A stretch of 64,000 bases of DNA from Candidatus Poseidoniaceae archaeon (GCA_964228815.1 CAXRAL010000083.1:5665-69664); one strand, 5' to 3'. Positions 1 to 64,000 are shown, counted from the stretch's first letter. Translations and numbers: made by a program. Notes: a model not told the origin generated them from the sequence alone.

Positions 1-296
1 AGGCGGCGGCGTTCTTCCCAGAGCAGGAGCTGCTCCGTACGGGTGAGAAGAGCATCCCGGAGATAGAGTTCGAGGGTGCGACGGTAAGCATCGCGGTCGG
101 AGATGGCGTAGACGATGGCGTCGCCAGGGACCTGATCAGCCCTGTTTTGAATCATGTTGCCGAGCATCAGCGCTTCATCGTAGCTCAGCAGCCGCTTGTC
201 AAGGTCGGTTTGAATGGTGCTGGCGATTTCCTGAAGGGCGTATTTCGTTTCAGCACGCTGTATTTTTTTGAAATGACGACGCGCTCGCCTTGACAT
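1..296 (-). CDS. hypothetical protein, N-terminal part only (gene runs off the left edge)
   Basis: Manual minus-strand translation from the ATG (complement of 294-296) gives MSRRARRHFKKIQRAETKYALQEIASTIQTDLDKRLLSYDEALMLGNMIQNRADQVPGDAIVYAISDRDAYRRTLELYLRDALLTRTEQLLLWEERRR, open to position 1. It is absent from the ORF track because no stop lies in the window. No family recognised. Confidence 0.35.
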   Translation of the reverse strand, partial: MSRRARRHFKKIQRAETKYALQEIASTIQTDLDKRLLSYDEALMLGNMIQNRADQVPGDAIVYAISDRDAYRRTLELYLRDALLTRTEQLLLWEERRR

Positions 297-442
297 ACGT
301 GCGCCGACCATAGGTCTCTTGTCGCACTGGCAGTTATTCAAAGAATCGGTCGCAACCCCATGAATCACCCGTCATGAATGTGTTTTCATTCATTATGCAT
401 AAACGCCGTACAGGAGAGATATTTACACTGAATTCGTCCTCA

Positions 443-450
443 TTTTGTAT
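443..450 (+). promoter_or_regulatory. TATA-like box TTTTGTAT upstream of bcp
   Basis: It lies in the only AT-rich stretch of the 297-497 spacer. The 15-nt string CCTCATTTTGTATCA (438-452) recurs almost exactly upstream of the second giant paralogue (40730-40743). The box sits about 48-55 nt before the ATG at 498, so a short 5' UTR is implied. Confidence 0.35.
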
Positions 451-497
451 CAAAAATCAAAGCAATGGCTTTAGTGGCGAGCCTCAGGGTTGGATGC

Positions 498-983
498 ATG
501 AGCGAAACGATTGAACTCAGCGCTGGCGACGCCGCCCCGGCCTTCACCGCCACGGACGAACACGGAAACGAACACAGCCTGCAAGCCTACCTCGACGAAG
601 GAAAAACCGTCATCCTCTACTTCTACCCGAAAGACTCCACGCCCGGCTGCACCACGCAAGCCTGCGACTTCAGGGACAACATGGGTCGCCTCAACGGCGA
701 GTCCTACGTCGTCTTGGGTGTTTCAAAGGACTCAGCCAAGTCCCACCAGCGCTTTGTGGAGAAGCAGGAACTCAATTTCCCGCTGCTGGTCGACGAAGAC
801 CTCGCCCTTCACAACGCCTTCGGCACATGGCGCCTCAAGATGAATTACGGTCGGGAATACATGGGTTGCGCCCGATCCACGTTCGTGATCAGCCCCGACG
901 GGACGCTCGCCTGGTGTCGCTACAACGTCAAGGCCAAGGGCCACGTTGGCATGTTGATGCGAGAACTTGGCCTTGGTGAATGA
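498..983 (+). CDS. bcp: thiol peroxidase / peroxiredoxin Bcp (AhpC/TSA family)
   Basis: The ORF is 465-983. The protein aligns by eye along its length with Bcp: LSAGDAAPAF, VILYFYPKDSTPGCTTQACDFRD (peroxidatic Cys in TPGC), LGVSKDS, FPLLVDED. The start at ATG 498 (MSETIEL) is preferred over 465 because of the TATA-like box position. Confidence 0.85.
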   Translation: MSETIELSAGDAAPAFTATDEHGNEHSLQAYLDEGKTVILYFYPKDSTPGCTTQACDFRDNMGRLNGESYVVLGVSKDSAKSHQRFVEKQELNFPLLVDEDLALHNAFGTWRLKMNYGREYMGCARSTFVISPDGTLAWCRYNVKAKGHVGMLMRELGLGE

Positions 984-993
984 GGCGAACGGC

Positions 994-1473
994 ATGGACG
1001 ACCTCCCGTTGACGGGCCGGCGTGTGGACCTCGGCGGCAGCGTTGCTTGGTGGCCATGCCACATTGGGAAGGACGCCGTCATCGGTTCAGGTTCCTCTGT
1101 CGGTGCCCTCGCCCACATCGGCCAGCGCGTCATCATGGGTGAAGGCTGCAAGATCCAAGGAAGCGCCTACATCGCTGACGACTGCCAACTCGGCGACCGT
1201 GTGTTCATCGGCCCGGCAGCCGTCATCCTCAACGACAAGTACCCGCCCTCCAACGACCGAGGAAAGTGGCAACCGGTTCACATCGGCGATGAAGCCGTCA
1301 TCGGCGGCAACGCCACCATCGTCCCAGGCAACAACGTCGGTGAGCGAGCGGTCCTCGCAGCTGGTGCCGTGTTGACGCGTCCGCTCCCTGCGGGTGAAGT
1401 ATGGGGTGGTAACCCTGCCGCATTCTTGATGACGCGAGAGGACTATGAAGCACGGCGGGAGGCAAGGGCATGA
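994..1473 (+). CDS. left-handed beta-helix (hexapeptide-repeat) acyl/acetyltransferase
   Basis: The ORF is 967-1473. It shows repeated [LIV]-G-x-x-x-x hexapeptides (IGKDAVIGSGSSVGALAHIGQRVIMGEGCKIQGSAYIADDCQLGDRVFIGPAAVI, IGDEAVIGGNATI). The in-frame ATG at 994 lies just after the bcp stop. Its stop overlaps the next start (ATGA at 1470-1473). Confidence 0.7.
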   Translation: MDDLPLTGRRVDLGGSVAWWPCHIGKDAVIGSGSSVGALAHIGQRVIMGEGCKIQGSAYIADDCQLGDRVFIGPAAVILNDKYPPSNDRGKWQPVHIGDEAVIGGNATIVPGNNVGERAVLAAGAVLTRPLPAGEVWGGNPAAFLMTREDYEARREARA

Positions 1474-2279
1474 CCGATGAACGCACAGCGGTGGCTGCCT
1501 TCCTTCGAAAGTGCAACGACTACGCCAGGGCCTCCATCGAACGGAAGCAAGCACGTGGCGAACTCGAGCACATCCCTCGGTGGGAAGCCTACATCGAATT
1601 CAACGAACACGCCCTCGAAGAAATCGCGAACGGCACCCTCGACCGGTGGTTTGTGCCCACAACCACGCATCAATCACCCCTGCTTCGGCTTGACGTGGAG
1701 GCCATGGATCACGTTGAGCGGAGCACATGGCTCAACAGCGTGCTCTCGCCTCGCCCCGTGGTGGTCGCCGGCTCACACGATGAGGAAGGTGGGCGAAATT
1801 TCGCCCCGCTCTCGTCGGTCATGCAGGTCTCCACCGCCCCACCTTACCTGACCGCCTCCTTTTCCATTCACAAAGACAAGCGCCCTCGGGACACACTCCA
1901 CAACCTCCGAACCACAGGAAAGGTTGTGCTCAACATGATGCCGCCTACTCCACGTGGTGCGTTCATTGTCGATGAGACGGCCACGCCCTTGCCCCAAGGC
2001 GAGGACGAAGGGGGGCTGCTTGACCTGCCAACCGTGGCCGACCAACCGCTGTTGATCGAGGAAGCAGTCGCCGCCATCGAAGCCACCTACGTTGAAGAGC
2101 ATCCACTCCCCGACGCCGTGGCGACCCTCGTCGTGCTCAGGGTGGACGCCGTTTGGTTCTCCTCCTCCACCCTTCCAAGCGGAGGGCTCGACGTGTTGTG
2201 CCAGCACGGGAGGGACGACATGACGCCCTCGCCGCAAGGCTGGACACAGCGGGTGCTCAAGCACTATGGCCCAGCCTGA
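1470..2279 (+). CDS. flavin reductase-like (FMN-binding split-barrel) protein with ~95-aa N-terminal extension
   Basis: The core RPVVVAGSHDEEGGRNFAPLSSVMQVSTAPPYLTASFSIHKDKRPRDTLHNLRTTGKVVLNMM matches the flavin reductase domain pattern (RPVvlvt..d..G..N.ap.S....s..PP....s.......T..N...tg.fv.N). The N-terminal 95 aa are unassigned. Confidence 0.55.
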   Translation: MTDERTAVAAFLRKCNDYARASIERKQARGELEHIPRWEAYIEFNEHALEEIANGTLDRWFVPTTTHQSPLLRLDVEAMDHVERSTWLNSVLSPRPVVVAGSHDEEGGRNFAPLSSVMQVSTAPPYLTASFSIHKDKRPRDTLHNLRTTGKVVLNMMPPTPRGAFIVDETATPLPQGEDEGGLLDLPTVADQPLLIEEAVAAIEATYVEEHPLPDAVATLVVLRVDAVWFSSSTLPSGGLDVLCQHGRDDMTPSPQGWTQRVLKHYGPA

Positions 2280-3244
2280 AGAGCGGTCCAAACCCGCTGC
2301 AACCCGTCCTCGAGCGAGACCTTGCAGGACCACCCGAGCAACGCTTCAGCGGCGCTGGTGTCGGGCAACCGTCGTTGTGAATCCCCGAAATAACCCCCGC
2401 CCAACACGCAATCCACCGCCATGGAGCCAACGGTTCGGTTCACGGCCTCGGCCAGCGCTCGAATGCTAACCTCCTCCGTTGAACCAACGTTGAAACTGCG
2501 TCCGCTCAGAGAAGAGCCGTCCAAGGCAGCGTCCATGTGCCCCGCCCGGTAAAACCCGTCAACGATGTCGTCGATGTAGGTGAGGCTCCGTGTTTGGCTC
2601 CCGTCGCCATGGACGGCCATGGGCCGCTGCTGCCGAACCGCCTGAAAGAACATCCCGACCACCTGCCCGTAGGCATCGCCGAGCATGTCCACGCCGTAGG
2701 CGTTGAACGGACGCACAATACGACCGTCAAGACCCTTTGAAACGGCGTGATGGAGCGCCACCTCGTCGAGGTACTTGCTTGCACCGTAGGAAAATCGCTG
2801 GTGGTCAGCGGCCGAGGGGAACTGGCTGGTATCGACGTTTCCGAGCGGCATCCGCTCGTTTTCACCGAAGGCTTCCGGCGATGAGGCCAGTACAAAGCGC
2901 GCTTCCCACGCAAGGGCTTGACGCAGTGCCACCAGCGTGCCGTTCACGTTGACGTCAATGACCTCCATGGCCGCCTCGTGGAACCATTTGGTCCCGTTGA
3001 TGGCGGCCAGATGATGGACCAGATCAACGCCACCAAGCGCATCGTGGCAGCGTTGGAGGTCGTCAGCTCGGACCACATCTCCTTCGACCACGGTCAACGA
3101 AGGGTGAGTGCTGACGGACGCAAGGTTGGACATGGCACCTCGCCAAAAGTTGTCGAGCACGGCGACGGTGTGCCCTTCATCCAAGAGCCGACGAACGAGC
3201 GCAGCACCGATGAAGCCTGCCCCACCGGTGACGACGACCCGCAT
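2264..3244 (-). CDS. NAD-dependent nucleotide-sugar epimerase/dehydratase (extended SDR)
   Basis: The ORF is 2264-3337. It has a Rossmann motif MRVVVTGGAGFIGAALVRRLL and a catalytic YxxxK (YGASKYLDE). The start at ATG 3244 lies 2 nt after the upstream gene's stop (3247-3249). The longer ORF prefix is Arg-rich junk. Confidence 0.8.
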   Translation of the reverse strand: MRVVVTGGAGFIGAALVRRLLDEGHTVAVLDNFWRGAMSNLASVSTHPSLTVVEGDVVRADDLQRCHDALGGVDLVHHLAAINGTKWFHEAAMEVIDVNVNGTLVALRQALAWEARFVLASSPEAFGENERMPLGNVDTSQFPSAADHQRFSYGASKYLDEVALHHAVSKGLDGRIVRPFNAYGVDMLGDAYGQVVGMFFQAVRQQRPMAVHGDGSQTRSLTYIDDIVDGFYRAGHMDAALDGSSLSGRSFNVGSTEEVSIRALAEAVNRTVGSMAVDCVLGGGYFGDSQRRLPDTSAAEALLGWSCKVSLEDGLQRVWTALQAGP

Positions 3245-3246
3245 GC

Positions 3247-5022
3247 TCACGGCTGGACACGCTCCAAAACCTCCAACTCCACACCGGAGGATGTTCGGCG
3301 AAATTCGACGGTATCGCCGGTGTTGACGGCCATGCACGGGTCGGCGTCAAAGCCGTGGCCGTAGGGCAGGCCGAGCAAGGAACAGGCGGGCAGGGTCAAG
3401 GGGCAGATGTCTCGGTTCACCACGGCTTTTGGCCCCTTGTCGGTGTAGATGAGACCCATCAGCACGTAAGGAGCCACCGTCGAGCCGGAACCTTTGGGAT
3501 AGACGAGAATCGTGTCCTCAATTGCCACGCCGTCCAGCGGATGGCCCGGCTCTTCAATGACACCGGTATCCCGGTTGACGTAGCCGAGGTAGGTGATGGG
3601 CACGTCGGTGACGAGGGCACGACCCCGCACGGTAAAGTCAGCCTGAGAGCGCAAACCGGACCCGGAGAGCAGCACATCATCGGAACGATGGGTCTTGGAG
3701 GAGGCGTGCTGGGGTTGCGCCTTGGGGTTAAGCACGGGAACGGGACCTTGGGCCAGCGACGGGTCGATGGCGTGGGCAACGCAGGCTTCGATGGGCATCA
3801 CCGACGTGGGTAGCCGATTCAGTCCACTGGTCAGGTAGTGCTCCGCCTTGAGCGAGTTCGTGAGCAGGTGGTTGTACTTCGACCGGTTGTAGGGCGTGAC
3901 CTCCGGGCAGGTGTCCTTGAGCAACAAGGCCCCACCTTCCTCCAACAGCTCGATGGTGCCGTCCGCTTCGGCCAGAGCGTAGTTTTCGCCACTCGTGAAG
4001 ACCCAAAGCCGGTGATCGGGAACACGTCGCCCCATTTCCATGTGCGAACGGAGGGCTGAGGCCGTGATGCGAAGTTCTTCCAAACTGGCTTGAGGGCATC
4101 CAATGACCACCAGATCGACTTGCCCTTGGGGAGCGAGGTCAGCGTAGCGCTGGTCCAAATCGGCCTGCGTAAAGGTCAGTGAGCCTTGCCAGCCGCTCGA
4201 GGGCGGTGCAACCGTCCCGTCGTCGTTGACCTCCAAGGGAGGGGCGACCGTGTGACCTTCCGCCCACAGCATGGCACAACCGTAGTTGGCTGCAGCAGCC
4301 GTAAGGGCTTTTTTTGACGCGAAGGACATGAAATCGGGCAGCCCCGTGATGTAGGGCATCGGGCCGTACGGCATGTTCCATTCCGGACGGACCTGCTTGC
4401 CCATCCAGTCGCCAAGAACCGACCAGTCGGACAGGTGGTTCATCTCGCAGTCGACATGAACATGCATGTTGGGTACGCGGTGTTCAGGAAGATGAAGCCC
4501 CCAGCGCGGTGCAAAACCGGTCAACGCCGTGGCCAACGCTGACAAGCCCGATTCACGGTTGGTGATGAGCGAAGTCCAGGTGTTGGAAAAACAAACGGCG
4601 TTGGACTCCGCCCACGTGGCGATGCCGGTCTCGTCCTCAATGCCTCGGTCGTAGGGTGTGCACGACAGGGTGGCGTCGATGCCCAGGCGCTCGTACGCCT
4701 GAACGATCTCAAATTGTTGCTCGAGAAAATCGGGCCACTCGATGTCCATTTCTTCCATTTTTTCACGGTCGCAGCCCGCAGAGTTCAGCGTGGTCGGAAT
4801 GGCCACGTGGCCGTCGCCGTCCGCCGAAAGGTCCTGCAAGAAGCGGCGAAGGCCGTGGCCACCGGTAATGACGGAAACACCGGATACGTGGGCGTGAACG
4901 GCTTCCAAGTAGCCCTCGGCCTTGGCCGTGTCCGCCAAGTCAATGACCAGGCGGGCTGCCTTCTGGCGCGTGTTTCCCTCCAGCCCGGCCAGTTGGTCAA
5001 GCAGGCGTTGAGGAGGCTCCAT
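3247..5022 (-). CDS. aconitase X (AcnX) family protein, fused large (DUF521-like) and small swivel (DUF126-like) domains
   Basis: 591 aa. The N-terminal two-thirds carry AcnX-type motifs (HVSGVSVITGG, LSCTPYDRG, VIGCPQASLEEL, KDTCPEV). The C-terminal ~130 aa look DUF126-like (GRALVTDVPITYLGYVNRDTGVIEE, ILVYPKGSGSTVAPYVL). Confidence 0.7.
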   Translation of the reverse strand: MEPPQRLLDQLAGLEGNTRQKAARLVIDLADTAKAEGYLEAVHAHVSGVSVITGGHGLRRFLQDLSADGDGHVAIPTTLNSAGCDREKMEEMDIEWPDFLEQQFEIVQAYERLGIDATLSCTPYDRGIEDETGIATWAESNAVCFSNTWTSLITNRESGLSALATALTGFAPRWGLHLPEHRVPNMHVHVDCEMNHLSDWSVLGDWMGKQVRPEWNMPYGPMPYITGLPDFMSFASKKALTAAAANYGCAMLWAEGHTVAPPLEVNDDGTVAPPSSGWQGSLTFTQADLDQRYADLAPQGQVDLVVIGCPQASLEELRITASALRSHMEMGRRVPDHRLWVFTSGENYALAEADGTIELLEEGGALLLKDTCPEVTPYNRSKYNHLLTNSLKAEHYLTSGLNRLPTSVMPIEACVAHAIDPSLAQGPVPVLNPKAQPQHASSKTHRSDDVLLSGSGLRSQADFTVRGRALVTDVPITYLGYVNRDTGVIEEPGHPLDGVAIEDTILVYPKGSGSTVAPYVLMGLIYTDKGPKAVVNRDICPLTLPACSLLGLPYGHGFDADPCMAVNTGDTVEFRRTSSGVELEVLERVQP

Positions 5023-5192
5023 GGCTTCGCCATCGGTTGAAGCCTCATGAATTCACCCCTCGGCAGCAGCTCCAATCAACAGCCATGGCAACCTTCCGTT
5101 TCCTTCTGCCCAGGCCGATGAAGCGGCCTCTGGTGCATGCCCATCGTTCACGTTGATAATGAACGGCGGTAGATTAAGAACGATTGAGGCAG

Positions 5193-7331
5193 ATGTATCG
5201 GTTCATGCAAACAACTGCAGGGAACGAATCAAATCGGCCAGAACATGAAGCGCAAAGCGAACAAGCCTCGCCAGACCATCCGCCACACCGTCATCGACGT
5301 TGGCTGGCCGTCATCCAAACCTTGACGCTGATCAGCGTGCTTTTGCTCGCCACCTACAACCACGCCCTCATCGGCGCAACCCCCGACCAGACCACCGCCA
5401 CGCCGTGGCTGGTTGAATCCGAGCCCTTTGAGCCCGTTGCGCCGTGCAACCAAGGCGGCTATCACATTCACACGGGCTTTGACATCAACGGAAACGACGT
5501 CCTCGACGAAGGCGAACGACAGGACACCACCGCCATCTGCCACGGGTTACGCGGCCTGTCCGGCCCGCAGGGTCAAGCCGGTGATTCGGGGGAACACGCA
5601 CCGATTCAACTCGTCTCTACCGAGGCGGTCTCGCCGCAGAACAGCACCTGCCCCGAAGGTGGGATGACGATGCACAGCGGCTTGGATTACAACGAAAACA
5701 ACGTCCTCGACGAGGACGAAATCATCTCCGAGGCCACGCTGTGCAACGGCATCGTCGGCCGGGACGGGGACAACGGCACCCACGGCCTTGACGGAACGCA
5801 GGGAGCAGGAGCACTGGTCGACAAGGTGGCTGCACCCTCCTACATCTGCGCCGACGGTTTCGTGGTGCGATTCGGCGTGGACGACGGCAACGGTGAAGGC
5901 GTTGCCAACAACGACCAGATGGAGGTTGACGAGGTGCGCGAGACCCTGAATTTCTGCTTCGAACCCCTCCGCTCCGAGCGGGTAACGGATCTGCTCAGCG
6001 GAACTGGAAACTCGATGACCAGTGGGTGTGACGCTGCCGTATGGGCCGACGGCCTCGAAGGGTTGGTCTTCGCCGGAAACGACGGGACCAACGGCTGTGA
6101 ACTGCACCTCCATCGCCCTGGCCTCAACGAGACCGCGATGGTCGTCAACCTCCACCCCAACGGTGACGCCATGCCCGGTCGCGACCTCGGACTTCACGCC
6201 ATCAACGGTGGAGCCTTGGTGCTGTTTGATGCCACCGACGGCGCCAACGGGCGGCAGCTGTGGGTCAGCGACGGAACCGAGAACGGGACGCGTGCCCTCG
6301 GACCGGTCGAAACCATTGCTCCACGGCCGTGGGCTGACGGTTTGCTGTTTCGCTCCCCCACCAACGACCTGCTGTGGACCAACGGGACCGATCTCCGAAC
6401 GTGGACCACCCTGCCCATCTGGAGCACGGCTCAACAGCAAGCCGTGGCCGCCAACCTCTCAGAACTCAACCAGTTCGGTCAAGCATGGCTGCACACCGAC
6501 GAGCACGCCGTTTGGTTCAGCGCCTCGGACACCAACGGTGACGTCGAGCCCTATCGCTTGGACCTGGACGGAACCCTGACGGCGTGGTCCGTCAATGCGT
6601 TTGGAAGCTCACAACTGACCAACCTGTTGACGGTTGGAAACGATGTGGTGGCCGCTGCATCTCGAGGCGGTGTCAAACAGCTGCTGCGCCTCCACGACAA
6701 CGGCACGCACGGGTGGGTCACCTCAATTTCACCGGCATCGGGTGATACCCGGTTGGGCGAAGGGATGGGTTTGCACCTCATTGGAGACAACCTCATTTTT
6801 GACGCGGAAACCGTTGCAGGTGAGCCACGCTTGTGGACCAGCAACTTGGCCAACGGTATCACGTTGCAACTCAGTTCCAGCATTCTTGCCCCGGGGGTAC
6901 AAGTGGGCGTCGCCAACACCGGCACCCGGTTGATGTTTGATTGCCTGACCGCCAGCACCGGTCTGGAGACCTGCATGACGGACGGAACGCCGCAGGGAAG
7001 CCAGGTCGTTCACGACTTGACACCGGGGTTGATGTCGTCGGACGTGAGGGCCATCGCATCCGTCGGCGATGGGTGGTTGGTGGTCAGCGACGGCATGGTC
7101 AACGGTTCAGCACAAGGCGTGTCCTTGTGGGTGGTCGAAGGCGAGGCCATGCGGCCGGCGTACAACGCCTGGACCGGCAGCGGCAATTCGTCAGAGGCGC
7201 TGACCTACGGCCAACTCATCATCGGGCCCACCCAAGCGTGGATGATCGCTCACGACGGCGTTCACGGCCACGAATGGCACCGCTGGAGCCACGGTGAACT
7301 CTCGGACGACTGGATTGTCATTCGTCGGTGA
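5193..7331 (+). CDS. N-terminally anchored surface protein: Cys-bracketed D/N-rich repeats with short collagen-like GXY tracts, then ELWxxDGT-type repeats
   Basis: The ORF is 5184-7331 (TTG at 5184, first ATG at 5193). One TM span (WLAVIQTLTLISVLLLATY). Three C-x(30-35)-C repeats. GXY runs (GLRGLSGPQGQAGDSG; GIVGRDGDNGTHGLDGTQGAG). The C-terminal half has RQLWVSDGTENGTRAL, EPRLWTSNLANG, CMTDGTPQGSQVV and VSLWVVEG, which fit the ELWxxDGT repeat pattern. Confidence 0.65.
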   Translation: MYRFMQTTAGNESNRPEHEAQSEQASPDHPPHRHRRWLAVIQTLTLISVLLLATYNHALIGATPDQTTATPWLVESEPFEPVAPCNQGGYHIHTGFDINGNDVLDEGERQDTTAICHGLRGLSGPQGQAGDSGEHAPIQLVSTEAVSPQNSTCPEGGMTMHSGLDYNENNVLDEDEIISEATLCNGIVGRDGDNGTHGLDGTQGAGALVDKVAAPSYICADGFVVRFGVDDGNGEGVANNDQMEVDEVRETLNFCFEPLRSERVTDLLSGTGNSMTSGCDAAVWADGLEGLVFAGNDGTNGCELHLHRPGLNETAMVVNLHPNGDAMPGRDLGLHAINGGALVLFDATDGANGRQLWVSDGTENGTRALGPVETIAPRPWADGLLFRSPTNDLLWTNGTDLRTWTTLPIWSTAQQQAVAANLSELNQFGQAWLHTDEHAVWFSASDTNGDVEPYRLDLDGTLTAWSVNAFGSSQLTNLLTVGNDVVAAASRGGVKQLLRLHDNGTHGWVTSISPASGDTRLGEGMGLHLIGDNLIFDAETVAGEPRLWTSNLANGITLQLSSSILAPGVQVGVANTGTRLMFDCLTASTGLETCMTDGTPQGSQVVHDLTPGLMSSDVRAIASVGDGWLVVSDGMVNGSAQGVSLWVVEGEAMRPAYNAWTGSGNSSEALTYGQLIIGPTQAWMIAHDGVHGHEWHRWSHGELSDDWIVIRR

Positions 7332-8223
7332 GCGGCACCATGTTGCCTCGGTCGATGCAGTACGGGCACGACGTGCCGATGACGTAATCGGGGGATTGTT
7401 GTTCCTGGACCGAAAGGGGCTCTCGGCAAGCAAAGCACACCACCACCTCGGTTTCTTCGAGGGCTGGATTGACGGCCACGCGCTGGTCAAACACGAAACA
7501 GTCGCCGGCCCAATGTTCACCGCCGACCTCTTCGAAGTAGCCCAGGATGCCCCCCTTGAGTTGTTTGACGTTGGTAAATCCAGCCTCGAGCATGATGGCG
7601 CTGGCCTTTTCGCATCGGATACCGCCCGTGCAGAACATCACCACGGGTTCGTCCTTCATCGCATCAGGCAAACGGGCAATGGCCTGTGGGAAGGCACGGA
7701 AGGTGCGGATGTTCAGATCGATGGCCTTGTCAAACGTCCCCACGCGCAACTCGTAATCGTTCCTCGTGTCGAGGACATGAACGTGCTCGCCTCGGTCGAG
7801 CATGGCTTTGAACGCCCGAGGTTCAATCTCGGGACCGGTGAAGGCGGCCGGGTTGATGTGATTCAAGCCCACGGAGATGATCTCGTTCTTCTTTCGAACG
7901 TTCATGCGGTTGAAGGGCTGGTAGTCGGTGAAGGAGGTCTTCAACGGAATGCCACGAAACCGCTCGTCCTGTTCGAGGTAGGCCGTGAAGCCCTCGATGG
8001 CCACCTGGCGACCGGCGAGGAAGAAATTGATGCCCTCCGGTGCAAGGAGCACCGTTCCTTTGAGACCTAGGTCGGTGCAGAGGCTTCGCAACACCGCTTG
8101 CAAACGATCTCGATCGTCGATGGCGACGAAACGATACCCTGCGACGTTCACGATGTGTCCAGCCACAACGCCGCCTGCGACCGCGACTTCTTGAGGCCAC
8201 CGTCGCCGGTTCAACGGCGCCAA
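7318..8223 (-). CDS. trhO: rhodanese-domain protein of the UPF0176/YceA family (tRNA U34 hydroxylase TrhO-like)
   Basis: The ORF is 7318-8304. Motifs: VNVAGYRFVAIDD, LLAPEGINFFLAG, the rhodanese active-site loop FCTGGIRCEKAS, and a C-terminal Cys cluster (CFACREPL...CPYC). The first ATG (8304) would overlap nadE by 94 nt. Alternative TTG starts (8223, 8214) or a GTG start (8166) are more likely, so the exact start is uncertain. Confidence 0.7.
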   Translation of the reverse strand: MAPLNRRRWPQEVAVAGGVVAGHIVNVAGYRFVAIDDRDRLQAVLRSLCTDLGLKGTVLLAPEGINFFLAGRQVAIEGFTAYLEQDERFRGIPLKTSFTDYQPFNRMNVRKKNEIISVGLNHINPAAFTGPEIEPRAFKAMLDRGEHVHVLDTRNDYELRVGTFDKAIDLNIRTFRAFPQAIARLPDAMKDEPVVMFCTGGIRCEKASAIMLEAGFTNVKQLKGGILGYFEEVGGEHWAGDCFVFDQRVAVNPALEETEVVVCFACREPLSVQEQQSPDYVIGTSCPYCIDRGNMVPLTDE

Positions 8224-9971
8224 TCGTGGTTGGACGCCAAAGGACGGCGCCAGCCCTGGCCGAACGCCCGTGGCGACACGCGGGGCGCTGGGGGCATTTG
8301 CCATCGCTTGTGCTCGTTCCGCTCCAAGCGTTGCAACACGTCCATCACGGTCGCTGCGTCAAAGCCTCGAGCGATGAGGTCGTCGGTGTTGAGCCCGCCT
8401 TCGATGTGCGACCTGAGGATGGCGTCAAGTTCATCGTATGGTGGGAGCGAGTCTTGGTCGGTCTGGTCCGGAGCCAATTCAGCGGACGGCGGTTTGGTCA
8501 TGGTCGACATGGAGACAGGGGCCGTTCGTCCTGAGGCTTCAGCGCGTTGATTGAAGCGTTCGGCCATGGCGTACACCTCCATCTTGTAGACATCGCCCAG
8601 CGGCGCATAGCCGCCAGCCATGTCGCCGTAGAGCGTGCAATAGCCTTGAGCGATCTCGGATTTGTTGCCCGTGGTGATGGCCATGCTGGCGTTGGCGTTG
8701 GCGTACCCCATCACCAGCAGTGCACGCAATCGAGCTTGGAGGTTCTCTGCGGCGACCGGATGACCGTTCGCCAACACTTCGCCGAGAACGCCTTCCACGC
8801 TGGTGTGCATGGCATCGATTTCGTGGAGGTGATGCGCCATGCCCAACGCCTCGGCGGTGTGAAGGGCATCGTCGATGGAGTGCTGGGACGAGTGGCGACT
8901 GGGCATGGCCAGACCGGTCACCTTCTCTGCGCCCAACGCAGCGACGGCAACGCAAGCCGCCACGGCCGAATCGATGCCGCCCGACAGCCCCAACACGACG
9001 GACGTGATGGACGATTTTCGACAATAGTCCGCCAGGCCCGCCACCACGGCGTTGGTCAACTCCTCGATGGTATCCATCATGCCCGTGCCATCATCGCTGG
9101 CCTCGAGGTAAATGAGCGGCGCTTCCCCGATGGCGAGGGCATCCTCGGCTTCGCTGGCGACCCATCGACAGGTTTCGGGCGAGGTGATGTCAACGATGAG
9201 CACACCTTCCTGCCACGACGGCGCCACGACCGCACGGCCGTCCGGCCACACCGCCAAACTTCGCCCGTCGAACAGAAGGTCGTCGTTGCCTCCGACTTGG
9301 TTGGCAAGGAGAAAGGGATGACCGAGGACAGCGGCGGCATGCCGTGCGACCGCGAGACGGGTGGTGAATTTCTCAGAATGGAACGGTGAGGCCGACAGGT
9401 TGACCGTTGCATCGATGTCGACGCCCTGACGGCACCATTCGGCGATGTGTTCAATCGGGTCTTGGGTGTACGATGATGGCGTCATGCCCGCCGATTGCCA
9501 TGCGTCCTCGCACACAGTGACACCGAGGGTGAACCCACCAAAGGAGCGAGCGAGTCCGGATCGGTTTTTTGGCATGAAATACCGAGCCTCATCGAACACA
9601 TCGTAGGTCGGGAGCAATTGTTTCTCGGCGACAATTCGTCCGTGCTCATCACCCGTGATGGTAGCGAAGGCCGGGCCAGCGCGGACCACACCGTTGGTGG
9701 GAAGGGTTCGCTCATCCTCGGCCGGAATCGGTGTGCCAACCAAGACAGGAAGCGGCGTCTCTAGAGAGAGGGCAGCGGTCATGGAGCGTTCAACAAAATC
9801 GCGCTCCATCAAGAGATCCCGTGGAGGATAGCCGCACACCGCAAGTTCCGTTGAGATACCGACCTTCGCGCCACCCGACAAGGCCTGCTGTGCCAACCCC
9901 GTCAGGCGACGGCCGTTGTGGTCCAAGTCGCCCACGGTGGGGTCAAACTGGAGCAACGCGATCGTGGTCAT
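8211..9971 (-). CDS. nadE: glutamine-dependent NAD+ synthetase (N-terminal nitrilase/CN-hydrolase domain plus NAD synthetase domain)
   Basis: The ORF is 8211-10037. The CN-hydrolase part is MTTIALLQFDP...LAVCGYPPRDL...VTVCEDAW. The synthetase part has the PP-loop LGLSGGIDSAV. ATG 9971 is preceded by GAGGTGAGG (SD-like) a few nt upstream. Confidence 0.9.
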   Translation of the reverse strand: MTTIALLQFDPTVGDLDHNGRRLTGLAQQALSGGAKVGISTELAVCGYPPRDLLMERDFVERSMTAALSLETPLPVLVGTPIPAEDERTLPTNGVVRAGPAFATITGDEHGRIVAEKQLLPTYDVFDEARYFMPKNRSGLARSFGGFTLGVTVCEDAWQSAGMTPSSYTQDPIEHIAEWCRQGVDIDATVNLSASPFHSEKFTTRLAVARHAAAVLGHPFLLANQVGGNDDLLFDGRSLAVWPDGRAVVAPSWQEGVLIVDITSPETCRWVASEAEDALAIGEAPLIYLEASDDGTGMMDTIEELTNAVVAGLADYCRKSSITSVVLGLSGGIDSAVAACVAVAALGAEKVTGLAMPSRHSSQHSIDDALHTAEALGMAHHLHEIDAMHTSVEGVLGEVLANGHPVAAENLQARLRALLVMGYANANASMAITTGNKSEIAQGYCTLYGDMAGGYAPLGDVYKMEVYAMAERFNQRAEASGRTAPVSMSTMTKPPSAELAPDQTDQDSLPPYDELDAILRSHIEGGLNTDDLIARGFDAATVMDVLQRLERNEHKRWQMPPAPRVSPRAFGQGWRRPLASNHDWRR

Positions 9972-9991
9972 GGCCTCACCTCGAAACGTGT

Positions 9992-12900
9992 TTAGGGATG
10001 CTTCACAATGTCGCCATTGGCATCCTTGTACCACCACTCGTTGGTGGCTTTGTCATGGTACCACCAGTAGCCATCCGACCCCATCACCCAATCGGTTTCG
10101 ACCTCGTTGCCGTTCGTCGATTCGGTTGATGCGGTGACCGTTGCGGCGGCAACTTGAACGGTGTTGTCGGGTGTGAAATCATCGTCGTCATCGTCGTCGT
10201 CATCGTCCTCAAACTCAGAGGAATATTCGTCCCAGTCAAATTCAGACCGTGCGCCTTGGTTCACCGTCATGCGGCGCATCCATGCCAACAACGACACCAC
10301 GACGGCGACCAGCAGCAGGCCGGTCAGGCTCCCGATGATGGGGTTCACATCGCCGAAGACCTTCTCGGAGAAGGTGGGTTCCTCAGCGACGCGGACCTCG
10401 ATGGTGGGACCGCTAACGACCATGCCGTTGTCGAGGGTTGCCTCGACCCATTGGATGCCCGCTGTTTCTGGCTGCCAGTCGACGGCCACCAGGCCCAAGG
10501 CCCCGGCCTCGGCGCTGACGTCCGTGCGTTGAATGAGCGTGCGTTCGCCTTCGGCCGTCACCGTTTCGAAGGACACACCGGTTTGACCCTGGAGGCTCCC
10601 AATGTTCTCCACCTCGAGTTGAATCGAGGTGGTATCGCCTTCCTCCATGAGGAGGCGGGAGTAGGTGAGGGCGGATGGCGCCACCGTAAACTTGGGTTGG
10701 AGCCACTCCATGTTCCACGTCGCCAGGAAGGGGTCGTTGAGGTCCCCGCCCAGGCCGGTGACGGTGTTTCCGGCAAGGTCTCGACCAGCGATGCTAATCT
10801 TCACTTCCATCCGGTCGATCAGCATCGCATTGGTGATTTCGCTCAGGTTCATGTCACCGTAGAGTTCGAGGCGGAGTCCATCAATCGCTTCGCCTTCCAG
10901 CGTCAAGGGTTCCCGTCCGGACCGAATGACATCACCGGTTTCAAAGTCTTCCACCTGCCAAACCAATTCAAGCGAATCCACGTCAAGACCGCCCAGTTCC
11001 TGCACGACCAGGCGAACTTCGTGGTTCTCACCACCCAAGACAGCACGTGGGCGAGGCGAGAGCACCTCTTGGGGTTCAGGCCCGGTGCCGTCAACGACGA
11101 TCCATTTGACCGAGGTGGATTGGTCGGTCAGGTCAACACCCTGCCCTTCAAGGCAGCCCACTTCCCATGTCATGGGCAAGGAACCGGAGGAGGCAGGTGC
11201 ATCAATGGCCGTGGACCAAATGCCGTCCTTGGCCTCGACAGCGTGCGTTTGTCCGGCAAACAGAATGTTCACGGTGCAGTCAAAGGCTGGAACAGTCGAC
11301 GTTTCTGCAAAGACAAGCCCACCTGAAAGTTCCATCGGCGTAAGTGGCGTGACCCGAGCGCCATCACCGAGGAAGGAACCTCGGGTTAGGTGCAGGTTGA
11401 CGCTTTCCTCGGGAATGCTCAGTCCCGCAGAGAAGCGCCAGCGGTGTTCAGGGAAATTTCGCATCTCCTCTTGGCCGGCACGGTCCACCACCAAGATGGC
11501 AGGTTCTCGACGGTTATCCCCCAAATCGGGTGTGTTCCAACCCAGTTGGAGGTGGATGTTCAGCACCAGGTCCTTCTCGTAGGGATCGGCAACGCCGTTG
11601 GCCCCCAACATGGTGCACTGGTCGATGATGATGTGGGTGGAGGTGGTGGTGCACTCACCGGTCTCAAACGCCCACTGGATGCTCATGGCGTCGCTGCCCT
11701 GGTTGCTCGCCAGCATCACCTCGACGGTGGACAAATCCGAGCCACCGTTGGGCTCGGAAATCTTCACGTTCAGTTCGTAAGGCTGGGCTGGATGGAGCCA
11801 AGACTGGCGACCGTCAGCCCACGCAAAGGCGTCCGGTTCGAGTTCAGGCGCCCCGTCAACGGCGAGCTGGTACATGAACAACTGCTCGCCTTCCTCGGCG
11901 CTCCCGCCGTCTTGGAGTGCGTAGCCTGAGGGGTCGGTGCCTTCGAGGTACACGGCCACCTTCTGACCGAGGCTGCCACCGGTATCGTCCAACATGAGGG
12001 TGTAGACGCCCGTAAGCGCGGTCTGGTCGCTGGGCACCAACATTGGAACGGCATGATACTCTCCTTCGTCGGGCCAGCCATTGAGGTTCGTGTCGTCGAC
12101 CCATTCCTTCCAAACCATGGCGGTCATGGCGCTCGGCAGAACGGGTTGGTCAGCGATGGTCGCTTGCATCACCTGCGTTGGGCTTGGCGTGCGATGGTCG
12201 TAGCGGTACATCGAGGTCTCCATCACCCGAGGCTTCACCGAATCAACCGTGAAGGTGCGACTGAGCGAGGTCGGCTCAATAACGGTCGAGCCGTTGAACG
12301 ACACCAGACCGACCTCCCAGGTGACATCGCCGTAGGTGAACGGAATGGTCTCCGTGAAGTTCCAAAACGCGCCGTCCAAGGAGGTCGTGTTGCGCACCGC
12401 CGTGCCGTCCCGGTAAAGGGTGAGTTCGGCGTCGCCGTCCACAAATCCACGAGCATCGTTGACGTTTTCGTAGCCAACGCGAACGGAGACGTTCATCGAT
12501 TCACCGCCCCGGAGGTAGAGACGAGACGGGCTCATGTCAACGCCGTTTTCCGAAAAGACGACGCCCTTGATTTCAAGGTCGTTCTCGTAGCCTTGAAGCC
12601 CCGTGCCACCCCACGTGTGAGCAAACGGAATGGAGATCACCCCGCTCTGCATCACCAACCGCGAGGTGGCGGTGAGTTGCTGCTCATCGTCCCACGTTGG
12701 TCGGAGTCGGAACGTGATGTTCGTCACCACGTTGGTGCCGTCTTCGGTGATGTCGATGGGGTCGGTTGGATGGAGTTCTACGAGGGAAGCATCGCCCAGG
12801 CCGGCGGGGGCACCACCGGCATCGGGGAACAGGAAGGTGGCTTGGTTCGTTTTGCTGTACACGTCGAGTCGATGATGCGTGATGGACCCACCAATGACCT

Positions 12901-15139
12901 GATATTCAGTGGAAATCGTTTGCCATTCCTTGGAGGGCGTCAGCACGGCTTGGGCGTCAACCATGGCGCCGTTCTGAAGTATCACAGTGCTCGAGGTTTG
13001 CAAGCTGAGCACCTCAACCGTCAAACCGCCACGGGTTTCCGACATGAAGGGAAGCGGGACGGACTGCATTCCGGCCACTCCAGCGACCGTTGTTCGTGCC
13101 TCGTTCACGCCCATCACAAAGGCCGACGAGGCGTCAGCCACGATATGCTGGTTCGCCTCGTAGGTGGCTCGAAGGCCACCGAGAACGGTGACACCGTTGC
13201 CCGACACCTCAATGCGAGCTTCCGTAAAGGCCGTATCGTGAATGTCAACCGAATTGGCGGTGTTGGCCAACGCCGTGTTGAACACGGCAAGTTCGCTGCC
13301 GTTGAGGTGGAACAGGCCGGCCGATGTTGCATTGGTCGAGCGGTTGGCCACCAGCGTGTTTTGGACGAAAAGGGCGATTTCAAGGACCGTGCCGGCCGTG
13401 GCCGCATAGCCGAAACCGAACGAGGTGAGGTCCTCGGAGGGGACCCACAGCCTTGCGTCGCTCGGGGCGCCGGAGGTGAGGGTGAGTTCCATCTGTTCCT
13501 CGGCGTTCGCGAAGCGGTCTTGCCAACCCCACGTGCCTACACGCGCATCCTCACCGCCCCATTCGTACCGCTCATCAAGGTTGAAGTCGAGGGTTGGGCG
13601 AGCAGGGTGTTGGCCACCGAAGAGGTCCATGGAGAACGCTTCAGCGTTCCAAGCGGTGAAATTGCTCATGTTGCCATCGGTGGGAAGCACCGACACGACA
13701 CGGGCCTGCATGCCAACCGTGCTTTGGTTGGTCGTGGGGAAGTAAGGCAGGCTGACGTTCATCCAAGCGTCCTCCGGATGGAAGCGCACCTGAACTTGGC
13801 CGCTTGCGACTGTGCCGTCGAGTTTTGCGTCGTACAGGGGTGCGTTGGCCAGCACCCAAGGCGAGGTCAGGGTGGAATTCTCGTCTGAACCCAGCACACC
13901 AATGCCGGGGACGTAGGATGCGTTGGACATGGTCCACCCACGGGTCAGTGGGTCGGTGATGAAGCTCTCATGGTAGGCTCCGTCGCCGGTGATGGAGTGC
14001 ACTTCGGGCATGCCCGATGCACTGCCCTTGAATTCGAGGTGCAAGCGGAATTGGTCGATCAGGTCGTGGTCGAGGAGATTGATGGGGACGACATAGTCGT
14101 TTGAACCCCGCATGCCGGGAATCACTTCGCCGGCCGAGTTGAGAATGGACCAGTTGAGGTAGGCGCCGTCGGGAACATCAGCCTGGATGGTCATGGGTGC
14201 ATAGGTGTCGGCTGCGAGAAGTTGTGTGGAGCCGGCCTTGTACCCGAGGGTTGGACTGGTCCAGTTGGATTCCGGTGGGGTGGCGATGTGGACGTCGTCG
14301 ACGAACCAATAATCACAGCAGGTACTGCTGCCGCTGGTTTGGTGGATACGGAACTGCGAGTTGGCGTGGAGGGCGGCTGCTGGCAACGTGGTCATGAACT
14401 GGAAGTTGCTGGTTTGAGCACCACCGCCGCTGAAGGTTCGGAACGTCGTCCACGAACCGGAAGCGCCCTTGTATTGGAATTGGAGGTTTTCGCCGCTGTC
14501 CGGCGTTTCACCGCAACCCGAGCGACCCTCGTGAACCCAAGCGTGGAACGGCACGTTGGCGCCGCCGGCGAGGTTCACGACCGGTGAGGTCCCGTAGGTC
14601 GAGCCAGCGTAGGTTCGCAGGGAACCACCGGTCGACCCGTTGAAACCGCACGACGGACTTGACACCCGTGCCGTGTAGGAGTTGGAGAAGGTCCAGCCCT
14701 GGTTGTTGGTGTTGAAGTCCCACAGGATGCCCGGAGAGGAGCCTGTCAAGATACCACCCGATGAACTCGAACCGTTGGAGATGGCGTCGGGGTGACTCCA
14801 GATGCTGTCACTGTTCCACGTGAATCCAGACTGCGTGGGGAGCACCCTCGGTGTGAACTGCATTTCAGCTGACACCAGCGGTTCGTTGTCGGGCAGGTCC
14901 AGCTTGAACATCGTGTTCGGGGTTGAGGTAAGGGTGAGGTTGACCTCATCGCCCGCACCTGCGCTCTTGACCACGTTTTCGTTGGCCAGCGTCGGCGAAT
15001 GTTGCAAGACTGGGCCGACGGCGTGAAGCCACGTGCTCAACACGAACAGGACCACCAATCCAACGGCCTGTGCATGGGCACGCCTACCCGCCATGGTTCG
15101 CGGTGGTCGTTGAAGGACTTGAAGGATGCCCCTTGGCAT
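9992..15139 (-). CDS. giant type-I surface protein GP1 (signal peptide, MAM/jelly-roll-like N-domain, many Ig-like/CARDB-like modules, one TM, 95-aa acidic cytoplasmic tail)
   Basis: The ORF is 9992-15337, but its first 66 codons overlap the ileS start region. Starts at ATG 15139 (MPRGIL) or 15094 (MAGRRAHAQAVGLVVLFVLSTWLHA, signal-peptide-like) are preferred. A CARDB-like module (LEVENIGSLQGQTGVSFETV...) precedes the TM span IIGSLTGLLLVAVVVSLLAW, which is followed by MRRM. Confidence 0.75.
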   Translation of the reverse strand: MPRGILQVLQRPPRTMAGRRAHAQAVGLVVLFVLSTWLHAVGPVLQHSPTLANENVVKSAGAGDEVNLTLTSTPNTMFKLDLPDNEPLVSAEMQFTPRVLPTQSGFTWNSDSIWSHPDAISNGSSSSGGILTGSSPGILWDFNTNNQGWTFSNSYTARVSSPSCGFNGSTGGSLRTYAGSTYGTSPVVNLAGGANVPFHAWVHEGRSGCGETPDSGENLQFQYKGASGSWTTFRTFSGGGAQTSNFQFMTTLPAAALHANSQFRIHQTSGSSTCCDYWFVDDVHIATPPESNWTSPTLGYKAGSTQLLAADTYAPMTIQADVPDGAYLNWSILNSAGEVIPGMRGSNDYVVPINLLDHDLIDQFRLHLEFKGSASGMPEVHSITGDGAYHESFITDPLTRGWTMSNASYVPGIGVLGSDENSTLTSPWVLANAPLYDAKLDGTVASGQVQVRFHPEDAWMNVSLPYFPTTNQSTVGMQARVVSVLPTDGNMSNFTAWNAEAFSMDLFGGQHPARPTLDFNLDERYEWGGEDARVGTWGWQDRFANAEEQMELTLTSGAPSDARLWVPSEDLTSFGFGYAATAGTVLEIALFVQNTLVANRSTNATSAGLFHLNGSELAVFNTALANTANSVDIHDTAFTEARIEVSGNGVTVLGGLRATYEANQHIVADASSAFVMGVNEARTTVAGVAGMQSVPLPFMSETRGGLTVEVLSLQTSSTVILQNGAMVDAQAVLTPSKEWQTISTEYQVIGGSITHHRLDVYSKTNQATFLFPDAGGAPAGLGDASLVELHPTDPIDITEDGTNVVTNITFRLRPTWDDEQQLTATSRLVMQSGVISIPFAHTWGGTGLQGYENDLEIKGVVFSENGVDMSPSRLYLRGGESMNVSVRVGYENVNDARGFVDGDAELTLYRDGTAVRNTTSLDGAFWNFTETIPFTYGDVTWEVGLVSFNGSTVIEPTSLSRTFTVDSVKPRVMETSMYRYDHRTPSPTQVMQATIADQPVLPSAMTAMVWKEWVDDTNLNGWPDEGEYHAVPMLVPSDQTALTGVYTLMLDDTGGSLGQKVAVYLEGTDPSGYALQDGGSAEEGEQLFMYQLAVDGAPELEPDAFAWADGRQSWLHPAQPYELNVKISEPNGGSDLSTVEVMLASNQGSDAMSIQWAFETGECTTTSTHIIIDQCTMLGANGVADPYEKDLVLNIHLQLGWNTPDLGDNRREPAILVVDRAGQEEMRNFPEHRWRFSAGLSIPEESVNLHLTRGSFLGDGARVTPLTPMELSGGLVFAETSTVPAFDCTVNILFAGQTHAVEAKDGIWSTAIDAPASSGSLPMTWEVGCLEGQGVDLTDQSTSVKWIVVDGTGPEPQEVLSPRPRAVLGGENHEVRLVVQELGGLDVDSLELVWQVEDFETGDVIRSGREPLTLEGEAIDGLRLELYGDMNLSEITNAMLIDRMEVKISIAGRDLAGNTVTGLGGDLNDPFLATWNMEWLQPKFTVAPSALTYSRLLMEEGDTTSIQLEVENIGSLQGQTGVSFETVTAEGERTLIQRTDVSAEAGALGLVAVDWQPETAGIQWVEATLDNGMVVSGPTIEVRVAEEPTFSEKVFGDVNPIIGSLTGLLLVAVVVSLLAWMRRMTVNQGARSEFDWDEYSSEFEDDDDDDDDDDFTPDNTVQVAAATVTASTESTNGNEVETDWVMGSDGYWWYHDKATNEWWYKDANGDIVKHP
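10178..10207 (-). repeat. (GAY)10 trinucleotide run encoding a D10 tract in the GP1 tail
   Basis: The plus strand reads atcatcgtcgtcatcgtcgtcgtcatcgtc. On the minus strand this is ten consecutive Asp codons (EFEDDDDDDDDDDF). Confidence 0.9.
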
Positions 15140-15264
15140 TTTCTGAGACACGGGTTGTTTGAGGGACGCCGCCACGAAATCGAAAGAGGCGATGAGGCCA
15201 CGAGTGCGAAAAAATGAACAAAATTTGGAGGAGCGTTCAAAACAGGAACCTCGGTGGGTGAAAC

Positions 15265-18200
15265 ATGGCTCAACCTTCCCCTGCGGGTGAACTGAACGCC
15301 GTTGATTTGGAAACCGGTCTGCTTGAACAGTGGGCAACCGAAAAGACCTTCCAAGCCTCCATTGACAACCGCAGAACCCATGCCCCGTTCATCTTCCTTG
15401 AAGGACCTCCCACGGCCAACGGGAAACCGGGCATCCACCACGTCGTGGCTCGAACGTACAAGGATCTCGTCTGCCGCTGGAAAGCGATGGAAGGCTTCCT
15501 CGTTGAGCGAAAAGGCGGATGGGACACGCACGGTTTGCCCGTTGAAATTGAAGTCCAGAAGCGCCTTGATCTGATGAGCAACGAAGCCATTGAAGCCTAC
15601 GGCATGGCGGAATTCAACCAAGCCTGTCGAGAATCGGTGTGGACGTACGAAGCGGCCTGGCGTGAGATGACCGAACGCATGGCCTACTGGGTTGATCTTG
15701 ACAACCCCTACGTTACCCTGCACAACGACTACGTCGAATCTGCTTGGTGGGCGCTCAAGCAAATGTTCGACAAAGGCCTGCTCTACCGAGGACACAAAGT
15801 GTTGCCTTACTGCCCCCAAACCGGCACATCGTACTCCAGTCACGAAGTCGCCTTGGGCTACAAGGAAGTTGAGGAGCCTTCCGTTTACGTGAAATTCAAA
15901 CTGACCGACGATGACGCTTCCATTCTTGCGTGGACCACCACGCCGTGGACGCTCCCCGGCAACGTGGGCCTGGCGGTCGGACCGGACGTCACCTACGCTC
16001 GATGCCGCATCAAGGAAGCTGCCGGTGATTCGTGGACCGGCGCTGGTGGGGCCGATGTCGGCGAAGAAGTCATTCTCGCCAAGGCTCTGATGAAGGATGT
16101 GCTTCGCCACCACGTGGATATCATCGAAGAGTTCCCTGGTTCCGACCTTGTCGGCCGCTCCTATGAACCGCTTTTCCCCGACGCAGTGCCTCGAGGCGAC
16201 TCCACCACGGCCTGGACGGTGCTGGCCGCCGATTGGGTCACCACCACCGACGGTACTGGCGTGGTCCACACCGCCGTCATGTACGGTGAAGACGACTACA
16301 ACCTCGGCATGGAGGCCGGTTTGCCCGCCCACCACACCGTAGGCATGGACGGCGCTTTTGTGGAGGGAACCCATCCCGAACTCGACGGCCAGTACGTCAA
16401 AGGTTGCGACGCTGCCATCATCGGGCTTCTGTCAGCACCCGGCGGCAGCAACGGCACCGGCCCAGCCAGTGGCCTGCTCTACCGCGAGAAGGACTACCTC
16501 CACGACTACCCGCACTGCTGGCGAACCGACCACCCTCTGCTCTACTACGCCATGGATTCTTGGTTTGTTCGCATGACGGCCGTCAAGGACAACTTGCTCA
16601 AGTTCAACGATCAGGTTGAATGGGCCCCCGATTGGGTGGGCGAAGGGCGATTTGGGGAGTGGCTGCGCAACGTCAAGGACTGGGCCATCTCCCGTGAGCG
16701 GTACTGGGGGACACCCCTACCCGTCTGGCGAAGCGAAACCGGCGAAATGAAGTGCATTGGCTCGATTCAGGAACTCCAAGAAGAGGTGGCCAAAGCCAAC
16801 GCCGCCGGGTTTGAGAACCCCGAATGTCCCGACGATGTCGACCTCCACCGCCCGATCGTGGACGGCTTCACCCTCCTTTCGGACACCGGTCAACCGATGA
16901 AGCGGGAACCCTTTGTCATGGATTGCTGGTTTGATTCCGGTTGTGCACCCTTCGCTCAGTGGCACCATCCCTTTGACGAAGAGCAGCGTTTCAACGCCTC
17001 CTTCCCGGTGGACTACATCTGCGAGGGTGTGGACCAGACACGGGGATGGTTTTACACGCTGCTGGCCGTTTCTGCCACCGTGTTTGACAACATGGCCTAC
17101 AAGCGGTGCCTCTCCCTCGGCCTGATCCTCGACGCTGAAGGCAAGAAGATGTCCAAATCTCGAGGCAACATCGTTGACCCTTGGGACCACTTCAACCGAG
17201 AGGGTGCCGACGCCACTCGCTGGTACATGGTCACGGCCGGTGCGCCGTGGAACCCGATGAAATTCGACCCCAACGGTGTGCGTGAAACCTACGCTAAGAT
17301 GTTCCTCACCACCTGGAACGTCTACAAGTTCCACGCCGATTACGCTGCACTTGACGGGTTTGACCCGGAGGCCCAATCCGTTCCTGTGGAGCAGCGAAGC
17401 GCGTTGGACCGCTGGGTCCTTTCTCGCCTCCACAGCGTGGCCAAAGACTACCATGAGAACTTCACCAACTGGCAGTTCCACAAAGCCTGCCGAGACCTTG
17501 AGGACTTCATGGTGAACGATGTCTCCAACTGGTACGTGCGCCGAAGCCGCCGTCGGCTTTGGGACGAAGCCGACAGTCATGACAAGTTGGCCTGCCAGCA
17601 CACGCTCCATGAGGTCCTTGAGACCATTTGCAAGCTGGTCGCCCCAGTCTCACCGTTCATGGTGGACCGCATTCACCGAAACTTGACCGGCAACAGCGTC
17701 CACACCGCCGACTGGCCCTTGGGCGTGCCCGGCGGACTTGAGGGCGCCACGGCCGATGCATGGGACGAGGTGGCGGCTCAGGCCACCGCCGTTCTTCCAC
17801 CCCAGGACCTTGAACTCGAAGCCACGATGGCCCTTATTCGAGAACTGGCTGAGGCCGGCCGCCGCATCCGCATTGACGGAGGGCGCCGCCAACGGCTGCC
17901 TTGCGCCCAAGGATGGATCGTCGCTGGCCCGGACCTCAGTGAATTCCACGACCTGCTGGCCGAGGAACTCAACGTTGAGTCCATCGAGGTGGAAACCGAC
18001 CTTGATCGGTTCCAGCGCATTGAGTTGGCCCCCAACTTCCGAGCTCTCGCTCCGAAAGCCCGTGCAGACGTGAACAAGGTCGCCGCCGCCATTCGGGAAC
18101 ATGACGACCCCGAAGGCCTGCTGGCCGACATTAAGGACGGCGGAGCTGATGTACTCGGCGTTCTGGTGGAAGCCAGCGATGTCGAAGTGAAGCGGGTTGA

Positions 18201-18552
18201 GCGCGAAGGCTTCGCTGCCCAAACCGTTGAAACCGAAGGCGACGAGCAGCATCAGGTCAGTTTGGTGCTCGACATGAACGACACACCTGCCCTGCTCTCA
18301 AAGGGGTTGGCTCGAGACATCGTTCGCCGCGTCCAAGCCCAGCGAAAGGCCTTAGATCTCGACATTGAAGCCACCATCGAGCTTGAGATTTGGGTGGAGC
18401 AAGCGCCGGAAATGATGGTGGCCGATCAGGAATGGGTGGCCACAGAAACCCGAGCTGCTGCGTGTGCATTCCATCCCTCAGCGGCATCGCCACCAGCGGA
18501 TGCCGAGCGCTTCGAGGTGGACGGAACCGCCGTGCATTTCACCGTGAAGTGA
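15265..18552 (+). CDS. ileS: isoleucyl-tRNA synthetase
   Basis: 1095 aa. It has the class I HIGH-type motif (PGIHHVVART) and KMSKS (KKMSKSRGN), and full-length similarity to the archaeal/eukaryotic-type IleS architecture including the editing insertion. Confidence 0.95.
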   Translation: MAQPSPAGELNAVDLETGLLEQWATEKTFQASIDNRRTHAPFIFLEGPPTANGKPGIHHVVARTYKDLVCRWKAMEGFLVERKGGWDTHGLPVEIEVQKRLDLMSNEAIEAYGMAEFNQACRESVWTYEAAWREMTERMAYWVDLDNPYVTLHNDYVESAWWALKQMFDKGLLYRGHKVLPYCPQTGTSYSSHEVALGYKEVEEPSVYVKFKLTDDDASILAWTTTPWTLPGNVGLAVGPDVTYARCRIKEAAGDSWTGAGGADVGEEVILAKALMKDVLRHHVDIIEEFPGSDLVGRSYEPLFPDAVPRGDSTTAWTVLAADWVTTTDGTGVVHTAVMYGEDDYNLGMEAGLPAHHTVGMDGAFVEGTHPELDGQYVKGCDAAIIGLLSAPGGSNGTGPASGLLYREKDYLHDYPHCWRTDHPLLYYAMDSWFVRMTAVKDNLLKFNDQVEWAPDWVGEGRFGEWLRNVKDWAISRERYWGTPLPVWRSETGEMKCIGSIQELQEEVAKANAAGFENPECPDDVDLHRPIVDGFTLLSDTGQPMKREPFVMDCWFDSGCAPFAQWHHPFDEEQRFNASFPVDYICEGVDQTRGWFYTLLAVSATVFDNMAYKRCLSLGLILDAEGKKMSKSRGNIVDPWDHFNREGADATRWYMVTAGAPWNPMKFDPNGVRETYAKMFLTTWNVYKFHADYAALDGFDPEAQSVPVEQRSALDRWVLSRLHSVAKDYHENFTNWQFHKACRDLEDFMVNDVSNWYVRRSRRRLWDEADSHDKLACQHTLHEVLETICKLVAPVSPFMVDRIHRNLTGNSVHTADWPLGVPGGLEGATADAWDEVAAQATAVLPPQDLELEATMALIRELAEAGRRIRIDGGRRQRLPCAQGWIVAGPDLSEFHDLLAEELNVESIEVETDLDRFQRIELAPNFRALAPKARADVNKVAAAIREHDDPEGLLADIKDGGADVLGVLVEASDVEVKRVEREGFAAQTVETEGDEQHQVSLVLDMNDTPALLSKGLARDIVRRVQAQRKALDLDIEATIELEIWVEQAPEMMVADQEWVATETRAAACAFHPSAASPPADAERFEVDGTAVHFTVK

Positions 18553-18561
18553 GGCCTCAAT

Positions 18562-19314
18562 GTGCGAATCGTCTCGCTGGTCCCAAGCCTGACGCTCACC
18601 CTGTTCGATTTCGGCCTGACCTCGGAAAGCATCGTTGGTCGCACGCCCTGGTGCATCCACCCGAAGGGAGAAGTGGACAGGGTCCAAGTGATTGGCGGCA
18701 CCAAAACCCCCACGCTTTCCAAAATCAAGGCAGCTCGTCCCGACCTCGTGGTGATGGACCGCGACGAGAACCCCAAAGCGGTGTACGAATGGTGTCAAGA
18801 ACAAGGATTCCCCACCTTCGTCTGCCATGTCCGCCATCCCCGTGATGTTCCCGAGATGCTGAGGGAATTGGGCGTCGCGGTCGGGCGTGAAGAAGCCGCT
18901 GAGGCGTTCGCTATGGCGATTGAAGACGAGTTGGCCCAGGTTCCTTTGCAGGGTTCGAGAACGGCGCTGCCGTTGATTTGGCACGACCCGCTCATGGCCG
19001 CCAACGGCACAACCTATGCTGGCAACATGCTGACGTGCCTCGGTTTCAAGGTCCCGAACATTGAGCCCGAAGGCACGGGCTACCCCGTCGTGACGCCCGA
19101 TTCCATCGTCGAAAACGGTGTGACGGACCTGTTCCTCTCGAGTGAGCCGCACGAATTCACCACGGCCGAAGGTCAAGCCTTGCACGACGCCCTTGCCCAG
19201 CGCACTGATCAACCGCCTGCCGTGCACTTTATTGATGGCGAGGATTTGACGTGGATGGGAAGTCGAACCGCAACGGCCCTTCAGCGCCTACGGGACACGC
19301 TGGACGCTGTTTGA
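18562..19314 (+). CDS. TroA/BtuF-like periplasmic-binding-fold protein (cobalamin/metal-chelate binding family), no signal peptide seen
   Basis: GTG start. RIVSLVPSLTLTLFDFGL...IVGRT..C..P......V.VIGGTKTPTLSKIKAARPDLVVMDRDENP fits the BtuF-like helical-backbone receptor pattern. The N-terminus is not hydrophobic. Confidence 0.55.
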   Translation: MRIVSLVPSLTLTLFDFGLTSESIVGRTPWCIHPKGEVDRVQVIGGTKTPTLSKIKAARPDLVVMDRDENPKAVYEWCQEQGFPTFVCHVRHPRDVPEMLRELGVAVGREEAAEAFAMAIEDELAQVPLQGSRTALPLIWHDPLMAANGTTYAGNMLTCLGFKVPNIEPEGTGYPVVTPDSIVENGVTDLFLSSEPHEFTTAEGQALHDALAQRTDQPPAVHFIDGEDLTWMGSRTATALQRLRDTLDAV

Positions 19315-19379
19315 ACCGGGCAACATGCACCTTGAATCCGAAGCGACGGCTTCAAATCACGCCCAAGCGAGGGCTCAGC

Positions 19380-20774
19380 ATGCGCAGAACCGTCCTCGCA
19401 CTGGCCATGGTCTTCTCCATGATGCTGGCAGGATGTTTTGGAGACGGCAGTGAGACCATTACCAACGAAGTGTCGCCCTCCATCTTCGAATCTTACGAGC
19501 GCATTGACATGCAGCCGCACGAGGTTGAGCGCTCCTTCATCACCGTTGACCTGCGCACCAACGAGACCACCAACACCACGTGGGCCGTGTTTGACGCCTC
19601 CTACGGCGGTAACTGCTGCGAGCACTACTTGGCGACCGACATCGACGGTCAAATCCTCAACATTGGAGGCGAATACCCGGTCTTTTCCACCGACCGAGGC
19701 CATCTTTGGGACACCTACATTCCACCCGCGCTGCCCGACCAGCAGTGCCGCACCTTTGTTCCGACCAACCCCGGCCAAGAAGGGCTCGGTGAAGGAAGCA
19801 TTGTGCAAGCGACCAACGGCGACATCATCTCCATGTCGTGGTTCCCCTATGTCGGCGGCGACCTCAAACTCGACAAATTCTACGCCATCCTCTACGACGA
19901 ATCAGAGGGTGAGTGGAAGTGGTGCTACAACCGCATCACGGAGCCGTTCTACGACCGCTCGTGGCAAGTCGAAGTCATCGGCCCCATCAGTTCCTCCATC
20001 GGCGACGGCGAGTGGGCCAGCATTGTGGTGTCCAACTTCTGGCACCAAACGCAAAATGCAGGTGGACAAATCAGCGTTGACGGGCTCAACTACTACCCCT
20101 TCCAGTTCCCCGGCCGAGACGGCGGTGACCCACCCATCGAACTCGATTTGGACTTCACCGATGCCGACCTGCCCGAATACTGGGACGTCAACAAGCCTCA
20201 CAAGGAAATGCGGGCCTTCCCGTTGCCCAGCGGCGGACTGATCTTCCCGTCCTACTACAACAACGGCAACGCTGCCTACATGGACACCACCCTCTCGTGG
20301 AACGAACTCGCCGTCCAGTTCCCGTCCGAATACTGCCAAATCGATCGGCAAGGGACCCTCCACTGCGTGGCCAACAGCGGCACGAGTTTCACTCACTACA
20401 TGTCCACCGACGGCGCCCAAACATGGTCGAACTACACCTACGGGCTTGATGCCACTGCGTCTCAAATTGAAGAATGGGAATTCCAAGCCAACGGTGAGTT
20501 GGATTTGTTCATTCTCAACGTCCGATACCAGTCCACCGAAGGACCCGATGTGGACACCGTCTACCACGTGCGTGAGTACTCCGAAGACATGTCTCCCGAC
20601 ACCCTCACGTACATTGGGCAAGGTGACCTTGACTCCACGTCCGGTGCAGGCAACGACATCCGGTTCGATTTCGCATCGCTTGGCATCCTCAACGATGGTG
20701 GCGTGGTCGTGGCTTACCACGACTCCACCGACCCCGACCCGCTGTTTGCCGTCGAGTTGGAATTGCCGACCTGA
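19380..20774 (+). CDS. secreted lipobox protein with BNR/Asp-box (sialidase-like beta-propeller) motifs
   Basis: The ORF is 19251-20774. The internal ATG at 19380 gives MRRTVLALAMVFSMMLAGCFGDG (signal plus lipobox-like Cys). Asp-box-like motifs are YMSTDGAQTWSNY and FSTDRGHLWDTY. Confidence 0.6.
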   Translation: MRRTVLALAMVFSMMLAGCFGDGSETITNEVSPSIFESYERIDMQPHEVERSFITVDLRTNETTNTTWAVFDASYGGNCCEHYLATDIDGQILNIGGEYPVFSTDRGHLWDTYIPPALPDQQCRTFVPTNPGQEGLGEGSIVQATNGDIISMSWFPYVGGDLKLDKFYAILYDESEGEWKWCYNRITEPFYDRSWQVEVIGPISSSIGDGEWASIVVSNFWHQTQNAGGQISVDGLNYYPFQFPGRDGGDPPIELDLDFTDADLPEYWDVNKPHKEMRAFPLPSGGLIFPSYYNNGNAAYMDTTLSWNELAVQFPSEYCQIDRQGTLHCVANSGTSFTHYMSTDGAQTWSNYTYGLDATASQIEEWEFQANGELDLFILNVRYQSTEGPDVDTVYHVREYSEDMSPDTLTYIGQGDLDSTSGAGNDIRFDFASLGILNDGGVVVAYHDSTDPDPLFAVELELPT

Positions 20775-22778
20775 TCAGTCCTCTTCGGCAAACATACCGA
20801 GGATGTCGCCAAACAGTGCCTTGGCGTGACCCGTGCTCTTTTCCACGAGCCGTTTCACGATCAGTTCAGGCGTCGACCGAGCGAGGTGGTTGCGCTTCGG
20901 CGTTCGGTCCACGAGCAACTCAAGGTCGGCGCCCAGCCCACTCGCTTCGATGCCGTCCACACGGAGGTCGTCTCGCTTGGTCGCTGCCAAAATGGCCGGT
21001 GCGAGGTGGGTCACCAGCAACATGGTCGTGTCGCGTTGTGCTTCTGCGGCGAGGAGCATACCAGCGATGATACGAGCGCCAGCACCGGGTTCAGTGATGG
21101 CTTCCAGTTCATCGGCGAGGATGAGTTTGGGTGTCGGGTCGCTGACCACCGTCGCCAATTCCACCAGCGTCTGTTCGAGCGCACCTGCACTCTGAGTTCC
21201 ACCCGCTTTGGCCAGGATGTGAAGCGCCTCCACCTTGCCGATGCGAGCGCGTGTGGCTGGGACGGGCAACCCCATATGACCGAGGATGCAGGCATAGGCC
21301 ATGCATTCCAGCAGGGTGGTTTTGCCACCGGAATTGGCACCCGTCAACAACGCCAAGGACTGCTGGTCGCCCTTGATGGCGGCCTGGCCGAGACCGTAGG
21401 TGACGGGGTCGGGTTCGAGACCCAGCAGAATGTGTCGGCCTTCCTCCAGCCACATCCCATGGCCGACCAACTCCGGCATCACGCATCGGTCATGGTGTGC
21501 CCATCGGGCGATGGACAACCACTGATCGGCTTCGATAAGCCGACTCACGGCCACCTCACAGTGGGGCTTAAGAGGCCCGAGTTGACGAGCGAGGTTCACG
21601 AGATGATCGGTTTGTTCAGCCTTGAGTTTTGACTCAAGCGCCGCGTCAATGCCGTCGATGGTTTGTCGGTCAATCTTCGCCGGCCAGGCGTCGGTGAAAA
21701 TGTCAAACGGACACCGAAGTCGTGCTGGTTCAAGGAAGGCAGCGAGGTGTTCACGGGCCTGCTGCATGGCTTCCTGAATGACGTGGCCGGTGGCATCTCG
21801 TAATTTGCGTTGAAACGCCGTGCCATCGGCCAATGCTTCGAGCAATTCCGCACCTGAAAGCGCCATCTTGGCATCGTTCATAGCGCTCTCCACCTGCTGG
21901 TTGACGTCGCCTTCGAGTTGTTTGACCGTGCCCCACAACTCGTCTTTGATGCGGGCCACCTCTTCGATGGAGGAGGCATCGCCGAGCATGGACATGGTTT
22001 CTGGAAGCGTGGACAGCGGGGTAAGGGCCGTTCGAAGCGCCTCTAAGGCTTCATTTTCAGGAAAGAGGTTGGCGTTCATGGCCTCAATGACACCACAGAG
22101 CACGTCCAGCGTTTTCCGGTTGTGCGAAAACCAATCGATGGTGCGTTCGGGAAGAATGAGGGCTTCGTCGGGTGAAGAGCCCAGTACCAACCATCCGTCG
22201 GGTGCTTCCATGGGAGCACCTGGTCCGAGCCACGAGACGGTCTTGAACACGGTGTAGTCCTTCCACGACTCTTGTTCGGTGGGCTGTAGGACTCGGCAGA
22301 ATTTCTTGAGATGGTCCAACGGTTCGGGCGAAACCACCACCCGTTCGTAGCGTTCCTGTTTTTCCTTGAGTCGGCCGAGATGACTCCAGGCTTCACGTTG
22401 GGTCTCAAGCCAAGCAGCATCCAACGTTATGGCAGCCGTAGCCATCCGTCGACGCGGTTCAGGGTCGGCCACCGGCATCAACAGCCCCATACGTTCTCGG
22501 GTGGCCGAACAGGACGCAAAGGATTGGATGTGTGCGAGCAGGTGCTGGTGGAGTTTCTGTGCTTCCTTGGTGGCGAGGAAGCCGCCTTCGCCCCCGGCAT
22601 AGGACCGTGCCAGCGACAGTGCCCGCTTGACCGACAGCCCCTCGACCTCTGCCAGACGACCTACATCGCCGGACGCGAGCGTGGAGACCACGGCTTCTTC
22701 GGATCCGAAATGTTCCTTCATCTTCGACGCCATGCGTTCGGTGACACCGGGCAATTTGGTCAAAACCATGCGAACCAT
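20775..22778 (-). CDS. MutS-family ATPase (MutS2-like, domain V only; N-terminal helix-hairpin-helix-like region; no Smr domain seen)
   Basis: Walker A LLTGANSGGKTTLLE, Walker B/signature region LILADELEAITEPGAGARI, and an N-terminal KLPGVTERMASKMKEHFGS...VEGLSVKRALSL (HhH-like) region. Confidence 0.7.
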   Translation of the reverse strand: MVRMVLTKLPGVTERMASKMKEHFGSEEAVVSTLASGDVGRLAEVEGLSVKRALSLARSYAGGEGGFLATKEAQKLHQHLLAHIQSFASCSATRERMGLLMPVADPEPRRRMATAAITLDAAWLETQREAWSHLGRLKEKQERYERVVVSPEPLDHLKKFCRVLQPTEQESWKDYTVFKTVSWLGPGAPMEAPDGWLVLGSSPDEALILPERTIDWFSHNRKTLDVLCGVIEAMNANLFPENEALEALRTALTPLSTLPETMSMLGDASSIEEVARIKDELWGTVKQLEGDVNQQVESAMNDAKMALSGAELLEALADGTAFQRKLRDATGHVIQEAMQQAREHLAAFLEPARLRCPFDIFTDAWPAKIDRQTIDGIDAALESKLKAEQTDHLVNLARQLGPLKPHCEVAVSRLIEADQWLSIARWAHHDRCVMPELVGHGMWLEEGRHILLGLEPDPVTYGLGQAAIKGDQQSLALLTGANSGGKTTLLECMAYACILGHMGLPVPATRARIGKVEALHILAKAGGTQSAGALEQTLVELATVVSDPTPKLILADELEAITEPGAGARIIAGMLLAAEAQRDTTMLLVTHLAPAILAATKRDDLRVDGIEASGLGADLELLVDRTPKRNHLARSTPELIVKRLVEKSTGHAKALFGDILGMFAEED

Positions 22779-22911
22779 CGTTTGTCAAGGGCTTAAGAGG
22801 ATGACGCCGGGGGTGGGGGAGGAAAGCCGTTTGAGTGAGGGTGAAACTGAACCCGTCTATTGAGAATCTACAGAGAACGTTCGTGTCGGATTTGGTGGTC
22901 GGAGAAGCAAC

Positions 22912-23181
22912 ATGGGACTGATGAACGAACACATGGCGGTGATGGAAGCCGCAAGTTATGACCGCACGTGGGTCGAAATTGATGCGTTGCTTGAACAAGC
23001 CGTTCAAGAAATGAAATCACAGCAAGCGAAGTACAAACTGAGGAAAATGACCGGTCCGAAGGCCGACAAGATGCGGGCCCTGATGAGATACACACGGGCC
23101 AAAGCCGTGGTTGATACGCTGCGCTGGACCATTGGTGTTCGCGGACAGATTTCGCCGCTGGACGAGCCCCTCAAGACGTAA
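22912..23181 (+). CDS. small hypothetical protein (89 aa, helical, basic)
   Basis: It is the only ORF filling the gap between the MutS-like gene and the peptidase gene. ATG start. No family recognised. Confidence 0.4.
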   Translation: MGLMNEHMAVMEAASYDRTWVEIDALLEQAVQEMKSQQAKYKLRKMTGPKADKMRALMRYTRAKAVVDTLRWTIGVRGQISPLDEPLKT

Positions 23182-23183
23182 GC

Positions 23184-24989
23184 TCAGCAGAGACGTTGGC
23201 CTTCGCCACCGTAGTCCTGCATCGGTGCCTGGAACAGGTCGTCGCAGGTTCGCTTGACGATGGGCAGCGTCAGCGTCGACTCTGCCCAATTGATGGAATA
23301 ACCACCGGCGGCGGCGGGTGAAGGCACGTAGTCGCGCCCCGTTTGGGACATCGTGATGACGATGGTTTCGCCCTGTTCAAGGAAAATATCCATGGCCATG
23401 AATTCCATTTTCCCGAGCACGGTTTGGAAGCCAACGAGCACTTCTTGGCCGTCCCGGCCGCCTTCGTGGAAGCGGAAGTCCATGACAGCGTGACCCAATC
23501 GCAGGCCGTTACCGTCGCTCATCTCGAGGTAGCCGTGGGCACCGTTGGCCGTGTGCGGGGTGACAGCGATGTGGAAGGAGGGCATACCGGCGATGTAGAC
23601 GTCGTCCTCGAAGGGACCGTAGGTCATTGTGATGGTTTCCGTGGTGGTGACCATGGAGGCGCCGGAGGGACTCAAATCGGCCGCCGGAATTTCGAGGTAT
23701 TCAGTATCCGGCGCGGGGTACGTGCTCTCAAAGCGCCAGCCACCTCGGTTGTCCTGCATCTCCACGCCGAGCGTAGGGGCTCGACCTTCACCCTTGAGGT
23801 ACCAGTCAAACCAGTACAGCATCTCATCGGCCCAGTCCCACCGCAGGGTGTAGGGGTAGGCTTCGGCTCCTTCTCCCGATGGCAAGGCACTGTGGCCGGA
23901 GGTGCGGTCGGGGTAGTCGTGAGCCCATTGACCAGCCAGCGTCTTGATCTCAATGCCAGCGTCGGCCACAATTTGGTGAGTGGGGAAGGACATGTGCGGG
24001 TCGACGTTCCAATCCTGCATGCCTTGGATGATGTAGACCGAGCCGTTGTAGTTCTCAATCACACGGTCAAGGAAGGAGCGTTCGGTCCAATAGTCGTTGC
24101 CGGCGTACGTGACCATGCCGCCGGTGAGATAGGCTGCTGGACCGTTGAAGTAGCCCTCCATGTAGCCTTCACACAGGGTGTGCGAGTCTTCCGTGTCGCC
24201 ATCGATGCCAAACGAACCGTAAACGCCGTTGTGCATGATCATACCACGGGCTTCCATGCTGCCGTTGCGCCACATCAACTCGTGAACACCGATGAGACCC
24301 GACATGGGCACAATGGTGGCCAGGTGAGGGTTGCCAAAGGTAGCGGCCTGCCAGGGGGTTGAACCGTCGTAGGATTTGCCAATCATGCCGACCTTGCCGT
24401 TGGACCATGCTTGGGTGCCAAGCCACGATACTGCAGCGTCAATGCCGCGCTGCTCGTCGGTGCCCATGAGGTCCATGCAGTGATTGGACTCGCCGGTGCC
24501 AAAGACCGATACTTGAGCGACGCCGTAGCCGTGAGGGACGTAGTTCTCAATCAGCATCTTGCCCAGTCGATCGGCTGGTGTCAGCGCATCGACGTCGCCG
24601 TCGTTGTAGTACGGACCGACCTCGGCGATAACGGGGACCTGGCACGAGGGATCAAGCGATTCACTCTCCCAGTCACATCCGTCGATGACTGGCAACCAAA
24701 GGCCGAGGTGAACGGTGGCATCCCCGGTGAGCCCAGCACCACCGTCAGCAGCGGTGATCGTTGGCACGGGCACGTACACAGACCGCACCGCGTCGATGGC
24801 GTACGAGCCGTTAACGCTCACCCGTGCGTAGATGTCGGTTGCATCGTAGGTGAGGTCAGCTCGGTCCCACGGTTCAGGGTAGACATCCGTATCACCCTCC
24901 ATCAATTCCTCAAGGGTCTCCTCGCCAAAACAGCCAGCAAGCATGCTCGTCGAAAAGAGCAGCACCACCAACACAGGCTTGAGGTCCAT
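23184..24989 (-). CDS. CocE/NonD-family hydrolase / X-Pro dipeptidyl-peptidase (S15)-like secreted lipobox protein
   Basis: The ORF is 23184-25442. The first 151 codons overlap trxA in another frame and are Pro/Ser/Arg junk. ATG 24989 gives MDLKPVLVVLLFSTSMLAGCFGEE. The nucleophile elbow is MIGKSYDGSTPW, with a C-terminal beta-sandwich typical of the family. Confidence 0.75.
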   Translation of the reverse strand: MDLKPVLVVLLFSTSMLAGCFGEETLEELMEGDTDVYPEPWDRADLTYDATDIYARVSVNGSYAIDAVRSVYVPVPTITAADGGAGLTGDATVHLGLWLPVIDGCDWESESLDPSCQVPVIAEVGPYYNDGDVDALTPADRLGKMLIENYVPHGYGVAQVSVFGTGESNHCMDLMGTDEQRGIDAAVSWLGTQAWSNGKVGMIGKSYDGSTPWQAATFGNPHLATIVPMSGLIGVHELMWRNGSMEARGMIMHNGVYGSFGIDGDTEDSHTLCEGYMEGYFNGPAAYLTGGMVTYAGNDYWTERSFLDRVIENYNGSVYIIQGMQDWNVDPHMSFPTHQIVADAGIEIKTLAGQWAHDYPDRTSGHSALPSGEGAEAYPYTLRWDWADEMLYWFDWYLKGEGRAPTLGVEMQDNRGGWRFESTYPAPDTEYLEIPAADLSPSGASMVTTTETITMTYGPFEDDVYIAGMPSFHIAVTPHTANGAHGYLEMSDGNGLRLGHAVMDFRFHEGGRDGQEVLVGFQTVLGKMEFMAMDIFLEQGETIVITMSQTGRDYVPSPAAAGGYSINWAESTLTLPIVKRTCDDLFQAPMQDYGGEGQRLC

Positions 24990-25038
24990 GAGACAGGGGG
25001 GTTGTTGGCTTGCTTTGAACCAATCGGAGAGGTGCGTA

Positions 25039-25428
25039 TCACTCGTTGCCGGCGTCCTCGGAGGCAGCTTCTTCCTGGGCGGCGAGTTCTGCGCGAACTT
25101 CGTCCATGTCGAGTTCCTTGAGTTTCTCGACCAAGTCCTTGAGGGCGTCCTCAGGAAGGGCTCCGGGCTGCATGAACACACCGATACCTTCCTTGAACGC
25201 AATGGTGGTCGGGATGGAACGGATGCCAAACATACCGGCAAGCGCCTGTTGCTCTTCGGTGTTGATCTTGCCAAACACCACGTCGGGGAAGCCTTCGGAG
25301 ACGCGCTCGTACACGGGCCCGTAGGCCTTGCAGGGGCCACACCATTCAGCCCAAAAATCAAGGATGACGAGTTCGTTGCTTTCAATCGTCTCGGCGAACA
25401 TCGGTTCGCTGATGTCAAGGGTGGCCAT
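25039..25428 (-). CDS. trxA: thioredoxin
   Basis: It has the canonical WAEWCGPCK active site and the downstream IRSIPT cis-Pro loop. The start at ATG 25428 (MATLDISEP) is preferred over the longer ORF start at 25503. Confidence 0.85.
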   Translation of the reverse strand: MATLDISEPMFAETIESNELVILDFWAEWCGPCKAYGPVYERVSEGFPDVVFGKINTEEQQALAGMFGIRSIPTTIAFKEGIGVFMQPGALPEDALKDLVEKLKELDMDEVRAELAAQEEAASEDAGNE

Positions 25429-25517
25429 ACCTCTACCCGCACATCCAGCCTTTTTCAACTCCTGTGCTGGTACCGCCGGAGGAACGGGCTTATCAGCCGC
25501 CACAGACTCGAGGTGCC

Positions 25518-28091
25518 ATGGCCCGCCGCCTCATCATCGCTGTTCTTCTTGTTGCCATGTTTCTGGGCCAAACCACCAGCACGGTGATGTCCTTCGACCA
25601 AACCACGGTCAACGAGGTCAATGCCAGAAGTTCGGACGTCCGAATCAGTGAGATTCTGGTCTCAGCCTCCTCCGAACAATACAACGGCACCGATTGGAAC
25701 AACGACGGCGACATCGGCTCTTCTTCCGACCAATTCATCGAGTTGTGGAATGCAGGCACCGACCCCGTGGATGTCTCGGACTGGCTCTTGGATGACGTGG
25801 CTGAAGGTGGCTCCGCGCCGTGCCGACTGGCATGGAACACGACCATTGCGCCAAACGACTACATCGTCATCTTCCGAGCCAGTTCCAGAATTGAGTTGGA
25901 TTATTGGGACGGCGACACCGCTACCATCGCCGACGCCTCCGGCAACGTAGTTGACACACTGTCATACGGAGCTGAAGACTCGTGGTGGGACACGTCCTAC
26001 GTCAAAGCCCTCAACGGCACCATCACGAAAGTCAACCCCCCCACCCCCGGCTGGGGCGACGATGCGAGTTATCCGGTCGCTCAGAACATGGTTCGCTGCT
26101 ATGGTTTGAACGACAACGTGCACGAAGGCGCCTACGTTCTGAAAGGGCGCATCGTCCCCATGACCGGCGAAGCCGACGTCATCAACGAGGGACACGTATT
26201 GGTCAAGGACGGCATGATCGAAGCTGTCTGGGAAAACCAAGTCCCATCCGACATCCAATTAACGAACGTTCCCGTCATTGAGACCAACGGCACCATCTAC
26301 CCCGGGATGCTTGACCTCCACAACCACCTGCACTACAACCAGGCCCCGCTCTGGGACATGACCCCCCACCTCCCTGAAAACAACCGCAACGCTTGGGGTG
26401 GCTACAACAATCGCTACGAATGGAAGAACCATCCAGACTACAGCGAGCAGGTTACGAAGCCAAAGATGCTGGTTCACTCCGGACCGTACTGGAACATGGA
26501 ATCTGAAGCCATGAAGTACATCGAGATGAAATCCATCGTCGGTGGTGCGACGGCAGCCCAAGGCGGCCCGAGCAACCCCGATGACAGCTACGCAACCGTC
26601 CTCTCACGAAACATCGAGGACTACAACTTCGGCAGGGACGAAATCCACACCAAGGTCACGGAGTTGACCTCCGATTACATCGGCAACCACATCAAAACCG
26701 GCAACGCCAGCGGTGAACTTGACGCTTGGTTCATCCACATCGCTGAAGGCGTTGACGAACGCAGCAGGGCGGAGTTTGACATCCTCGTACAGAACAACCT
26801 CTTGGTCGGTGAATTGGTGCTGATTCACGGCGTGGCCCTCACGGACCAAGAATTCACCAAGATGGCGGACGTGGGCGCGACGCTCGTTTGGTCGCCTCTT
26901 TCCAACCTCTTGCTCTACGGGCAGACCGCCGACATTGCAGCCGCCAAAGCAGCCGGCGTCCACATCACGCTCGCCCCGGACTGGGCCCCCTCAGGTTCCA
27001 AATCCCCTCTCCACGAACTGAAGGTGGCCGACCTCTGGGACGACGAAATGCTCGGCGACATCTTCACCGATTACGAACTGGTCGAGATGGTGACCAGCAG
27101 CGCCGCCCAAGCGACCAACTGGGACGTTGAAGTCGGTACCATCGAAGCCGGCAAGGTCGCCGATCTGGTGGTCGTTGACAACATCGATGCCAATCCTTAC
27201 CGGAACCTCATCAACGCCGTGGACCCCGATGTTCGCTTGACCGTGGTCGGTGGCTTGGCCGTGTACGGCGACCAAGACATCATGACGGCCCTGAAGGGTG
27301 ACGACACCGAACCGGCCGGTAAATTCGGCAAAGCCGTTGACGTCACGTACTTGGCGGCGCCCGAAGGCGCACAAACATGGGCGAGCATCGTCGAAAACCT
27401 GACCATGGCCATGCGGTTTGACACCGAGGAAATGAGAGCGGCCTTCGGCGACGCCAACGACTTTGACAGCGTCACCCGAGACATGGGTTACGTCGGACTT
27501 GACCCGTGGTACACCTACGGCGATGAGCGGTACTTCAACGTCCTGAACGGCTCCTCGACGGCCAACTACCAGTGGGACATGTCCTTGCTGTACGACCGCT
27601 ATTACGACCGAGAAGAAACCCTTCCAGTCATCACCGAATTCGAAGTGGTTGAAGTGGAAGAACCCGAACCCTGCGAAGACGGAAGCGTACCACCGTGCAC
27701 CGTCGATGAACCTGACAACGGACCGGACGATTCCACCAATCAGACGACCGACGGTACGGGGGCCAACGACGGCACCGGTACCACAGACACCGGCAACAAC
27801 GGCGACAACGGACAAACCACCGTCCCCGTCGACACATCGCAAGCCGAGGATGACGATGTTGAGCAGCAAGCCCTGCTGCTGTTCTTTGTCATCGTTGTCC
27901 TGTTGCTCGTCGGCCTGTACGTCGTGTCAAGAGGCGGGGAAGACGCCCTGGCAGCCGAGGTTCAGATTGAGAAAATGTGGGACGAACAGGAAGAAGCGGC
28001 CGAGGCTGCGGCGATTGATGACGCACCGAGCTCCACCGGCTTCGTGCCTGCGCTCCCACCGTTGGAAGTTCCCTCGGACGAGACGGAGTGA
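25518..28091 (+). CDS. membrane-anchored extracellular amidohydrolase-superfamily enzyme with N-terminal lamin-tail (LTD) domain
   Basis: The ORF is 25464-28091. ATG 25518 gives the signal MARRLIIAVLLVAMFLGQTTS. The LTD pattern is VRISEILVSASS...DQFIELWNAGTDPVDVSDWLLDD. The metal-binding HxH is GMLDLHNHLHYN. The C-terminal TM span ALLLFFVIVVLLLVGLYVV is followed by a 54-aa tail. Confidence 0.75.
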   Translation: MARRLIIAVLLVAMFLGQTTSTVMSFDQTTVNEVNARSSDVRISEILVSASSEQYNGTDWNNDGDIGSSSDQFIELWNAGTDPVDVSDWLLDDVAEGGSAPCRLAWNTTIAPNDYIVIFRASSRIELDYWDGDTATIADASGNVVDTLSYGAEDSWWDTSYVKALNGTITKVNPPTPGWGDDASYPVAQNMVRCYGLNDNVHEGAYVLKGRIVPMTGEADVINEGHVLVKDGMIEAVWENQVPSDIQLTNVPVIETNGTIYPGMLDLHNHLHYNQAPLWDMTPHLPENNRNAWGGYNNRYEWKNHPDYSEQVTKPKMLVHSGPYWNMESEAMKYIEMKSIVGGATAAQGGPSNPDDSYATVLSRNIEDYNFGRDEIHTKVTELTSDYIGNHIKTGNASGELDAWFIHIAEGVDERSRAEFDILVQNNLLVGELVLIHGVALTDQEFTKMADVGATLVWSPLSNLLLYGQTADIAAAKAAGVHITLAPDWAPSGSKSPLHELKVADLWDDEMLGDIFTDYELVEMVTSSAAQATNWDVEVGTIEAGKVADLVVVDNIDANPYRNLINAVDPDVRLTVVGGLAVYGDQDIMTALKGDDTEPAGKFGKAVDVTYLAAPEGAQTWASIVENLTMAMRFDTEEMRAAFGDANDFDSVTRDMGYVGLDPWYTYGDERYFNVLNGSSTANYQWDMSLLYDRYYDREETLPVITEFEVVEVEEPEPCEDGSVPPCTVDEPDNGPDDSTNQTTDGTGANDGTGTTDTGNNGDNGQTTVPVDTSQAEDDDVEQQALLLFFVIVVLLLVGLYVVSRGGEDALAAEVQIEKMWDEQEEAAEAAAIDDAPSSTGFVPALPPLEVPSDETE

Positions 28092-29579
28092 TCAGGCAAG
28101 GTCCCATTCCGGCCCGGTGGCCGTGTCGGTCACCACCACGCCGAGGGCGTTCAGCTCATCGCGGATGCTGTCGGCACGGGCCCAATCTTTGCTGGCCCGG
28201 GCCTCACTTCGCTGCAGGAGAAGTGCCTCAACCTGATCGGCGATTTCGGCTTTTCGTGGATCCTCCTCCGGCTCCGCAAGAGCCACCTCTTGGGAGGGAA
28301 GCACGCCGAGCACGCGACCCGCCGTTTCCTCAAGAAGATCGACGGCGTAAGCGGCAAAGGCCTCCCGGTCAGCCTCGTCCATGTCCATGCTGAGGGTTTT
28401 GGTGATTTCCCGCACCATGCCGAGGACCTTGGCCACGGCTTCCCGGGAGTTGAAATCGTCGTCCATGGCTTGAGCAAAGCCTTCGCCCATCTTCTCGAGC
28501 AACCCGGTGGCTCGTGCGAGTGGATGAGGCGATGCGAGGTCGGGGTGGGGGAGATGAACGGTGGGGCCATTGCCAAGTGCCTTGAGCGCCTCAACATAAC
28601 AGGCCAACAACCGATTGTAATTTCGCTCAGCGTCGTTGAGCAGGGTCTCGTTCATATCGATGGGTGAGCGATAGTGGGCGTTGATGAGAGCAAAACGCAG
28701 CACCATGGCGTCCACCTTGGTGAGAATATCACGGATGGTCCAAAAATTGCCGAGGGATTTGCTCATCTTCTCGCCGTCGATGTTGACGAAGCCGTTGTGA
28801 AGCCAATGATGAACCACAGGAGAATGGCCGGTGTGGCACTCGCCCTGACAAATTTCTGCTTCGTGGTGTGGGAAACGGAGGTCGTGACCGCCACCGTGGA
28901 TGTCGAACTCTTTGCCGAAGTGGTCCATGGACATCGCCGTGCACTCGATGTGCCAGCCAGGCCGGCCCGGGCCCCAAGGCGAGTCCCACGTGGGTTCGCC
29001 CGGTTTCGCAGCCTTCCACAAGGCGAAGTCCTTGTGATCTCGCTTTCCCGAGCCTGTCTCGCCCACGCGTCCTCCTGCGCCCGAACGAACGGCGTCAATG
29101 GATTGACCGGTCAGTTGCCCGTATTTTTCGGGGGCAGATTCCACATCAAAATAGACGCCGTCGTCAGCCTCGTAAGCGTGACCCTTCTCGATGAGGTCCG
29201 TCGTGATGCGGACCATTTCATCAACGTAGTCCGTGCATCGCGGGTATTCATCAGCCCGCAAGATGTTGAGCGCATCCATGTCCTCGTAGTAGGCCTCAAT
29301 GTTCTGATCGACCAGAGCCTTCCAGTCACCGTCCAGTTCGTTGGCTCGGTGGATGATTTTGTCGTCGATGTCGGTGAAATTTTGAACGTACTGAACGTCG
29401 TATCCACTGGATTCAAGCCAACGATGAATCAAATCAAAGGCCAGATAACAGCGTGCGTGGCCCAGATGACATCGGTCGTACACCGTAACACCGCAGACGT
29501 ACATGGAGACTTTTCCGGGCTCCAGCGTGGTGAAGTTCACCTTTTCGCGACGGCGGGTATCGTGCAGACGAATGGGCAT
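28092..29579 (-). CDS. cysS: cysteinyl-tRNA synthetase
   Basis: HIGH-type motif (HLGHARCYLAFD), KMSKS (EKMSKSLGN), and Zn-binding Cys/His positions typical of CysRS. The length of 495 aa is typical. Confidence 0.95.
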   Translation of the reverse strand: MPIRLHDTRRREKVNFTTLEPGKVSMYVCGVTVYDRCHLGHARCYLAFDLIHRWLESSGYDVQYVQNFTDIDDKIIHRANELDGDWKALVDQNIEAYYEDMDALNILRADEYPRCTDYVDEMVRITTDLIEKGHAYEADDGVYFDVESAPEKYGQLTGQSIDAVRSGAGGRVGETGSGKRDHKDFALWKAAKPGEPTWDSPWGPGRPGWHIECTAMSMDHFGKEFDIHGGGHDLRFPHHEAEICQGECHTGHSPVVHHWLHNGFVNIDGEKMSKSLGNFWTIRDILTKVDAMVLRFALINAHYRSPIDMNETLLNDAERNYNRLLACYVEALKALGNGPTVHLPHPDLASPHPLARATGLLEKMGEGFAQAMDDDFNSREAVAKVLGMVREITKTLSMDMDEADREAFAAYAVDLLEETAGRVLGVLPSQEVALAEPEEDPRKAEIADQVEALLLQRSEARASKDWARADSIRDELNALGVVVTDTATGPEWDLA

Positions 29580-29647
29580 GGGCTCATCTCGGGGTGGCGG
29601 CGGGTTGCACTTGAAGGTTCATACGGGACCCCTGTGTCGCCCGCCGT

Positions 29648-30667
29648 ATGGCCGATGAATCACCAAAACGCATCTTCGTCACGGGTGTCAACGGTCACAT
29701 CGGGAATCACATCGTTCGGGACTTGCTCGAACACGGCTACGCCGTGCGAGGGTCGGTGCGGAACCTCAACGACGCCGAAAAAACAGACCATGTTCGCGCC
29801 CATGCAACTGAACTCGGGTGCGAGGACCGGTTGGAACTCGTTGAGGGAGACGTCCTCGATGCCGACGGTTGGGCAACGCATCTGAGCGGCTGTGACGGTT
29901 TGTTTCACACCGCTACGATGTACTCCACGCGAGGAAGCGCCGCCGAAATCCTAGACACGGCCAACAAGGGCACCACGCATCTGCTGCACGCCGCCGCAGA
30001 AGCCGGCATCCAGCGCATCGTCTACACCTCAAGCACCGCTGCGGTCGGCACATCGCCGAAAGGTCAGGTCAAAGACGAGGCGGCATGGAACACCGACACC
30101 TCCCTTCCTTACACCGTTGCCAAGACCCAATCCGAACGTCTGGCTTGGAGGCTTGCAGAAGAGCTGGGGCTCGATGTCCGCGTCATCAACCCCACCGCTG
30201 TGTTGGGTGGTGGATTTGTTCGACCGACACCCAGCGTGGACTTCTTCCAAGACGCTATTGCTGGCAACTACCCCGTCGCCCCCAAATTTCCCATGTCCGT
30301 GGTTCACGTCCGAGACGTCGCTCGAGCCCACCGACGGGCCTTCGAAGTGGATGAAGCGGAGGGGCGCTTCATCCTCGCCCCCCACGCCAACCTCACGCTG
30401 GCTACAATTTGCAAGCGCATCCGCACGCTCAATCCGACCACCAAAGCACCGAAGTACAGCCTGCCCAACACCCTCGTTCCACTGGCCGTGTTCCAAGACT
30501 GGTTGGGAGGGAAATTTGGACGTCAACGCTACCTTACACGCGCCGTGGCCAAGAACATGATGGGCGGCGACACCAACTACTCAAGTGCCAAAGCCGAGAA
30601 GGTTCTCGGCATGACATGGGAGGATTTTGACACGTGCATCCAAGATACGGTCGACGTCTTCCTCTGA
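29648..30667 (+). CDS. NAD(P)-dependent extended SDR (dihydroflavonol/cinnamoyl-CoA reductase-like aldehyde reductase family)
   Basis: IFVTGVNGHIGNHIVRDLLEHGYAVRGSVR (Rossmann) and YTVAKTQSE (YxxxK). Confidence 0.8.
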   Translation: MADESPKRIFVTGVNGHIGNHIVRDLLEHGYAVRGSVRNLNDAEKTDHVRAHATELGCEDRLELVEGDVLDADGWATHLSGCDGLFHTATMYSTRGSAAEILDTANKGTTHLLHAAAEAGIQRIVYTSSTAAVGTSPKGQVKDEAAWNTDTSLPYTVAKTQSERLAWRLAEELGLDVRVINPTAVLGGGFVRPTPSVDFFQDAIAGNYPVAPKFPMSVVHVRDVARAHRRAFEVDEAEGRFILAPHANLTLATICKRIRTLNPTTKAPKYSLPNTLVPLAVFQDWLGGKFGRQRYLTRAVAKNMMGGDTNYSSAKAEKVLGMTWEDFDTCIQDTVDVFL

Positions 30668-31329
30668 ACCGTGAACAAGGCCTGCTGGTCGCTTCCGGTG
30701 CATGGTTGATTCCCACCATCACCGTCGTAGCGGCCACCCTGATTCACCTCTTCGACCAACCTCGTGCCATACCGTTCTTCATTTCTGAAACCGATTACCG
30801 AGGCCTCCAAGACCTCGTGTTCACCGTGGGATTGACCCTGGGTGGTGTATGCCAGATGGCCTATGCTTGGCACCTCTACCACGAACTCGAAGCCGCACGA
30901 CCACGAACATGGTTTGTCGCCTCGTTGCTCGGCGTCTTGGCGTCGGCCAACACCGTGTTGGTCAGCCATTACGACATGTACGACCACATCAACCCTCACA
31001 TTCTCACGGCGATGCTGGCGTTTGGGGGAGGCGTTGCTTGGGCGTTCACCGCCGGTTGGGCCATGGGCGACATGGCCACGAACACCGGTCGACGATGGAG
31101 AAGGATCGGCTTCACCATGGCAGCGGTCGGCTTTGTTGTCATGGTAGTGGCCTTCCAGTCCGCCGCCAGCAACGTCGACCCCACCGGACTGACGACGGTT
31201 GAATTCCTCAACCAAGCCCAAAGCGGCATTGTCGTCGCAGCCCCGGCCGAGTACGTTCTGGTGGCTGGCCTGATGCTTTGCCTCGCTTCGTTTCGCTACG
31301 AATTGCTCGCCAAAGAGCAAGCCTCATGA
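30634..31329 (+). CDS. polytopic membrane protein, function unknown (possibly Frag1/DRAM/Sfk1- or DUF998-like)
   Basis: About 6 hydrophobic spans, with FFISETDYRG after the first span. The GTG start at 30634 overlaps the upstream stop by 34 nt. A TTG at 30706 is an alternative start. Confidence 0.5.
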   Translation: MHPRYGRRLPLNREQGLLVASGAWLIPTITVVAATLIHLFDQPRAIPFFISETDYRGLQDLVFTVGLTLGGVCQMAYAWHLYHELEAARPRTWFVASLLGVLASANTVLVSHYDMYDHINPHILTAMLAFGGGVAWAFTAGWAMGDMATNTGRRWRRIGFTMAAVGFVVMVVAFQSAASNVDPTGLTTVEFLNQAQSGIVVAAPAEYVLVAGLMLCLASFRYELLAKEQAS

Positions 31330-31362
31330 GGGTCCACCCCACCGTTCTCTCCGGGTGGGATT

Positions 31363-31935
31363 ATGAGAAGAGCCATGGTTGGACTCATCGCCATGACCCT
31401 CATGCTTGCGGGATGCGTCGAGGAACAACCTGCATCTGAGGAGGAAGAAGCGCCGGTGCTACCGGTGGCGACCGTGTTTCCAGCTTGGGAAGGTGTGGAT
31501 CACACCAACATGAGCCACACCAGCGAGGCGTTCACCAACCAATCCTACCTGGCTTACTTTTCCGCCCCGTGGTGCACCCACTGTGAAACGACATTGGACG
31601 CCTACGACCTGACCGTTCCTGCCGAGCGAATCGTGGTCTTCTCCCGAGAATCACGCGAAGAATACGCAAACATGAGCGAGTGGCACAACACCACCGAGCA
31701 GAACCTTAACCGCACCGTCAACCGGCCGTTCATCCTTCACCCCGACCTCGCCATAGACATCGAAGCCAAGTCCATTCCACATGCCGTGTTCGTGAACCCA
31801 CAGGGCTACGCCTTCCATGTCGAGATTGGAAAGGAAACCAATCAATCCTACATCCAATCGGTTTGGGCACTGACAGAGACCGCCGTGTTTGACGAAACGA
31901 CAGGGTGGAACCACCAAATCGAAGCATCAAGTTGA
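31363..31935 (+). CDS. secreted thioredoxin-fold (TlpA/ResA/CcmG-like) lipobox protein
   Basis: MRRAMVGLIAMTLMLAGCVEEQ (signal plus lipobox-like Cys) and the CxxC motif FSAPWCTHCE. Confidence 0.65.
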   Translation: MRRAMVGLIAMTLMLAGCVEEQPASEEEEAPVLPVATVFPAWEGVDHTNMSHTSEAFTNQSYLAYFSAPWCTHCETTLDAYDLTVPAERIVVFSRESREEYANMSEWHNTTEQNLNRTVNRPFILHPDLAIDIEAKSIPHAVFVNPQGYAFHVEIGKETNQSYIQSVWALTETAVFDETTGWNHQIEASS

Positions 31936-32244
31936 GCGCAGCGCAAGCAGGGCTGGCGGAACGGTGTAGGTGTACGTTCCTCCTTCACCTCCCAAGGTCA
32001 GCGAGGTCAAGTCCGACGAGAACGCCACCGTGTCAAACACGCTTTTGATCGCATGCAGAGGCATGTTGGCCACTAGCTCACCCGAGCGGGTGATCGAAAT
32101 CCCCGTGGCGACAGAAGGCGGCAGCGACCTGAAGGTCAGAAAATCCTCGGTGATGGAGAGGTGGCCTATGCCGTTGAACATGAGACGGAAATGCTCGGAG
32201 ATGGCGGTCCAGTCGTCTTCGAAGCGGTGCAGTTTCTCCATCAC
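31927..32244 (-). CDS. small hypothetical protein (105 aa)
   Basis: It has GC3-rich codon usage like its neighbours and sits directly downstream of mutY on the same strand. The plus-strand ORF 31970-32284 is its shadow. No family recognised. Confidence 0.4.
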   Translation of the reverse strand: MMEKLHRFEDDWTAISEHFRLMFNGIGHLSITEDFLTFRSLPPSVATGISITRSGELVANMPLHAIKSVFDTVAFSSDLTSLTLGGEGGTYTYTVPPALLALRST

Positions 32245-32278
32245 GCATCACCCCTCATGTTTCCATCCTGGTTCGCCA

Positions 32279-33268
32279 TCATGACCTCTCCTCCAACAAC
32301 CTTTGTGAAGCCATGGCCAACACCTTCTCGTCGAGGGTTGAACAGGCCACGGCACTTGGTTCTGTGCCCGTTTCACCGGCAGCAGATGTTCCGACCAAGA
32401 CATGAACGGTCATCGACCGATGGCTGAGTTGGTGGTTGACAACACCTGCCTCGACGTAGGTCGAGCCTCCCTCCCTTCGCCCGTCCGCGTACACCGGCCC
32501 CCACATGCCTCCGAACAGTCCGCTCGGTGGTCGCTGTTTGAGCACCGGGCGACCTCGGTCGTCATGGTCGACGATGGCGGTCAGGATGACCGCCTTGGTT
32601 TGTTGTTGCTTGGGAAGCGGGTAGCGTTCTGGCGTGGAACGTCCTTGACACGAAGAAGCGACAGGGCATCGACTGCATCCGACCCGTTTGGGCGTGCAGA
32701 CCGTCGCCCCCAACTCCATCAGCGCCTGATTCCAATCGCCAGGCCTTTCGACTTCGAGCGAGGCGTCAGCCCACGCCTGAACCTGCTTTGGTGTCGGCTC
32801 GGGCTGAGCGGTCTGTCGCGCCATCACCCGACGGATGTTGCCGTCAACGCAGGCCACGGGCTGACCGAACGCGATGCTGGCCACGGCGGCAGCGGTGTAA
32901 GGCCCAATGCCGGGAAGCAACAGCAGTTCGTCGTACGTTGAAGGCAATCGACCGTCGAATCCGCCTTCGGTCTTTGGAAGCATGACGCGTTGGCTGAGGG
33001 CATGAAGACGACGAGCCCGGCTGTAGTAGCCCGCACCTTCCCACGCCTTCAGCACGGCATCAACCGGAGCATCCGCCATTGAAGCAATGGTCGGAAACGT
33101 CTCAACCATCCGCTGCCAGTACACCAAACCACGACTTACTTGGGTTTGCTGCAGAAGAATCTCACTGAGAAGAATGTGCCACGGGTCGTTGGTTTGTCGC
33201 CACGGCAACGCCCGCTGGTGCTCGTCGTACCACTGCAGCAGGGCGTGCTGGTCGTCGTGGTTGAGCAC
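32279..33268 (-). CDS. mutY: A/G-specific adenine DNA glycosylase MutY (HhH-GPD plus C-terminal NUDIX-like domain)
   Basis: LPWRQTNDPWHILLSEILLQQT, HhH-GPD LLLLPGIGPYTAAAV, and the 4Fe-4S loop CTPKRVGCSRCPVASSC. Confidence 0.85.
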   Translation of the reverse strand: MLNHDDQHALLQWYDEHQRALPWRQTNDPWHILLSEILLQQTQVSRGLVYWQRMVETFPTIASMADAPVDAVLKAWEGAGYYSRARRLHALSQRVMLPKTEGGFDGRLPSTYDELLLLPGIGPYTAAAVASIAFGQPVACVDGNIRRVMARQTAQPEPTPKQVQAWADASLEVERPGDWNQALMELGATVCTPKRVGCSRCPVASSCQGRSTPERYPLPKQQQTKAVILTAIVDHDDRGRPVLKQRPPSGLFGGMWGPVYADGRREGGSTYVEAGVVNHQLSHRSMTVHVLVGTSAAGETGTEPSAVACSTLDEKVLAMASQRLLEERS

Positions 33269-33277
33269 GCCTCAACC

Positions 33278-35347
33278 TCAGGCTTCAGCAGGTTCAGCCG
33301 CCGGTTCGGCTGAAGCTTTGGCGGCTTCGATCTTGGCGTCGTTGGCCTTGATTTGTTCCCACACCAACTCGGCCACGTCCTTGACTTCCATTTCCGCACC
33401 GATGGCGCTCAAGCCGTCGGTGACCATGGTCGAACAGAACGGACAACCCACGGCCACGGTATCGGCACCGGTAGCAGCGAGTTCCTTCGAGCGAATCACG
33501 TTAACACGGTCGTAGCCTTCGTCGACGTGCTCTTCCATCCACATTTGGGCACCGCCGGCACCGCAACAGAAGGAGTCCCGCCCGTGGCGTTCGGCTTCAA
33601 CATCCACGCCGCCAATGGCGGCGCGGGGCGCATCCAATTCGCCACCAATGCGCCCGAGGTAGCACGGGTCGTGGAAGGTCACCGAGCCGTCGTGCTTGGG
33701 CTGAGGGAGTTTGCCTTCGGTTTGCAAGTGGCTGATGAGTTGGGAGTGGTGCATGACTTCAATGTCTTCTCCGCCGTAGTCCTTGTACTCCTTTCCAAGC
33801 GTGTGGAAGCAGTGCGGGCAGGAAGCGACGATCTTCTTGACCCCGATTTCTTCGAAGGTGGACAGGTTGGTCTCGGCGAGCATCTGGAACAGGTACTCGT
33901 TGCCAGCACGGCGGGCTGCGTCACCGCTGCAACCTTCCTGCATGCCGAGGATGCCGACATCAAGGCCGGCTTCTTTCATGATGCTGATGGTGTCCCTGGC
34001 GACCTTCTTGTTGCGCTCGTCAAAGGAGGCGGCGCAACCTGCGAAGTAGATGTATTCGGCTGGCTCTGCCACCTTCACGTCAAGTCCATCGGCCCAATCA
34101 CCACGCTCGTGGGCGGGCAGGCCATAGGGGTTGGAATCGGATTCAAGGTTCTCGATCGTGGCCATGAGCGGCATGACCGTCTCCTCAACGCTCTCGTCGA
34201 ACTCCATGCGCTCCATCATCAGGTGGCGTCGAGCATCGGTCAGCTTGGGCACGTGGTCGATGTAGATGGGGCAAGCCTCAACGCAGGCGTGGCAGGTCGT
34301 GCAGGCCCAAATGGCGCCTTCGCCGAAGCGAGCGATGATGTCCTCCTCGGGTGTCTCGTCGGCGAACAAGGTCGTGGCGTGGTCGTTGGCGTAATGGCGA
34401 ACGTCATGAATGATCTGCATCGGGTTGAGGTCCTTGCCACTGGCGTACGCCGGACAGACGTCTTGGCAGCGAGCACACGAGGTGCAGGCCCAGCCGTCGA
34501 TGAGGTCTCGCCAGGTGAAATCGGTGTAGTTAACGGCACCAAAGGACTCCACATCGAGGTCATCGAGCAAGACGGCCTTGCCGTTTTCACCACGGGCCAG
34601 CGGCTCCATGGTGGCCATGGGGCGGAGGTCGTGGAAGAACACGTTCGGGAAGGCCATCACCAAGTGCATGTGCTTGGAGAGCGGGATGAGGAACAGGAAA
34701 ACACAGATGGCAAGCATGTGAGCCCAGTAGGCGGCGATGACGATGCTCGCAGCAGGTGCCAGGGTAGCGTACACCCAGTATCCAATGGGCTCCCACGTAG
34801 AGGAAACGGTGGACTCACCGGCTTCAACCACGAACGACGTGGTGGTGATGGTCATGATGAGCAGCAGGATGACGTTGCCTTCGAGTTGGGACTTGCCCTT
34901 GAGCTTCTCCGGCGTGAACACCACACGGCGAATCAACGCCAACACACAGCCGACGAACGCGATGGTGTAGCCCACCTCAACCATGAGGTTCCAAGGCCCA
35001 CGTACGATTTCGGGGAGCACCTTTTGTGAGAACTGGTTGCCGCTGGCGAGGTCGAACATGTCGGTGGACAGCATGAGGAAACCCCAGAACATGAGGACGT
35101 GAATCCCACCGGCGATGCGATCCTTGAGCACTTTTTTCTGACCGAGCCATCCACTCAGTACCTCAGAAATTCGTGCCCCCCAATTGTCAAATCGGTTCTC
35201 CGGTTTGCCCTTCAGGACAAGCTTGCTGGCCTTCCACACCTGATAGCCAAAGAAGCCACCAGAGACGCCAAACAACACCAAGAGAATGGCCCAACCGGGG
35301 ACGGGGCCGTAATCCAAAAACAACGGATGTTCCACTGTGCTCACCAT
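33278..35347 (-). CDS. membrane-bound Fe-S oxidoreductase: N-terminal NarI/HdrE/DsrM-like polytopic domain fused to an HdrD/DsrK/GlpC-like domain
   Basis: The ORF is 33278-35404; start at ATG 35347. It has about 5-6 TM spans with conserved His (HVLMFWGF, AYWAHMLAI, SKHMHLV), two ferredoxin motifs (CTSCARCQDVCPA, CTTCHACVEACPI) and two CCG-type Cys-rich motifs (CPHCFHTLG, FCCGAGGAQMW). Confidence 0.8.
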   Translation of the reverse strand: MVSTVEHPLFLDYGPVPGWAILLVLFGVSGGFFGYQVWKASKLVLKGKPENRFDNWGARISEVLSGWLGQKKVLKDRIAGGIHVLMFWGFLMLSTDMFDLASGNQFSQKVLPEIVRGPWNLMVEVGYTIAFVGCVLALIRRVVFTPEKLKGKSQLEGNVILLLIMTITTTSFVVEAGESTVSSTWEPIGYWVYATLAPAASIVIAAYWAHMLAICVFLFLIPLSKHMHLVMAFPNVFFHDLRPMATMEPLARGENGKAVLLDDLDVESFGAVNYTDFTWRDLIDGWACTSCARCQDVCPAYASGKDLNPMQIIHDVRHYANDHATTLFADETPEEDIIARFGEGAIWACTTCHACVEACPIYIDHVPKLTDARRHLMMERMEFDESVEETVMPLMATIENLESDSNPYGLPAHERGDWADGLDVKVAEPAEYIYFAGCAASFDERNKKVARDTISIMKEAGLDVGILGMQEGCSGDAARRAGNEYLFQMLAETNLSTFEEIGVKKIVASCPHCFHTLGKEYKDYGGEDIEVMHHSQLISHLQTEGKLPQPKHDGSVTFHDPCYLGRIGGELDAPRAAIGGVDVEAERHGRDSFCCGAGGAQMWMEEHVDEGYDRVNVIRSKELAATGADTVAVGCPFCSTMVTDGLSAIGAEMEVKDVAELVWEQIKANDAKIEAAKASAEPAAEPAEA

Positions 35348-35424
35348 GTCGGCGCTGTGCCGCTGCCCTTGCGAGGTCAAGACGCACTTTGAATCCACCG
35401 TCAAATGGCGAAGGAATCACGACG

Positions 35425-36453
35425 ATGTGCAAGAAGGAATATGAAGCCGAAGCCCGTGAAAGAATTATGGGTGAGGCGGAGGTGCTTGTGGCTGCCAGCG
35501 CCCCCGGCAAATGCATCCTCTTTGGCGAGCACGCCGTGGTTTACGGCCAACCTGCCGTGGCGGTGGCCATTGAACAACGGCTTTCGATTTCGGCCACCAA
35601 GGCCGCTTCATGGAGCGTTGACGGGAGCGCCCTTGACCCGGATCGCCACCCACACATCACGATGCTGAGAGACCGGTGGTTGTCGGACAGCGAGCCCATG
35701 GCCCTTCACATCTCAGGCGACATCCCTCGAGCGTCGGGGTTGGGTTCCAGTGCCGCACTCAGCGCTGCCGTAGGTGCCGCCATGCACCGTTTGGCCAACC
35801 CCTCAAAGGGCATTGACCGGGACGGATTGAGCGCTGTTGCACATCGGGCTGAAGCCCATGCCCAACAGGGCCGCGCTTCGCCCATGGACGCCTCGACCAG
35901 TGTGGAAGGCGGCGTGGTCGTGCTGTCCGACCGTGTTGAAGGGGCTGCAAAGCACCTGTACACTCGACAATTGACCACGCCCGAAGGGAAGCGTTCGTGG
36001 GAGGTTCACCACCTCGCACCACCCGAAAGCGAGGTCTTTCTCGTGCTTGGCAACACCGGCGTCTTCGCTCCCACCTCAAAACAAGTGGCCATGGTCGCCG
36101 ACGCCCTGGCTGCAGAACCGACGAGAATGCGAGAAATCGAGGCCATCGGGACCGTTGCTCGCCGGGGACTTGCAGCGTTGATCGACGGCGACTATGAAGC
36201 GGTGGGCCATGCCATGAGCGAAAACCATCTGTTGTTGCGAAACCTTGGCGTTTCTTCACCTGAGCTCGAGGCACTCATCCAAGCCGCCATGCCCTCGTCA
36301 CTGGGTGCAAAGTTAACCGGTGCAGGCGGAGGAGGATGCATGGTGGCGCTGACACGGGATCCAAAACAAACCAGCGAAGCCATCGAGCTGGCCGGTGGCC
36401 GCACCCTCATTTCTCGCATTGGCAACGAAGGCGTACGCATCGAGCGCAGCTAG
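35425..36453 (+). CDS. mvk: mevalonate kinase (GHMP kinase)
   Basis: The ORF is 35173-36453 and its first 84 codons are junk. ATG 35425 or 35467 are the likely starts. Motifs: APGKCILFGEHAVVYGQPAVA, GHMP motif PRASGLGSSAALSAAV, KLTGAGGGGCMVAL. Confidence 0.85.
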   Translation: MCKKEYEAEARERIMGEAEVLVAASAPGKCILFGEHAVVYGQPAVAVAIEQRLSISATKAASWSVDGSALDPDRHPHITMLRDRWLSDSEPMALHISGDIPRASGLGSSAALSAAVGAAMHRLANPSKGIDRDGLSAVAHRAEAHAQQGRASPMDASTSVEGGVVVLSDRVEGAAKHLYTRQLTTPEGKRSWEVHHLAPPESEVFLVLGNTGVFAPTSKQVAMVADALAAEPTRMREIEAIGTVARRGLAALIDGDYEAVGHAMSENHLLLRNLGVSSPELEALIQAAMPSSLGAKLTGAGGGGCMVALTRDPKQTSEAIELAGGRTLISRIGNEGVRIERS

Positions 36454-36507
36454 AACTCGAGAACATTGAGTTTCAGGGCCGTGACCGACGTTGGGTGCCG
36501 AAATTCC

Positions 36508-36516
36508 TTTTATATA
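36508..36516 (+). promoter_or_regulatory. TATA box TTTTATATA (with upstream CGAAA BRE-like purine-rich element) of tbp; leaderless geometry
   Basis: gccgAAATTCCTTTTATATACTAA. The box centre is about 27 nt upstream of the ATG at 36539, which is the canonical archaeal TATA-to-TSS distance. It is one of very few AT-rich strings in the window. Confidence 0.6.
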
Positions 36517-36538
36517 CTAAAGGGCATTCGGCCTTTAT

Positions 36539-37153
36539 ATGACCACCGATGAAGAACGCCTTACCGTTGTGAACGTAGTTGCCAGCACCCGTGTTGCAGA
36601 AGAACTCGACCTCCCTGACATCGCCATCCAACTCAACTGTGAGTACGAGCCAGAGCAGTTCCCAGGTGTGGTCTACCGTGTCACCGAGCCCAAACTTGCG
36701 ATCCTCATGTTCCGCTCCGGCCGTGCTGTCTGCACCGGCGGAAAAGACGAGGACAACATCCACACCGGTATTGACCGCATGATCAAGGATTTGCGAGCTG
36801 CTGGAATTGAAACTTGGGACCTCAAGGACGTCACCATTGAGGTCCAAAACATGGTCGCCACCTATGCTCTTCACTACCCTGAAGACTACGACGGCGTGGA
36901 CAAATTCACCGGCGAGCCACAAGCAGGCGTGCCCCGCAAACTCAACCTCAACCACTTGACCTTCCACCTGCCCTTTGACAAGGTGGAATACGAGCCTGAG
37001 CAGTTCCCCGGCCTCATCTACCGACTTGACGACCCGAAGGTGGTCTGTCTCATCTTCGGCTCCGGAAAGATGGTCATCACCGGTGCCCGCCACAAGGACG
37101 AGATTCTCGAGGCCGTTGAGATCATCAAGGACGAACTGGCTGACTTGCTCTGA
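36539..37153 (+). CDS. tbp: TATA-box binding protein (two TBP repeats; ~20-aa insertion in repeat 2)
   Basis: Repeat 1 is VVNVVAS...EYEPEQFPGVVYRV...LMFRSGRAVCTGG. Repeat 2 is VQNMVAT...EYEPEQFPGLIYRL...LIFGSGKMVITGA. Confidence 0.95.
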   Translation: MTTDEERLTVVNVVASTRVAEELDLPDIAIQLNCEYEPEQFPGVVYRVTEPKLAILMFRSGRAVCTGGKDEDNIHTGIDRMIKDLRAAGIETWDLKDVTIEVQNMVATYALHYPEDYDGVDKFTGEPQAGVPRKLNLNHLTFHLPFDKVEYEPEQFPGLIYRLDDPKVVCLIFGSGKMVITGARHKDEILEAVEIIKDELADLL

Positions 37154-37188
37154 GGCTTACAGCCCGTAGGGCTGGGAGAGAAGGCTTG

Positions 37189-40100
37189 ATGGCCTCGGTC
37201 CTCCGTCCCATCACCATGGGAGAGGGACGCTGGCACCGTACGCTCCCCGTGGCCTTGGTCCTGTTGTTGCTGGCCAGCCTTCTTCCGATTCAACATCAGG
37301 TCTTGCCTGAGCCATCCGTAAACCACACCGTCGCAGGCGACCCGGGCGTCTCCGATGTGCCAACGTGGCGCATTGGCGACCGTTGGATCTACTCCGGAAC
37401 TTTCGACCCGACCATTTTGGTCACGGACACCGGTGTTGACGCCACCGTCGGAGAAATCCAAGGCGACACCACCTCAGAAGTGACCGGCATCACGACGCAG
37501 AACGTGGACAACATGTCCGTCGTGGCCTACACTCTGCGAACATCGGCCAACTTTGACAAATCCGGCGTCTCGCTGGAGGGCTACACCGGCAACGTCTACA
37601 TCCAGTTCACCCAAACAGAATACCTACGCGTCAGCGATCTTGCCCCCATCCGAAGCGACCTTGACCTGTACATTCGCTTTGTTCCCAGCGGGATCTCCTT
37701 CCTCGAACAAATTCTCGGCGACATCACCATCACGACCACCTATTCGCCTGTGAACGAGAACTACGATTTCCCGCTCCGCATGGACGAACGTTGGACCACC
37801 ACCACCACGTCCTCTTCGCAATGGTCGGGCCAAAGCGACTACATCACCCCCTTCCCACCCCCTGAGACCGACACCAACACCACCACCTGGGTGGTGTCTG
37901 ATGTTGGAAAGCCACAGAACATGATCGGCCAAAGCATTGACTACGGCGGGTGTAACGAATCGTATGAGATGACCTCGTTCAACAGCGAGGGTATCTCGGA
38001 GGGTTTCCGCTGGTACTGCCCCGAAGTCCGCAATTATGCTTGGCTTCACACCAACGACGACATCGGACTCACCATTGATTTCAAGCTGAAGCGATACGAT
38101 CCCGTCGGCGCCACGGGCGTTGAACCCTACACCAATCCAGGCAGCCGAGCAGACTGCCTCGAGGTCGTTCCCGAGCGAAGCATCACCGCCCTCAATTCCC
38201 CCATGCAGGTTTGGGTGAACGCCTCCTCATCCTGCTTCTCCAACGTGGCCGGATTGCAACTTGACCTCCACCACGAAGCGGAGGGTTTCCTCACCACCCT
38301 CACCACGGCAGCCAACGGCAGTGCATGGACCGAGTTGAACGTGGGTGATGCCGTTGATTCCTCGGCCACGGTGCTCGATTATGCCAGCCACGGACTCGTG
38401 GCCAAAGCGGGAAACCGCGTCGGTGCTGCCACGGTGACCCTCGATGAGTACCTCGTCGGGTTGGATGTTTTTGCCGAGGTTGATGCTGTGAACATGCTCA
38501 GAACACGGTGCATTGGCGATGTCTGCACGACCACCCCACTCAACGCCATTTCAGGCTTCAACGTCCTGCCCGGCGATTACATGGACATTGAAGTCTCCAT
38601 CAAAAATCGGGGCATCACCACCTCCGTGGCCACCGATGCACAACTGACACTTCCCGACGGGACTGTTACCACCGACCAACTCCCTGCCCTTGCCACTTAC
38701 CAGGCGCACAAGATGTTCGGATTCTGGGAGGTGCCAGCAAACACCTCCATCGGCACGGTTGAACTGCTGTGGGAAGCCGATGTGAGTCGCCTCAACACGG
38801 CGGATGCGGACGTGCAGAACAACCTCGGACGAATTGAACTGTTCGTCGGTCGGCTGCCAACGCCGGTGGCATCAGAGCCGACCGGCCTGACCGACGACAC
38901 CATCCACATCAACGCCAGTGGGAGTTTCGATGAGGACGGCGGCGACGTGTCCTGTGAGTTTTGGGTTCCCTTTGACGACGGCACACGCACGTGGGACTAC
39001 GAGCGCATCGCTTCTCCATCGTGCATGCTCAACTACACGTGGATTGACGATGGCGTCTACCCCGTTGAAATCACGGTCGAAGACGAGGAACGAGATGAAG
39101 CCGTGATGATCCTCAACGTGACCGTCGAAAACCGAGCACCAAAGATCGAGGTTCGAAGCCAGCGAACCGAAGCGAAGGTGGAATACCCGATTACGCTCTA
39201 TGCCTACGCCAACGATTCCGATTCCGAAAAGGTGTGGCCCGGCGTGGTGGACATCTATTGGCCGGGTGCCAACTGCAAGGAAGGGTACTACACCCGAGTG
39301 TGCACCACGACCTCTACCACGGAGGGATGGAAAACCTTCACCGCCGTGGGAACCGACGACGACCGGGCGACCGCCACCGCCACCTTTGATGTCAAATTCA
39401 CGAACATCCGACCCCACAGCATCAACGTCCAGATGGTGGACGACGATGGGCCGGTGGTGATGGACGCTCAAGACACCTGGCACGTGAGCGAAGACCAAAC
39501 GGTGACGATCAAAGGGCAAGCCCAAGACTCGGTCGACGACATCGAAGACCTCACGCACACCTGGTGGCCCGATGACGCCCAACCCTCGTTGATCCGAGTG
39601 TTTGACGGGCGAACGTCCGAATTTGAGATGGTCTGGTTGGAAGCTGGCCTTCACAAAATGCGCCTCGAAGTGACCGACTCGGAAGGCGCATCAAGCGGTA
39701 TTGAAGAGCGGTGGGTGAGTGTACAAAACGTCCCCCCGACCATCGAGCCCATCGCTTCGGTCTTGCCCGTGGCGGAAGGGCAAACCATCAGCGTCTCAGG
39801 TTCGTCATCCGATACGCCTTCGGACATCGACACCTTGGTCCGGTGTTGGGACATTGACCCCAGCATGGATTCTGACGACATTGGCAGTGCCGATGACGAC
39901 TGCGATGTTATTGGCGACGACCTCACCATCGCTTGGAACCGGAGCGGCACCCACAAACTTGTCTACCATGTCACCGACGACGACGGTGCGACGACCAGCG
40001 AAGTGCTGGAAGTGCTCGTGCTGAACACGCCACCCATCGTCCGAACCGGTGCGATTTCATGCGTGGCCTACGAAGCATGCGTCCTCGATGCCAGCAGCAC

Positions 40101-40710
40101 GCTCGATGCCCTGACCGATATCAATGACCTGACCGTGGCTTGGGACATCGATGTCACGGTGGACAGCAACGAAGACGGGATTCCAGACAACGACGCCGAC
40201 CTCCTCGGAAAGACGGTCTCGTACATCTTCAAGCAGGACGGCGTGCAATCGGTCAAGGTGATCGCTTGGGACGAGGATCCTGAGCGCCCCGGAACGAAAG
40301 TGGTGACATTTGCCGTGCTTCCGGCCGACCGAACCCCGCTGGAGAACCTCGGAGCGTCCTTGATCGGGGAAGAAGCCAACCCCATCGCTCAGCTCAGTCT
40401 TTTGGTGTTGATGTTGTTGCTCGTGGGTCTGTTTTCACGGCGGCGACGGCAACCTGAGGCCACCACCGATGCATGGGATGAGGTCAACACGTCGCTGAGC
40501 GCCGACCTGTTCACCTCCCAAGAAGAGCGAATTCAACAACGACGGCCTGAAGGGCCGCCACCGGCCTATCTCTTCCAACAGGCTTTGGAGCAGGCACCGG
40601 GAACGGAAACCCATGCGGGACCACCCCTACCCGCGACCGGCCTTCCGGAAGGTTGGACTTTGGAGCAATGGGAACACTACGGCCAACAGTACCTTGATTC
40701 ACAGGGCTGA
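37189..40710 (+). CDS. giant type-I surface protein GP2 (unknown N-domain, CARDB-like, ~5 PKD-like modules, one TM, 91-aa cytoplasmic tail)
   Basis: The ORF starts at TTG 37186, with an ATG at 37189. Signal-like LPVALVLLLLASLLP. PKD-like hallmarks: INASGSFDEDGGDVSCEF, LEVTDSEGAS, YHVTDDDGATTSEVLEVLVLNTPP. CARDB-like IEVSIKNRGITTSV. TM span LSLLVLMLLLVGLF followed by SRRRRQ. Confidence 0.8.
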   Translation: MASVLRPITMGEGRWHRTLPVALVLLLLASLLPIQHQVLPEPSVNHTVAGDPGVSDVPTWRIGDRWIYSGTFDPTILVTDTGVDATVGEIQGDTTSEVTGITTQNVDNMSVVAYTLRTSANFDKSGVSLEGYTGNVYIQFTQTEYLRVSDLAPIRSDLDLYIRFVPSGISFLEQILGDITITTTYSPVNENYDFPLRMDERWTTTTTSSSQWSGQSDYITPFPPPETDTNTTTWVVSDVGKPQNMIGQSIDYGGCNESYEMTSFNSEGISEGFRWYCPEVRNYAWLHTNDDIGLTIDFKLKRYDPVGATGVEPYTNPGSRADCLEVVPERSITALNSPMQVWVNASSSCFSNVAGLQLDLHHEAEGFLTTLTTAANGSAWTELNVGDAVDSSATVLDYASHGLVAKAGNRVGAATVTLDEYLVGLDVFAEVDAVNMLRTRCIGDVCTTTPLNAISGFNVLPGDYMDIEVSIKNRGITTSVATDAQLTLPDGTVTTDQLPALATYQAHKMFGFWEVPANTSIGTVELLWEADVSRLNTADADVQNNLGRIELFVGRLPTPVASEPTGLTDDTIHINASGSFDEDGGDVSCEFWVPFDDGTRTWDYERIASPSCMLNYTWIDDGVYPVEITVEDEERDEAVMILNVTVENRAPKIEVRSQRTEAKVEYPITLYAYANDSDSEKVWPGVVDIYWPGANCKEGYYTRVCTTTSTTEGWKTFTAVGTDDDRATATATFDVKFTNIRPHSINVQMVDDDGPVVMDAQDTWHVSEDQTVTIKGQAQDSVDDIEDLTHTWWPDDAQPSLIRVFDGRTSEFEMVWLEAGLHKMRLEVTDSEGASSGIEERWVSVQNVPPTIEPIASVLPVAEGQTISVSGSSSDTPSDIDTLVRCWDIDPSMDSDDIGSADDDCDVIGDDLTIAWNRSGTHKLVYHVTDDDGATTSEVLEVLVLNTPPIVRTGAISCVAYEACVLDASSTLDALTDINDLTVAWDIDVTVDSNEDGIPDNDADLLGKTVSYIFKQDGVQSVKVIAWDEDPERPGTKVVTFAVLPADRTPLENLGASLIGEEANPIAQLSLLVLMLLLVGLFSRRRRQPEATTDAWDEVNTSLSADLFTSQEERIQQRRPEGPPPAYLFQQALEQAPGTETHAGPPLPATGLPEGWTLEQWEHYGQQYLDSQG

Positions 40711-40733
40711 GCCATCGCAAAAAGGACATCCTC

Positions 40734-40741
40734 TTTTGTAT
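40734..40741 (+). promoter_or_regulatory. TATA-like box TTTTGTAT upstream of GP3; leaderless geometry
   Basis: CCTCTTTTGTATCA (40730-40743) nearly duplicates the bcp upstream box. The box centre is about 25 nt before the ATG at 40762. The T-run could also serve as a weak terminator for GP2. Confidence 0.4.
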
Positions 40742-40761
40742 CAGGAGGCACACCTCCGTTC

Positions 40762-43700
40762 ATGTTCGGCCGAGCCTGTCAGGCGGCGTTTCTCGTCGCC
40801 CTTTTCCTCACTTCCATGGGACTGGGCGTGGTTGAATCGTCCATCCACTTTGAACAGACCGTCGAGGAGCGACGCTCTCAAGGTGTATCGGGTGCGGTTG
40901 ATGTTCCCAATTACCGTATCGGGGACGAATGGGTGTATGAAACCAAATTCGACGTCTCTCAACTCCTTGCCCAGGCCAACGTTTCCGCCTCACTCAACGC
41001 GCTGACCGGAGACACCGTCAACGAGGTCACGGACATCTTCTACGCCACCGACAACAACGGCGACACGGTGCTGGCCTACGAAGTGGAGATCAGCGGGAGT
41101 TTCACCTCGGGAAACAGCGGCGCTACCCTTGAAGGCGTCACCGGCCGACTCAACATTGACTACGACGGGATTGATATCCTGCGAGCGAGGGATTTAGCCA
41201 CCATCACCAGCGATTTCACCCTCGACGTGCGGTTTCGCCCGTTCAACCTCGGCTTCCTCGAACAAACCCTCGGCATCGTGACCTTCGACAACACCTACAC
41301 CCCGGCGAAGGAACGTTACGACTTCCCCCTGCGAAACGGCGACCAGTGGTGGATGGAATTTGAAGCCAAGACCGAGGTCAGCGGCACCTCCGACTATTTT
41401 GATCCCACCGAATTTGATTCACAAGAAGACGAGAACAACTCCTGGCAGGTCATCAAAAACGAGGACCCTGTCGAGGACGGCGCCTCACCCTCCTACACCG
41501 GATGTGATGATTCGTACAAGATCGCTGAATGGAACGCTACCGGCGTGAACCTCGGATTCAATTGGTACTGTCCTGCAGTTCGCGGAAGCGTTTGGAACCG
41601 TATTGTCAATCCCGCTGGCTTCACCATTGATTGGATTTTGAAGACCTACAGTCCGGCCGATTCCAACAGCGTGGTTCCCGCCTCGTCTCCCGGTGGCCGC
41701 AACACGCAAATCACGGTCAGCACAGCCACCACCGCCACCCTCCCAGACGCCATTGAACAGGTGTCCATCGGCTACAGCGTCGCAGGTTCCCCGAGCATCC
41801 CCATCAAGAACACCAACCTGCAACTTCGCTACGAGATTGCAGGCACCATCCTCAACCCGACAACGGACAACAACGGGCAAGCACAGGTTTCCCTCAACGT
41901 GTCCGATGAAGTCGACGATACGCCGGCGAGCGACGACCACACCAGCAACGGCGTGGTGGTCTACGACCCCGCTGCCCGTGTGGTCGGCGCCACCACCATC
42001 GTTCAAGATCTGAGCGTCGTGGGCGTGGACCTCATCGCTCAAGCCGGTTCGGTCATCGTTGAGCGAACACGAAACGGCGACACCACCACGCTGAGCGCCT
42101 CCATCGGCTACAATGCTCTCCCGGGCGACGTGCTGAGTTTCTCCCTCCCCGCCCAAAACCGTGGGGTGCTGACCGCTCCTGCCACCGTCATGGAAATAGA
42201 AACACCCGACAACACTGTTCTTCGAGAAGCCGTTCCGGCCGTTGCCCCGTACGCTGAAGAACGGGTCCTTGTCAACTGGTCCGTTCCCTCAAACATGATG
42301 GTCGGCACGGCCGCCATGACGTTCACCGTCGACCCCGACCAGAACGTGACGGCGGATGCCAACCGGAGCAACAACGACGCCTCCATTTCCATCTTTATTG
42401 GACGCGCACCCACAGCAGCCATGACCGTTGACGAAGGGAAGTACACGTTCGAAAACGTCACGCTGAACGCCACGGGAAGTTTTGACATTGACGGCGGCGA
42501 TGTGGACTGTGAATTCCAGATTCAAGACCGTCCCGGCGAAGCCTACGAACGCATCGAAGCACCCGGTTGTTGGACGCAATGGAACTGGTCAAACAGCGGA
42601 ACATGGAGCGTGAAGGTCTTGGTCGTTGACGAAGAACTGGACACGGACGAGCTGGTCGTTGACGTCGTGGTGCTTAATCGCGCCCCAGCGTTCAACCTAA
42701 CCCATCCTGAAGCGGTGGAGGTGGAAACACCGATCACCATCGAAGCCGTTGACATCGAGGACATCGACACCTCATCCCCCTCTGGACAACAGGTAACCAT
42801 CACGTGGCCCGGTCTCGAATGCAACGAAGGTGTCACGCAACCCACCTGCACCTTCACGCCCATGTTTGAGGGACCCATCAACATCACCGCTGTGGCCACC
42901 GACGACGATGGCGACACCACCACCATCTTCAGCGAATTGATGGTCCTCAACATCCCGCCGACCATCTCAGCACCGACCTTGACCAAGGGAGGACAAGAGG
43001 TGCAACCCGACGAAAACGGCACCTGGCACATCAACGAAGACGAGGTTGGTGTTCTGAAGGCCACGGCCAGTGATTCAGAAAACGACGAAGGCACCGTCAT
43101 CGTGCAGTGGTACCCCTCCCTCGCCGATGAAAACTGGACCATCACCAGCATCGGTGTTTCCTCGCAAGAACTGGTGGCTTGGAACACATCGGGTGAACAC
43201 ATCGTTCAAGTCCGTGCCATCGACGCCGACGGCGCGGCTTCCGAAGTCCTGCAGGCCACCGTGATGGTTCACAACGTTCCACCCAGCGTTGAAGGCTTGC
43301 CCGGCAACACGCCGGTCTTCGAAGACGATGCCCTCAACCTGAGCGTGACCGCATCGGATACGACATCCGACCTCGAGACCCTTACCATCTGCTGGGACCT
43401 TGACGCCAAGGTGGACAGCGATAACGACGGCATCATTGACAACGACTGCGAGTTGACCGGCCCCTCCGTTGCCCCCTCGTGGTCGACCAAGGGCGTTCGA
43501 ATGATTACGGTGACCGTCACCGACGACGACGGTGCAACCGCTCAGCAGAGCATGAACGTCAGTGTCCTGAACCTGCCACCACGGGAGTACCTCAACGCCC
43601 AAGTGGCCTTCACCAACCTCACGGAGGGTGAAAACTTGACCTTGAACGGAGCGGATTTCATCTTTGATTCTGCCACCGACTCGGAAAGCCTTGGTTTCCA

Positions 43701-44364
43701 ATGGGACAGTTCTCACCTTGACGCCGACCTCGATGGTAGTAAGACCGGTGATGTTGACTTCACCGGCGGCACCTGGACCATCACCGACCTCCCTGCGGGG
43801 AGTTGGACGGTCGTGCTGACGGCGACCGATGACGACGGCGAACAAGTGCAAAAAGAACTGACCATCGTGGTCGCTGAACTTCCTGCCGACGGGCTCATCG
43901 AAAGCATCACCAGCGCCGTGGGCACCACCACGGCGGCCATCATCGGTGTGCTCGGCATCATCATCGTCGGTTTGGTGGTCTTCCTGTTGTTTACTCGGCA
44001 GCGTCCGCCTGCCGATGATTTCAGCATGTTCGAACAAAGCCAGTTTGCCGCTGCGCCCAAGGACGTTGCCACGCTCCCTGCACAGCCTGCTGCCGCCGCT
44101 CCAACACAGGCTGTAACTGCCCCGATGGAACCGCAACCCGCCGCCACTGCCCCCGTTGAGCCGACGCTGGTGAACGCCGGCCCACCGCTTCCTGTCGCAG
44201 GATTACCGCAAGGTTGGACCATGGAACAATGGAACTACTACGGCGAACAGTGGCTCGCAGCGAATCAACCCGCTCCTGCCCCCGTTCAACCCATAGTTTC
44301 ACAAACTCCACCAACCCCTGCATCGGCTGAGTTGCAATCGTTGCTTGACGATTTGGACTTTTGA
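40762..44364 (+). CDS. giant type-I surface protein GP3, paralogue of GP2 (same N-domain, CARDB-like, PKD-like modules, one TM, 123-aa cytoplasmic tail)
   Basis: Signal MFGRACQAAFLVALFLTSMGLGVV. It is collinear with GP2 (VPNYRIGDEWVYETKFD vs VPTWRIGDRWIYSGTFD; FLEQTLGIVTFDNTYTPAKERYDFPLRNGDQW vs FLEQILGDITITTTYSPVNENYDFPLRMDERW; GFNWYCPAVRG vs GFRWYCPEVRN). PKD-like LNATGSFDIDGGDVDCEF and VTVTDDDGATAQQSMNVSVLNLPP. TM span AAIIGVLGIIIVGLVVFLLF followed by TRQR. Confidence 0.8.
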   Translation: MFGRACQAAFLVALFLTSMGLGVVESSIHFEQTVEERRSQGVSGAVDVPNYRIGDEWVYETKFDVSQLLAQANVSASLNALTGDTVNEVTDIFYATDNNGDTVLAYEVEISGSFTSGNSGATLEGVTGRLNIDYDGIDILRARDLATITSDFTLDVRFRPFNLGFLEQTLGIVTFDNTYTPAKERYDFPLRNGDQWWMEFEAKTEVSGTSDYFDPTEFDSQEDENNSWQVIKNEDPVEDGASPSYTGCDDSYKIAEWNATGVNLGFNWYCPAVRGSVWNRIVNPAGFTIDWILKTYSPADSNSVVPASSPGGRNTQITVSTATTATLPDAIEQVSIGYSVAGSPSIPIKNTNLQLRYEIAGTILNPTTDNNGQAQVSLNVSDEVDDTPASDDHTSNGVVVYDPAARVVGATTIVQDLSVVGVDLIAQAGSVIVERTRNGDTTTLSASIGYNALPGDVLSFSLPAQNRGVLTAPATVMEIETPDNTVLREAVPAVAPYAEERVLVNWSVPSNMMVGTAAMTFTVDPDQNVTADANRSNNDASISIFIGRAPTAAMTVDEGKYTFENVTLNATGSFDIDGGDVDCEFQIQDRPGEAYERIEAPGCWTQWNWSNSGTWSVKVLVVDEELDTDELVVDVVVLNRAPAFNLTHPEAVEVETPITIEAVDIEDIDTSSPSGQQVTITWPGLECNEGVTQPTCTFTPMFEGPINITAVATDDDGDTTTIFSELMVLNIPPTISAPTLTKGGQEVQPDENGTWHINEDEVGVLKATASDSENDEGTVIVQWYPSLADENWTITSIGVSSQELVAWNTSGEHIVQVRAIDADGAASEVLQATVMVHNVPPSVEGLPGNTPVFEDDALNLSVTASDTTSDLETLTICWDLDAKVDSDNDGIIDNDCELTGPSVAPSWSTKGVRMITVTVTDDDGATAQQSMNVSVLNLPPREYLNAQVAFTNLTEGENLTLNGADFIFDSATDSESLGFQWDSSHLDADLDGSKTGDVDFTGGTWTITDLPAGSWTVVLTATDDDGEQVQKELTIVVAELPADGLIESITSAVGTTTAAIIGVLGIIIVGLVVFLLFTRQRPPADDFSMFEQSQFAAAPKDVATLPAQPAAAAPTQAVTAPMEPQPAATAPVEPTLVNAGPPLPVAGLPQGWTMEQWNYYGEQWLAANQPAPAPVQPIVSQTPPTPASAELQSLLDDLDF

Positions 44365-44373
44365 GGCAGCACC

Positions 44374-44964
44374 ATGGGAAGTTTGTGGCAATTCTTTGGA
44401 CTTCCCGATCCAGAAGGCAATACCAACGCCCCTCCCCGTGCTGCACCTCCGTCGAATGCACCTGTGTCCCTCTCCTCCGGCCCGGAAGGCGATTCAGAGA
44501 CACGGTCTGCACCGGAGCCATCACCAACGACCACGGTAACACCCTCACCGTTGAGCGAGGCCGACATTGACCTCAGCCAACTGAGAACACCACCGCTGGG
44601 ATGGACCGGGCCGATGACGCCCGACGGGGAGGCCTTTCACGACCTCGGCATGGAAGTTCAACGCCAACGACCACTGCCCGACAAAGCGCTCCGCTACATT
44701 GCGCCCGACGTGATGAAGCGCATCCCGACCGGACCCATGCTTGAACGGGTTATGCAAGGCGATACCGCCATCGTTGACCTCCGTCCACTGGTCCACATGG
44801 AAAGCCATCAGATGGCCTGCAGACGTGAGATCAAGCACATGGCTGACCAAGCCCGTGTCAGTGTCTTTTCCCTGGACGCCGAAGACAAGCTGCTCATGGT
44901 CCCGGGCCACAACGTCGTGGTGGACATGCAAAAGCACGAACTCGGGCTGACCCCGCTGCTTTGA
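44374..44964 (+). CDS. sepF: SepF-like cell-division protein (N-terminal amphipathic membrane-targeting helix, ~100-aa Pro-rich linker, C-terminal SepF/DUF552-like core)
   Basis: MGSLWQFFGL resembles the SepF membrane-targeting N-terminus. The core GDTAIVDLRPLVHMESHQMACRREIKHMADQARVSVFSLDAEDKLLMVPGHNVVVD aligns by eye with archaeal/bacterial SepF (G..vI.Di..l.......i..L......v.G.i.......llvtP..v.i). GAGG lies 7 nt upstream of the ATG, and the gap to the GP3 stop is 9 nt. Confidence 0.6.
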   Translation: MGSLWQFFGLPDPEGNTNAPPRAAPPSNAPVSLSSGPEGDSETRSAPEPSPTTTVTPSPLSEADIDLSQLRTPPLGWTGPMTPDGEAFHDLGMEVQRQRPLPDKALRYIAPDVMKRIPTGPMLERVMQGDTAIVDLRPLVHMESHQMACRREIKHMADQARVSVFSLDAEDKLLMVPGHNVVVDMQKHELGLTPLL

Positions 44965-44965
44965 A

Positions 44966-45532
44966 TCAATCCAACGAAGCCAAGGATTCCAAGAAGGCCA
45001 TGGCGCCACCGGAGAGACCCAGCACGGTCGAGGTGTCCCCTTCAACCAACTGAGCGTATTCACCCATGGGGCCGGCCAGATCATAGCCACCCGCTTTCCC
45101 TTTCCACGAACCCGAGGTCAGCAAGGCCTCCAGTTGGTCGGGCGCGAGGTCGGAAACGGAAACGACGGCTGACTCGCACCACGTGTGCCAGGTGTCGTTC
45201 CACCGGACGGCCGTCGCCGTCCATACCTGATGCTTTCGACCGCTGAGACGGTGAAGCATGGTGGCAGCGTGGGCGAGGTCACGGGGTTTTCCCATGCTGA
45301 GGGAATGATCGTCCGGGTCGCTCAGCATCGTGTCGGCCACGATGACGACGGTATGATTTGAGGCTGGAATGGCGGCGGCTTTCCGTTGGCAAATAGCGAG
45401 AACTTGGTCCTCAACCGTGCCCGTGGGCGGGGTCTCGTCCACATCGTCAAGGCCCTCATGATGCAGGCGGGGGAAGATGCTCTCGAGCAGAGCGAATCGC
45501 CGCGGCGAATTGGAAGCCAGCCAGACGTCCAT
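44966..45532 (-). CDS. maf: Maf-like nucleoside triphosphate pyrophosphatase (septum formation protein Maf family)
   Basis: WLASNSPRRFALLESI, VIVADTML...GKPRDLAHAATMLHRLSGRKHQVWTA, GKAGGYDLAG. It is collinear with E. coli YhdE/Maf. Confidence 0.85.
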   Translation of the reverse strand: MDVWLASNSPRRFALLESIFPRLHHEGLDDVDETPPTGTVEDQVLAICQRKAAAIPASNHTVVIVADTMLSDPDDHSLSMGKPRDLAHAATMLHRLSGRKHQVWTATAVRWNDTWHTWCESAVVSVSDLAPDQLEALLTSGSWKGKAGGYDLAGPMGEYAQLVEGDTSTVLGLSGGAMAFLESLASLD

Positions 45533-45600
45533 AACGCCAACATCGCACCTCGGGCTTTGGAGATTGCCATGAATGGCGTGGGTGATATTGAAGAATCACG

Positions 45601-46344
45601 ATGTCCACCCATCCTTTGAGCCGCATGTCCGAGATTGAACGTATCCCCACCCACATTGAAGGACTCGACGAGAAAATGCAGGGCGGCATCCCACAGGGCC
45701 ACATCAGCATCGTTGCAGGGGCCTCCGGCGCCATGAAGTCGAGCCTGACCTTCTCCATGCTCTACAACGCCGTCCTTTACGGGGAAACCAGCGGGATTTA
45801 CGTCACCCTTGAACAAGGCAAAGACTCGCTCCGCTCACACATGGCCAACATGGGCATGAACGTCGATGACCCGCGTGTCCGAAACCGAATTGCCATCATC
45901 GACTTGGCCGACCTGCGTGTCCAGCTCGACGAACAAGGCATGAGCAACCGTGTAGACTGGATGGGGCAACTCATCAAGCAGTTGACGTCGTACCGCCAAT
46001 CGATCGGGTTTGAACTCCTGGTCTTCGACTCGTTGGGGGCCTTCTTCACCCTCACAAAAATGGAAAACCCTCGCGATGAAATCTTCCGTCTCTTCGAAGC
46101 CGTTCGCCGACTTGAACTAACGTCGTTCTTCATCTGTGAGATGACCGGCGAGGACCACAAGCAGTTCGGTGAATACGGTGTTGAGGACTACCTCTCGGAC
46201 GGCGTGATGCATCTGGTCATGGAGCGCAGCGGAGACGATGTCACCCGAAAGTTGGGCATCGTCAAAATGCGCCACACCAACCACGTGCTGGGCTACAAGC
46301 CGTTCAACTGGAAAGAGAACGAACAGCGTTTCACCATCGTGTGA
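45601..46344 (+). CDS. single-domain KaiC/RadA-like RecA-superfamily ATPase (COG0467-type) with atypical P-loop
   Basis: RIPTHIEGLDEKMQGGIPQGHISIVAGASGAMKSSL (KaiC-like N-terminus), Walker B-like ELLVFDSLGAFF, and a C-terminal GIVKMRHTNH typical of the family. Confidence 0.7.
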   Translation: MSTHPLSRMSEIERIPTHIEGLDEKMQGGIPQGHISIVAGASGAMKSSLTFSMLYNAVLYGETSGIYVTLEQGKDSLRSHMANMGMNVDDPRVRNRIAIIDLADLRVQLDEQGMSNRVDWMGQLIKQLTSYRQSIGFELLVFDSLGAFFTLTKMENPRDEIFRLFEAVRRLELTSFFICEMTGEDHKQFGEYGVEDYLSDGVMHLVMERSGDDVTRKLGIVKMRHTNHVLGYKPFNWKENEQRFTIV

Positions 46345-46346
46345 AA

Positions 46347-48170
46347 TCACTCAACGGTTACCGACTTGGCCAGGTTTCGAGGCCGGTCGACATCACGGCC
46401 AAGGCGAAGCGCCGTTTCATACGCCATCAGTTGCAACGGCACCACCGTCAACAGCGGGGTCAGCCAAGGATGAATCGCAGGAACGGCAATGGAGACGTCA
46501 CCCTCCGAGGCGATGGCATCGCCCTTCTCGTGAATCAGGATCACTTTCGCCCCACGGGCCTTGACTTCGTGGAGCGCCGACATCGTCTTTTCTTTGAGAT
46601 GGTCGTTGGGGGCAATGACAACAACAGGACTTCCCTCTTCAAGAAGGGCGATGGGGCCGTGTTTCATCTCGCCGGCAGGGTAGGCCAAACACGGAATGTA
46701 GGCGAGTTCCATCAGCTTGAGTGCTCCTTCTTTGGCCACCGTTGCTGAAAGCCCTCGCCCGAGGAAGAGCACGGAATTGGCCTTGCACAGGAGGTCCACG
46801 GCTTCTGCGATGGGCCCAACATCTTCGAAATACGTCTCCATCAGATGAGGAGCCTGCTGGAGTTGTGCGATGAGTTCCCGTCCGTCATCTTTGGACAGAT
46901 GTCGTGTCCGGCCAAGTTGCGTAGCGAAGATGGTCAGTGCAGCGACCATGTTGGTGAACGCTTTGGTGGACGCCACCGATTGTTCAGGTCCGGAGTGAAT
47001 GTAGACGCCTTGACCACAGAGGCGGGCGATGGTGGAGCCAACCACGTTGACAACGCCAAAGACTTGGCCGCCTTTGAGTTTGATTTCTTTTACCGCTGAG
47101 ATGGTGTCCGCTGTTTCTCCTGATTGAGAAACGGCGAGGTAAATGGCCTTTGGATTAATCACGGTGTCGTTGTTTCTAAATTCGCTTGAAATGTGAGCCA
47201 CAGCTGGAATTCGACCCATTTTTTCGATCAGCATTTGACCGATTTCTGCAGCGTATGCAGCCGTGCCGCATCCGAGCAAACGAACATGCGGGGCTTGCAC
47301 GAGGGCGGAATGGTCAAGCCCCATGCCACCGAGACGTCCAGTACCCATGTCCCGGTCAACACGCCCGGAGATGCACTGGCGAAGGGCGTCGGGTTGTTCG
47401 TAGATTTCTTTGTACATGTAGTGGGGTGAATCGCCGAGTTCGGCCTCGCCCCATGCATCTTCCAGCACCGTGATGCTGGGTTCAACGCTGTGACCCTTCA
47501 TCGATGTGATGCTGAACGAGTCGCGATGAATCACCGCAACGTCCCCGTCCTCGAGGTACACGACGCGCTGGGTGTGGGCGGTGAGTGGATGAGGATCGCT
47601 GGAAACGAAGGTCTCGCCGTCGCCTTGGCCGATGATCAGCGGTGAGCCGTTGCGGGCACAGATGAGCATGTCATGATCTTTCAGCAGGATGCAAAGACCC
47701 CAGGTTCCGCGCAGGCGGCGAAGCGTTGATTGAACCGCCTCAAGGGGGGTGGCGGCCTTCTCCAACTCAAGGGCAATCATTTGAGCGATGACCTCTGAAT
47801 CGGTCTCGCTGATGCACGTGATTCCACGAGCGGCTAGGCCTTTGCGAAGTTGCTGGAAATTCTCAATGATGCCGTTGTGGACGAGATGAACCCGGTCGTT
47901 TTCCGAGGCGTGCGGGTGCGTATTGACCTGTGTCACACCGCCGTGGGTGGCCCAACGGGTGTGAGCGATGCCGAGCGTTCCTTCGACGATTGGTGGAAGG
48001 ATGGCTTTGAGGTCGGCCACTTTCCCAACCGTTTTGTGGGTCTCAATTTGACCGTCGTGTTCGACGGCGACGCCTGTTGAATCGTACCCGCGGTATTCCA
48101 ACCGCCTTAGTCCTTCCACGAGGATGGGGAGGGCTTGTTGGTGCCCGAGGTAGCCAAAAATACCGCACAT
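46347..48170 (-). CDS. glmS: glutamine--fructose-6-phosphate aminotransferase (isomerising)
   Basis: The N-terminal nucleophile MCGIFGY, the Ntn amidotransferase domain, two SIS domains (SQSGETADT) and the C-terminal ...LAKSVTVE. Confidence 0.95.
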   Translation of the reverse strand: MCGIFGYLGHQQALPILVEGLRRLEYRGYDSTGVAVEHDGQIETHKTVGKVADLKAILPPIVEGTLGIAHTRWATHGGVTQVNTHPHASENDRVHLVHNGIIENFQQLRKGLAARGITCISETDSEVIAQMIALELEKAATPLEAVQSTLRRLRGTWGLCILLKDHDMLICARNGSPLIIGQGDGETFVSSDPHPLTAHTQRVVYLEDGDVAVIHRDSFSITSMKGHSVEPSITVLEDAWGEAELGDSPHYMYKEIYEQPDALRQCISGRVDRDMGTGRLGGMGLDHSALVQAPHVRLLGCGTAAYAAEIGQMLIEKMGRIPAVAHISSEFRNNDTVINPKAIYLAVSQSGETADTISAVKEIKLKGGQVFGVVNVVGSTIARLCGQGVYIHSGPEQSVASTKAFTNMVAALTIFATQLGRTRHLSKDDGRELIAQLQQAPHLMETYFEDVGPIAEAVDLLCKANSVLFLGRGLSATVAKEGALKLMELAYIPCLAYPAGEMKHGPIALLEEGSPVVVIAPNDHLKEKTMSALHEVKARGAKVILIHEKGDAIASEGDVSIAVPAIHPWLTPLLTVVPLQLMAYETALRLGRDVDRPRNLAKSVTVE

Positions 48171-48179
48171 GATGAAGCC

Positions 48180-51100
48180 TCACAGATCGAAGGTTTCGCC
48201 ACATACAGGGCACGACATCCGCTTGAGCATCAAATCCTTCACGGCAAAGGTCGCCTGACAGGAGGGACAGGTCACGTCCCGCTTCAGGTCCGGAAGGGGC
48301 AGTGCCGGCGTGGGCAGCGGGGCCGATGGGTCGAGTGGAGGCAAGTTGGCCATGGGAAGGGGTGGAAGGGCGCCGGGAAGAGGTGGAAGGCCTTGTTGCA
48401 GGGCAGCCGCCATCTCGGACATCTCTCGCTGTTGTTTTCGCTTCATGCGCCGCTCAAGTCGAGCGTTGCCTTCGCCGTCCTCGAGTTTCTTCTCCAGTTC
48501 GGCCGAAAGGGTCGCCTCCTCATCGTCCATCACCGCCACAGGAGCCTGAATCGTGAGTTCCTCCTCCTCGTCTTCCACGGTCAACAACGGGCCAACATCG
48601 GTTTCAGGTGAAATCATGATTTCAACGATTTCACCTTCTTCGTCGGCCATCTCTTCGAGTAACTCCTCCACTTCGTTTCGAGACCGACGCACGACCACGG
48701 CGATGGAAATGAGGAAGATGACCAAGACGCTGAGACCGAGACCGAGGATACGCAGCTTCCCTTCCCTGGAATCACCGGGAAGATAGTCCAAGAGCGTCTC
48801 AAGGGTGCTCGGTGATGACCCGACGTTGTTCGATGCTTCGGTGGAGACGACGTTGCTCAACGTCATCAGCCCACTGGGCGTGATGGAGCAGAGGATGGTA
48901 TCGTCTTCCATGACACCGATGCCGAAGAGGAAGCCTTGGTCGATCATGTTCGACAACCCGTTGATGGGCTCACCTTCGGCGTTGGTGATGAGCCCCAGCC
49001 GGTGGACAGGACCGTTCAGGTTGATTTCATCGTGATAGAGGTAGAGGCCTTCGCTGCGCTGCGCCAAGGCCACATGGGTGGCACCGGGAGCCAGCGATTG
49101 CTGCTGGTTGCCCGACCACACCGAATTGGTGTTGGAAACGACGACGTTGGACACCTTGCCTTGACCTTCAATCCAAGCGCCAACCACACGGTCTTCCCCG
49201 TTTTCAACCATCACCTCGAGCACAGGTGAGGAAGCCTCGTCGCCCACCGAGTACTGGAAACTCCAGGAAGGGACGGTGTGAGAGCCATGGGTGTACATGA
49301 GACCGACACGCTCGATGCCCGAAACATCGTCCCGGTATTCTTGGTAGAGCAAGTGGAGGTATTCGTCGCCCAAACCGACGCCCAGGGGCTGCGTATCTCC
49401 GGGCCGGATGTCGAGGTCGGAGAGCACCGTGATGGGACTTGACCATGATGTTCCTTTGTCAGGAGAGGTGGATGAAATAACGAACAGCGAAGTGACGTCT
49501 TGCCAGGACCCTCCCGTCGAAAGATCTCGATGGTAACCCGCAAGCACCATGGTGTCGTCGTGTTGGTCGAAGGCGAAACTGTAGTAGGAACCCTCCGAAA
49601 GTTTGAGCGCCGGCATGTGGTAGTGCTTCGGCGTGGTTTTGCCTCCGGATGAAATTGATGTCATGGCGATGTCGGTGAGAATGTAGCCCTCAACGCTCAG
49701 GGAACGACGGGTCCACGCGACCTGGACCAACCCGTCATCTCGCTGGTAAGCGGCCAGTTCACCGCCCCAATTCTCTTCCAGCACCACGCCGCCGACCATC
49801 ACAAGTCTGGAGGTGATGGTGCGTGCGTGAAGTTCTCCATTGATGGTAGTAAACAGGAGCCCTCCGTCGTTGAGGCCGATGAAATCGACCGGTACTTCGC
49901 CGGTCGCCAAATCAATGCCGACACGGGAACCTTCCCGAAGGTCTGCAACGGTGACGTTGAACAGGAGTTCGTTGTGTTCCAACTCCACCCCCGAACCGCT
50001 CAAGACCGCACGATACGAGACCGACCCCACCTCATCGTGGACGTCTTCGAATTGGGCATAGGCGTAGCCGGACGTGGTGCTTGAGCCCGGCACGAGGTTG
50101 AGCGATTGGTCCTTGAGGCGCTGCCACCCAATGTCCTCGATCAACCGTTCCAGACCGAGGTTGAGGTTGCTCGCATCCGTTTGACCGAGGTTGTCGACGC
50201 GGATTTTGATGCTGTAGGGTGCATCTGGAACCGGTACATCCGGCGTGGTGCGAGAGGCACCTGGAAGGAATCGAAGCATGGGTTCCACCGGCCGTTCATC
50301 AACCGTGAAACTGAACGTGTACGTGTTGTCGCTTCGGTCGGGGTCTTCGTAGAGTTGGGTCGGATCAAGGGAAAGGGTCACGTCGTGCGTGCCCGGTTCG
50401 GTCGCCCACCAGTACAGCGTGACCTGAGCGCTTTCCCCTTGTTCAAGGGACGTGACCTTTCCTTCGGAGGGGTAGGTGGTTGAATCGCTCCCTTCGCCTT
50501 CCAGCGTCAGGTACACCTCATTGGCGTCCAAGTCGCCAATGTTTCGCAGCCCAAATCGCACCTCAAGGACGGTTCCTGCCACGGCGTTGTTAACAGGGAG
50601 GCCGCCATCGTAGACACCAACGGTTCCGGTAAATGCAAAGTTTGGAGCCGCCGGCAAATTGTCCACCTCGTACGTCCGTTTGACTGCGTCACTGACCACG
50701 CCGCTGGCGTTCACCATGCGGACGCTGATGCGGTGAGAACCGTCGCTTACCTGCGTTGAATCCCATGTGAACGACCAGTCTTGGACGCCTTCTTCTTGCT
50801 CGGTGAGTTGGTCGCCGAGTTGCCAGTCATCACCGTCGATCTTGTATTCCACTCGATCGTGATCGAGGCCTTCAACGGTGCCTGAAAACGAAACGGATCC
50901 AACGAGCGCCGTCCCAAGTGGAGGCTCGCTGATGGACACCGTCATGCGGGCGAAGCGAACGATGCGAATGTCGATGACGGAGGCTTCGCCAGCCTCGTTG
51001 AGCGCACGGGCGTAGACGAGCGTGTACGACTCGTCGGGATCGACCCAGTCATCATCAACGGTGATGTCGAAGTACCAGTCCTCCACCGTGCCGTCAGTGC

Positions 51101-53054
51101 TCAACCAGTTGGTGAGTTCGTCGCTGTCGCCGTCGTCATAGAACTGTTCAAACTTGACTTGGACCTCGATGTAGTCGTTTTCGCTGGTATCGGTGGTCCC
51201 TTCAACAGAGAGCGTATTGCCGGCAAGGTGCAACGATTGGTTCACTGGCGCCGTCATGGACACGTCTTCACCAAGGCCGTCACCACCGGGGGGCGGGTCA
51301 ATGATGATGCCGCCGTTGTCTTCCAGCGGTGTACAGGAGCGGTCCAGTACCCTGTCAAGGGCGCACGACGCATCGACCAATCCAAAGCCCCACTTCTCGT
51401 TCCATCGGTTGGAGATGTCCGGCTCGGTCGCCGAACCGCGGGCTTCTGAAGAGTTGCGGAGAATGTTCCGGATCTCTTCCGGCGTGAGCGAATCGTCGGC
51501 TTGCAAGAGGCTGGCAACGATACCGGAGACCAACGGCGTGGCCATGCTGGTCCCGTCTTTGGAGTCGTAGCTGTTGTCGGCGAGTGGGCGTTCGGGTTGG
51601 CCGGGGAAAGAGGGCCCAGTGGCCGCCGTGGCCGAGGTGATGCCCGAACCGTACGAGGTCAAATCGGGCTTGAGTTCATCCCATTCGTCGTCGTCGCCGT
51701 CGTCCAATCGAGGACCCCAGTTGGAGTAGGAGGCCATCACGTCGTCGGTCCGGTTGACGGTGTTTCGGTCGTTGACGGCACCGATGGAAATAGCACCGTC
51801 AGCGCTGGCGGGCGAGGGGACGCGCTTTGTTCCGTCGTTACCCATAGCGACCACACAGACGATACCGGCGTCTCGGGCGTCGTTAACCAATCGTGCCTCT
51901 GCCCCTGAGCCGTTGTCGCCTTCGTCATCGGGGTTGAGGGGGCTGCTCAAGGAACCAAAGGACATGGAGGCAACGTCAATGCCTCGGCTGGATTCATTGT
52001 TGCCCCAGTCGGTGTCTTTGTTGTTGATCATCCATTGAATGCCGTTCAGCGAAGCTTGTGAATTGGTCCCACCAGAATCGGTCAAGACCTTGATGTCGAC
52101 AAGGTAGGCCCCCATCCCGCTGCCGGTGTGCACCCGCTCGGCTCCACCCGTTCCCAAGGCGGTGGCAGCGACGTGCGTGCCGTGGCCCTGCCCGTCGTCG
52201 GGGTCAACCGTACCGTCCGGGTTGGAGGCGCTTGAGGTGGCGTCATACCCTGCGACCCACTTCTGGTCGCTGTAGCTGGTGGGGTCGCTATCAGGTTCGT
52301 CATCCACATCGTCAAAGTCGTTGAGCGCCCTGTGTTCGTTGTCAACACCGGTATCGAGCACCGCAATCACGACGCCTTCGCCGTTGTAGCCTCGAGCATA
52401 AGTGCTCGCCGAGTACACGTCCGATGGCATGGCACGGGCAGCCTCGGAGGCCACGCCGTTGAACGGCACCATGACGTTCTGCATCTCGACGACAACGACA
52501 CCTGGAAGGTGATAGATGTCCATCAAGGCGCTGACAGGGACCTTGTCCACGACCACTGAATCGATGGAATTCATGACCTGGAACCATGCACCATTGTCCT
52601 CACCCAGCCAGCCATGACTGTCAAGAACCGAGGTCAGGGCTTGGAGTTCACCCTCGTTGGGGGCCCAAGCATAGTCGACGACGATGGCGACGGTCTTGCG
52701 TCCGTCCGAGCCGATAACAGCGGTCGGTGAAATGGATTCTTCACCTGCCAGAACGCGCTGCAGCCGGTCATCCATGCCGTTCCAATCCAAGTCGGGACCG
52801 TAGCCAAGCCACCACATGTCGGGCTCGCTCGATGCACGGCCGCCCCGCTCAATCATGCGAGTTGGGCGTTCACACAGGTCTTCGCCGCACATCAACGGGG
52901 GAAGACCTTCCACCAAAATGGGCGCTTCATGGTCCGCCACTTCCGTAGCGGCAACCGGGTTGCTCAGAAGGCCGCCGCTGACATCGGCCAGCAGCACCAG
53001 CAGAGCGAAGAGAAGGGCGCAGGTTCGCATGGCCGACCGTGGTGCAGTATGCAT
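48180..53054 (-). CDS. giant membrane-anchored subtilisin-like serine protease (S8) with CARDB-like and BNR/propeller-like modules, one TM, 169-aa cytoplasmic tail ending in a zinc ribbon
   Basis: Catalytic triad contexts VIAVLDTGVD (Asp), GHGTHVAATALG (His), DGTSMATPLVSGIVASL (Ser). CARDB-like LEVRFGLRNIGDLDANEV. Asp-box SSTSPDKGTSWSSP. TM span LGLGLSVLVIFLISIAVVV followed by RRSR. The tail has LPPLP repeats and CPSC-x15-CPVC. ATG 53030 is an alternative start. Confidence 0.85.
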   Translation of the reverse strand: MHTAPRSAMRTCALLFALLVLLADVSGGLLSNPVAATEVADHEAPILVEGLPPLMCGEDLCERPTRMIERGGRASSEPDMWWLGYGPDLDWNGMDDRLQRVLAGEESISPTAVIGSDGRKTVAIVVDYAWAPNEGELQALTSVLDSHGWLGEDNGAWFQVMNSIDSVVVDKVPVSALMDIYHLPGVVVVEMQNVMVPFNGVASEAARAMPSDVYSASTYARGYNGEGVVIAVLDTGVDNEHRALNDFDDVDDEPDSDPTSYSDQKWVAGYDATSSASNPDGTVDPDDGQGHGTHVAATALGTGGAERVHTGSGMGAYLVDIKVLTDSGGTNSQASLNGIQWMINNKDTDWGNNESSRGIDVASMSFGSLSSPLNPDDEGDNGSGAEARLVNDARDAGIVCVVAMGNDGTKRVPSPASADGAISIGAVNDRNTVNRTDDVMASYSNWGPRLDDGDDDEWDELKPDLTSYGSGITSATAATGPSFPGQPERPLADNSYDSKDGTSMATPLVSGIVASLLQADDSLTPEEIRNILRNSSEARGSATEPDISNRWNEKWGFGLVDASCALDRVLDRSCTPLEDNGGIIIDPPPGGDGLGEDVSMTAPVNQSLHLAGNTLSVEGTTDTSENDYIEVQVKFEQFYDDGDSDELTNWLSTDGTVEDWYFDITVDDDWVDPDESYTLVYARALNEAGEASVIDIRIVRFARMTVSISEPPLGTALVGSVSFSGTVEGLDHDRVEYKIDGDDWQLGDQLTEQEEGVQDWSFTWDSTQVSDGSHRISVRMVNASGVVSDAVKRTYEVDNLPAAPNFAFTGTVGVYDGGLPVNNAVAGTVLEVRFGLRNIGDLDANEVYLTLEGEGSDSTTYPSEGKVTSLEQGESAQVTLYWWATEPGTHDVTLSLDPTQLYEDPDRSDNTYTFSFTVDERPVEPMLRFLPGASRTTPDVPVPDAPYSIKIRVDNLGQTDASNLNLGLERLIEDIGWQRLKDQSLNLVPGSSTTSGYAYAQFEDVHDEVGSVSYRAVLSGSGVELEHNELLFNVTVADLREGSRVGIDLATGEVPVDFIGLNDGGLLFTTINGELHARTITSRLVMVGGVVLEENWGGELAAYQRDDGLVQVAWTRRSLSVEGYILTDIAMTSISSGGKTTPKHYHMPALKLSEGSYYSFAFDQHDDTMVLAGYHRDLSTGGSWQDVTSLFVISSTSPDKGTSWSSPITVLSDLDIRPGDTQPLGVGLGDEYLHLLYQEYRDDVSGIERVGLMYTHGSHTVPSWSFQYSVGDEASSPVLEVMVENGEDRVVGAWIEGQGKVSNVVVSNTNSVWSGNQQQSLAPGATHVALAQRSEGLYLYHDEINLNGPVHRLGLITNAEGEPINGLSNMIDQGFLFGIGVMEDDTILCSITPSGLMTLSNVVSTEASNNVGSSPSTLETLLDYLPGDSREGKLRILGLGLSVLVIFLISIAVVVRRSRNEVEELLEEMADEEGEIVEIMISPETDVGPLLTVEDEEEELTIQAPVAVMDDEEATLSAELEKKLEDGEGNARLERRMKRKQQREMSEMAAALQQGLPPLPGALPPLPMANLPPLDPSAPLPTPALPLPDLKRDVTCPSCQATFAVKDLMLKRMSCPVCGETFDL

Positions 53055-53138
53055 GGCTCACCCTCTCCATGCGTTGGAAGGCCTACCCACCTTTGATTCT
53101 ATCCTCCGATGTATCACGCTGTCCAGCGATTGGCACGT

Positions 53139-54185
53139 TTATCGAGGGGGCCATTCAAGATGCTCTGTTATCGCTGAGCACTGAAGGTGGGGGCCGGTTG
53201 ACCGCTCAACAATGCCGAGGGGAGCTTCGCAGATCGGACACGTCCCTGCATCGGCAAGGTGGTCCATCCAAGCGGCACGTGTCTCGGGTTCATCGCTGGC
53301 CTGAATCAAATTCTTCAACGGTTCACGAAGGTGTTTGGGAACCTCCAAGCCCGCCGCCGTCCAGGGATCCTCGATGGCCGAGAGGTCCGCCATGCTCGCC
53401 TTGACCTGCCGGCGTTTGGCAGAGGCGGCCGCCCCTTGGCTGGGGCCACCGTCCAGCACGCCCAATTCGACTGGGCCACCTCGAGCGACCAACGGCAACG
53501 CAGCGTAAGCCGCCACAAACCCACCGATGTGAGCCATGTGAGCGATGCCGCTCGAAACACCGGCATCCATGGTTGCAAGGGCGCGAACCAGTTCCAATCC
53601 GAAGTACAACAACGCAATGAACACCACCGGCCACGGACGAATCAACAAGAGCGGAAACGGAATCTCATCCCGTGGCCATCCCGCAAGGTAGGCGCCGAGA
53701 AGACCAAACGCTGCACCTGAGGCCCCAAGCGCAGGGTTGCCCGAATTAGCGTTGAAGGCGACCCACCCGAGGGAGCCACCCAACAGACCGATGACGTAGA
53801 CGATGGCATAGCGCTTGGAACCCAACCGCTGTTCAAGCGGGACACCGACCAGAGCGAGAATGATGACATTACCAAGCACGTGCATCATGTCACCCTGGCT
53901 GTGAAGGAACCCAGCGGTGGCGAGCGTGTGAAAGAACGCTGGGTCAGAGGTTCGGACCGGGACCAACACGAAATCGCTCCACACCCAATATTCCACCCAG
54001 CCGTAAGTGTAAAACATGGACCAGATGACCTGAACGACTGCACCCAACAGGACGCTGACCGTGATGCCCATGGCCATTGAGGTTCGGGTCTTGGCCGCAT
54101 AGACGATGGGAGCGACCACCGCCACGAACCATAGGCCGAGCACGAACCACTCCGCTGGGGCGAAGAGGGACATGGCGAAGCCCAT
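53139..54185 (-). CDS. rhomboid-family intramembrane serine protease with ~110-aa cytoplasmic C-terminal extension ending in a CxxC...C...H zinc-ribbon-like motif
   Basis: HxxxN (MHVLGNV), catalytic GASGAAFGLLGAY, catalytic His context IAHMAHIGGFVAAY, at least 6 TM spans, and a C-terminal CPICEAPLGIVERSTGPHLQCSAITEH. Confidence 0.85.
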   Translation of the reverse strand: MGFAMSLFAPAEWFVLGLWFVAVVAPIVYAAKTRTSMAMGITVSVLLGAVVQVIWSMFYTYGWVEYWVWSDFVLVPVRTSDPAFFHTLATAGFLHSQGDMMHVLGNVIILALVGVPLEQRLGSKRYAIVYVIGLLGGSLGWVAFNANSGNPALGASGAAFGLLGAYLAGWPRDEIPFPLLLIRPWPVVFIALLYFGLELVRALATMDAGVSSGIAHMAHIGGFVAAYAALPLVARGGPVELGVLDGGPSQGAAASAKRRQVKASMADLSAIEDPWTAAGLEVPKHLREPLKNLIQASDEPETRAAWMDHLADAGTCPICEAPLGIVERSTGPHLQCSAITEHLEWPPR

Positions 54186-54274
54186 GAGAACGGGTCAGGC
54201 TCCCACTCTTTTGAGTTGATGTGTCGGAGGAGCAAAACAGGAGGGTTCTTGCTTGAACGGGGCCTGCCCGAACC

Positions 54275-55489
54275 ATGGCCAAGCCTCTGCTCTCCCTTCA
54301 GGACGTCCATGTCCGAAGGGGCATGAGTGTCGTTCTCGACGGTTGCTCGGTCGACGTTGATTCGGGGCAAACCGTGGTGCTGACGGGCGCCAACGGAGCT
54401 GGCAAGTCCACGTTGCTAGAGGCTGCTGTCGGGCTCCTGCCACTGGAACAAGGGCAAGTGCTTCACGATGCAACAGCGGTCATCGACGCTGAGGGACGAC
54501 GGAGAACCTCTCCGCTCACGGTGGGGACCGTTTTGCAAAAAAACGGCATGCTGGGCAGTGAAGTGGTCATCGAACATCTGCAGTGTGCCATGGGCATGAG
54601 CGGTTCCACGGTGAACGCTGAGCCGTTTCTCGAAGCCTTCAACCTGGCTCATCGTGCCAACGACATGGTGGCGCACCTCTCCCAAGGACAGGCAAGAAAG
54701 GTCGCCGTGTTGGCTGGCCTCTTGCCGGCTTTCGCCAGCTCCACGCCTGCCTTGGTGCTGCTGGACGAACCCGATGCAGGCCTTGATGGAGCATCGGTGG
54801 ACGTGCTTTGTGGCTGGCTCGACCAGTTGCGAGGACACGGGCATGCCATGCTCATCGCCACCCACGACCAGCGATTGGTGGACCGTGCCACCCACACGGT
54901 GGATGTTGCCGAAGGCACGATGATCCCTGCTCACACCCCTTCTGAATCCACCGTGAATGAGTTCCAGCGTCAACCCACCAAGCCCACACGGCGCGCCGCT
55001 TGGGGCGTGAAGATGCATCTTCGCACCATGATGTGGCTCAACACCAACGGCATGGCGGGCTTGCTGAGCCTGGGCGTGCTCCTCGCCATGGGCTCGTTCA
55101 TGGACGGATTGGATGAGATGCAACAACTCGGGTTCGTTTTCGCCCCCACCATGGCGATGGGATTGTGCGGCGAGCCGCTGGTCAGCGCGCTCCGAGAAGA
55201 GCGGGCGGCAGCGTGGTGGCGAGCCGTCAGCGGCGGAGAACCTCATGCGGGCTGGCTTCCCTTCGCTCTTGGTTTGATGATGACAATGATGTCCGCCACC
55301 GCCCTCCAAGGCGTCCCTTCCATGCAGACCTTGATCGTGGGCTCGGCCCTCTGCGGCGTTGTATGGCACGGCGTGGGTTGGATGCAACGCTCAACGCAAC
55401 GGCTCGCACGACCCCAAGCGGTGTTTGTTGGCTTGCTCACACCGGTGCTGATTCTTCCCTACTCTTTGCTGCTCAGTGTTCTTTCCTGA
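54275..55489 (+). CDS. ccmA: heme-exporter-type ABC ATPase (CcmA-like) fused to a C-terminal polytopic membrane region (possible CcmB equivalent)
   Basis: Walker A GANGAGKSTLLEA, signature LSQGQARKVAV, Walker B LVLLDEPDAGLD. Residues ~235-404 contain about 4-5 hydrophobic spans. It lies immediately upstream of ccmC/ccmD. Confidence 0.65.
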   Translation: MAKPLLSLQDVHVRRGMSVVLDGCSVDVDSGQTVVLTGANGAGKSTLLEAAVGLLPLEQGQVLHDATAVIDAEGRRRTSPLTVGTVLQKNGMLGSEVVIEHLQCAMGMSGSTVNAEPFLEAFNLAHRANDMVAHLSQGQARKVAVLAGLLPAFASSTPALVLLDEPDAGLDGASVDVLCGWLDQLRGHGHAMLIATHDQRLVDRATHTVDVAEGTMIPAHTPSESTVNEFQRQPTKPTRRAAWGVKMHLRTMMWLNTNGMAGLLSLGVLLAMGSFMDGLDEMQQLGFVFAPTMAMGLCGEPLVSALREERAAAWWRAVSGGEPHAGWLPFALGLMMTMMSATALQGVPSMQTLIVGSALCGVVWHGVGWMQRSTQRLARPQAVFVGLLTPVLILPYSLLLSVLS

Positions 55490-55532
55490 GCCGAACACCA
55501 ACTTCAAGGAGGACATCCCGGCACCCCGGCCC

Positions 55533-56228
55533 ATGAAGTGGGGAGAGATGTTGCTGGTGCTCGGTTTCACCGGCATCGGAAGCACCCTCCTGCTGGCGTT
55601 GCTGTGGGCACCCAGCGTCTCGTTGGACGCCTTCGAATCTCCTGCCGCTCAGCGTATTTTCTACTGGCATGTTCCCGCAGCTTGGGCGGCCTTCATCGCG
55701 TTCGGCGCCCTGTTCATCGGTTCAGCCGGGTGGTTGTTTCGCCGGTCGGAATGGGCGTGGAGGCTCCATGTCGCAGGATCTGAAGCAGGCTTGGCCACCG
55801 GCCTCATGACCGTGTGGTCAGGATGCGTGTGGGGAGCAGCTGAGTGGGGGACACCTTGGGATTGGACCGATGTTCGCCTCAACACCTTTGGGCTGCTGAC
55901 GTTGCTGGCCGTCTACGTTGTGCTGGGCCGAAACAGCCAACCCGACGGCGTGGAATCAAGGGATACGTTCGCAGCCTTCGGCCTGTACGGCTTCGTGCTT
56001 GTTCCGGTCACCTACATCGCCACACGCATCTGGACCATACGTCATCCTGGCCCCGTAGTCGCCACAGGGGACGAGGGTTCCATCAACGGCGACATGGGCC
56101 TCGTCTTGCTGCTCGGCGCCATTTCGTTCACTGTGTTCATCATCGGCCACATGCTGACGTCCATGCGGTTGACAGCGTTGGAGCAACGGCTTTCAAACCT
56201 GCAAGGCCAACATGATGGAGGAATCTGA
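55533..56228 (+). CDS. ccmC: heme exporter protein CcmC (cytochrome c maturation system I)
   Basis: The ORF is 55476-56228 (GTG); ATG 55533 (MKWGEMLLV) is preferred. It has the Trp-rich heme-handling motif WGTPWDWTDVRL and a conserved His context (FYWHVPAAW). Confidence 0.85.
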   Translation: MKWGEMLLVLGFTGIGSTLLLALLWAPSVSLDAFESPAAQRIFYWHVPAAWAAFIAFGALFIGSAGWLFRRSEWAWRLHVAGSEAGLATGLMTVWSGCVWGAAEWGTPWDWTDVRLNTFGLLTLLAVYVVLGRNSQPDGVESRDTFAAFGLYGFVLVPVTYIATRIWTIRHPGPVVATGDEGSINGDMGLVLLLGAISFTVFIIGHMLTSMRLTALEQRLSNLQGQHDGGI

Positions 56229-56411
56229 ATGGAAGGCATGACCTACCTCGCTGTGGCCTACCTCGGGATGCTGGTGGCCATCGCCCTGTGGACTTGGACG
56301 GTCGTCCAGCGAAGTCGTCGCCTTGACCAGCGCCTCCACGCCCTTGAAAGCGTGGCTGGCGTGGACGACCAACCCCGGAAATCCGATGATGAAGCCGAAC
56401 ACAAAGCGTAG
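56229..56411 (+). CDS. ccmD: small single-TM protein, CcmD-like
   Basis: 60 aa. The ATG follows the ccmC stop directly. YLAVAYLGMLVAIALWTWTVVQRSRRL resembles the CcmD TM span plus basic stretch. The assignment rests on position and this short similarity. Confidence 0.5.
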   Translation: MEGMTYLAVAYLGMLVAIALWTWTVVQRSRRLDQRLHALESVAGVDDQPRKSDDEAEHKA

Positions 56412-56452
56412 TCTTTCAAAGGCACCAACACAGGACCGACTTGGAGAGGCGC

Positions 56453-57532
56453 ATGTCATCCCGGCTCGGTGGAGAATTTTGCTTGGTCTGCGGGGCCAAG
56501 CCACCGTTGTTCGGCGACCGCATGTGCGAGCCATGCCTTCGCGCCCGAACGGTGCTGGCGAAAGTTCCAGAAAACGTTCCTTGGGTGCGTTGCGCACGGT
56601 GTGGAATCGTAGAGATTGAAGGCAAGTGGGAGAACACCACCGAAGCCGAGGTGTGGGACGAACTGCTGCATCGAAACTTGGTGGTCCACGAACGAGCCGA
56701 AGACATCCAATTGGCGATGGAACCGGTCAAGGTCTCCGACCGCCACACCTTGCTTCACATCCAACTGGAAGGTGTCATCGACGACTTGTTGTTCCAGGAA
56801 GAACACACCATGCGAGCCAGAATGGCCAACGGGGTGTGTTTGACGTGCACCCGGCGAGCGGGCAACTACTTCGAAGCCACCGTTCAACTCCGTTCAAGTG
56901 CACGCCGTCTGAGCGAGAAAGAATTCACCCGACTTCGAGCCACCTTGGACGACGTGTTGGACAAACTGTCCGACGACCCGATGTTCTTCATCACCAACGA
57001 AGGCCCGGTCACCGGTGGTTACGACGTGGTGCTGGGCAGCAAAGGCCTGGCGCGCGCCTGGGGACGTCACCTGATCAGCGAGTACGGCGGGATGGTCGTG
57101 GAAACCAACTCCACGGTAGGTCGAAAAGACGGCGTGGACGTGACCCGATTGACCTTGCTGTACCGCAAACCCGGCTACGAAATCGGCGATGTCGTGCAGT
57201 GGCGTCATCACATCTGGCGCCCGTCGGCTTGGACCAAAGACGGCGCCATCATGGAACGTGTGGACCGAAGGGAGCGAACCGGTGCGACGTGGCGGGATTT
57301 GGAACAAGCCAAAGTCCTCGCTCAGAAACATGAACTCGTTCATGTGGACTTCATCAACGAAGATGCATCCGTGGGCGAATTCCTTGACCCCACCACGTGG
57401 GCCATGGACGCCGTACGCCTCCCTTACGACCATGCAACGGGACGAAAAGGACTGCTCATCCGTCACGACGATGCATGGCTTGCCCTCCCGTTCATGGCGA
57501 TTGACGAACCACCAACGCAGGAGGAGGCATGA
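56453..57532 (+). CDS. NMD3-family protein (archaeal homologue of the 60S export adaptor)
   Basis: N-terminal Cys clusters CLVCGAKPP...CEPC and CARCG typical of NMD3; the length fits. ATG 56453 is preferred over TTG 56441. Confidence 0.8.
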   Translation: MSSRLGGEFCLVCGAKPPLFGDRMCEPCLRARTVLAKVPENVPWVRCARCGIVEIEGKWENTTEAEVWDELLHRNLVVHERAEDIQLAMEPVKVSDRHTLLHIQLEGVIDDLLFQEEHTMRARMANGVCLTCTRRAGNYFEATVQLRSSARRLSEKEFTRLRATLDDVLDKLSDDPMFFITNEGPVTGGYDVVLGSKGLARAWGRHLISEYGGMVVETNSTVGRKDGVDVTRLTLLYRKPGYEIGDVVQWRHHIWRPSAWTKDGAIMERVDRRERTGATWRDLEQAKVLAQKHELVHVDFINEDASVGEFLDPTTWAMDAVRLPYDHATGRKGLLIRHDDAWLALPFMAIDEPPTQEEA

Positions 57533-58638
57533 TGGAACCAGCAGCAGCACCGGAGCACGAGCCCACACTGGTTGACCTTGCTGACCGGTTGGACACCGAA
57601 GGCATGGTTGGATTCACCCAAGCATTCCATGATGATTTGAAGCACGGGTTTGAGGCCGTGAATGCTGAACGCTACCCTTGGCTGGATGACCTTCGTCAAG
57701 CCCCCTGGAGCGGCGTGATTTGCCTTGGCATGGGCGGCAGCGCTGCCGGTGGAGATTTCCTCGCAGCCCTCACAGCCAACGAAGGTGGTTGCCCTGTCGT
57801 GGTGCATCGCGACTACACCTTGCCTGCATGGTTCAACGCCACGTGGTTGGTGCTAGCGACCAGTCACAGCGGCAACACAGAAGAAACGGTCGCTGCTGCC
57901 GAAGCCGCCCTCAAGATGGACGCCACGGTTGTGGTGATTGCGACGGGTGGTGTCCTCGCCGGCCTGCCGGAACTGTTTCCTCGGTGTCACCTCATCCCGA
58001 CCGTGGGCGGTCAGCCTCCACGAACGGCGTTCGGCCACATCTTCAGCCGACAAGTGGCGGTGCTGGAACACCTCGGCCTGCTCACACCGCAGGCGGCGGA
58101 GGAACGGGTTGCAATGCTCGGGCGCCTGGGAGAAAACAACCTCCATTTCGACGTGCTCGCTCAACCCGAAGGCGACATCGCCCTGCTCGCCGCAGCGCTG
58201 ATGGAACAACCGCTGGCCGTCATCGGCCCCACAGAGTTGGCGCCCGCGTTGAACCGTTTCAAGAACCAGATGAACGAAAACGCCGCACGGTTCGTTCGTG
58301 TGGGCGTGCTGCCAGAAATGAACCACAACGAAAGCGTCGCATGGGGCGGCGTTGGACCGGACGCCGACCCTGAAACGGCCAATCAAGCCCTGCTCTTGCT
58401 CACGTGGCACGGCATGCACCCCCGTGTCAAACAGCGACTTGACTGGATGGTGGCGCATGCAACCACCGAGACGGCGTGGAATCTGGTCGGTGAAGGAACA
58501 TCGTTGCTGGAGTGCTTACTCTACCACTGTTTGGTCATGGACTGGCTCTCCATCACGCTGGCCTTCCTTCACGGCAAAGACCCCGCCGCCATTGGACCCA
58601 TCAACGCCCTCAAGGCGCACTTGAATTCAGTTCAGTAG
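57529..58638 (+). CDS. bifunctional phosphoglucose/phosphomannose isomerase (SIS-domain, archaeal PGI/PMI family)
   Basis: ICLGMGGSAAGGDFL and LATSHSGNTEETV (SIS motifs). There is an ATGA overlap with the NMD3 stop. Confidence 0.75.
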   Translation: MMEPAAAPEHEPTLVDLADRLDTEGMVGFTQAFHDDLKHGFEAVNAERYPWLDDLRQAPWSGVICLGMGGSAAGGDFLAALTANEGGCPVVVHRDYTLPAWFNATWLVLATSHSGNTEETVAAAEAALKMDATVVVIATGGVLAGLPELFPRCHLIPTVGGQPPRTAFGHIFSRQVAVLEHLGLLTPQAAEERVAMLGRLGENNLHFDVLAQPEGDIALLAAALMEQPLAVIGPTELAPALNRFKNQMNENAARFVRVGVLPEMNHNESVAWGGVGPDADPETANQALLLLTWHGMHPRVKQRLDWMVAHATTETAWNLVGEGTSLLECLLYHCLVMDWLSITLAFLHGKDPAAIGPINALKAHLNSVQ

Positions 58639-59255
58639 AGCGCCCCGCAAATCAACCTGGGATCGGGATAAAGCGCCAACGCATCTTCTCGGTCTTCACC
58701 CTTGACCACTCCGGGCAGGTCCCCGTTTTGGGGTTCGTGAAGGGACATCTGAACGTGAACATGGGGTGGCCAGCCGCCGTTTTCGTGCTCCTCACCCATC
58801 ACGGCGAGGATCTGGCCGCGCTCGAAAGAGGCACCGGGCGACCAATGCGCAATGCTGTCCCAACTCAGGTGACCGTAGAGCACCCAGAATTCGCTTGAAT
58901 GGTCGGCCAAAGGCCCTCCGACCTCGGCCGGGAGTCGAACGCTGTGCTTCGTGATGAGCGTCGGCCCGTAGGACCCGTCCTCATCGTTGACCGTGATGGT
59001 CACGACCGTTCCGGCCTCAAAGGCATGAACAGGTGTGCCGGCAGGCCCGCCCAAATCAAGGCCAACGTGGTGGTCTCGCTCACCCCCGAAGAGTTCGGTG
59101 GTGTACATGGCAGGGCGGTGCTCGTCGTAGCGGCCCACCGAATAGCGATGGGGAGCCGACCAGCCATCAGGGCTCGGGCGAGTGAAGTCGTGAACCCAAT
59201 ACGGCTCGTCAAACACCACGGTAGGGTGAAACGGCATCGCTTCGCTTGACGCCAT
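58632..59255 (-). CDS. M23/LytM-domain metallopeptidase-like protein without signal peptide
   Basis: HxxxD (HHVGLDLGGPAGTPVHA) and HxH (PHVHVQM) Zn-ligand motifs in the M23 order. The N-terminus is not hydrophobic. Confidence 0.65.
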   Translation of the reverse strand: MASSEAMPFHPTVVFDEPYWVHDFTRPSPDGWSAPHRYSVGRYDEHRPAMYTTELFGGERDHHVGLDLGGPAGTPVHAFEAGTVVTITVNDEDGSYGPTLITKHSVRLPAEVGGPLADHSSEFWVLYGHLSWDSIAHWSPGASFERGQILAVMGEEHENGGWPPHVHVQMSLHEPQNGDLPGVVKGEDREDALALYPDPRLICGALY

Positions 59256-59279
59256 GAATCATCGTTTGGTCGGTTCTAC

Positions 59280-61628
59280 TTGAGGTTTCGGAGAAGCATC
59301 AAGGCATGGGTGGGTCGTGGCGCAGTCATGCTCGCCACTGCGCTGGTCGTTTTGGCCCCGAGCATCATGCCCGGCTGGGCGTTGAGTTCGGTGCTTGACG
59401 GGAGCGGCGACCGTTTTCGGAAGGCGCTTCTCGCTCCTGCCTTGGGGCTGCTCCTCTTGTTCGGCGTCTCGGGTTTGCTGGTCGTACTCGACCTGTGGTC
59501 TCCCGTGTTGCTCGCCGTGCTGCTGGTCGGGCTGAACATCGTCGCCTATCGACTGATTCATCAACGCCATGAAGAGGTTGCCAAACGAACCCGCTGGCAA
59601 CAGCTTGAGGCCGCCATGCACGGGGAGGTCGCCGAGGAAACAACCGCCCCTTCCTTAAGCGAAGAGGCGGAAATTCAGCTGAAGTTTCAACGCCATCGGT
59701 CAACCGTGCTCTACGCCCTGAGCATGGTGGTCGCTGCGTCCGCTCTCCTGTCGCCGTTGCTCCAATCGCTCCCGTTTGGGGTGGACTGGATCGGGTTTGC
59801 GATGCTGACCCAACAGCTCGTTCTTGAGGGAACGTTGTCCCTTCCCGGCACCAACGAGGGGTTCTGGACCTACCCGCCCGCCTTCCCGTCCACGGCTGCT
59901 TGGGTGGCCACCATCACCGGTCTAGATGCGGGGCGGGCCGTCTTCCAACTTGGCCACTATACCCTCTTCGTGTTGATGTTGGGTATCATGGGCGCCATGG
60001 ACCGCCACGGTGCGGGGGCCTACGCCATGTTTGCGATGGGGCTTGGACTTGGCCTCTTTGCGAAAACCTTCGATTCCGGCTTCCCGAGCGTGGCCAGCCA
60101 ACTCGGCTTGGTCGTCGGCATCCTGGTCCTGTTTCGCCACGCCGACCAGCGTCATCGCCATCACACGCTGGGCTTGTGTTTCGCGCTGTTCTCCGTCTCA
60201 CTGATTCACCCCACAGGCGCCATTTACCTGGCCCTGCTCCTGTTGAGCCACGTCCTCCACGGGCTGGCGTTGGAGGATGACGAGCACCACGAACGACTGC
60301 GTCGATTGGCTTACATTGCCTCGGCCTTCATCACCGTAGGTTTTGCCGTCGCCCTGGTCGTGATGGCCCCCCGGTTGTTTGACGAAGCGGTGTTTTCGGA
60401 ATACGGATGGCAGGGCGGAAAGCCACTGCTGGTCTACAACGGCGTCCTGTTGGTGGTGGCAGCGGTCGCTGCGTTCGGCCTTCGAACCACCCTTGAGGGA
60501 CGCATCGCCATCACGTGGTTCGCCTTGCTTTGGGTGCTCAGCGTGGTGCATCTGATCGAAGGTTTGCGCAATGTCCCCGTGCTCTCCTTGCTGTCCTACA
60601 CATTGTATTCCATGGCCCTGCACGCCTACCACGTTCCGCTGGCCGTGTTGGTGGCGTGGTGGATGTCGCCGCACACGGCTCTCACGCCGGTGAACGAAGA
60701 GGCCTCCACGGAATGGACCATGCCAACAGGCGTCAGAACCGTTGTGGTGGGTCTGGTGTTGGTTGGCGCCATGGGCGCACAATCGGTGGCGTTGAGCCTG
60801 TCCAGTCACGAGGAACTCCTGGCCATTTCCCCCGGAGATTTGGTGTTGAGGGACGCCCTTGACGGCATCGACGGTGCCGTCTACACGGAAAACATGCACT
60901 GGGGCTATGTTTGGAACGCACCGGTTGGTGTGGCGATGACCTCCATCCCCACCTTAGGCCTCGTCCACATCGACAGCAGCCAGCAGGCCGCTGCAACCCA
61001 AGCGATGTTCTACGACAACATCACCTACTTCACGGAACACAACATGCACCACGCCCTCACCTCACCGATGGGCACGATGCAGTGGACCCTAGCCACCTCA
61101 CCCTACTGGGGTGTGGAGGCTGAATCGGACGGCGCTACCTTGTGGCGTCTTCACCCCGATGGCGATGCACAACAACACCTGCTCGACGGGATTGAGGAGG
61201 AGGATTGCACGGCCTGCATCACGCGGCTGGACCCGTGGCGCGAACACAAATTCAGGGACCCGTTGGGGCTTGGCGAGGACCGGCCCTTCCTGCCAGAAGG
61301 TACGGAAGGCAACCTCTCTGTGATCGCTCCAGAGGGCGCCGTGAAAATGTGCATGACCTACGAGGTCATCGGAGCCACCGGGGGGTTGTATTTGCGTGGA
61401 CCTGACGGATTGGACCGACCCTATCACGGCCTTCGTTCGGATGCCGGCTACCACCAAGCATGTTTCGGTGTAGACGACCCAACGAGGCTCACCGAGGTGC
61501 AAATTGAGTGGGACCGTGATGAACCGGACCGCTGGCTGAACCCGCTCGGCTTGTCGGGCAGGGACACGGTCTTGCTCGACCGGACCGGTGTGAAATTCCA
61601 CTGGTTGACATGGATGACCGAGGAATGA
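59280..61628 (+). CDS. large polytopic membrane protein with C-terminal soluble domain (GT-C-like putative glycosyltransferase; function unproven)
   Basis: 782 aa, with about 12 or more hydrophobic spans over the first ~480 aa and then a soluble ~300-aa domain. It overlaps the downstream GT2 gene by 19 nt. No WWDYG (AglB) motif was seen. TTG start. Confidence 0.5.
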   Translation: MRFRRSIKAWVGRGAVMLATALVVLAPSIMPGWALSSVLDGSGDRFRKALLAPALGLLLLFGVSGLLVVLDLWSPVLLAVLLVGLNIVAYRLIHQRHEEVAKRTRWQQLEAAMHGEVAEETTAPSLSEEAEIQLKFQRHRSTVLYALSMVVAASALLSPLLQSLPFGVDWIGFAMLTQQLVLEGTLSLPGTNEGFWTYPPAFPSTAAWVATITGLDAGRAVFQLGHYTLFVLMLGIMGAMDRHGAGAYAMFAMGLGLGLFAKTFDSGFPSVASQLGLVVGILVLFRHADQRHRHHTLGLCFALFSVSLIHPTGAIYLALLLLSHVLHGLALEDDEHHERLRRLAYIASAFITVGFAVALVVMAPRLFDEAVFSEYGWQGGKPLLVYNGVLLVVAAVAAFGLRTTLEGRIAITWFALLWVLSVVHLIEGLRNVPVLSLLSYTLYSMALHAYHVPLAVLVAWWMSPHTALTPVNEEASTEWTMPTGVRTVVVGLVLVGAMGAQSVALSLSSHEELLAISPGDLVLRDALDGIDGAVYTENMHWGYVWNAPVGVAMTSIPTLGLVHIDSSQQAAATQAMFYDNITYFTEHNMHHALTSPMGTMQWTLATSPYWGVEAESDGATLWRLHPDGDAQQHLLDGIEEEDCTACITRLDPWREHKFRDPLGLGEDRPFLPEGTEGNLSVIAPEGAVKMCMTYEVIGATGGLYLRGPDGLDRPYHGLRSDAGYHQACFGVDDPTRLTEVQIEWDRDEPDRWLNPLGLSGRDTVLLDRTGVKFHWLTWMTEE

Positions 61629-62368
61629 ACGGCAAACACCATGTGCAAGGGCAACAAGCCCGGTGTATGCAGCACCTCGTCGTCCTGCTCCCGGTGCTTA
61701 ACGAAGCGCTTGGCTTGGCGTGGGTGTTGGACCGCATTCCTTACGCTCGCCTCAAGCGCAATGGCTACCGCACCACGGTGCTGGTGATGGACGGCCACAG
61801 CACGGACAACACGCCCGAGGTGGCCGCCGAGTACGGTGTCATGGTTGTTGACCAGGACGACACGGGCAAGGGTAGCGCCATTCGGCATGGCTTCCGCAAG
61901 GCGGTCGAACTGGAAGCCGATGCCGTGGTCATGCTGGACGCCGATGGCACCTACGCACCGAGGGAAATGATTCGCCTTCTGGATGGCCTTGATTCGCAGG
62001 AAGTGGTGATCGGCGACCGTTTGAACGGCCGAATCGAACCCGGCGCCATGACGCGACTCAACTTCGTTGGCAACCACCTGCTCACCTGGATTGCCACCGC
62101 TTTGTTTGGCACCACCACGTCCGACGTTTGTTCGGGCTATTGGGCCTTCAGCCGGGACGCCATTGACCAACTTCATCTCAACAGCCGGTCGTTTGAAATC
62201 GAGGCCGAGATGTTCGCCAGCATGGTCCACCGCAAGGTTCCGTTCGGCTTTATCCCCATCACCTACGGGCCAAGGTTGGGCGAAGCCAAACTTGGTTCAA
62301 CGGCCGACGGGTGGCGCATTTTGAGAAAACTCATCACGCGTCGTATCTTCCCCGAACCGCTGCCGTAG
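61610..62368 (+). CDS. family-2 glycosyltransferase (dolichyl-phosphate hexose synthase / DPM1-like)
   Basis: VVLLPVLNEA...VLVMDGHSTDNTPEVA...GKGSAIRHGF...VVMLDADGTY (DxD). Alternative starts lie at 61625 or further downstream. Confidence 0.8.
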   Translation: MDDRGMNGKHHVQGQQARCMQHLVVLLPVLNEALGLAWVLDRIPYARLKRNGYRTTVLVMDGHSTDNTPEVAAEYGVMVVDQDDTGKGSAIRHGFRKAVELEADAVVMLDADGTYAPREMIRLLDGLDSQEVVIGDRLNGRIEPGAMTRLNFVGNHLLTWIATALFGTTTSDVCSGYWAFSRDAIDQLHLNSRSFEIEAEMFASMVHRKVPFGFIPITYGPRLGEAKLGSTADGWRILRKLITRRIFPEPLP

Positions 62369-62410
62369 GACTTGCCAAGCACTCAAAACCAATCCCGAAG
62401 TGGAGGGGTC

Positions 62411-63487
62411 ATGGAACGCCTCAAGGTGGCCGTGCTGGGGGCCGGTGGCCTGGTGGCACAGCGCCTGCAGCAACGGTTGGCCAACCACCCCTGGTTCGAC
62501 CTCGCTGCCGTGGCAGGTTCAGCCCGCTTCCTCGGCCAGCCACTCAGTGGTGTGCCGTGGGTGCTCGAGGATAAGCGTCCTGCCCTTCCCGACCTTGTCG
62601 TGCTGGATGTCAACGACCCCGCCGTGGTTGAACGGCTCGTCGCCGAGGGCGTGCGAGCAGCATTTTCAGCCCTTCCTGCAGCGGAAGCCCTTCACCTCGA
62701 ACCGATGTGGGCCCAGGCTGGCATCTCGGTCTTCTCCAACGCCAGTGCTCACCGCCGTGTCGACGGTATCCCGTTGGTGATTCCTGAGATCAACGCCGAA
62801 GCGCTGCGACCACCCGGAGGCGGCGTGTTGCGCCATGCCTGCGCCACGAATTGCACCTTGTTGCCCTTGGTGTTCCCGCTGGCAGCCATCCACCACGCCT
62901 TCGATTTGGAGGCCTACACCATGCGAAGCGAGCAGGCCCTTTCGGGCGGTGGCCATCCGTACATGACCCGGGCCCTCAGCGAAGGCAGCGTCGATGCAGA
63001 AATTCCGGGCGAAGCCGAGAAAACCGGCGCCGAATTCCGCCACGTCCTCGATTGGGACGGGTCATCTCACCTCACCTGCCAGCGCATCATGCGGGCTGAT
63101 GGCCACCATGTCTTCGTTGAAGCCACGCTGTCACAGCCCACGGACGAAGACGCGCTGCGCCGCGCGTTGACCGAGTGGTCGATGCGTCAACGCTTCCATG
63201 ACCTCCCCAGCGCTCCCAGCCAACCGCTGATGGTGGAAGACAACGTGGACGTGAACGCCCATCTTTTCGCAGACGGGAGCGCCTACCCGACTCAACCCGA
63301 CCCCGCCGTTGACCTCAAGGCGGGCATGGCGGTGGTGGTCGGCAACATCGAAATGCCGGACCCAACCACGGTCCGCTTCCAAGCCTTCAATCACAACACC
63401 CTGAGAGGTGCGGCCGGGGGCGTGGTGCTTCTGGCAGAACTCGCCTACGCCATGGAATTGATGCCGTCCATTCGACCTCACCCGTAG
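62411..63487 (+). CDS. asd: aspartate-semialdehyde dehydrogenase (archaeal type)
   Basis: It is collinear by eye with M. jannaschii ASADH: KVAVLGAGGLVAQRLQQRLANHPWFDL, VFSALPA, VFSNASAHRRVDGIPLVIPEINAE, active-site Cys in TNCT, HNTLRGAAGG. ATG 62411 is preferred over the ORF start at 62372. Confidence 0.9.
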   Translation: MERLKVAVLGAGGLVAQRLQQRLANHPWFDLAAVAGSARFLGQPLSGVPWVLEDKRPALPDLVVLDVNDPAVVERLVAEGVRAAFSALPAAEALHLEPMWAQAGISVFSNASAHRRVDGIPLVIPEINAEALRPPGGGVLRHACATNCTLLPLVFPLAAIHHAFDLEAYTMRSEQALSGGGHPYMTRALSEGSVDAEIPGEAEKTGAEFRHVLDWDGSSHLTCQRIMRADGHHVFVEATLSQPTDEDALRRALTEWSMRQRFHDLPSAPSQPLMVEDNVDVNAHLFADGSAYPTQPDPAVDLKAGMAVVVGNIEMPDPTTVRFQAFNHNTLRGAAGGVVLLAELAYAMELMPSIRPHP

Positions 63488-63542
63488 GGTAAAAGGTCGG
63501 AACCACCTCCTCGTTTCGGGTGCCGAGATGGGAATAACCGCC

Positions 63543-64000
63543 ATGATTCCGGACATGACCATCGGTCAACTCATGAACGAAGCCGCCGCTCGCTGGGGCG
63601 AAATTTGGGACCCGCACGCCACGCGCATGACCCTGTTGCTGCTCTGTCCACGAAAGGAACGTAAGATGATGGAGCTCCACGGCGACATGATCGACCACGG
63701 CCAACCCGTCGTTTCCGTGTTCCACCGACCTCGCGCCGAAGCCCACCTGCTCAAGGAGCAAGGGTTTGACCCGCGGGCAGCCTCCTTCATGTTCGTCAAC
63801 ATCGCCACCGCCGACATGGGCCCGTGGATGCAACAACTGGTGAACAACGAGGGTTGGCTCCGAAATTCCATCCAATTGGCCTCCACCCCGTTCTCGGTTG
63901 GCCTTCCATCCCAGCGCCCCTTTGAGGCCCTCCAGACCCTCTGTTTCCGTCACCCCTCACTCCCTGCCCTTGAGCAGTACTTCCTGCCCTTCCCCGCTGA
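63543..64000 (+). CDS. hypothetical protein, N-terminal part only (runs off the right edge)
   Basis: Manual translation from ATG 63543 gives MIPDMTIGQLMNEAAARWGEIWDPHATRMTLLLLCPRKERKMMELHGDMIDHGQPVVSVFHRPRAEAHLLKEQGFDPRAASFMFVNIATADMGPWMQQLVNNEGWLRNSIQLASTPFSVGLPSQRPFEALQTLCFRHPSLPALEQYFLPFPA, open to the window end. It is absent from the ORF track (no stop). No family recognised. Confidence 0.4.
   Translation, partial: MIPDMTIGQLMNEAAARWGEIWDPHATRMTLLLLCPRKERKMMELHGDMIDHGQPVVSVFHRPRAEAHLLKEQGFDPRAASFMFVNIATADMGPWMQQLVNNEGWLRNSIQLASTPFSVGLPSQRPFEALQTLCFRHPSLPALEQYFLPFPA

What the first reader, a model, noticed from the sequence alone, without database searches (positions are those of the whole stretch)
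9992..53054. One cytoplasmic-tail grammar shared by five otherwise unrelated giant type-I surface proteins
Each protein ends with a single hydrophobic span followed by a predicted cytoplasmic tail. The tails are built from the same ordered elements. (i) An Arg-rich stop-transfer: MRRM, SRGG, SRRRRQ, TRQR, RRSR. (ii) An acidic-aromatic box 13-20 residues after the membrane: FDWDEY in GP1, KMWDEQ in the amidohydrolase, DAWDEV in GP2, SMFEQS in GP3, and the acidic EELLEEMADEE in the subtilase. (iii) PPLP-type proline motifs: GPPLP in GP2 and GP3, ALPPLE in the amidohydrolase, and LPPLPGALPPLPMANLPPLDPSAPLPTPALPLPDL in the subtilase. GP2 also has PPAY, and none was seen in GP1. (iv) A small terminal module: a W-rich 26-mer in GP2 and GP3, a CxxC-x15-CxxC ribbon in the subtilase, and an aromatic WWY hairpin-like repeat in GP1. 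No terminal module was seen in the amidohydrolase. Tail coordinates are 9995-10279(-), 27927-28088(+), 40435-40707(+), 43993-44361(+) and 48183-48689(-). The ectodomains are unrelated (MAM-like/Ig-like; LTD+amidohydrolase; PKD/CARDB; S8 protease+BNR). So, except for GP2/GP3, gene duplication does not explain the similarity. It reads like a common cytoplasmic docking or sorting code for surface proteins. I know of no described archaeal system that reads such tails.
Basis: partly seen in the sequence, partly recalled or inferred. Interest (0 to 1): 0.78.

Follow-up and report, generated by a model that had tools for sequence, protein, structure and literature searches.

The report
Shared cytoplasmic tail modules in archaea
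Giant surface proteins of abundant ocean archaea (Marine Group II) end inside the cell in conserved tails built from a few small modules, one of them an undescribed tryptophan-rich mini-domain carried by at least four unrelated protein families. This points to an unknown internal docking or clustering system, but the five tails in this window do not share one common code.

Summary
The window comes from a Poseidonia species (Marine Group II archaea). All five tails are at the stated coordinates. The positive-inside rule places them in the cytoplasm. GP1, GP2, GP3 and the subtilase tails are conserved in orthologues across the family, so these are functional; the amidohydrolase evidence is thin.

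They are not one grammar. Profile comparison links only GP2 and GP3. GP1, the subtilase and the amidohydrolase match nothing else. The shared WDE box is marginal (P about 0.04 after correcting for motif choice).

Four tails share a layout: basic stop-transfer, acidic stretch, low-complexity linker, then a folded module of about 30 residues at the C-terminus. The amidohydrolase has no terminal module.

Two module types have spread between unrelated ectodomains:
- **W-rich module** (GP2/GP3), GPPLPxxGLPxGWTMEQWxxYGxQWL. It occurs in 652 protein clusters, after a single membrane span and at or near the C-terminus, on at least four ectodomain superfamilies. Selection acts on the protein, not the DNA. 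AlphaFold2 predicts an extended proline stretch followed by a helix, so GPPLP may belong to the fold rather than being a free ligand.
- **Proline repeats plus zinc ribbon** (subtilase). The same layout ends an unrelated 1250-residue Ig-like protein.

GP1 has its own near-invariant DWDEYSS box and a four-strand beta module.

No known family or paper covers these tails. They are probably docking or clustering handles; the partner is unknown.

The parts
9995..10279 (-). GP1 cytoplasmic tail (95 aa): MRRM stop-transfer, W-acidic box, poly-Asp run, Ala/Thr/Ser linker, terminal beta module.
   Evidence: Translation. Conserved in 101 distinct orthologue tails down to 43% whole-protein identity.
10280..10351 (-). 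GP1 single C-terminal membrane span (about 24 aa).
   Evidence: Hydropathy scan; flanks.
10217..10240 (-). GP1 W-acidic box FDWDEYSS. Family consensus is [YF][DE]WDEYS.
   Evidence: Nearly invariant across the orthologue tails, reading YEWDEYSD at 43% identity, with a few single-residue variants such as GWDEY and DWNEY. A W-acidic box is present in 100% of members at a median of 14 residues after the span.
9995..10099 (-). GP1 terminal module ETDWVMGSDGYWWYHDKATNEWWYKDANGDIVKHP.
   Evidence: Eleven invariant columns. AlphaFold2 gives four short beta strands with pLDDT about 85 over the last 30 residues. The nearest structures are single beta-propeller blades, not significant (TMq 0.54, E 0.24); it is not a WW domain.
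27927..28088 (+). Amidohydrolase cytoplasmic tail (54 aa), with KMWDEQ at 27972-27989 and FVPALPPLE at 28041-28067.
   Evidence: Translation. The only two orthologue fragments read DKMWGDD...FVPAPPPPR...EEEE. Evidence for this tail is weak.
40435..40707 (+). GP2 cytoplasmic tail (91 aa), with DAWDEV at 40468-40485 and RRPEGPPPAYLFQQ at 40540-40581.
   Evidence: A Trp lies within the first 35 residues after the span in 89% of the 55 scored orthologue tails, typically about 11 residues after it, with variable flanks. R[RK]P..PP...F is also kept.
40606..40707 (+). GP2 copy of the W-rich terminal module (GPPLPATGLPEGWTLEQWEHYGQQYL).
43993..44361 (+). GP3 cytoplasmic tail (123 aa), with FSMFEQSQF at 44020-44046.
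   Evidence: Conserved in the 28 GP3-type tails aligned, 26 of them distinct orthologues.
44167..44268 (+). GP3 copy of the W-rich terminal module (GPPLPVAGLPQGWTMEQWNYYGEQWL).
   Evidence: - Seven invariant and six near-invariant columns of 29.
- 652 clusters at 50% identity match the profile at E <= 1e-3.
- Amino-acid conservation is 0.92-0.95 while synonymous-codon identity is at background, 0.59-0.61.
- AlphaFold2 pLDDT 86: an extended proline-rich stretch followed by a helix at residues 19-33.
44329..44361 (+). GP3 extreme C-terminus ELQSLLDDLDF.
   Evidence: LLDDLD[FLI] is kept in most GP3-type proteins and altered in the most distant ones, for example WDDLDL and LLGDLGL. The last 25 codons (44287-44361) also show raised synonymous-codon identity of 0.82-0.87.
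48183..48689 (-). Subtilase cytoplasmic tail (169 aa).
   Evidence: Sub-elements, conserved in most of 48 orthologues:
- VEIMISPETDVGPLL at 48582-48626.
- Basic helix GEGNARLERRMKRKQQRE at 48423-48476.
- LPPLP-type repeats at 48291-48392, whose copy number varies between orthologues.
48183..48275 (-). Subtilase terminal zinc ribbon, CPSC-x15-CPVC.
   Evidence: Pfam Zn_ribbon_4 at E 1.6e-5, 25.2 bits, below the 30.3 cut-off. TIGR02098 MJ0042_CXXC at E 0.0035. It is the only BLAST match (E 0.001) to the unrelated Ig-like protein L084:3171-6923, which ends the same way.
44374..44964 (+). SepF-like gene starting 10 nt after GP3. Context, not part of the tails.
   Evidence: N-terminal MGSLWQFFGLP, a long linker and a core of about 90 aa. 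Found downstream of the GP2/GP3 gene pair in 53 loci, and 10-12 nt after GP3 wherever a GP3-type gene was called. No Pfam hit. A PDB profile search ranks SepF-like 3ZIE third at E 0.53.

Best explanation
These single-pass (type I) surface proteins of Marine Group II archaea carry conserved cytoplasmic tails built to a common layout but from different parts.

The layout, seen in four of the five tails (the amidohydrolase has no terminal module):
1. Arg/Lys stop-transfer.
2. An acidic juxtamembrane stretch, centred on a conserved Trp in some families.
3. A low-complexity Pro/Ala-rich linker of variable length.
4. A folded mini-module of about 30 residues at the extreme C-terminus.

The modules come in several kinds:
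- **W-rich module** (GPPLPxxGLPxGWTMEQWxxYGxQWL), predicted as an extended proline stretch followed by a helix. It has been shuffled onto at least four unrelated ectodomain superfamilies, and GP2 and GP3 are two of its carriers.
- **Proline repeats plus an MJ0042-like zinc ribbon**, on the subtilase and on an unrelated Ig-like protein.
- **A four-strand beta module preceded by a near-invariant DWDEYSS box**, on GP1.

Shown: the anatomy, the inside topology by the positive-inside rule, protein-level purifying selection on the W-rich module, and module sharing across unrelated ectodomains.

Inferred: the modules are handles on the inner face of the membrane that bind one or a few cytoplasmic partners. 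Through these, the cell would position, retain or turn over its large envelope proteins. The partner is not identified.
For: **Organism and topology**
- The window matches Poseidonia/Poseidoniaceae genomes at up to 98% identity.
- Each protein has a signal-like N-terminus and one span.
- In 64 module-bearing proteins, K+R averages 2.28 in the 6 residues after the span against 0.64 in the 12 before it.

**Orthologue conservation**
- The GP2 (57 tails aligned) and GP3 (28 tails aligned) tails are conserved.
- The subtilase tail is conserved in 48 orthologues.
- The GP1 tail is conserved in 101 distinct orthologue tails.

**W-rich module**
- It is 19/27 identical between GP2 and GP3, against 34% overall.
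- Amino-acid conservation is 0.92-0.95 with synonymous-codon identity at background.
- 652 clusters match the profile.
- At least 548 matching stretches were confirmed in JGI metagenome contigs, and 79 of the 80 kept have a span upstream.
- The module lies 26-143 residues after the span and usually 7-13 residues from the C-terminus.
- Ectodomain groups GP2/3, P0273(+P0310), P0386 and P0385(+P0305) are mutually unrelated by BLAST and hhalign at <=14% probability. Their tails align at >=99.5% probability.
- AlphaFold2 gives pLDDT 86.

**Zinc-ribbon tail**
- The same basic, acidic, LPPxP-rich, CPxC...CPxC order occurs on the subtilase and on L084:3171-6923. The ribbon is their only similarity.

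**Novelty**
- No known family or paper was found.
- Every member that carries a name is called 'hypothetical protein' and assigned to Poseidoniales, Poseidoniaceae, Thalassarchaeaceae, Thermoplasmatota or Euryarchaeota.
Against: - No reader was found. Neighbourhoods of the different module-bearing families share no cytoplasmic gene: SepF-like/KaiC-like, LonB/GCD14, thermosome and MinD-like respectively.
- The five window tails do not share detectable profile similarity beyond GP2/GP3.
- The W box is not enriched by presence alone. Any Trp occurs in 47% of random 35-residue windows of these genomes.
- Other type I proteins in the same genomes have short tails without such modules, for example an S8 peptidase ending ...IDAEI[IV]E.
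- Topology rests on hydropathy and the positive-inside rule, not on a trained predictor or an experiment.
- AlphaFold2 models of 34-50 residues have no significant structural neighbours.
Confidence: 0.5

Rival explanations
1. Self-association handles. The terminal modules bind copies of themselves or each other rather than a separate reader. The candidates are a single propeller-like blade in GP1, zinc ribbons, and the W-rich mini-domain. Binding would cluster the giant proteins into a lateral array (an S-layer-like lattice or GP2-GP3 pairs) from the cytoplasmic side.
For: - The GP1 module superposes best on one blade of multi-blade beta-propellers, including the designed Pizza proteins, though the matches are not significant (E >= 0.24).
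- GP2 and GP3 are adjacent paralogues with the same module.
- P0384 is a small N-anchored protein with two W-rich modules and no ectodomain, which could act as a cross-linker.
- A soluble protein of three to four zinc ribbons lies next to a module-bearing gene (L088:4819-5289).
- No common partner gene was found.
Against: No oligomer prediction could be run. The conserved polar positions of the W-rich module helix (E17, Q18) would fit a heterologous interface equally well. The fold matches are not significant (E 0.24).
Confidence: 0.2
2. Membrane-interface or topogenic elements. The juxtamembrane acidic-Trp box and the Trp/Tyr-rich amphipathic helix sit at the inner leaflet. They would stabilise the single-span anchor of very large ectodomains, or fix its orientation during insertion, with no protein partner.
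For: - Trp and Tyr favour membrane interfaces (established knowledge).
- The conserved Trp lies 11-16 residues after the span in GP1, GP2, the amidohydrolase and two other families.
- The module helix has aromatic residues at positions 19, 22 and 26.
- Linker length varies freely (26-143 residues), as expected if only tethering matters.
Against: - AlphaFold2 models the proline stretch and the helix with high confidence (pLDDT 92-93 for residues 11-30), which may indicate a self-contained fold.
- Invariant Gly and Pro positions and conserved polar E17/Q18 are not needed for interface binding.
- A zinc ribbon and a beta module are not membrane-binding types.
- The module is the last part of the protein to be synthesised, so it cannot guide insertion of the ectodomain.
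Confidence: 0.15
3. Coincidence of composition. The shared 'grammar' of the five window tails is a reading artefact of acidic, proline-rich, disordered tails. Apart from the GP2/GP3 paralogy there is nothing common.
For: - Sharing some tripeptide among at least 3 of 5 shuffled tails happens in 78% of shuffles.
- WDE also occurs in IleRS and in ectodomains.
- hhalign finds no similarity among the GP1, subtilase and GP2/3 tails.
- An Arg-rich stop-transfer is universal.
Against: - This holds only for the five-way claim.
- Four of the five tails are strongly conserved in orthologues; the amidohydrolase evidence is thin.
- PPLP-type motifs exceed composition shuffles by far, 125 observed against 2.7 expected, although orthologues are not independent.
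- Two module types recur on unrelated ectodomains.
Confidence: 0.08

Closest known systems
C-terminal sorting tags of prokaryotic surface proteins: PGF-CTERM/archaeosortase A, GlyGly-CTERM/rhombosortase, LPXTG/sortase.
   Same: A short C-terminal cassette that includes a membrane span and a basic cluster. It is shared by many otherwise unrelated secreted or surface proteins of one lineage.
   Different: In those tags the signature motif lies on the outer side, just before the span, and the protein ends within a few residues of the basic cluster. The tag is then cleaved by a dedicated transpeptidase. Here there is no PGF or Gly-Gly motif before the span. The tails are 54-169 residues long. The conserved module lies 26-143 residues inside the cell.
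Short linear motifs in cytoplasmic tails of eukaryotic type I membrane proteins, for example the W-acidic motifs of calsyntenin-1 and SKIP (TNLEWDDSAI) read by the TPR domain of kinesin light chain (PMC6214655).
   Same: A Trp flanked by Asp/Glu in a disordered cytoplasmic segment. GP1 EFDWDEYSS is a close look-alike and is nearly invariant in its family.
   Different: A different domain of life, with no kinesin light chain. No TPR reader was identified here. The resemblance is of pattern only, and outside GP1 the flanks of the Trp are variable.
MJ0042-type zinc ribbon (Pfam Zn_ribbon_4/5, TIGR02098).
   Same: CPxC-x15-17-CPxC with the typical hydrophobic pattern. It is the best-scoring family for the subtilase ending.
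   Different: Scores are below the curated cut-offs. Here the ribbon is the last element of a cytoplasmic tail behind proline-rich repeats, on surface proteases and Ig-like proteins.
Mini-proteins in which a polyproline II stretch packs on a short helix (pancreatic-polypeptide fold, Trp-cage). This comparison is from my own knowledge.
   Same: In the AlphaFold2 model an extended Pro-rich segment (GPPLPxxGLP) precedes a short helix carrying conserved Trp and Tyr.
   Different: No sequence relation. Foldseek gives no match. The packing was not inspected at atomic level, so this is a structural analogy only.
FtsZ C-terminal peptide bound by archaeal SepF (M. smithii NEDQLDDFIDGIF, PMC8178401).
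   Same: The GP3 extreme C-terminus, SAELQSLLDDLDF, shares L-D-D-hydrophobic, a further Asp and a terminal Phe. The next gene is SepF-like.
   Different: The nearly invariant archaeal GID motif is absent. The SepF assignment of the neighbour is unproven. Part of the conservation of this stretch is at the DNA level.

Membership tests
Archaeosortase/rhombosortase-type C-terminal sorting signal (PGF-CTERM, GlyGly-CTERM) | Signature motif (PGF, or Gly-Gly) immediately N-terminal to the span. | tested here: not met
   The sequences before the spans are EKVFGD, EDDDVE, LIGEE, ADGLIE and REGKLR. None has such a motif.
Archaeosortase/rhombosortase-type C-terminal sorting signal (PGF-CTERM, GlyGly-CTERM) | The protein ends within a few residues of the basic cluster after the span. 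| tested here: not met
   The tails are 95, 54, 91, 123 and 169 residues long.
WW domain (for the GP1 module and the LPxGW start of the W-rich module) | Match to the WW profile and a three-stranded sheet with two signature Trp and a C-terminal Pro. | tested here: not met
   No WW hit even at E <= 10. The GP1 model has four strands, and its closest (non-significant) structural matches are propeller blades, not WW domains. The W-rich module is an extended stretch plus a helix.
MJ0042-type zinc ribbon (PF13717, TIGR02098) | Two CxxC knuckles about 15 residues apart, scoring above the family cut-off. | tested here: inconclusive
   CPSC-x15-CPVC is present and conserved. PF13717 scores 25.2 bits against a cut-off of 30.3. 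TIGR02098 scores 17 bits against 20.9.
W-acidic cargo motif (kinesin light chain ligands) | A Trp flanked by Asp/Glu in a disordered cytoplasmic segment. | tested here: met
   GP1 FDWDEYSS is nearly invariant in its family. In GP2 and the amidohydrolase only the Trp is well kept.
W-acidic cargo motif (kinesin light chain ligands) | Binding by a TPR-domain receptor. | not testable with these tools
   No complex prediction tool and no whole proteome were available.
SepF (for the gene after GP3) | N-terminal amphipathic helix, linker, and a C-terminal FtsZ-binding core that matches SepF profiles. | tested here: inconclusive
   The layout fits by reading. There is no Pfam or NCBIfam hit. In a PDB profile search, SepF-like 3ZIE ranks third at E 0.53.
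SepF-binding FtsZ C-terminal peptide (for the GP3 end) | Archaeal consensus centred on a nearly invariant GID motif, preceded by LDDF-like residues (PMC8178401). | tested here: not met
   GP3 ends in LLDDLDF. LDD-hydrophobic is present but GID is absent.
New family proposed here: MGII W-rich C-terminal tail module | GPP[LIV]PxxGLPxGW[TS]xEQWxx[YF]GxQ[WY]L, placed after a single membrane span and a linker, and within about 13 residues of the C-terminus or followed by a GP3-type extension. | tested here: met
   GP2 and GP3 meet it; GP1, the amidohydrolase and the subtilase do not.

The most novel reading that the evidence does not exclude
The tails are the inner half of an envelope-to-cytoskeleton coupling system in Marine Group II archaea.

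- The W-rich mini-domain would be a common handle read by one cytoplasmic scaffold.
- The GP3 terminal LLDDLDF peptide would mimic the FtsZ C-terminal peptide and dock on the co-operonic SepF-like membrane anchor.
- Giant surface proteins would then be positioned relative to the division site.
- GP1's W-acidic box and single beta blade, and the subtilase's proline repeats and zinc ribbon, would be further adaptors of the same network.

This would be an archaeal counterpart of eukaryotic receptor-tail sorting codes.
Probability: 0.1. Interest if true: 0.85.

Novelty: new variant of a known kind. Interest (0 to 1): 0.62.

Why it matters
Marine Group II archaea are among the most abundant archaea of the surface ocean. 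They are uncultured, and their envelope biology is unknown.

These results show that their largest surface proteins carry conserved, modular cytoplasmic tails. That gives concrete handles for study: a W-rich mini-domain of about 28 residues present in hundreds of protein clusters, a proline-repeat plus zinc-ribbon ending, and a W-acidic box plus beta module.

Shared tags on prokaryotic surface proteins are so far known on the outer side of the membrane, as sortase-type signals. A shared tag on the inner side would imply communication or anchoring between envelope proteins and cytoplasmic machinery in an archaeon. The peptides are short enough to be tested directly by synthesis, binding assays and complex prediction.

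The W-rich module is also a clean marker for annotating this class of proteins, which sources currently label 'hypothetical'.

Tried and rejected
1. **WW-domain reading** of the GP1 'WWY' repeat and of LPxGW. Rejected: no profile hit, a four-strand blade-like model, and a helix in the W-rich module.
2. **PPLP as one common ligand motif.** Doubtful. In GP2/GP3 it lies in the confidently modelled part of the module. In the amidohydrolase it is not conserved. Only the subtilase type has free repeats.
3. **Sortase-type sorting signal.** Rejected on motif and tail length.
4. **W-box enrichment by simple presence.** Not significant. Any Trp occurs in 47% of random 35-residue windows. Strict W-acidic occurs in 4.7% of windows, or 19% of acid-rich ones.
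5. **Database searches with short queries** returned only fragments of at most 81 residues, seemingly because of how the tool picks candidates for short queries. Several 'small proteins' on long contigs proved to be pieces of frameshifted large genes.
6. **Viral mimicry.** The only viral-contig matches are an internal WTxEQWxYY in low-GC proteins of about 850 residues with no membrane span and no GPPLP, so they are unrelated.
7. **Common neighbouring partner gene.** None was found. Only S8 proteases recur near two of the families.
8. **RNA structure** at the over-conserved 3' end of GP3: z = -1.6, not significant.
9. **SepF identity of the downstream gene** could not be confirmed by sequence.
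10. **MGII FtsZ** was not present in any fetched locus, so its C-terminus could not be compared with the GP3 end.
Full report
**1. What is there**

The window is from a Poseidonia species (Marine Group II archaea, family Poseidoniaceae). Orthologous loci in public MAGs reach 98% identity.

Each protein has an N-terminal hydrophobic, signal-like segment and exactly one further hydrophobic span near the C-terminus. Acidic residues precede that span and Arg/Lys follow it.

Pfam confirms LTD plus amidohydrolase, PKD/CARDB for GP2 and GP3, and S8 plus CARDB plus Big_7 for the subtilase. BNR was not seen. GP1 gives only a weak Reelin-subrepeat hit. These five are the only type I-like proteins in the window.

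**2. Are the tails conserved?**

Yes for four of the five; the amidohydrolase evidence is thin. Eighty GP3-centred loci from Poseidoniaceae genomes and 120 GP1 homologues were compared.

- **GP2** (57 tails aligned). A Trp lies within the first 35 residues in 89% of the 55 scored tails, typically about 11 residues after the span, with variable flanks. An R[RK]P..PP..[YF].F element and the terminal module are also kept.
- **GP3** (28 tails aligned). It keeps [FY]xMF[ED]QSQF, the module, and a C-terminal LLDDLD[FL].
- **Subtilase** (48 orthologues). Most keep VE[IL]MIxPExDxGPLL, the basic helix GEGNARLERRMKRKQQRE, a variable number of LPPLP-type repeats, and the CPxC-x15-CPxC ribbon.
- **GP1** (101 distinct tails, down to 43% identity). 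It keeps a nearly invariant [YF][DE]WDEYS box, an acidic run, and the terminal module. The linker between them drifts.
- **Amidohydrolase.** Only two orthologue fragments were available. They keep KMW plus acidic residues and a proline patch, but not LPPLE.

**3. Is it one grammar?**

No. With the membrane span removed, family profiles of the tails were compared with hhalign.

- GP2 and GP3 match at 99.6% probability through the terminal module.
- GP1 matches nothing (at most 0.9%).
- The subtilase matches nothing (at most 5%).
- The amidohydrolase reaches 35% with GP2, from a three-sequence alignment.

WDE in three of five tails looks striking in naive shuffles (P about 1e-4). However, some tripeptide is shared by at least three tails within the first 30 residues in 4% of composition-preserving shuffles, and in 78% for whole tails.

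WDE also occurs elsewhere. The cytoplasmic IleRS in the same window even carries ADAWDEV. Trp makes up 1.9% of residues in the ORFs called from these loci, and 47% of random 35-residue windows contain one.

The support for a juxtamembrane Trp box is conservation and position. It lies at a median of 11-16.5 residues after the span in GP1, GP2, the amidohydrolase and two further families. Enrichment does not support it. The GP3 and subtilase 'equivalents' have no Trp and are family-specific.

**4. The W-rich module is a mobile cytoplasmic mini-domain**

Between GP2 and GP3 it is 19/27 identical, against 34% overall. Across 74 distinct copies, 7 of 29 columns are invariant and 6 nearly so.

A profile search of 1.84 billion representatives found 652 clusters at E <= 1e-3 and 393 at <= 1e-10. 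In every representative long enough to judge, except one frameshifted protein and one N-anchored protein, a single span lies 26-143 residues upstream. The module usually ends 7-13 residues from the C-terminus, or is followed by a GP3-type extension.

An independent scan of JGI metagenome contigs confirmed at least 548 occurrences. Of the 80 loci kept, 79 have the span upstream.

The ectodomains fall into at least four superfamilies with no BLAST or profile-profile similarity (hhalign at most 14%):
- GP2/GP3.
- The P0273 group, which absorbs the P0310 fragments.
- The P0386 group.
- The P0385 group, to which the P0305 group is distantly related (90%).

The tails of these groups align at 99.5% or better. 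Two of the groups also share an upstream ANSMYGGxx[ED][IM]F[QE]QP motif that resembles PPxYLFQQ in GP2.

Every member that carries a name is called 'hypothetical protein' and assigned to Poseidoniales, Poseidoniaceae, Thalassarchaeaceae, Thermoplasmatota or Euryarchaeota.

Selection is on the protein. In the module, amino-acid conservation is 0.92-0.95, while synonymous-codon identity is at background (0.48-0.62).

AlphaFold2 on a 32-sequence alignment gives pLDDT 86, and 92-93 for residues 11-30. The model has an extended GPPLPxxGLPxGW stretch followed by a helix at residues 19-33. I read this as a polyproline stretch packing on an aromatic helix, as in the pancreatic-polypeptide fold or the Trp-cage. 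That is an analogy from my own knowledge. Foldseek finds nothing. If this reading is right, the GPPLP of GP2 and GP3 is part of the folded module, not a free PPLP ligand.

**5. A second shared ending**

A 1250-residue Ig-like protein (Ig_VWA7, NPCBM_assoc) sits next to a module-bearing gene in another MGII locus (L084:3171-6923). Its frameshifted orthologue is in L083.

Its tail runs: RSSRKKRK, an acidic stretch, LPPP/GLPMP/LLPPPLG, then CPSC-x17-CPSC. This is the same order as in the subtilase tail. The ribbon is the only similarity between the two proteins (BLAST E 0.001).

The subtilase ribbon scores best against the MJ0042-type Zn_ribbon_4 family, but below its cut-off.

Weaker observation: the amidohydrolase-type ending (a proline patch followed by an acidic C-terminus) also closes a 2021-residue protein in L088.

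**6. The GP1 module**

AlphaFold2 gives four short strands with pLDDT about 85. The nearest structures are single blades of beta-propellers, at TMq 0.54, rmsd 1.3 A and E 0.24, which is not significant. It is not a WW domain.

The box in front of it, EFDWDEYSS, is a close look-alike of eukaryotic W-acidic motifs such as SKIP TNLEWDDSAI. Those are read by the TPR domain of kinesin light chain (PMC6214655). This is a resemblance of pattern, not a membership.

**7. How it most likely works**

Shown:
- Single-pass proteins with inside tails by the positive-inside rule.
- A common layout in four of the five tails: basic, acidic, linker, terminal mini-module.
- At least two module types shuffled among unrelated ectodomains.
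- Protein-level purifying selection on the W-rich module.

Inferred: the modules are handles on the inner face of the membrane for one or a few cytoplasmic partners, which would position, retain or turn over envelope proteins.

The rivals are self-association into a lattice and membrane-interface anchoring.

No partner was identified. Neighbourhoods differ between families: SepF-like/KaiC-like, LonB/GCD14, thermosome, and MinD-like. The only recurring neighbour is an S8 protease.

**8. The SepF lead**

The gene 10 nt after GP3 has an amphipathic N-terminus (MGSLWQFFGLP), a long linker and a core of about 90 residues. It lies downstream of the GP2/GP3 gene pair in 53 loci, and 10-12 nt after GP3 wherever a GP3-type gene was called.

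It has no Pfam or NCBIfam hit. It matches the SepF-like structure 3ZIE only at E 0.53.

The GP3 end, SAELQSLLDDLDF, resembles the M. smithii FtsZ peptide NEDQLDDFIDGIF that binds SepF. It lacks the archaeal GID motif (PMC8178401).

The last 25 codons of GP3 also show raised synonymous-codon identity (0.82-0.87, against about 0.6). Part of that conservation therefore reflects a DNA- or RNA-level constraint just upstream of the next gene. No significant RNA structure was found there. I keep this only as the most novel reading.

**9. Comparison with what is known, and novelty**

The tails are not sortase-type sorting signals. There is no motif before the span, the tails are long, and the signature lies inside the cell.

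No Pfam or NCBIfam family covers the GP1, GP2, GP3 or amidohydrolase tails. No paper in the library mentions cytoplasmic tails in Poseidoniales.

I rate the finding a new variant of a known kind. Shared C-terminal tags on surface proteins, and modular receptor tails, are both known. A shared folded tag on the cytoplasmic side of archaeal surface proteins is not.

Noticed in passing
window 44287-44361: The last 25 codons of GP3 have synonymous-codon identity of 0.82-0.87, against about 0.6 elsewhere in the gene. This points to a DNA- or RNA-level constraint just upstream of the SepF-like gene, whose GAGG overlaps the GP3 stop codon. The RNA fold z-score is only -1.6.
   Followed up: partly
window 37186-54185: The gene order is GP2, GP3, SepF-like, Maf, KaiC-like ATPase, GlmS, subtilase, rhomboid. 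The subtilase lies within 10 kb of GP3 in 48 Poseidoniaceae loci, and the SepF-like gene is present in 53.
   Followed up: partly
window 53139-54185 (-): The rhomboid protease next to the subtilase has its own cytoplasmic C-terminal cysteine-rich ending (CPICEAPLGIVERSTGPHLQCSAITEH). A rhomboid in L053 ends similarly.
   Followed up: no
window 15265-18552 (+): The isoleucyl-tRNA synthetase contains ADAWDEV, almost the same heptapeptide as the GP2 'box' TDAWDEV. This is a caution against reading WDE as specific.
   Followed up: yes
P0384 (297 aa, from the representative search): A small protein with an N-terminal membrane anchor, no ectodomain, and two copies of the W-rich module in its cytoplasmic part. 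It is a possible adaptor or cross-linker.
   Followed up: no
L084:3171-6923 and L083:917-1798: An Ig-like protein of 1250 aa whose tail copies the subtilase layout (basic, acidic, LPPxP-rich, CPSC-x17-CPSC). It lies one gene away from a W-rich-module protein.
   Followed up: partly
L088:1-1090 and window 28041-28088: The amidohydrolase-type ending (a proline patch, then an acidic C-terminus such as ...PPPP..SEEE) also closes an unrelated 2021-aa protein. It may be a third shared ending, but the sample is only two families.
   Followed up: no
L088:4819-5289: A soluble 156-aa protein made of three to four CxxC...CxxC zinc ribbons lies about 2.7 kb upstream of a module-bearing gene, with one gene between them.
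   Followed up: no
L086:3423-5312 and about 20 loci among L100-L178: S8 peptidases of about 713 aa lie next to the P0273-family module protein. They have a short conserved tail, R[FLY]RSDxxIEG...IDAEI[IV]E. So S8 proteases neighbour module-bearing genes in two different loci types, and not every type I protein here has a long modular tail.
   Followed up: partly
tails of the P0273 and P0386 groups: A conserved ANSMYGG[AST]x[ED][IM]F[QE]QP motif sits 20-100 residues upstream of the W-rich module in two unrelated ectodomain families. A GPP[IV]S repeat replaces it in other tails.
   Followed up: partly
window 9992-15337 (-): The mechanical ORF for GP1 starts too early and overlaps the IleRS gene. 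Orthologues are about 1700 aa, which places the true start near 15090-15140.
   Followed up: partly
L082, L083: In polished long-read assemblies the large module-bearing genes are split by frameshifts into two or three called genes. This creates spurious 'small proteins' that carry only the module.
   Followed up: yes
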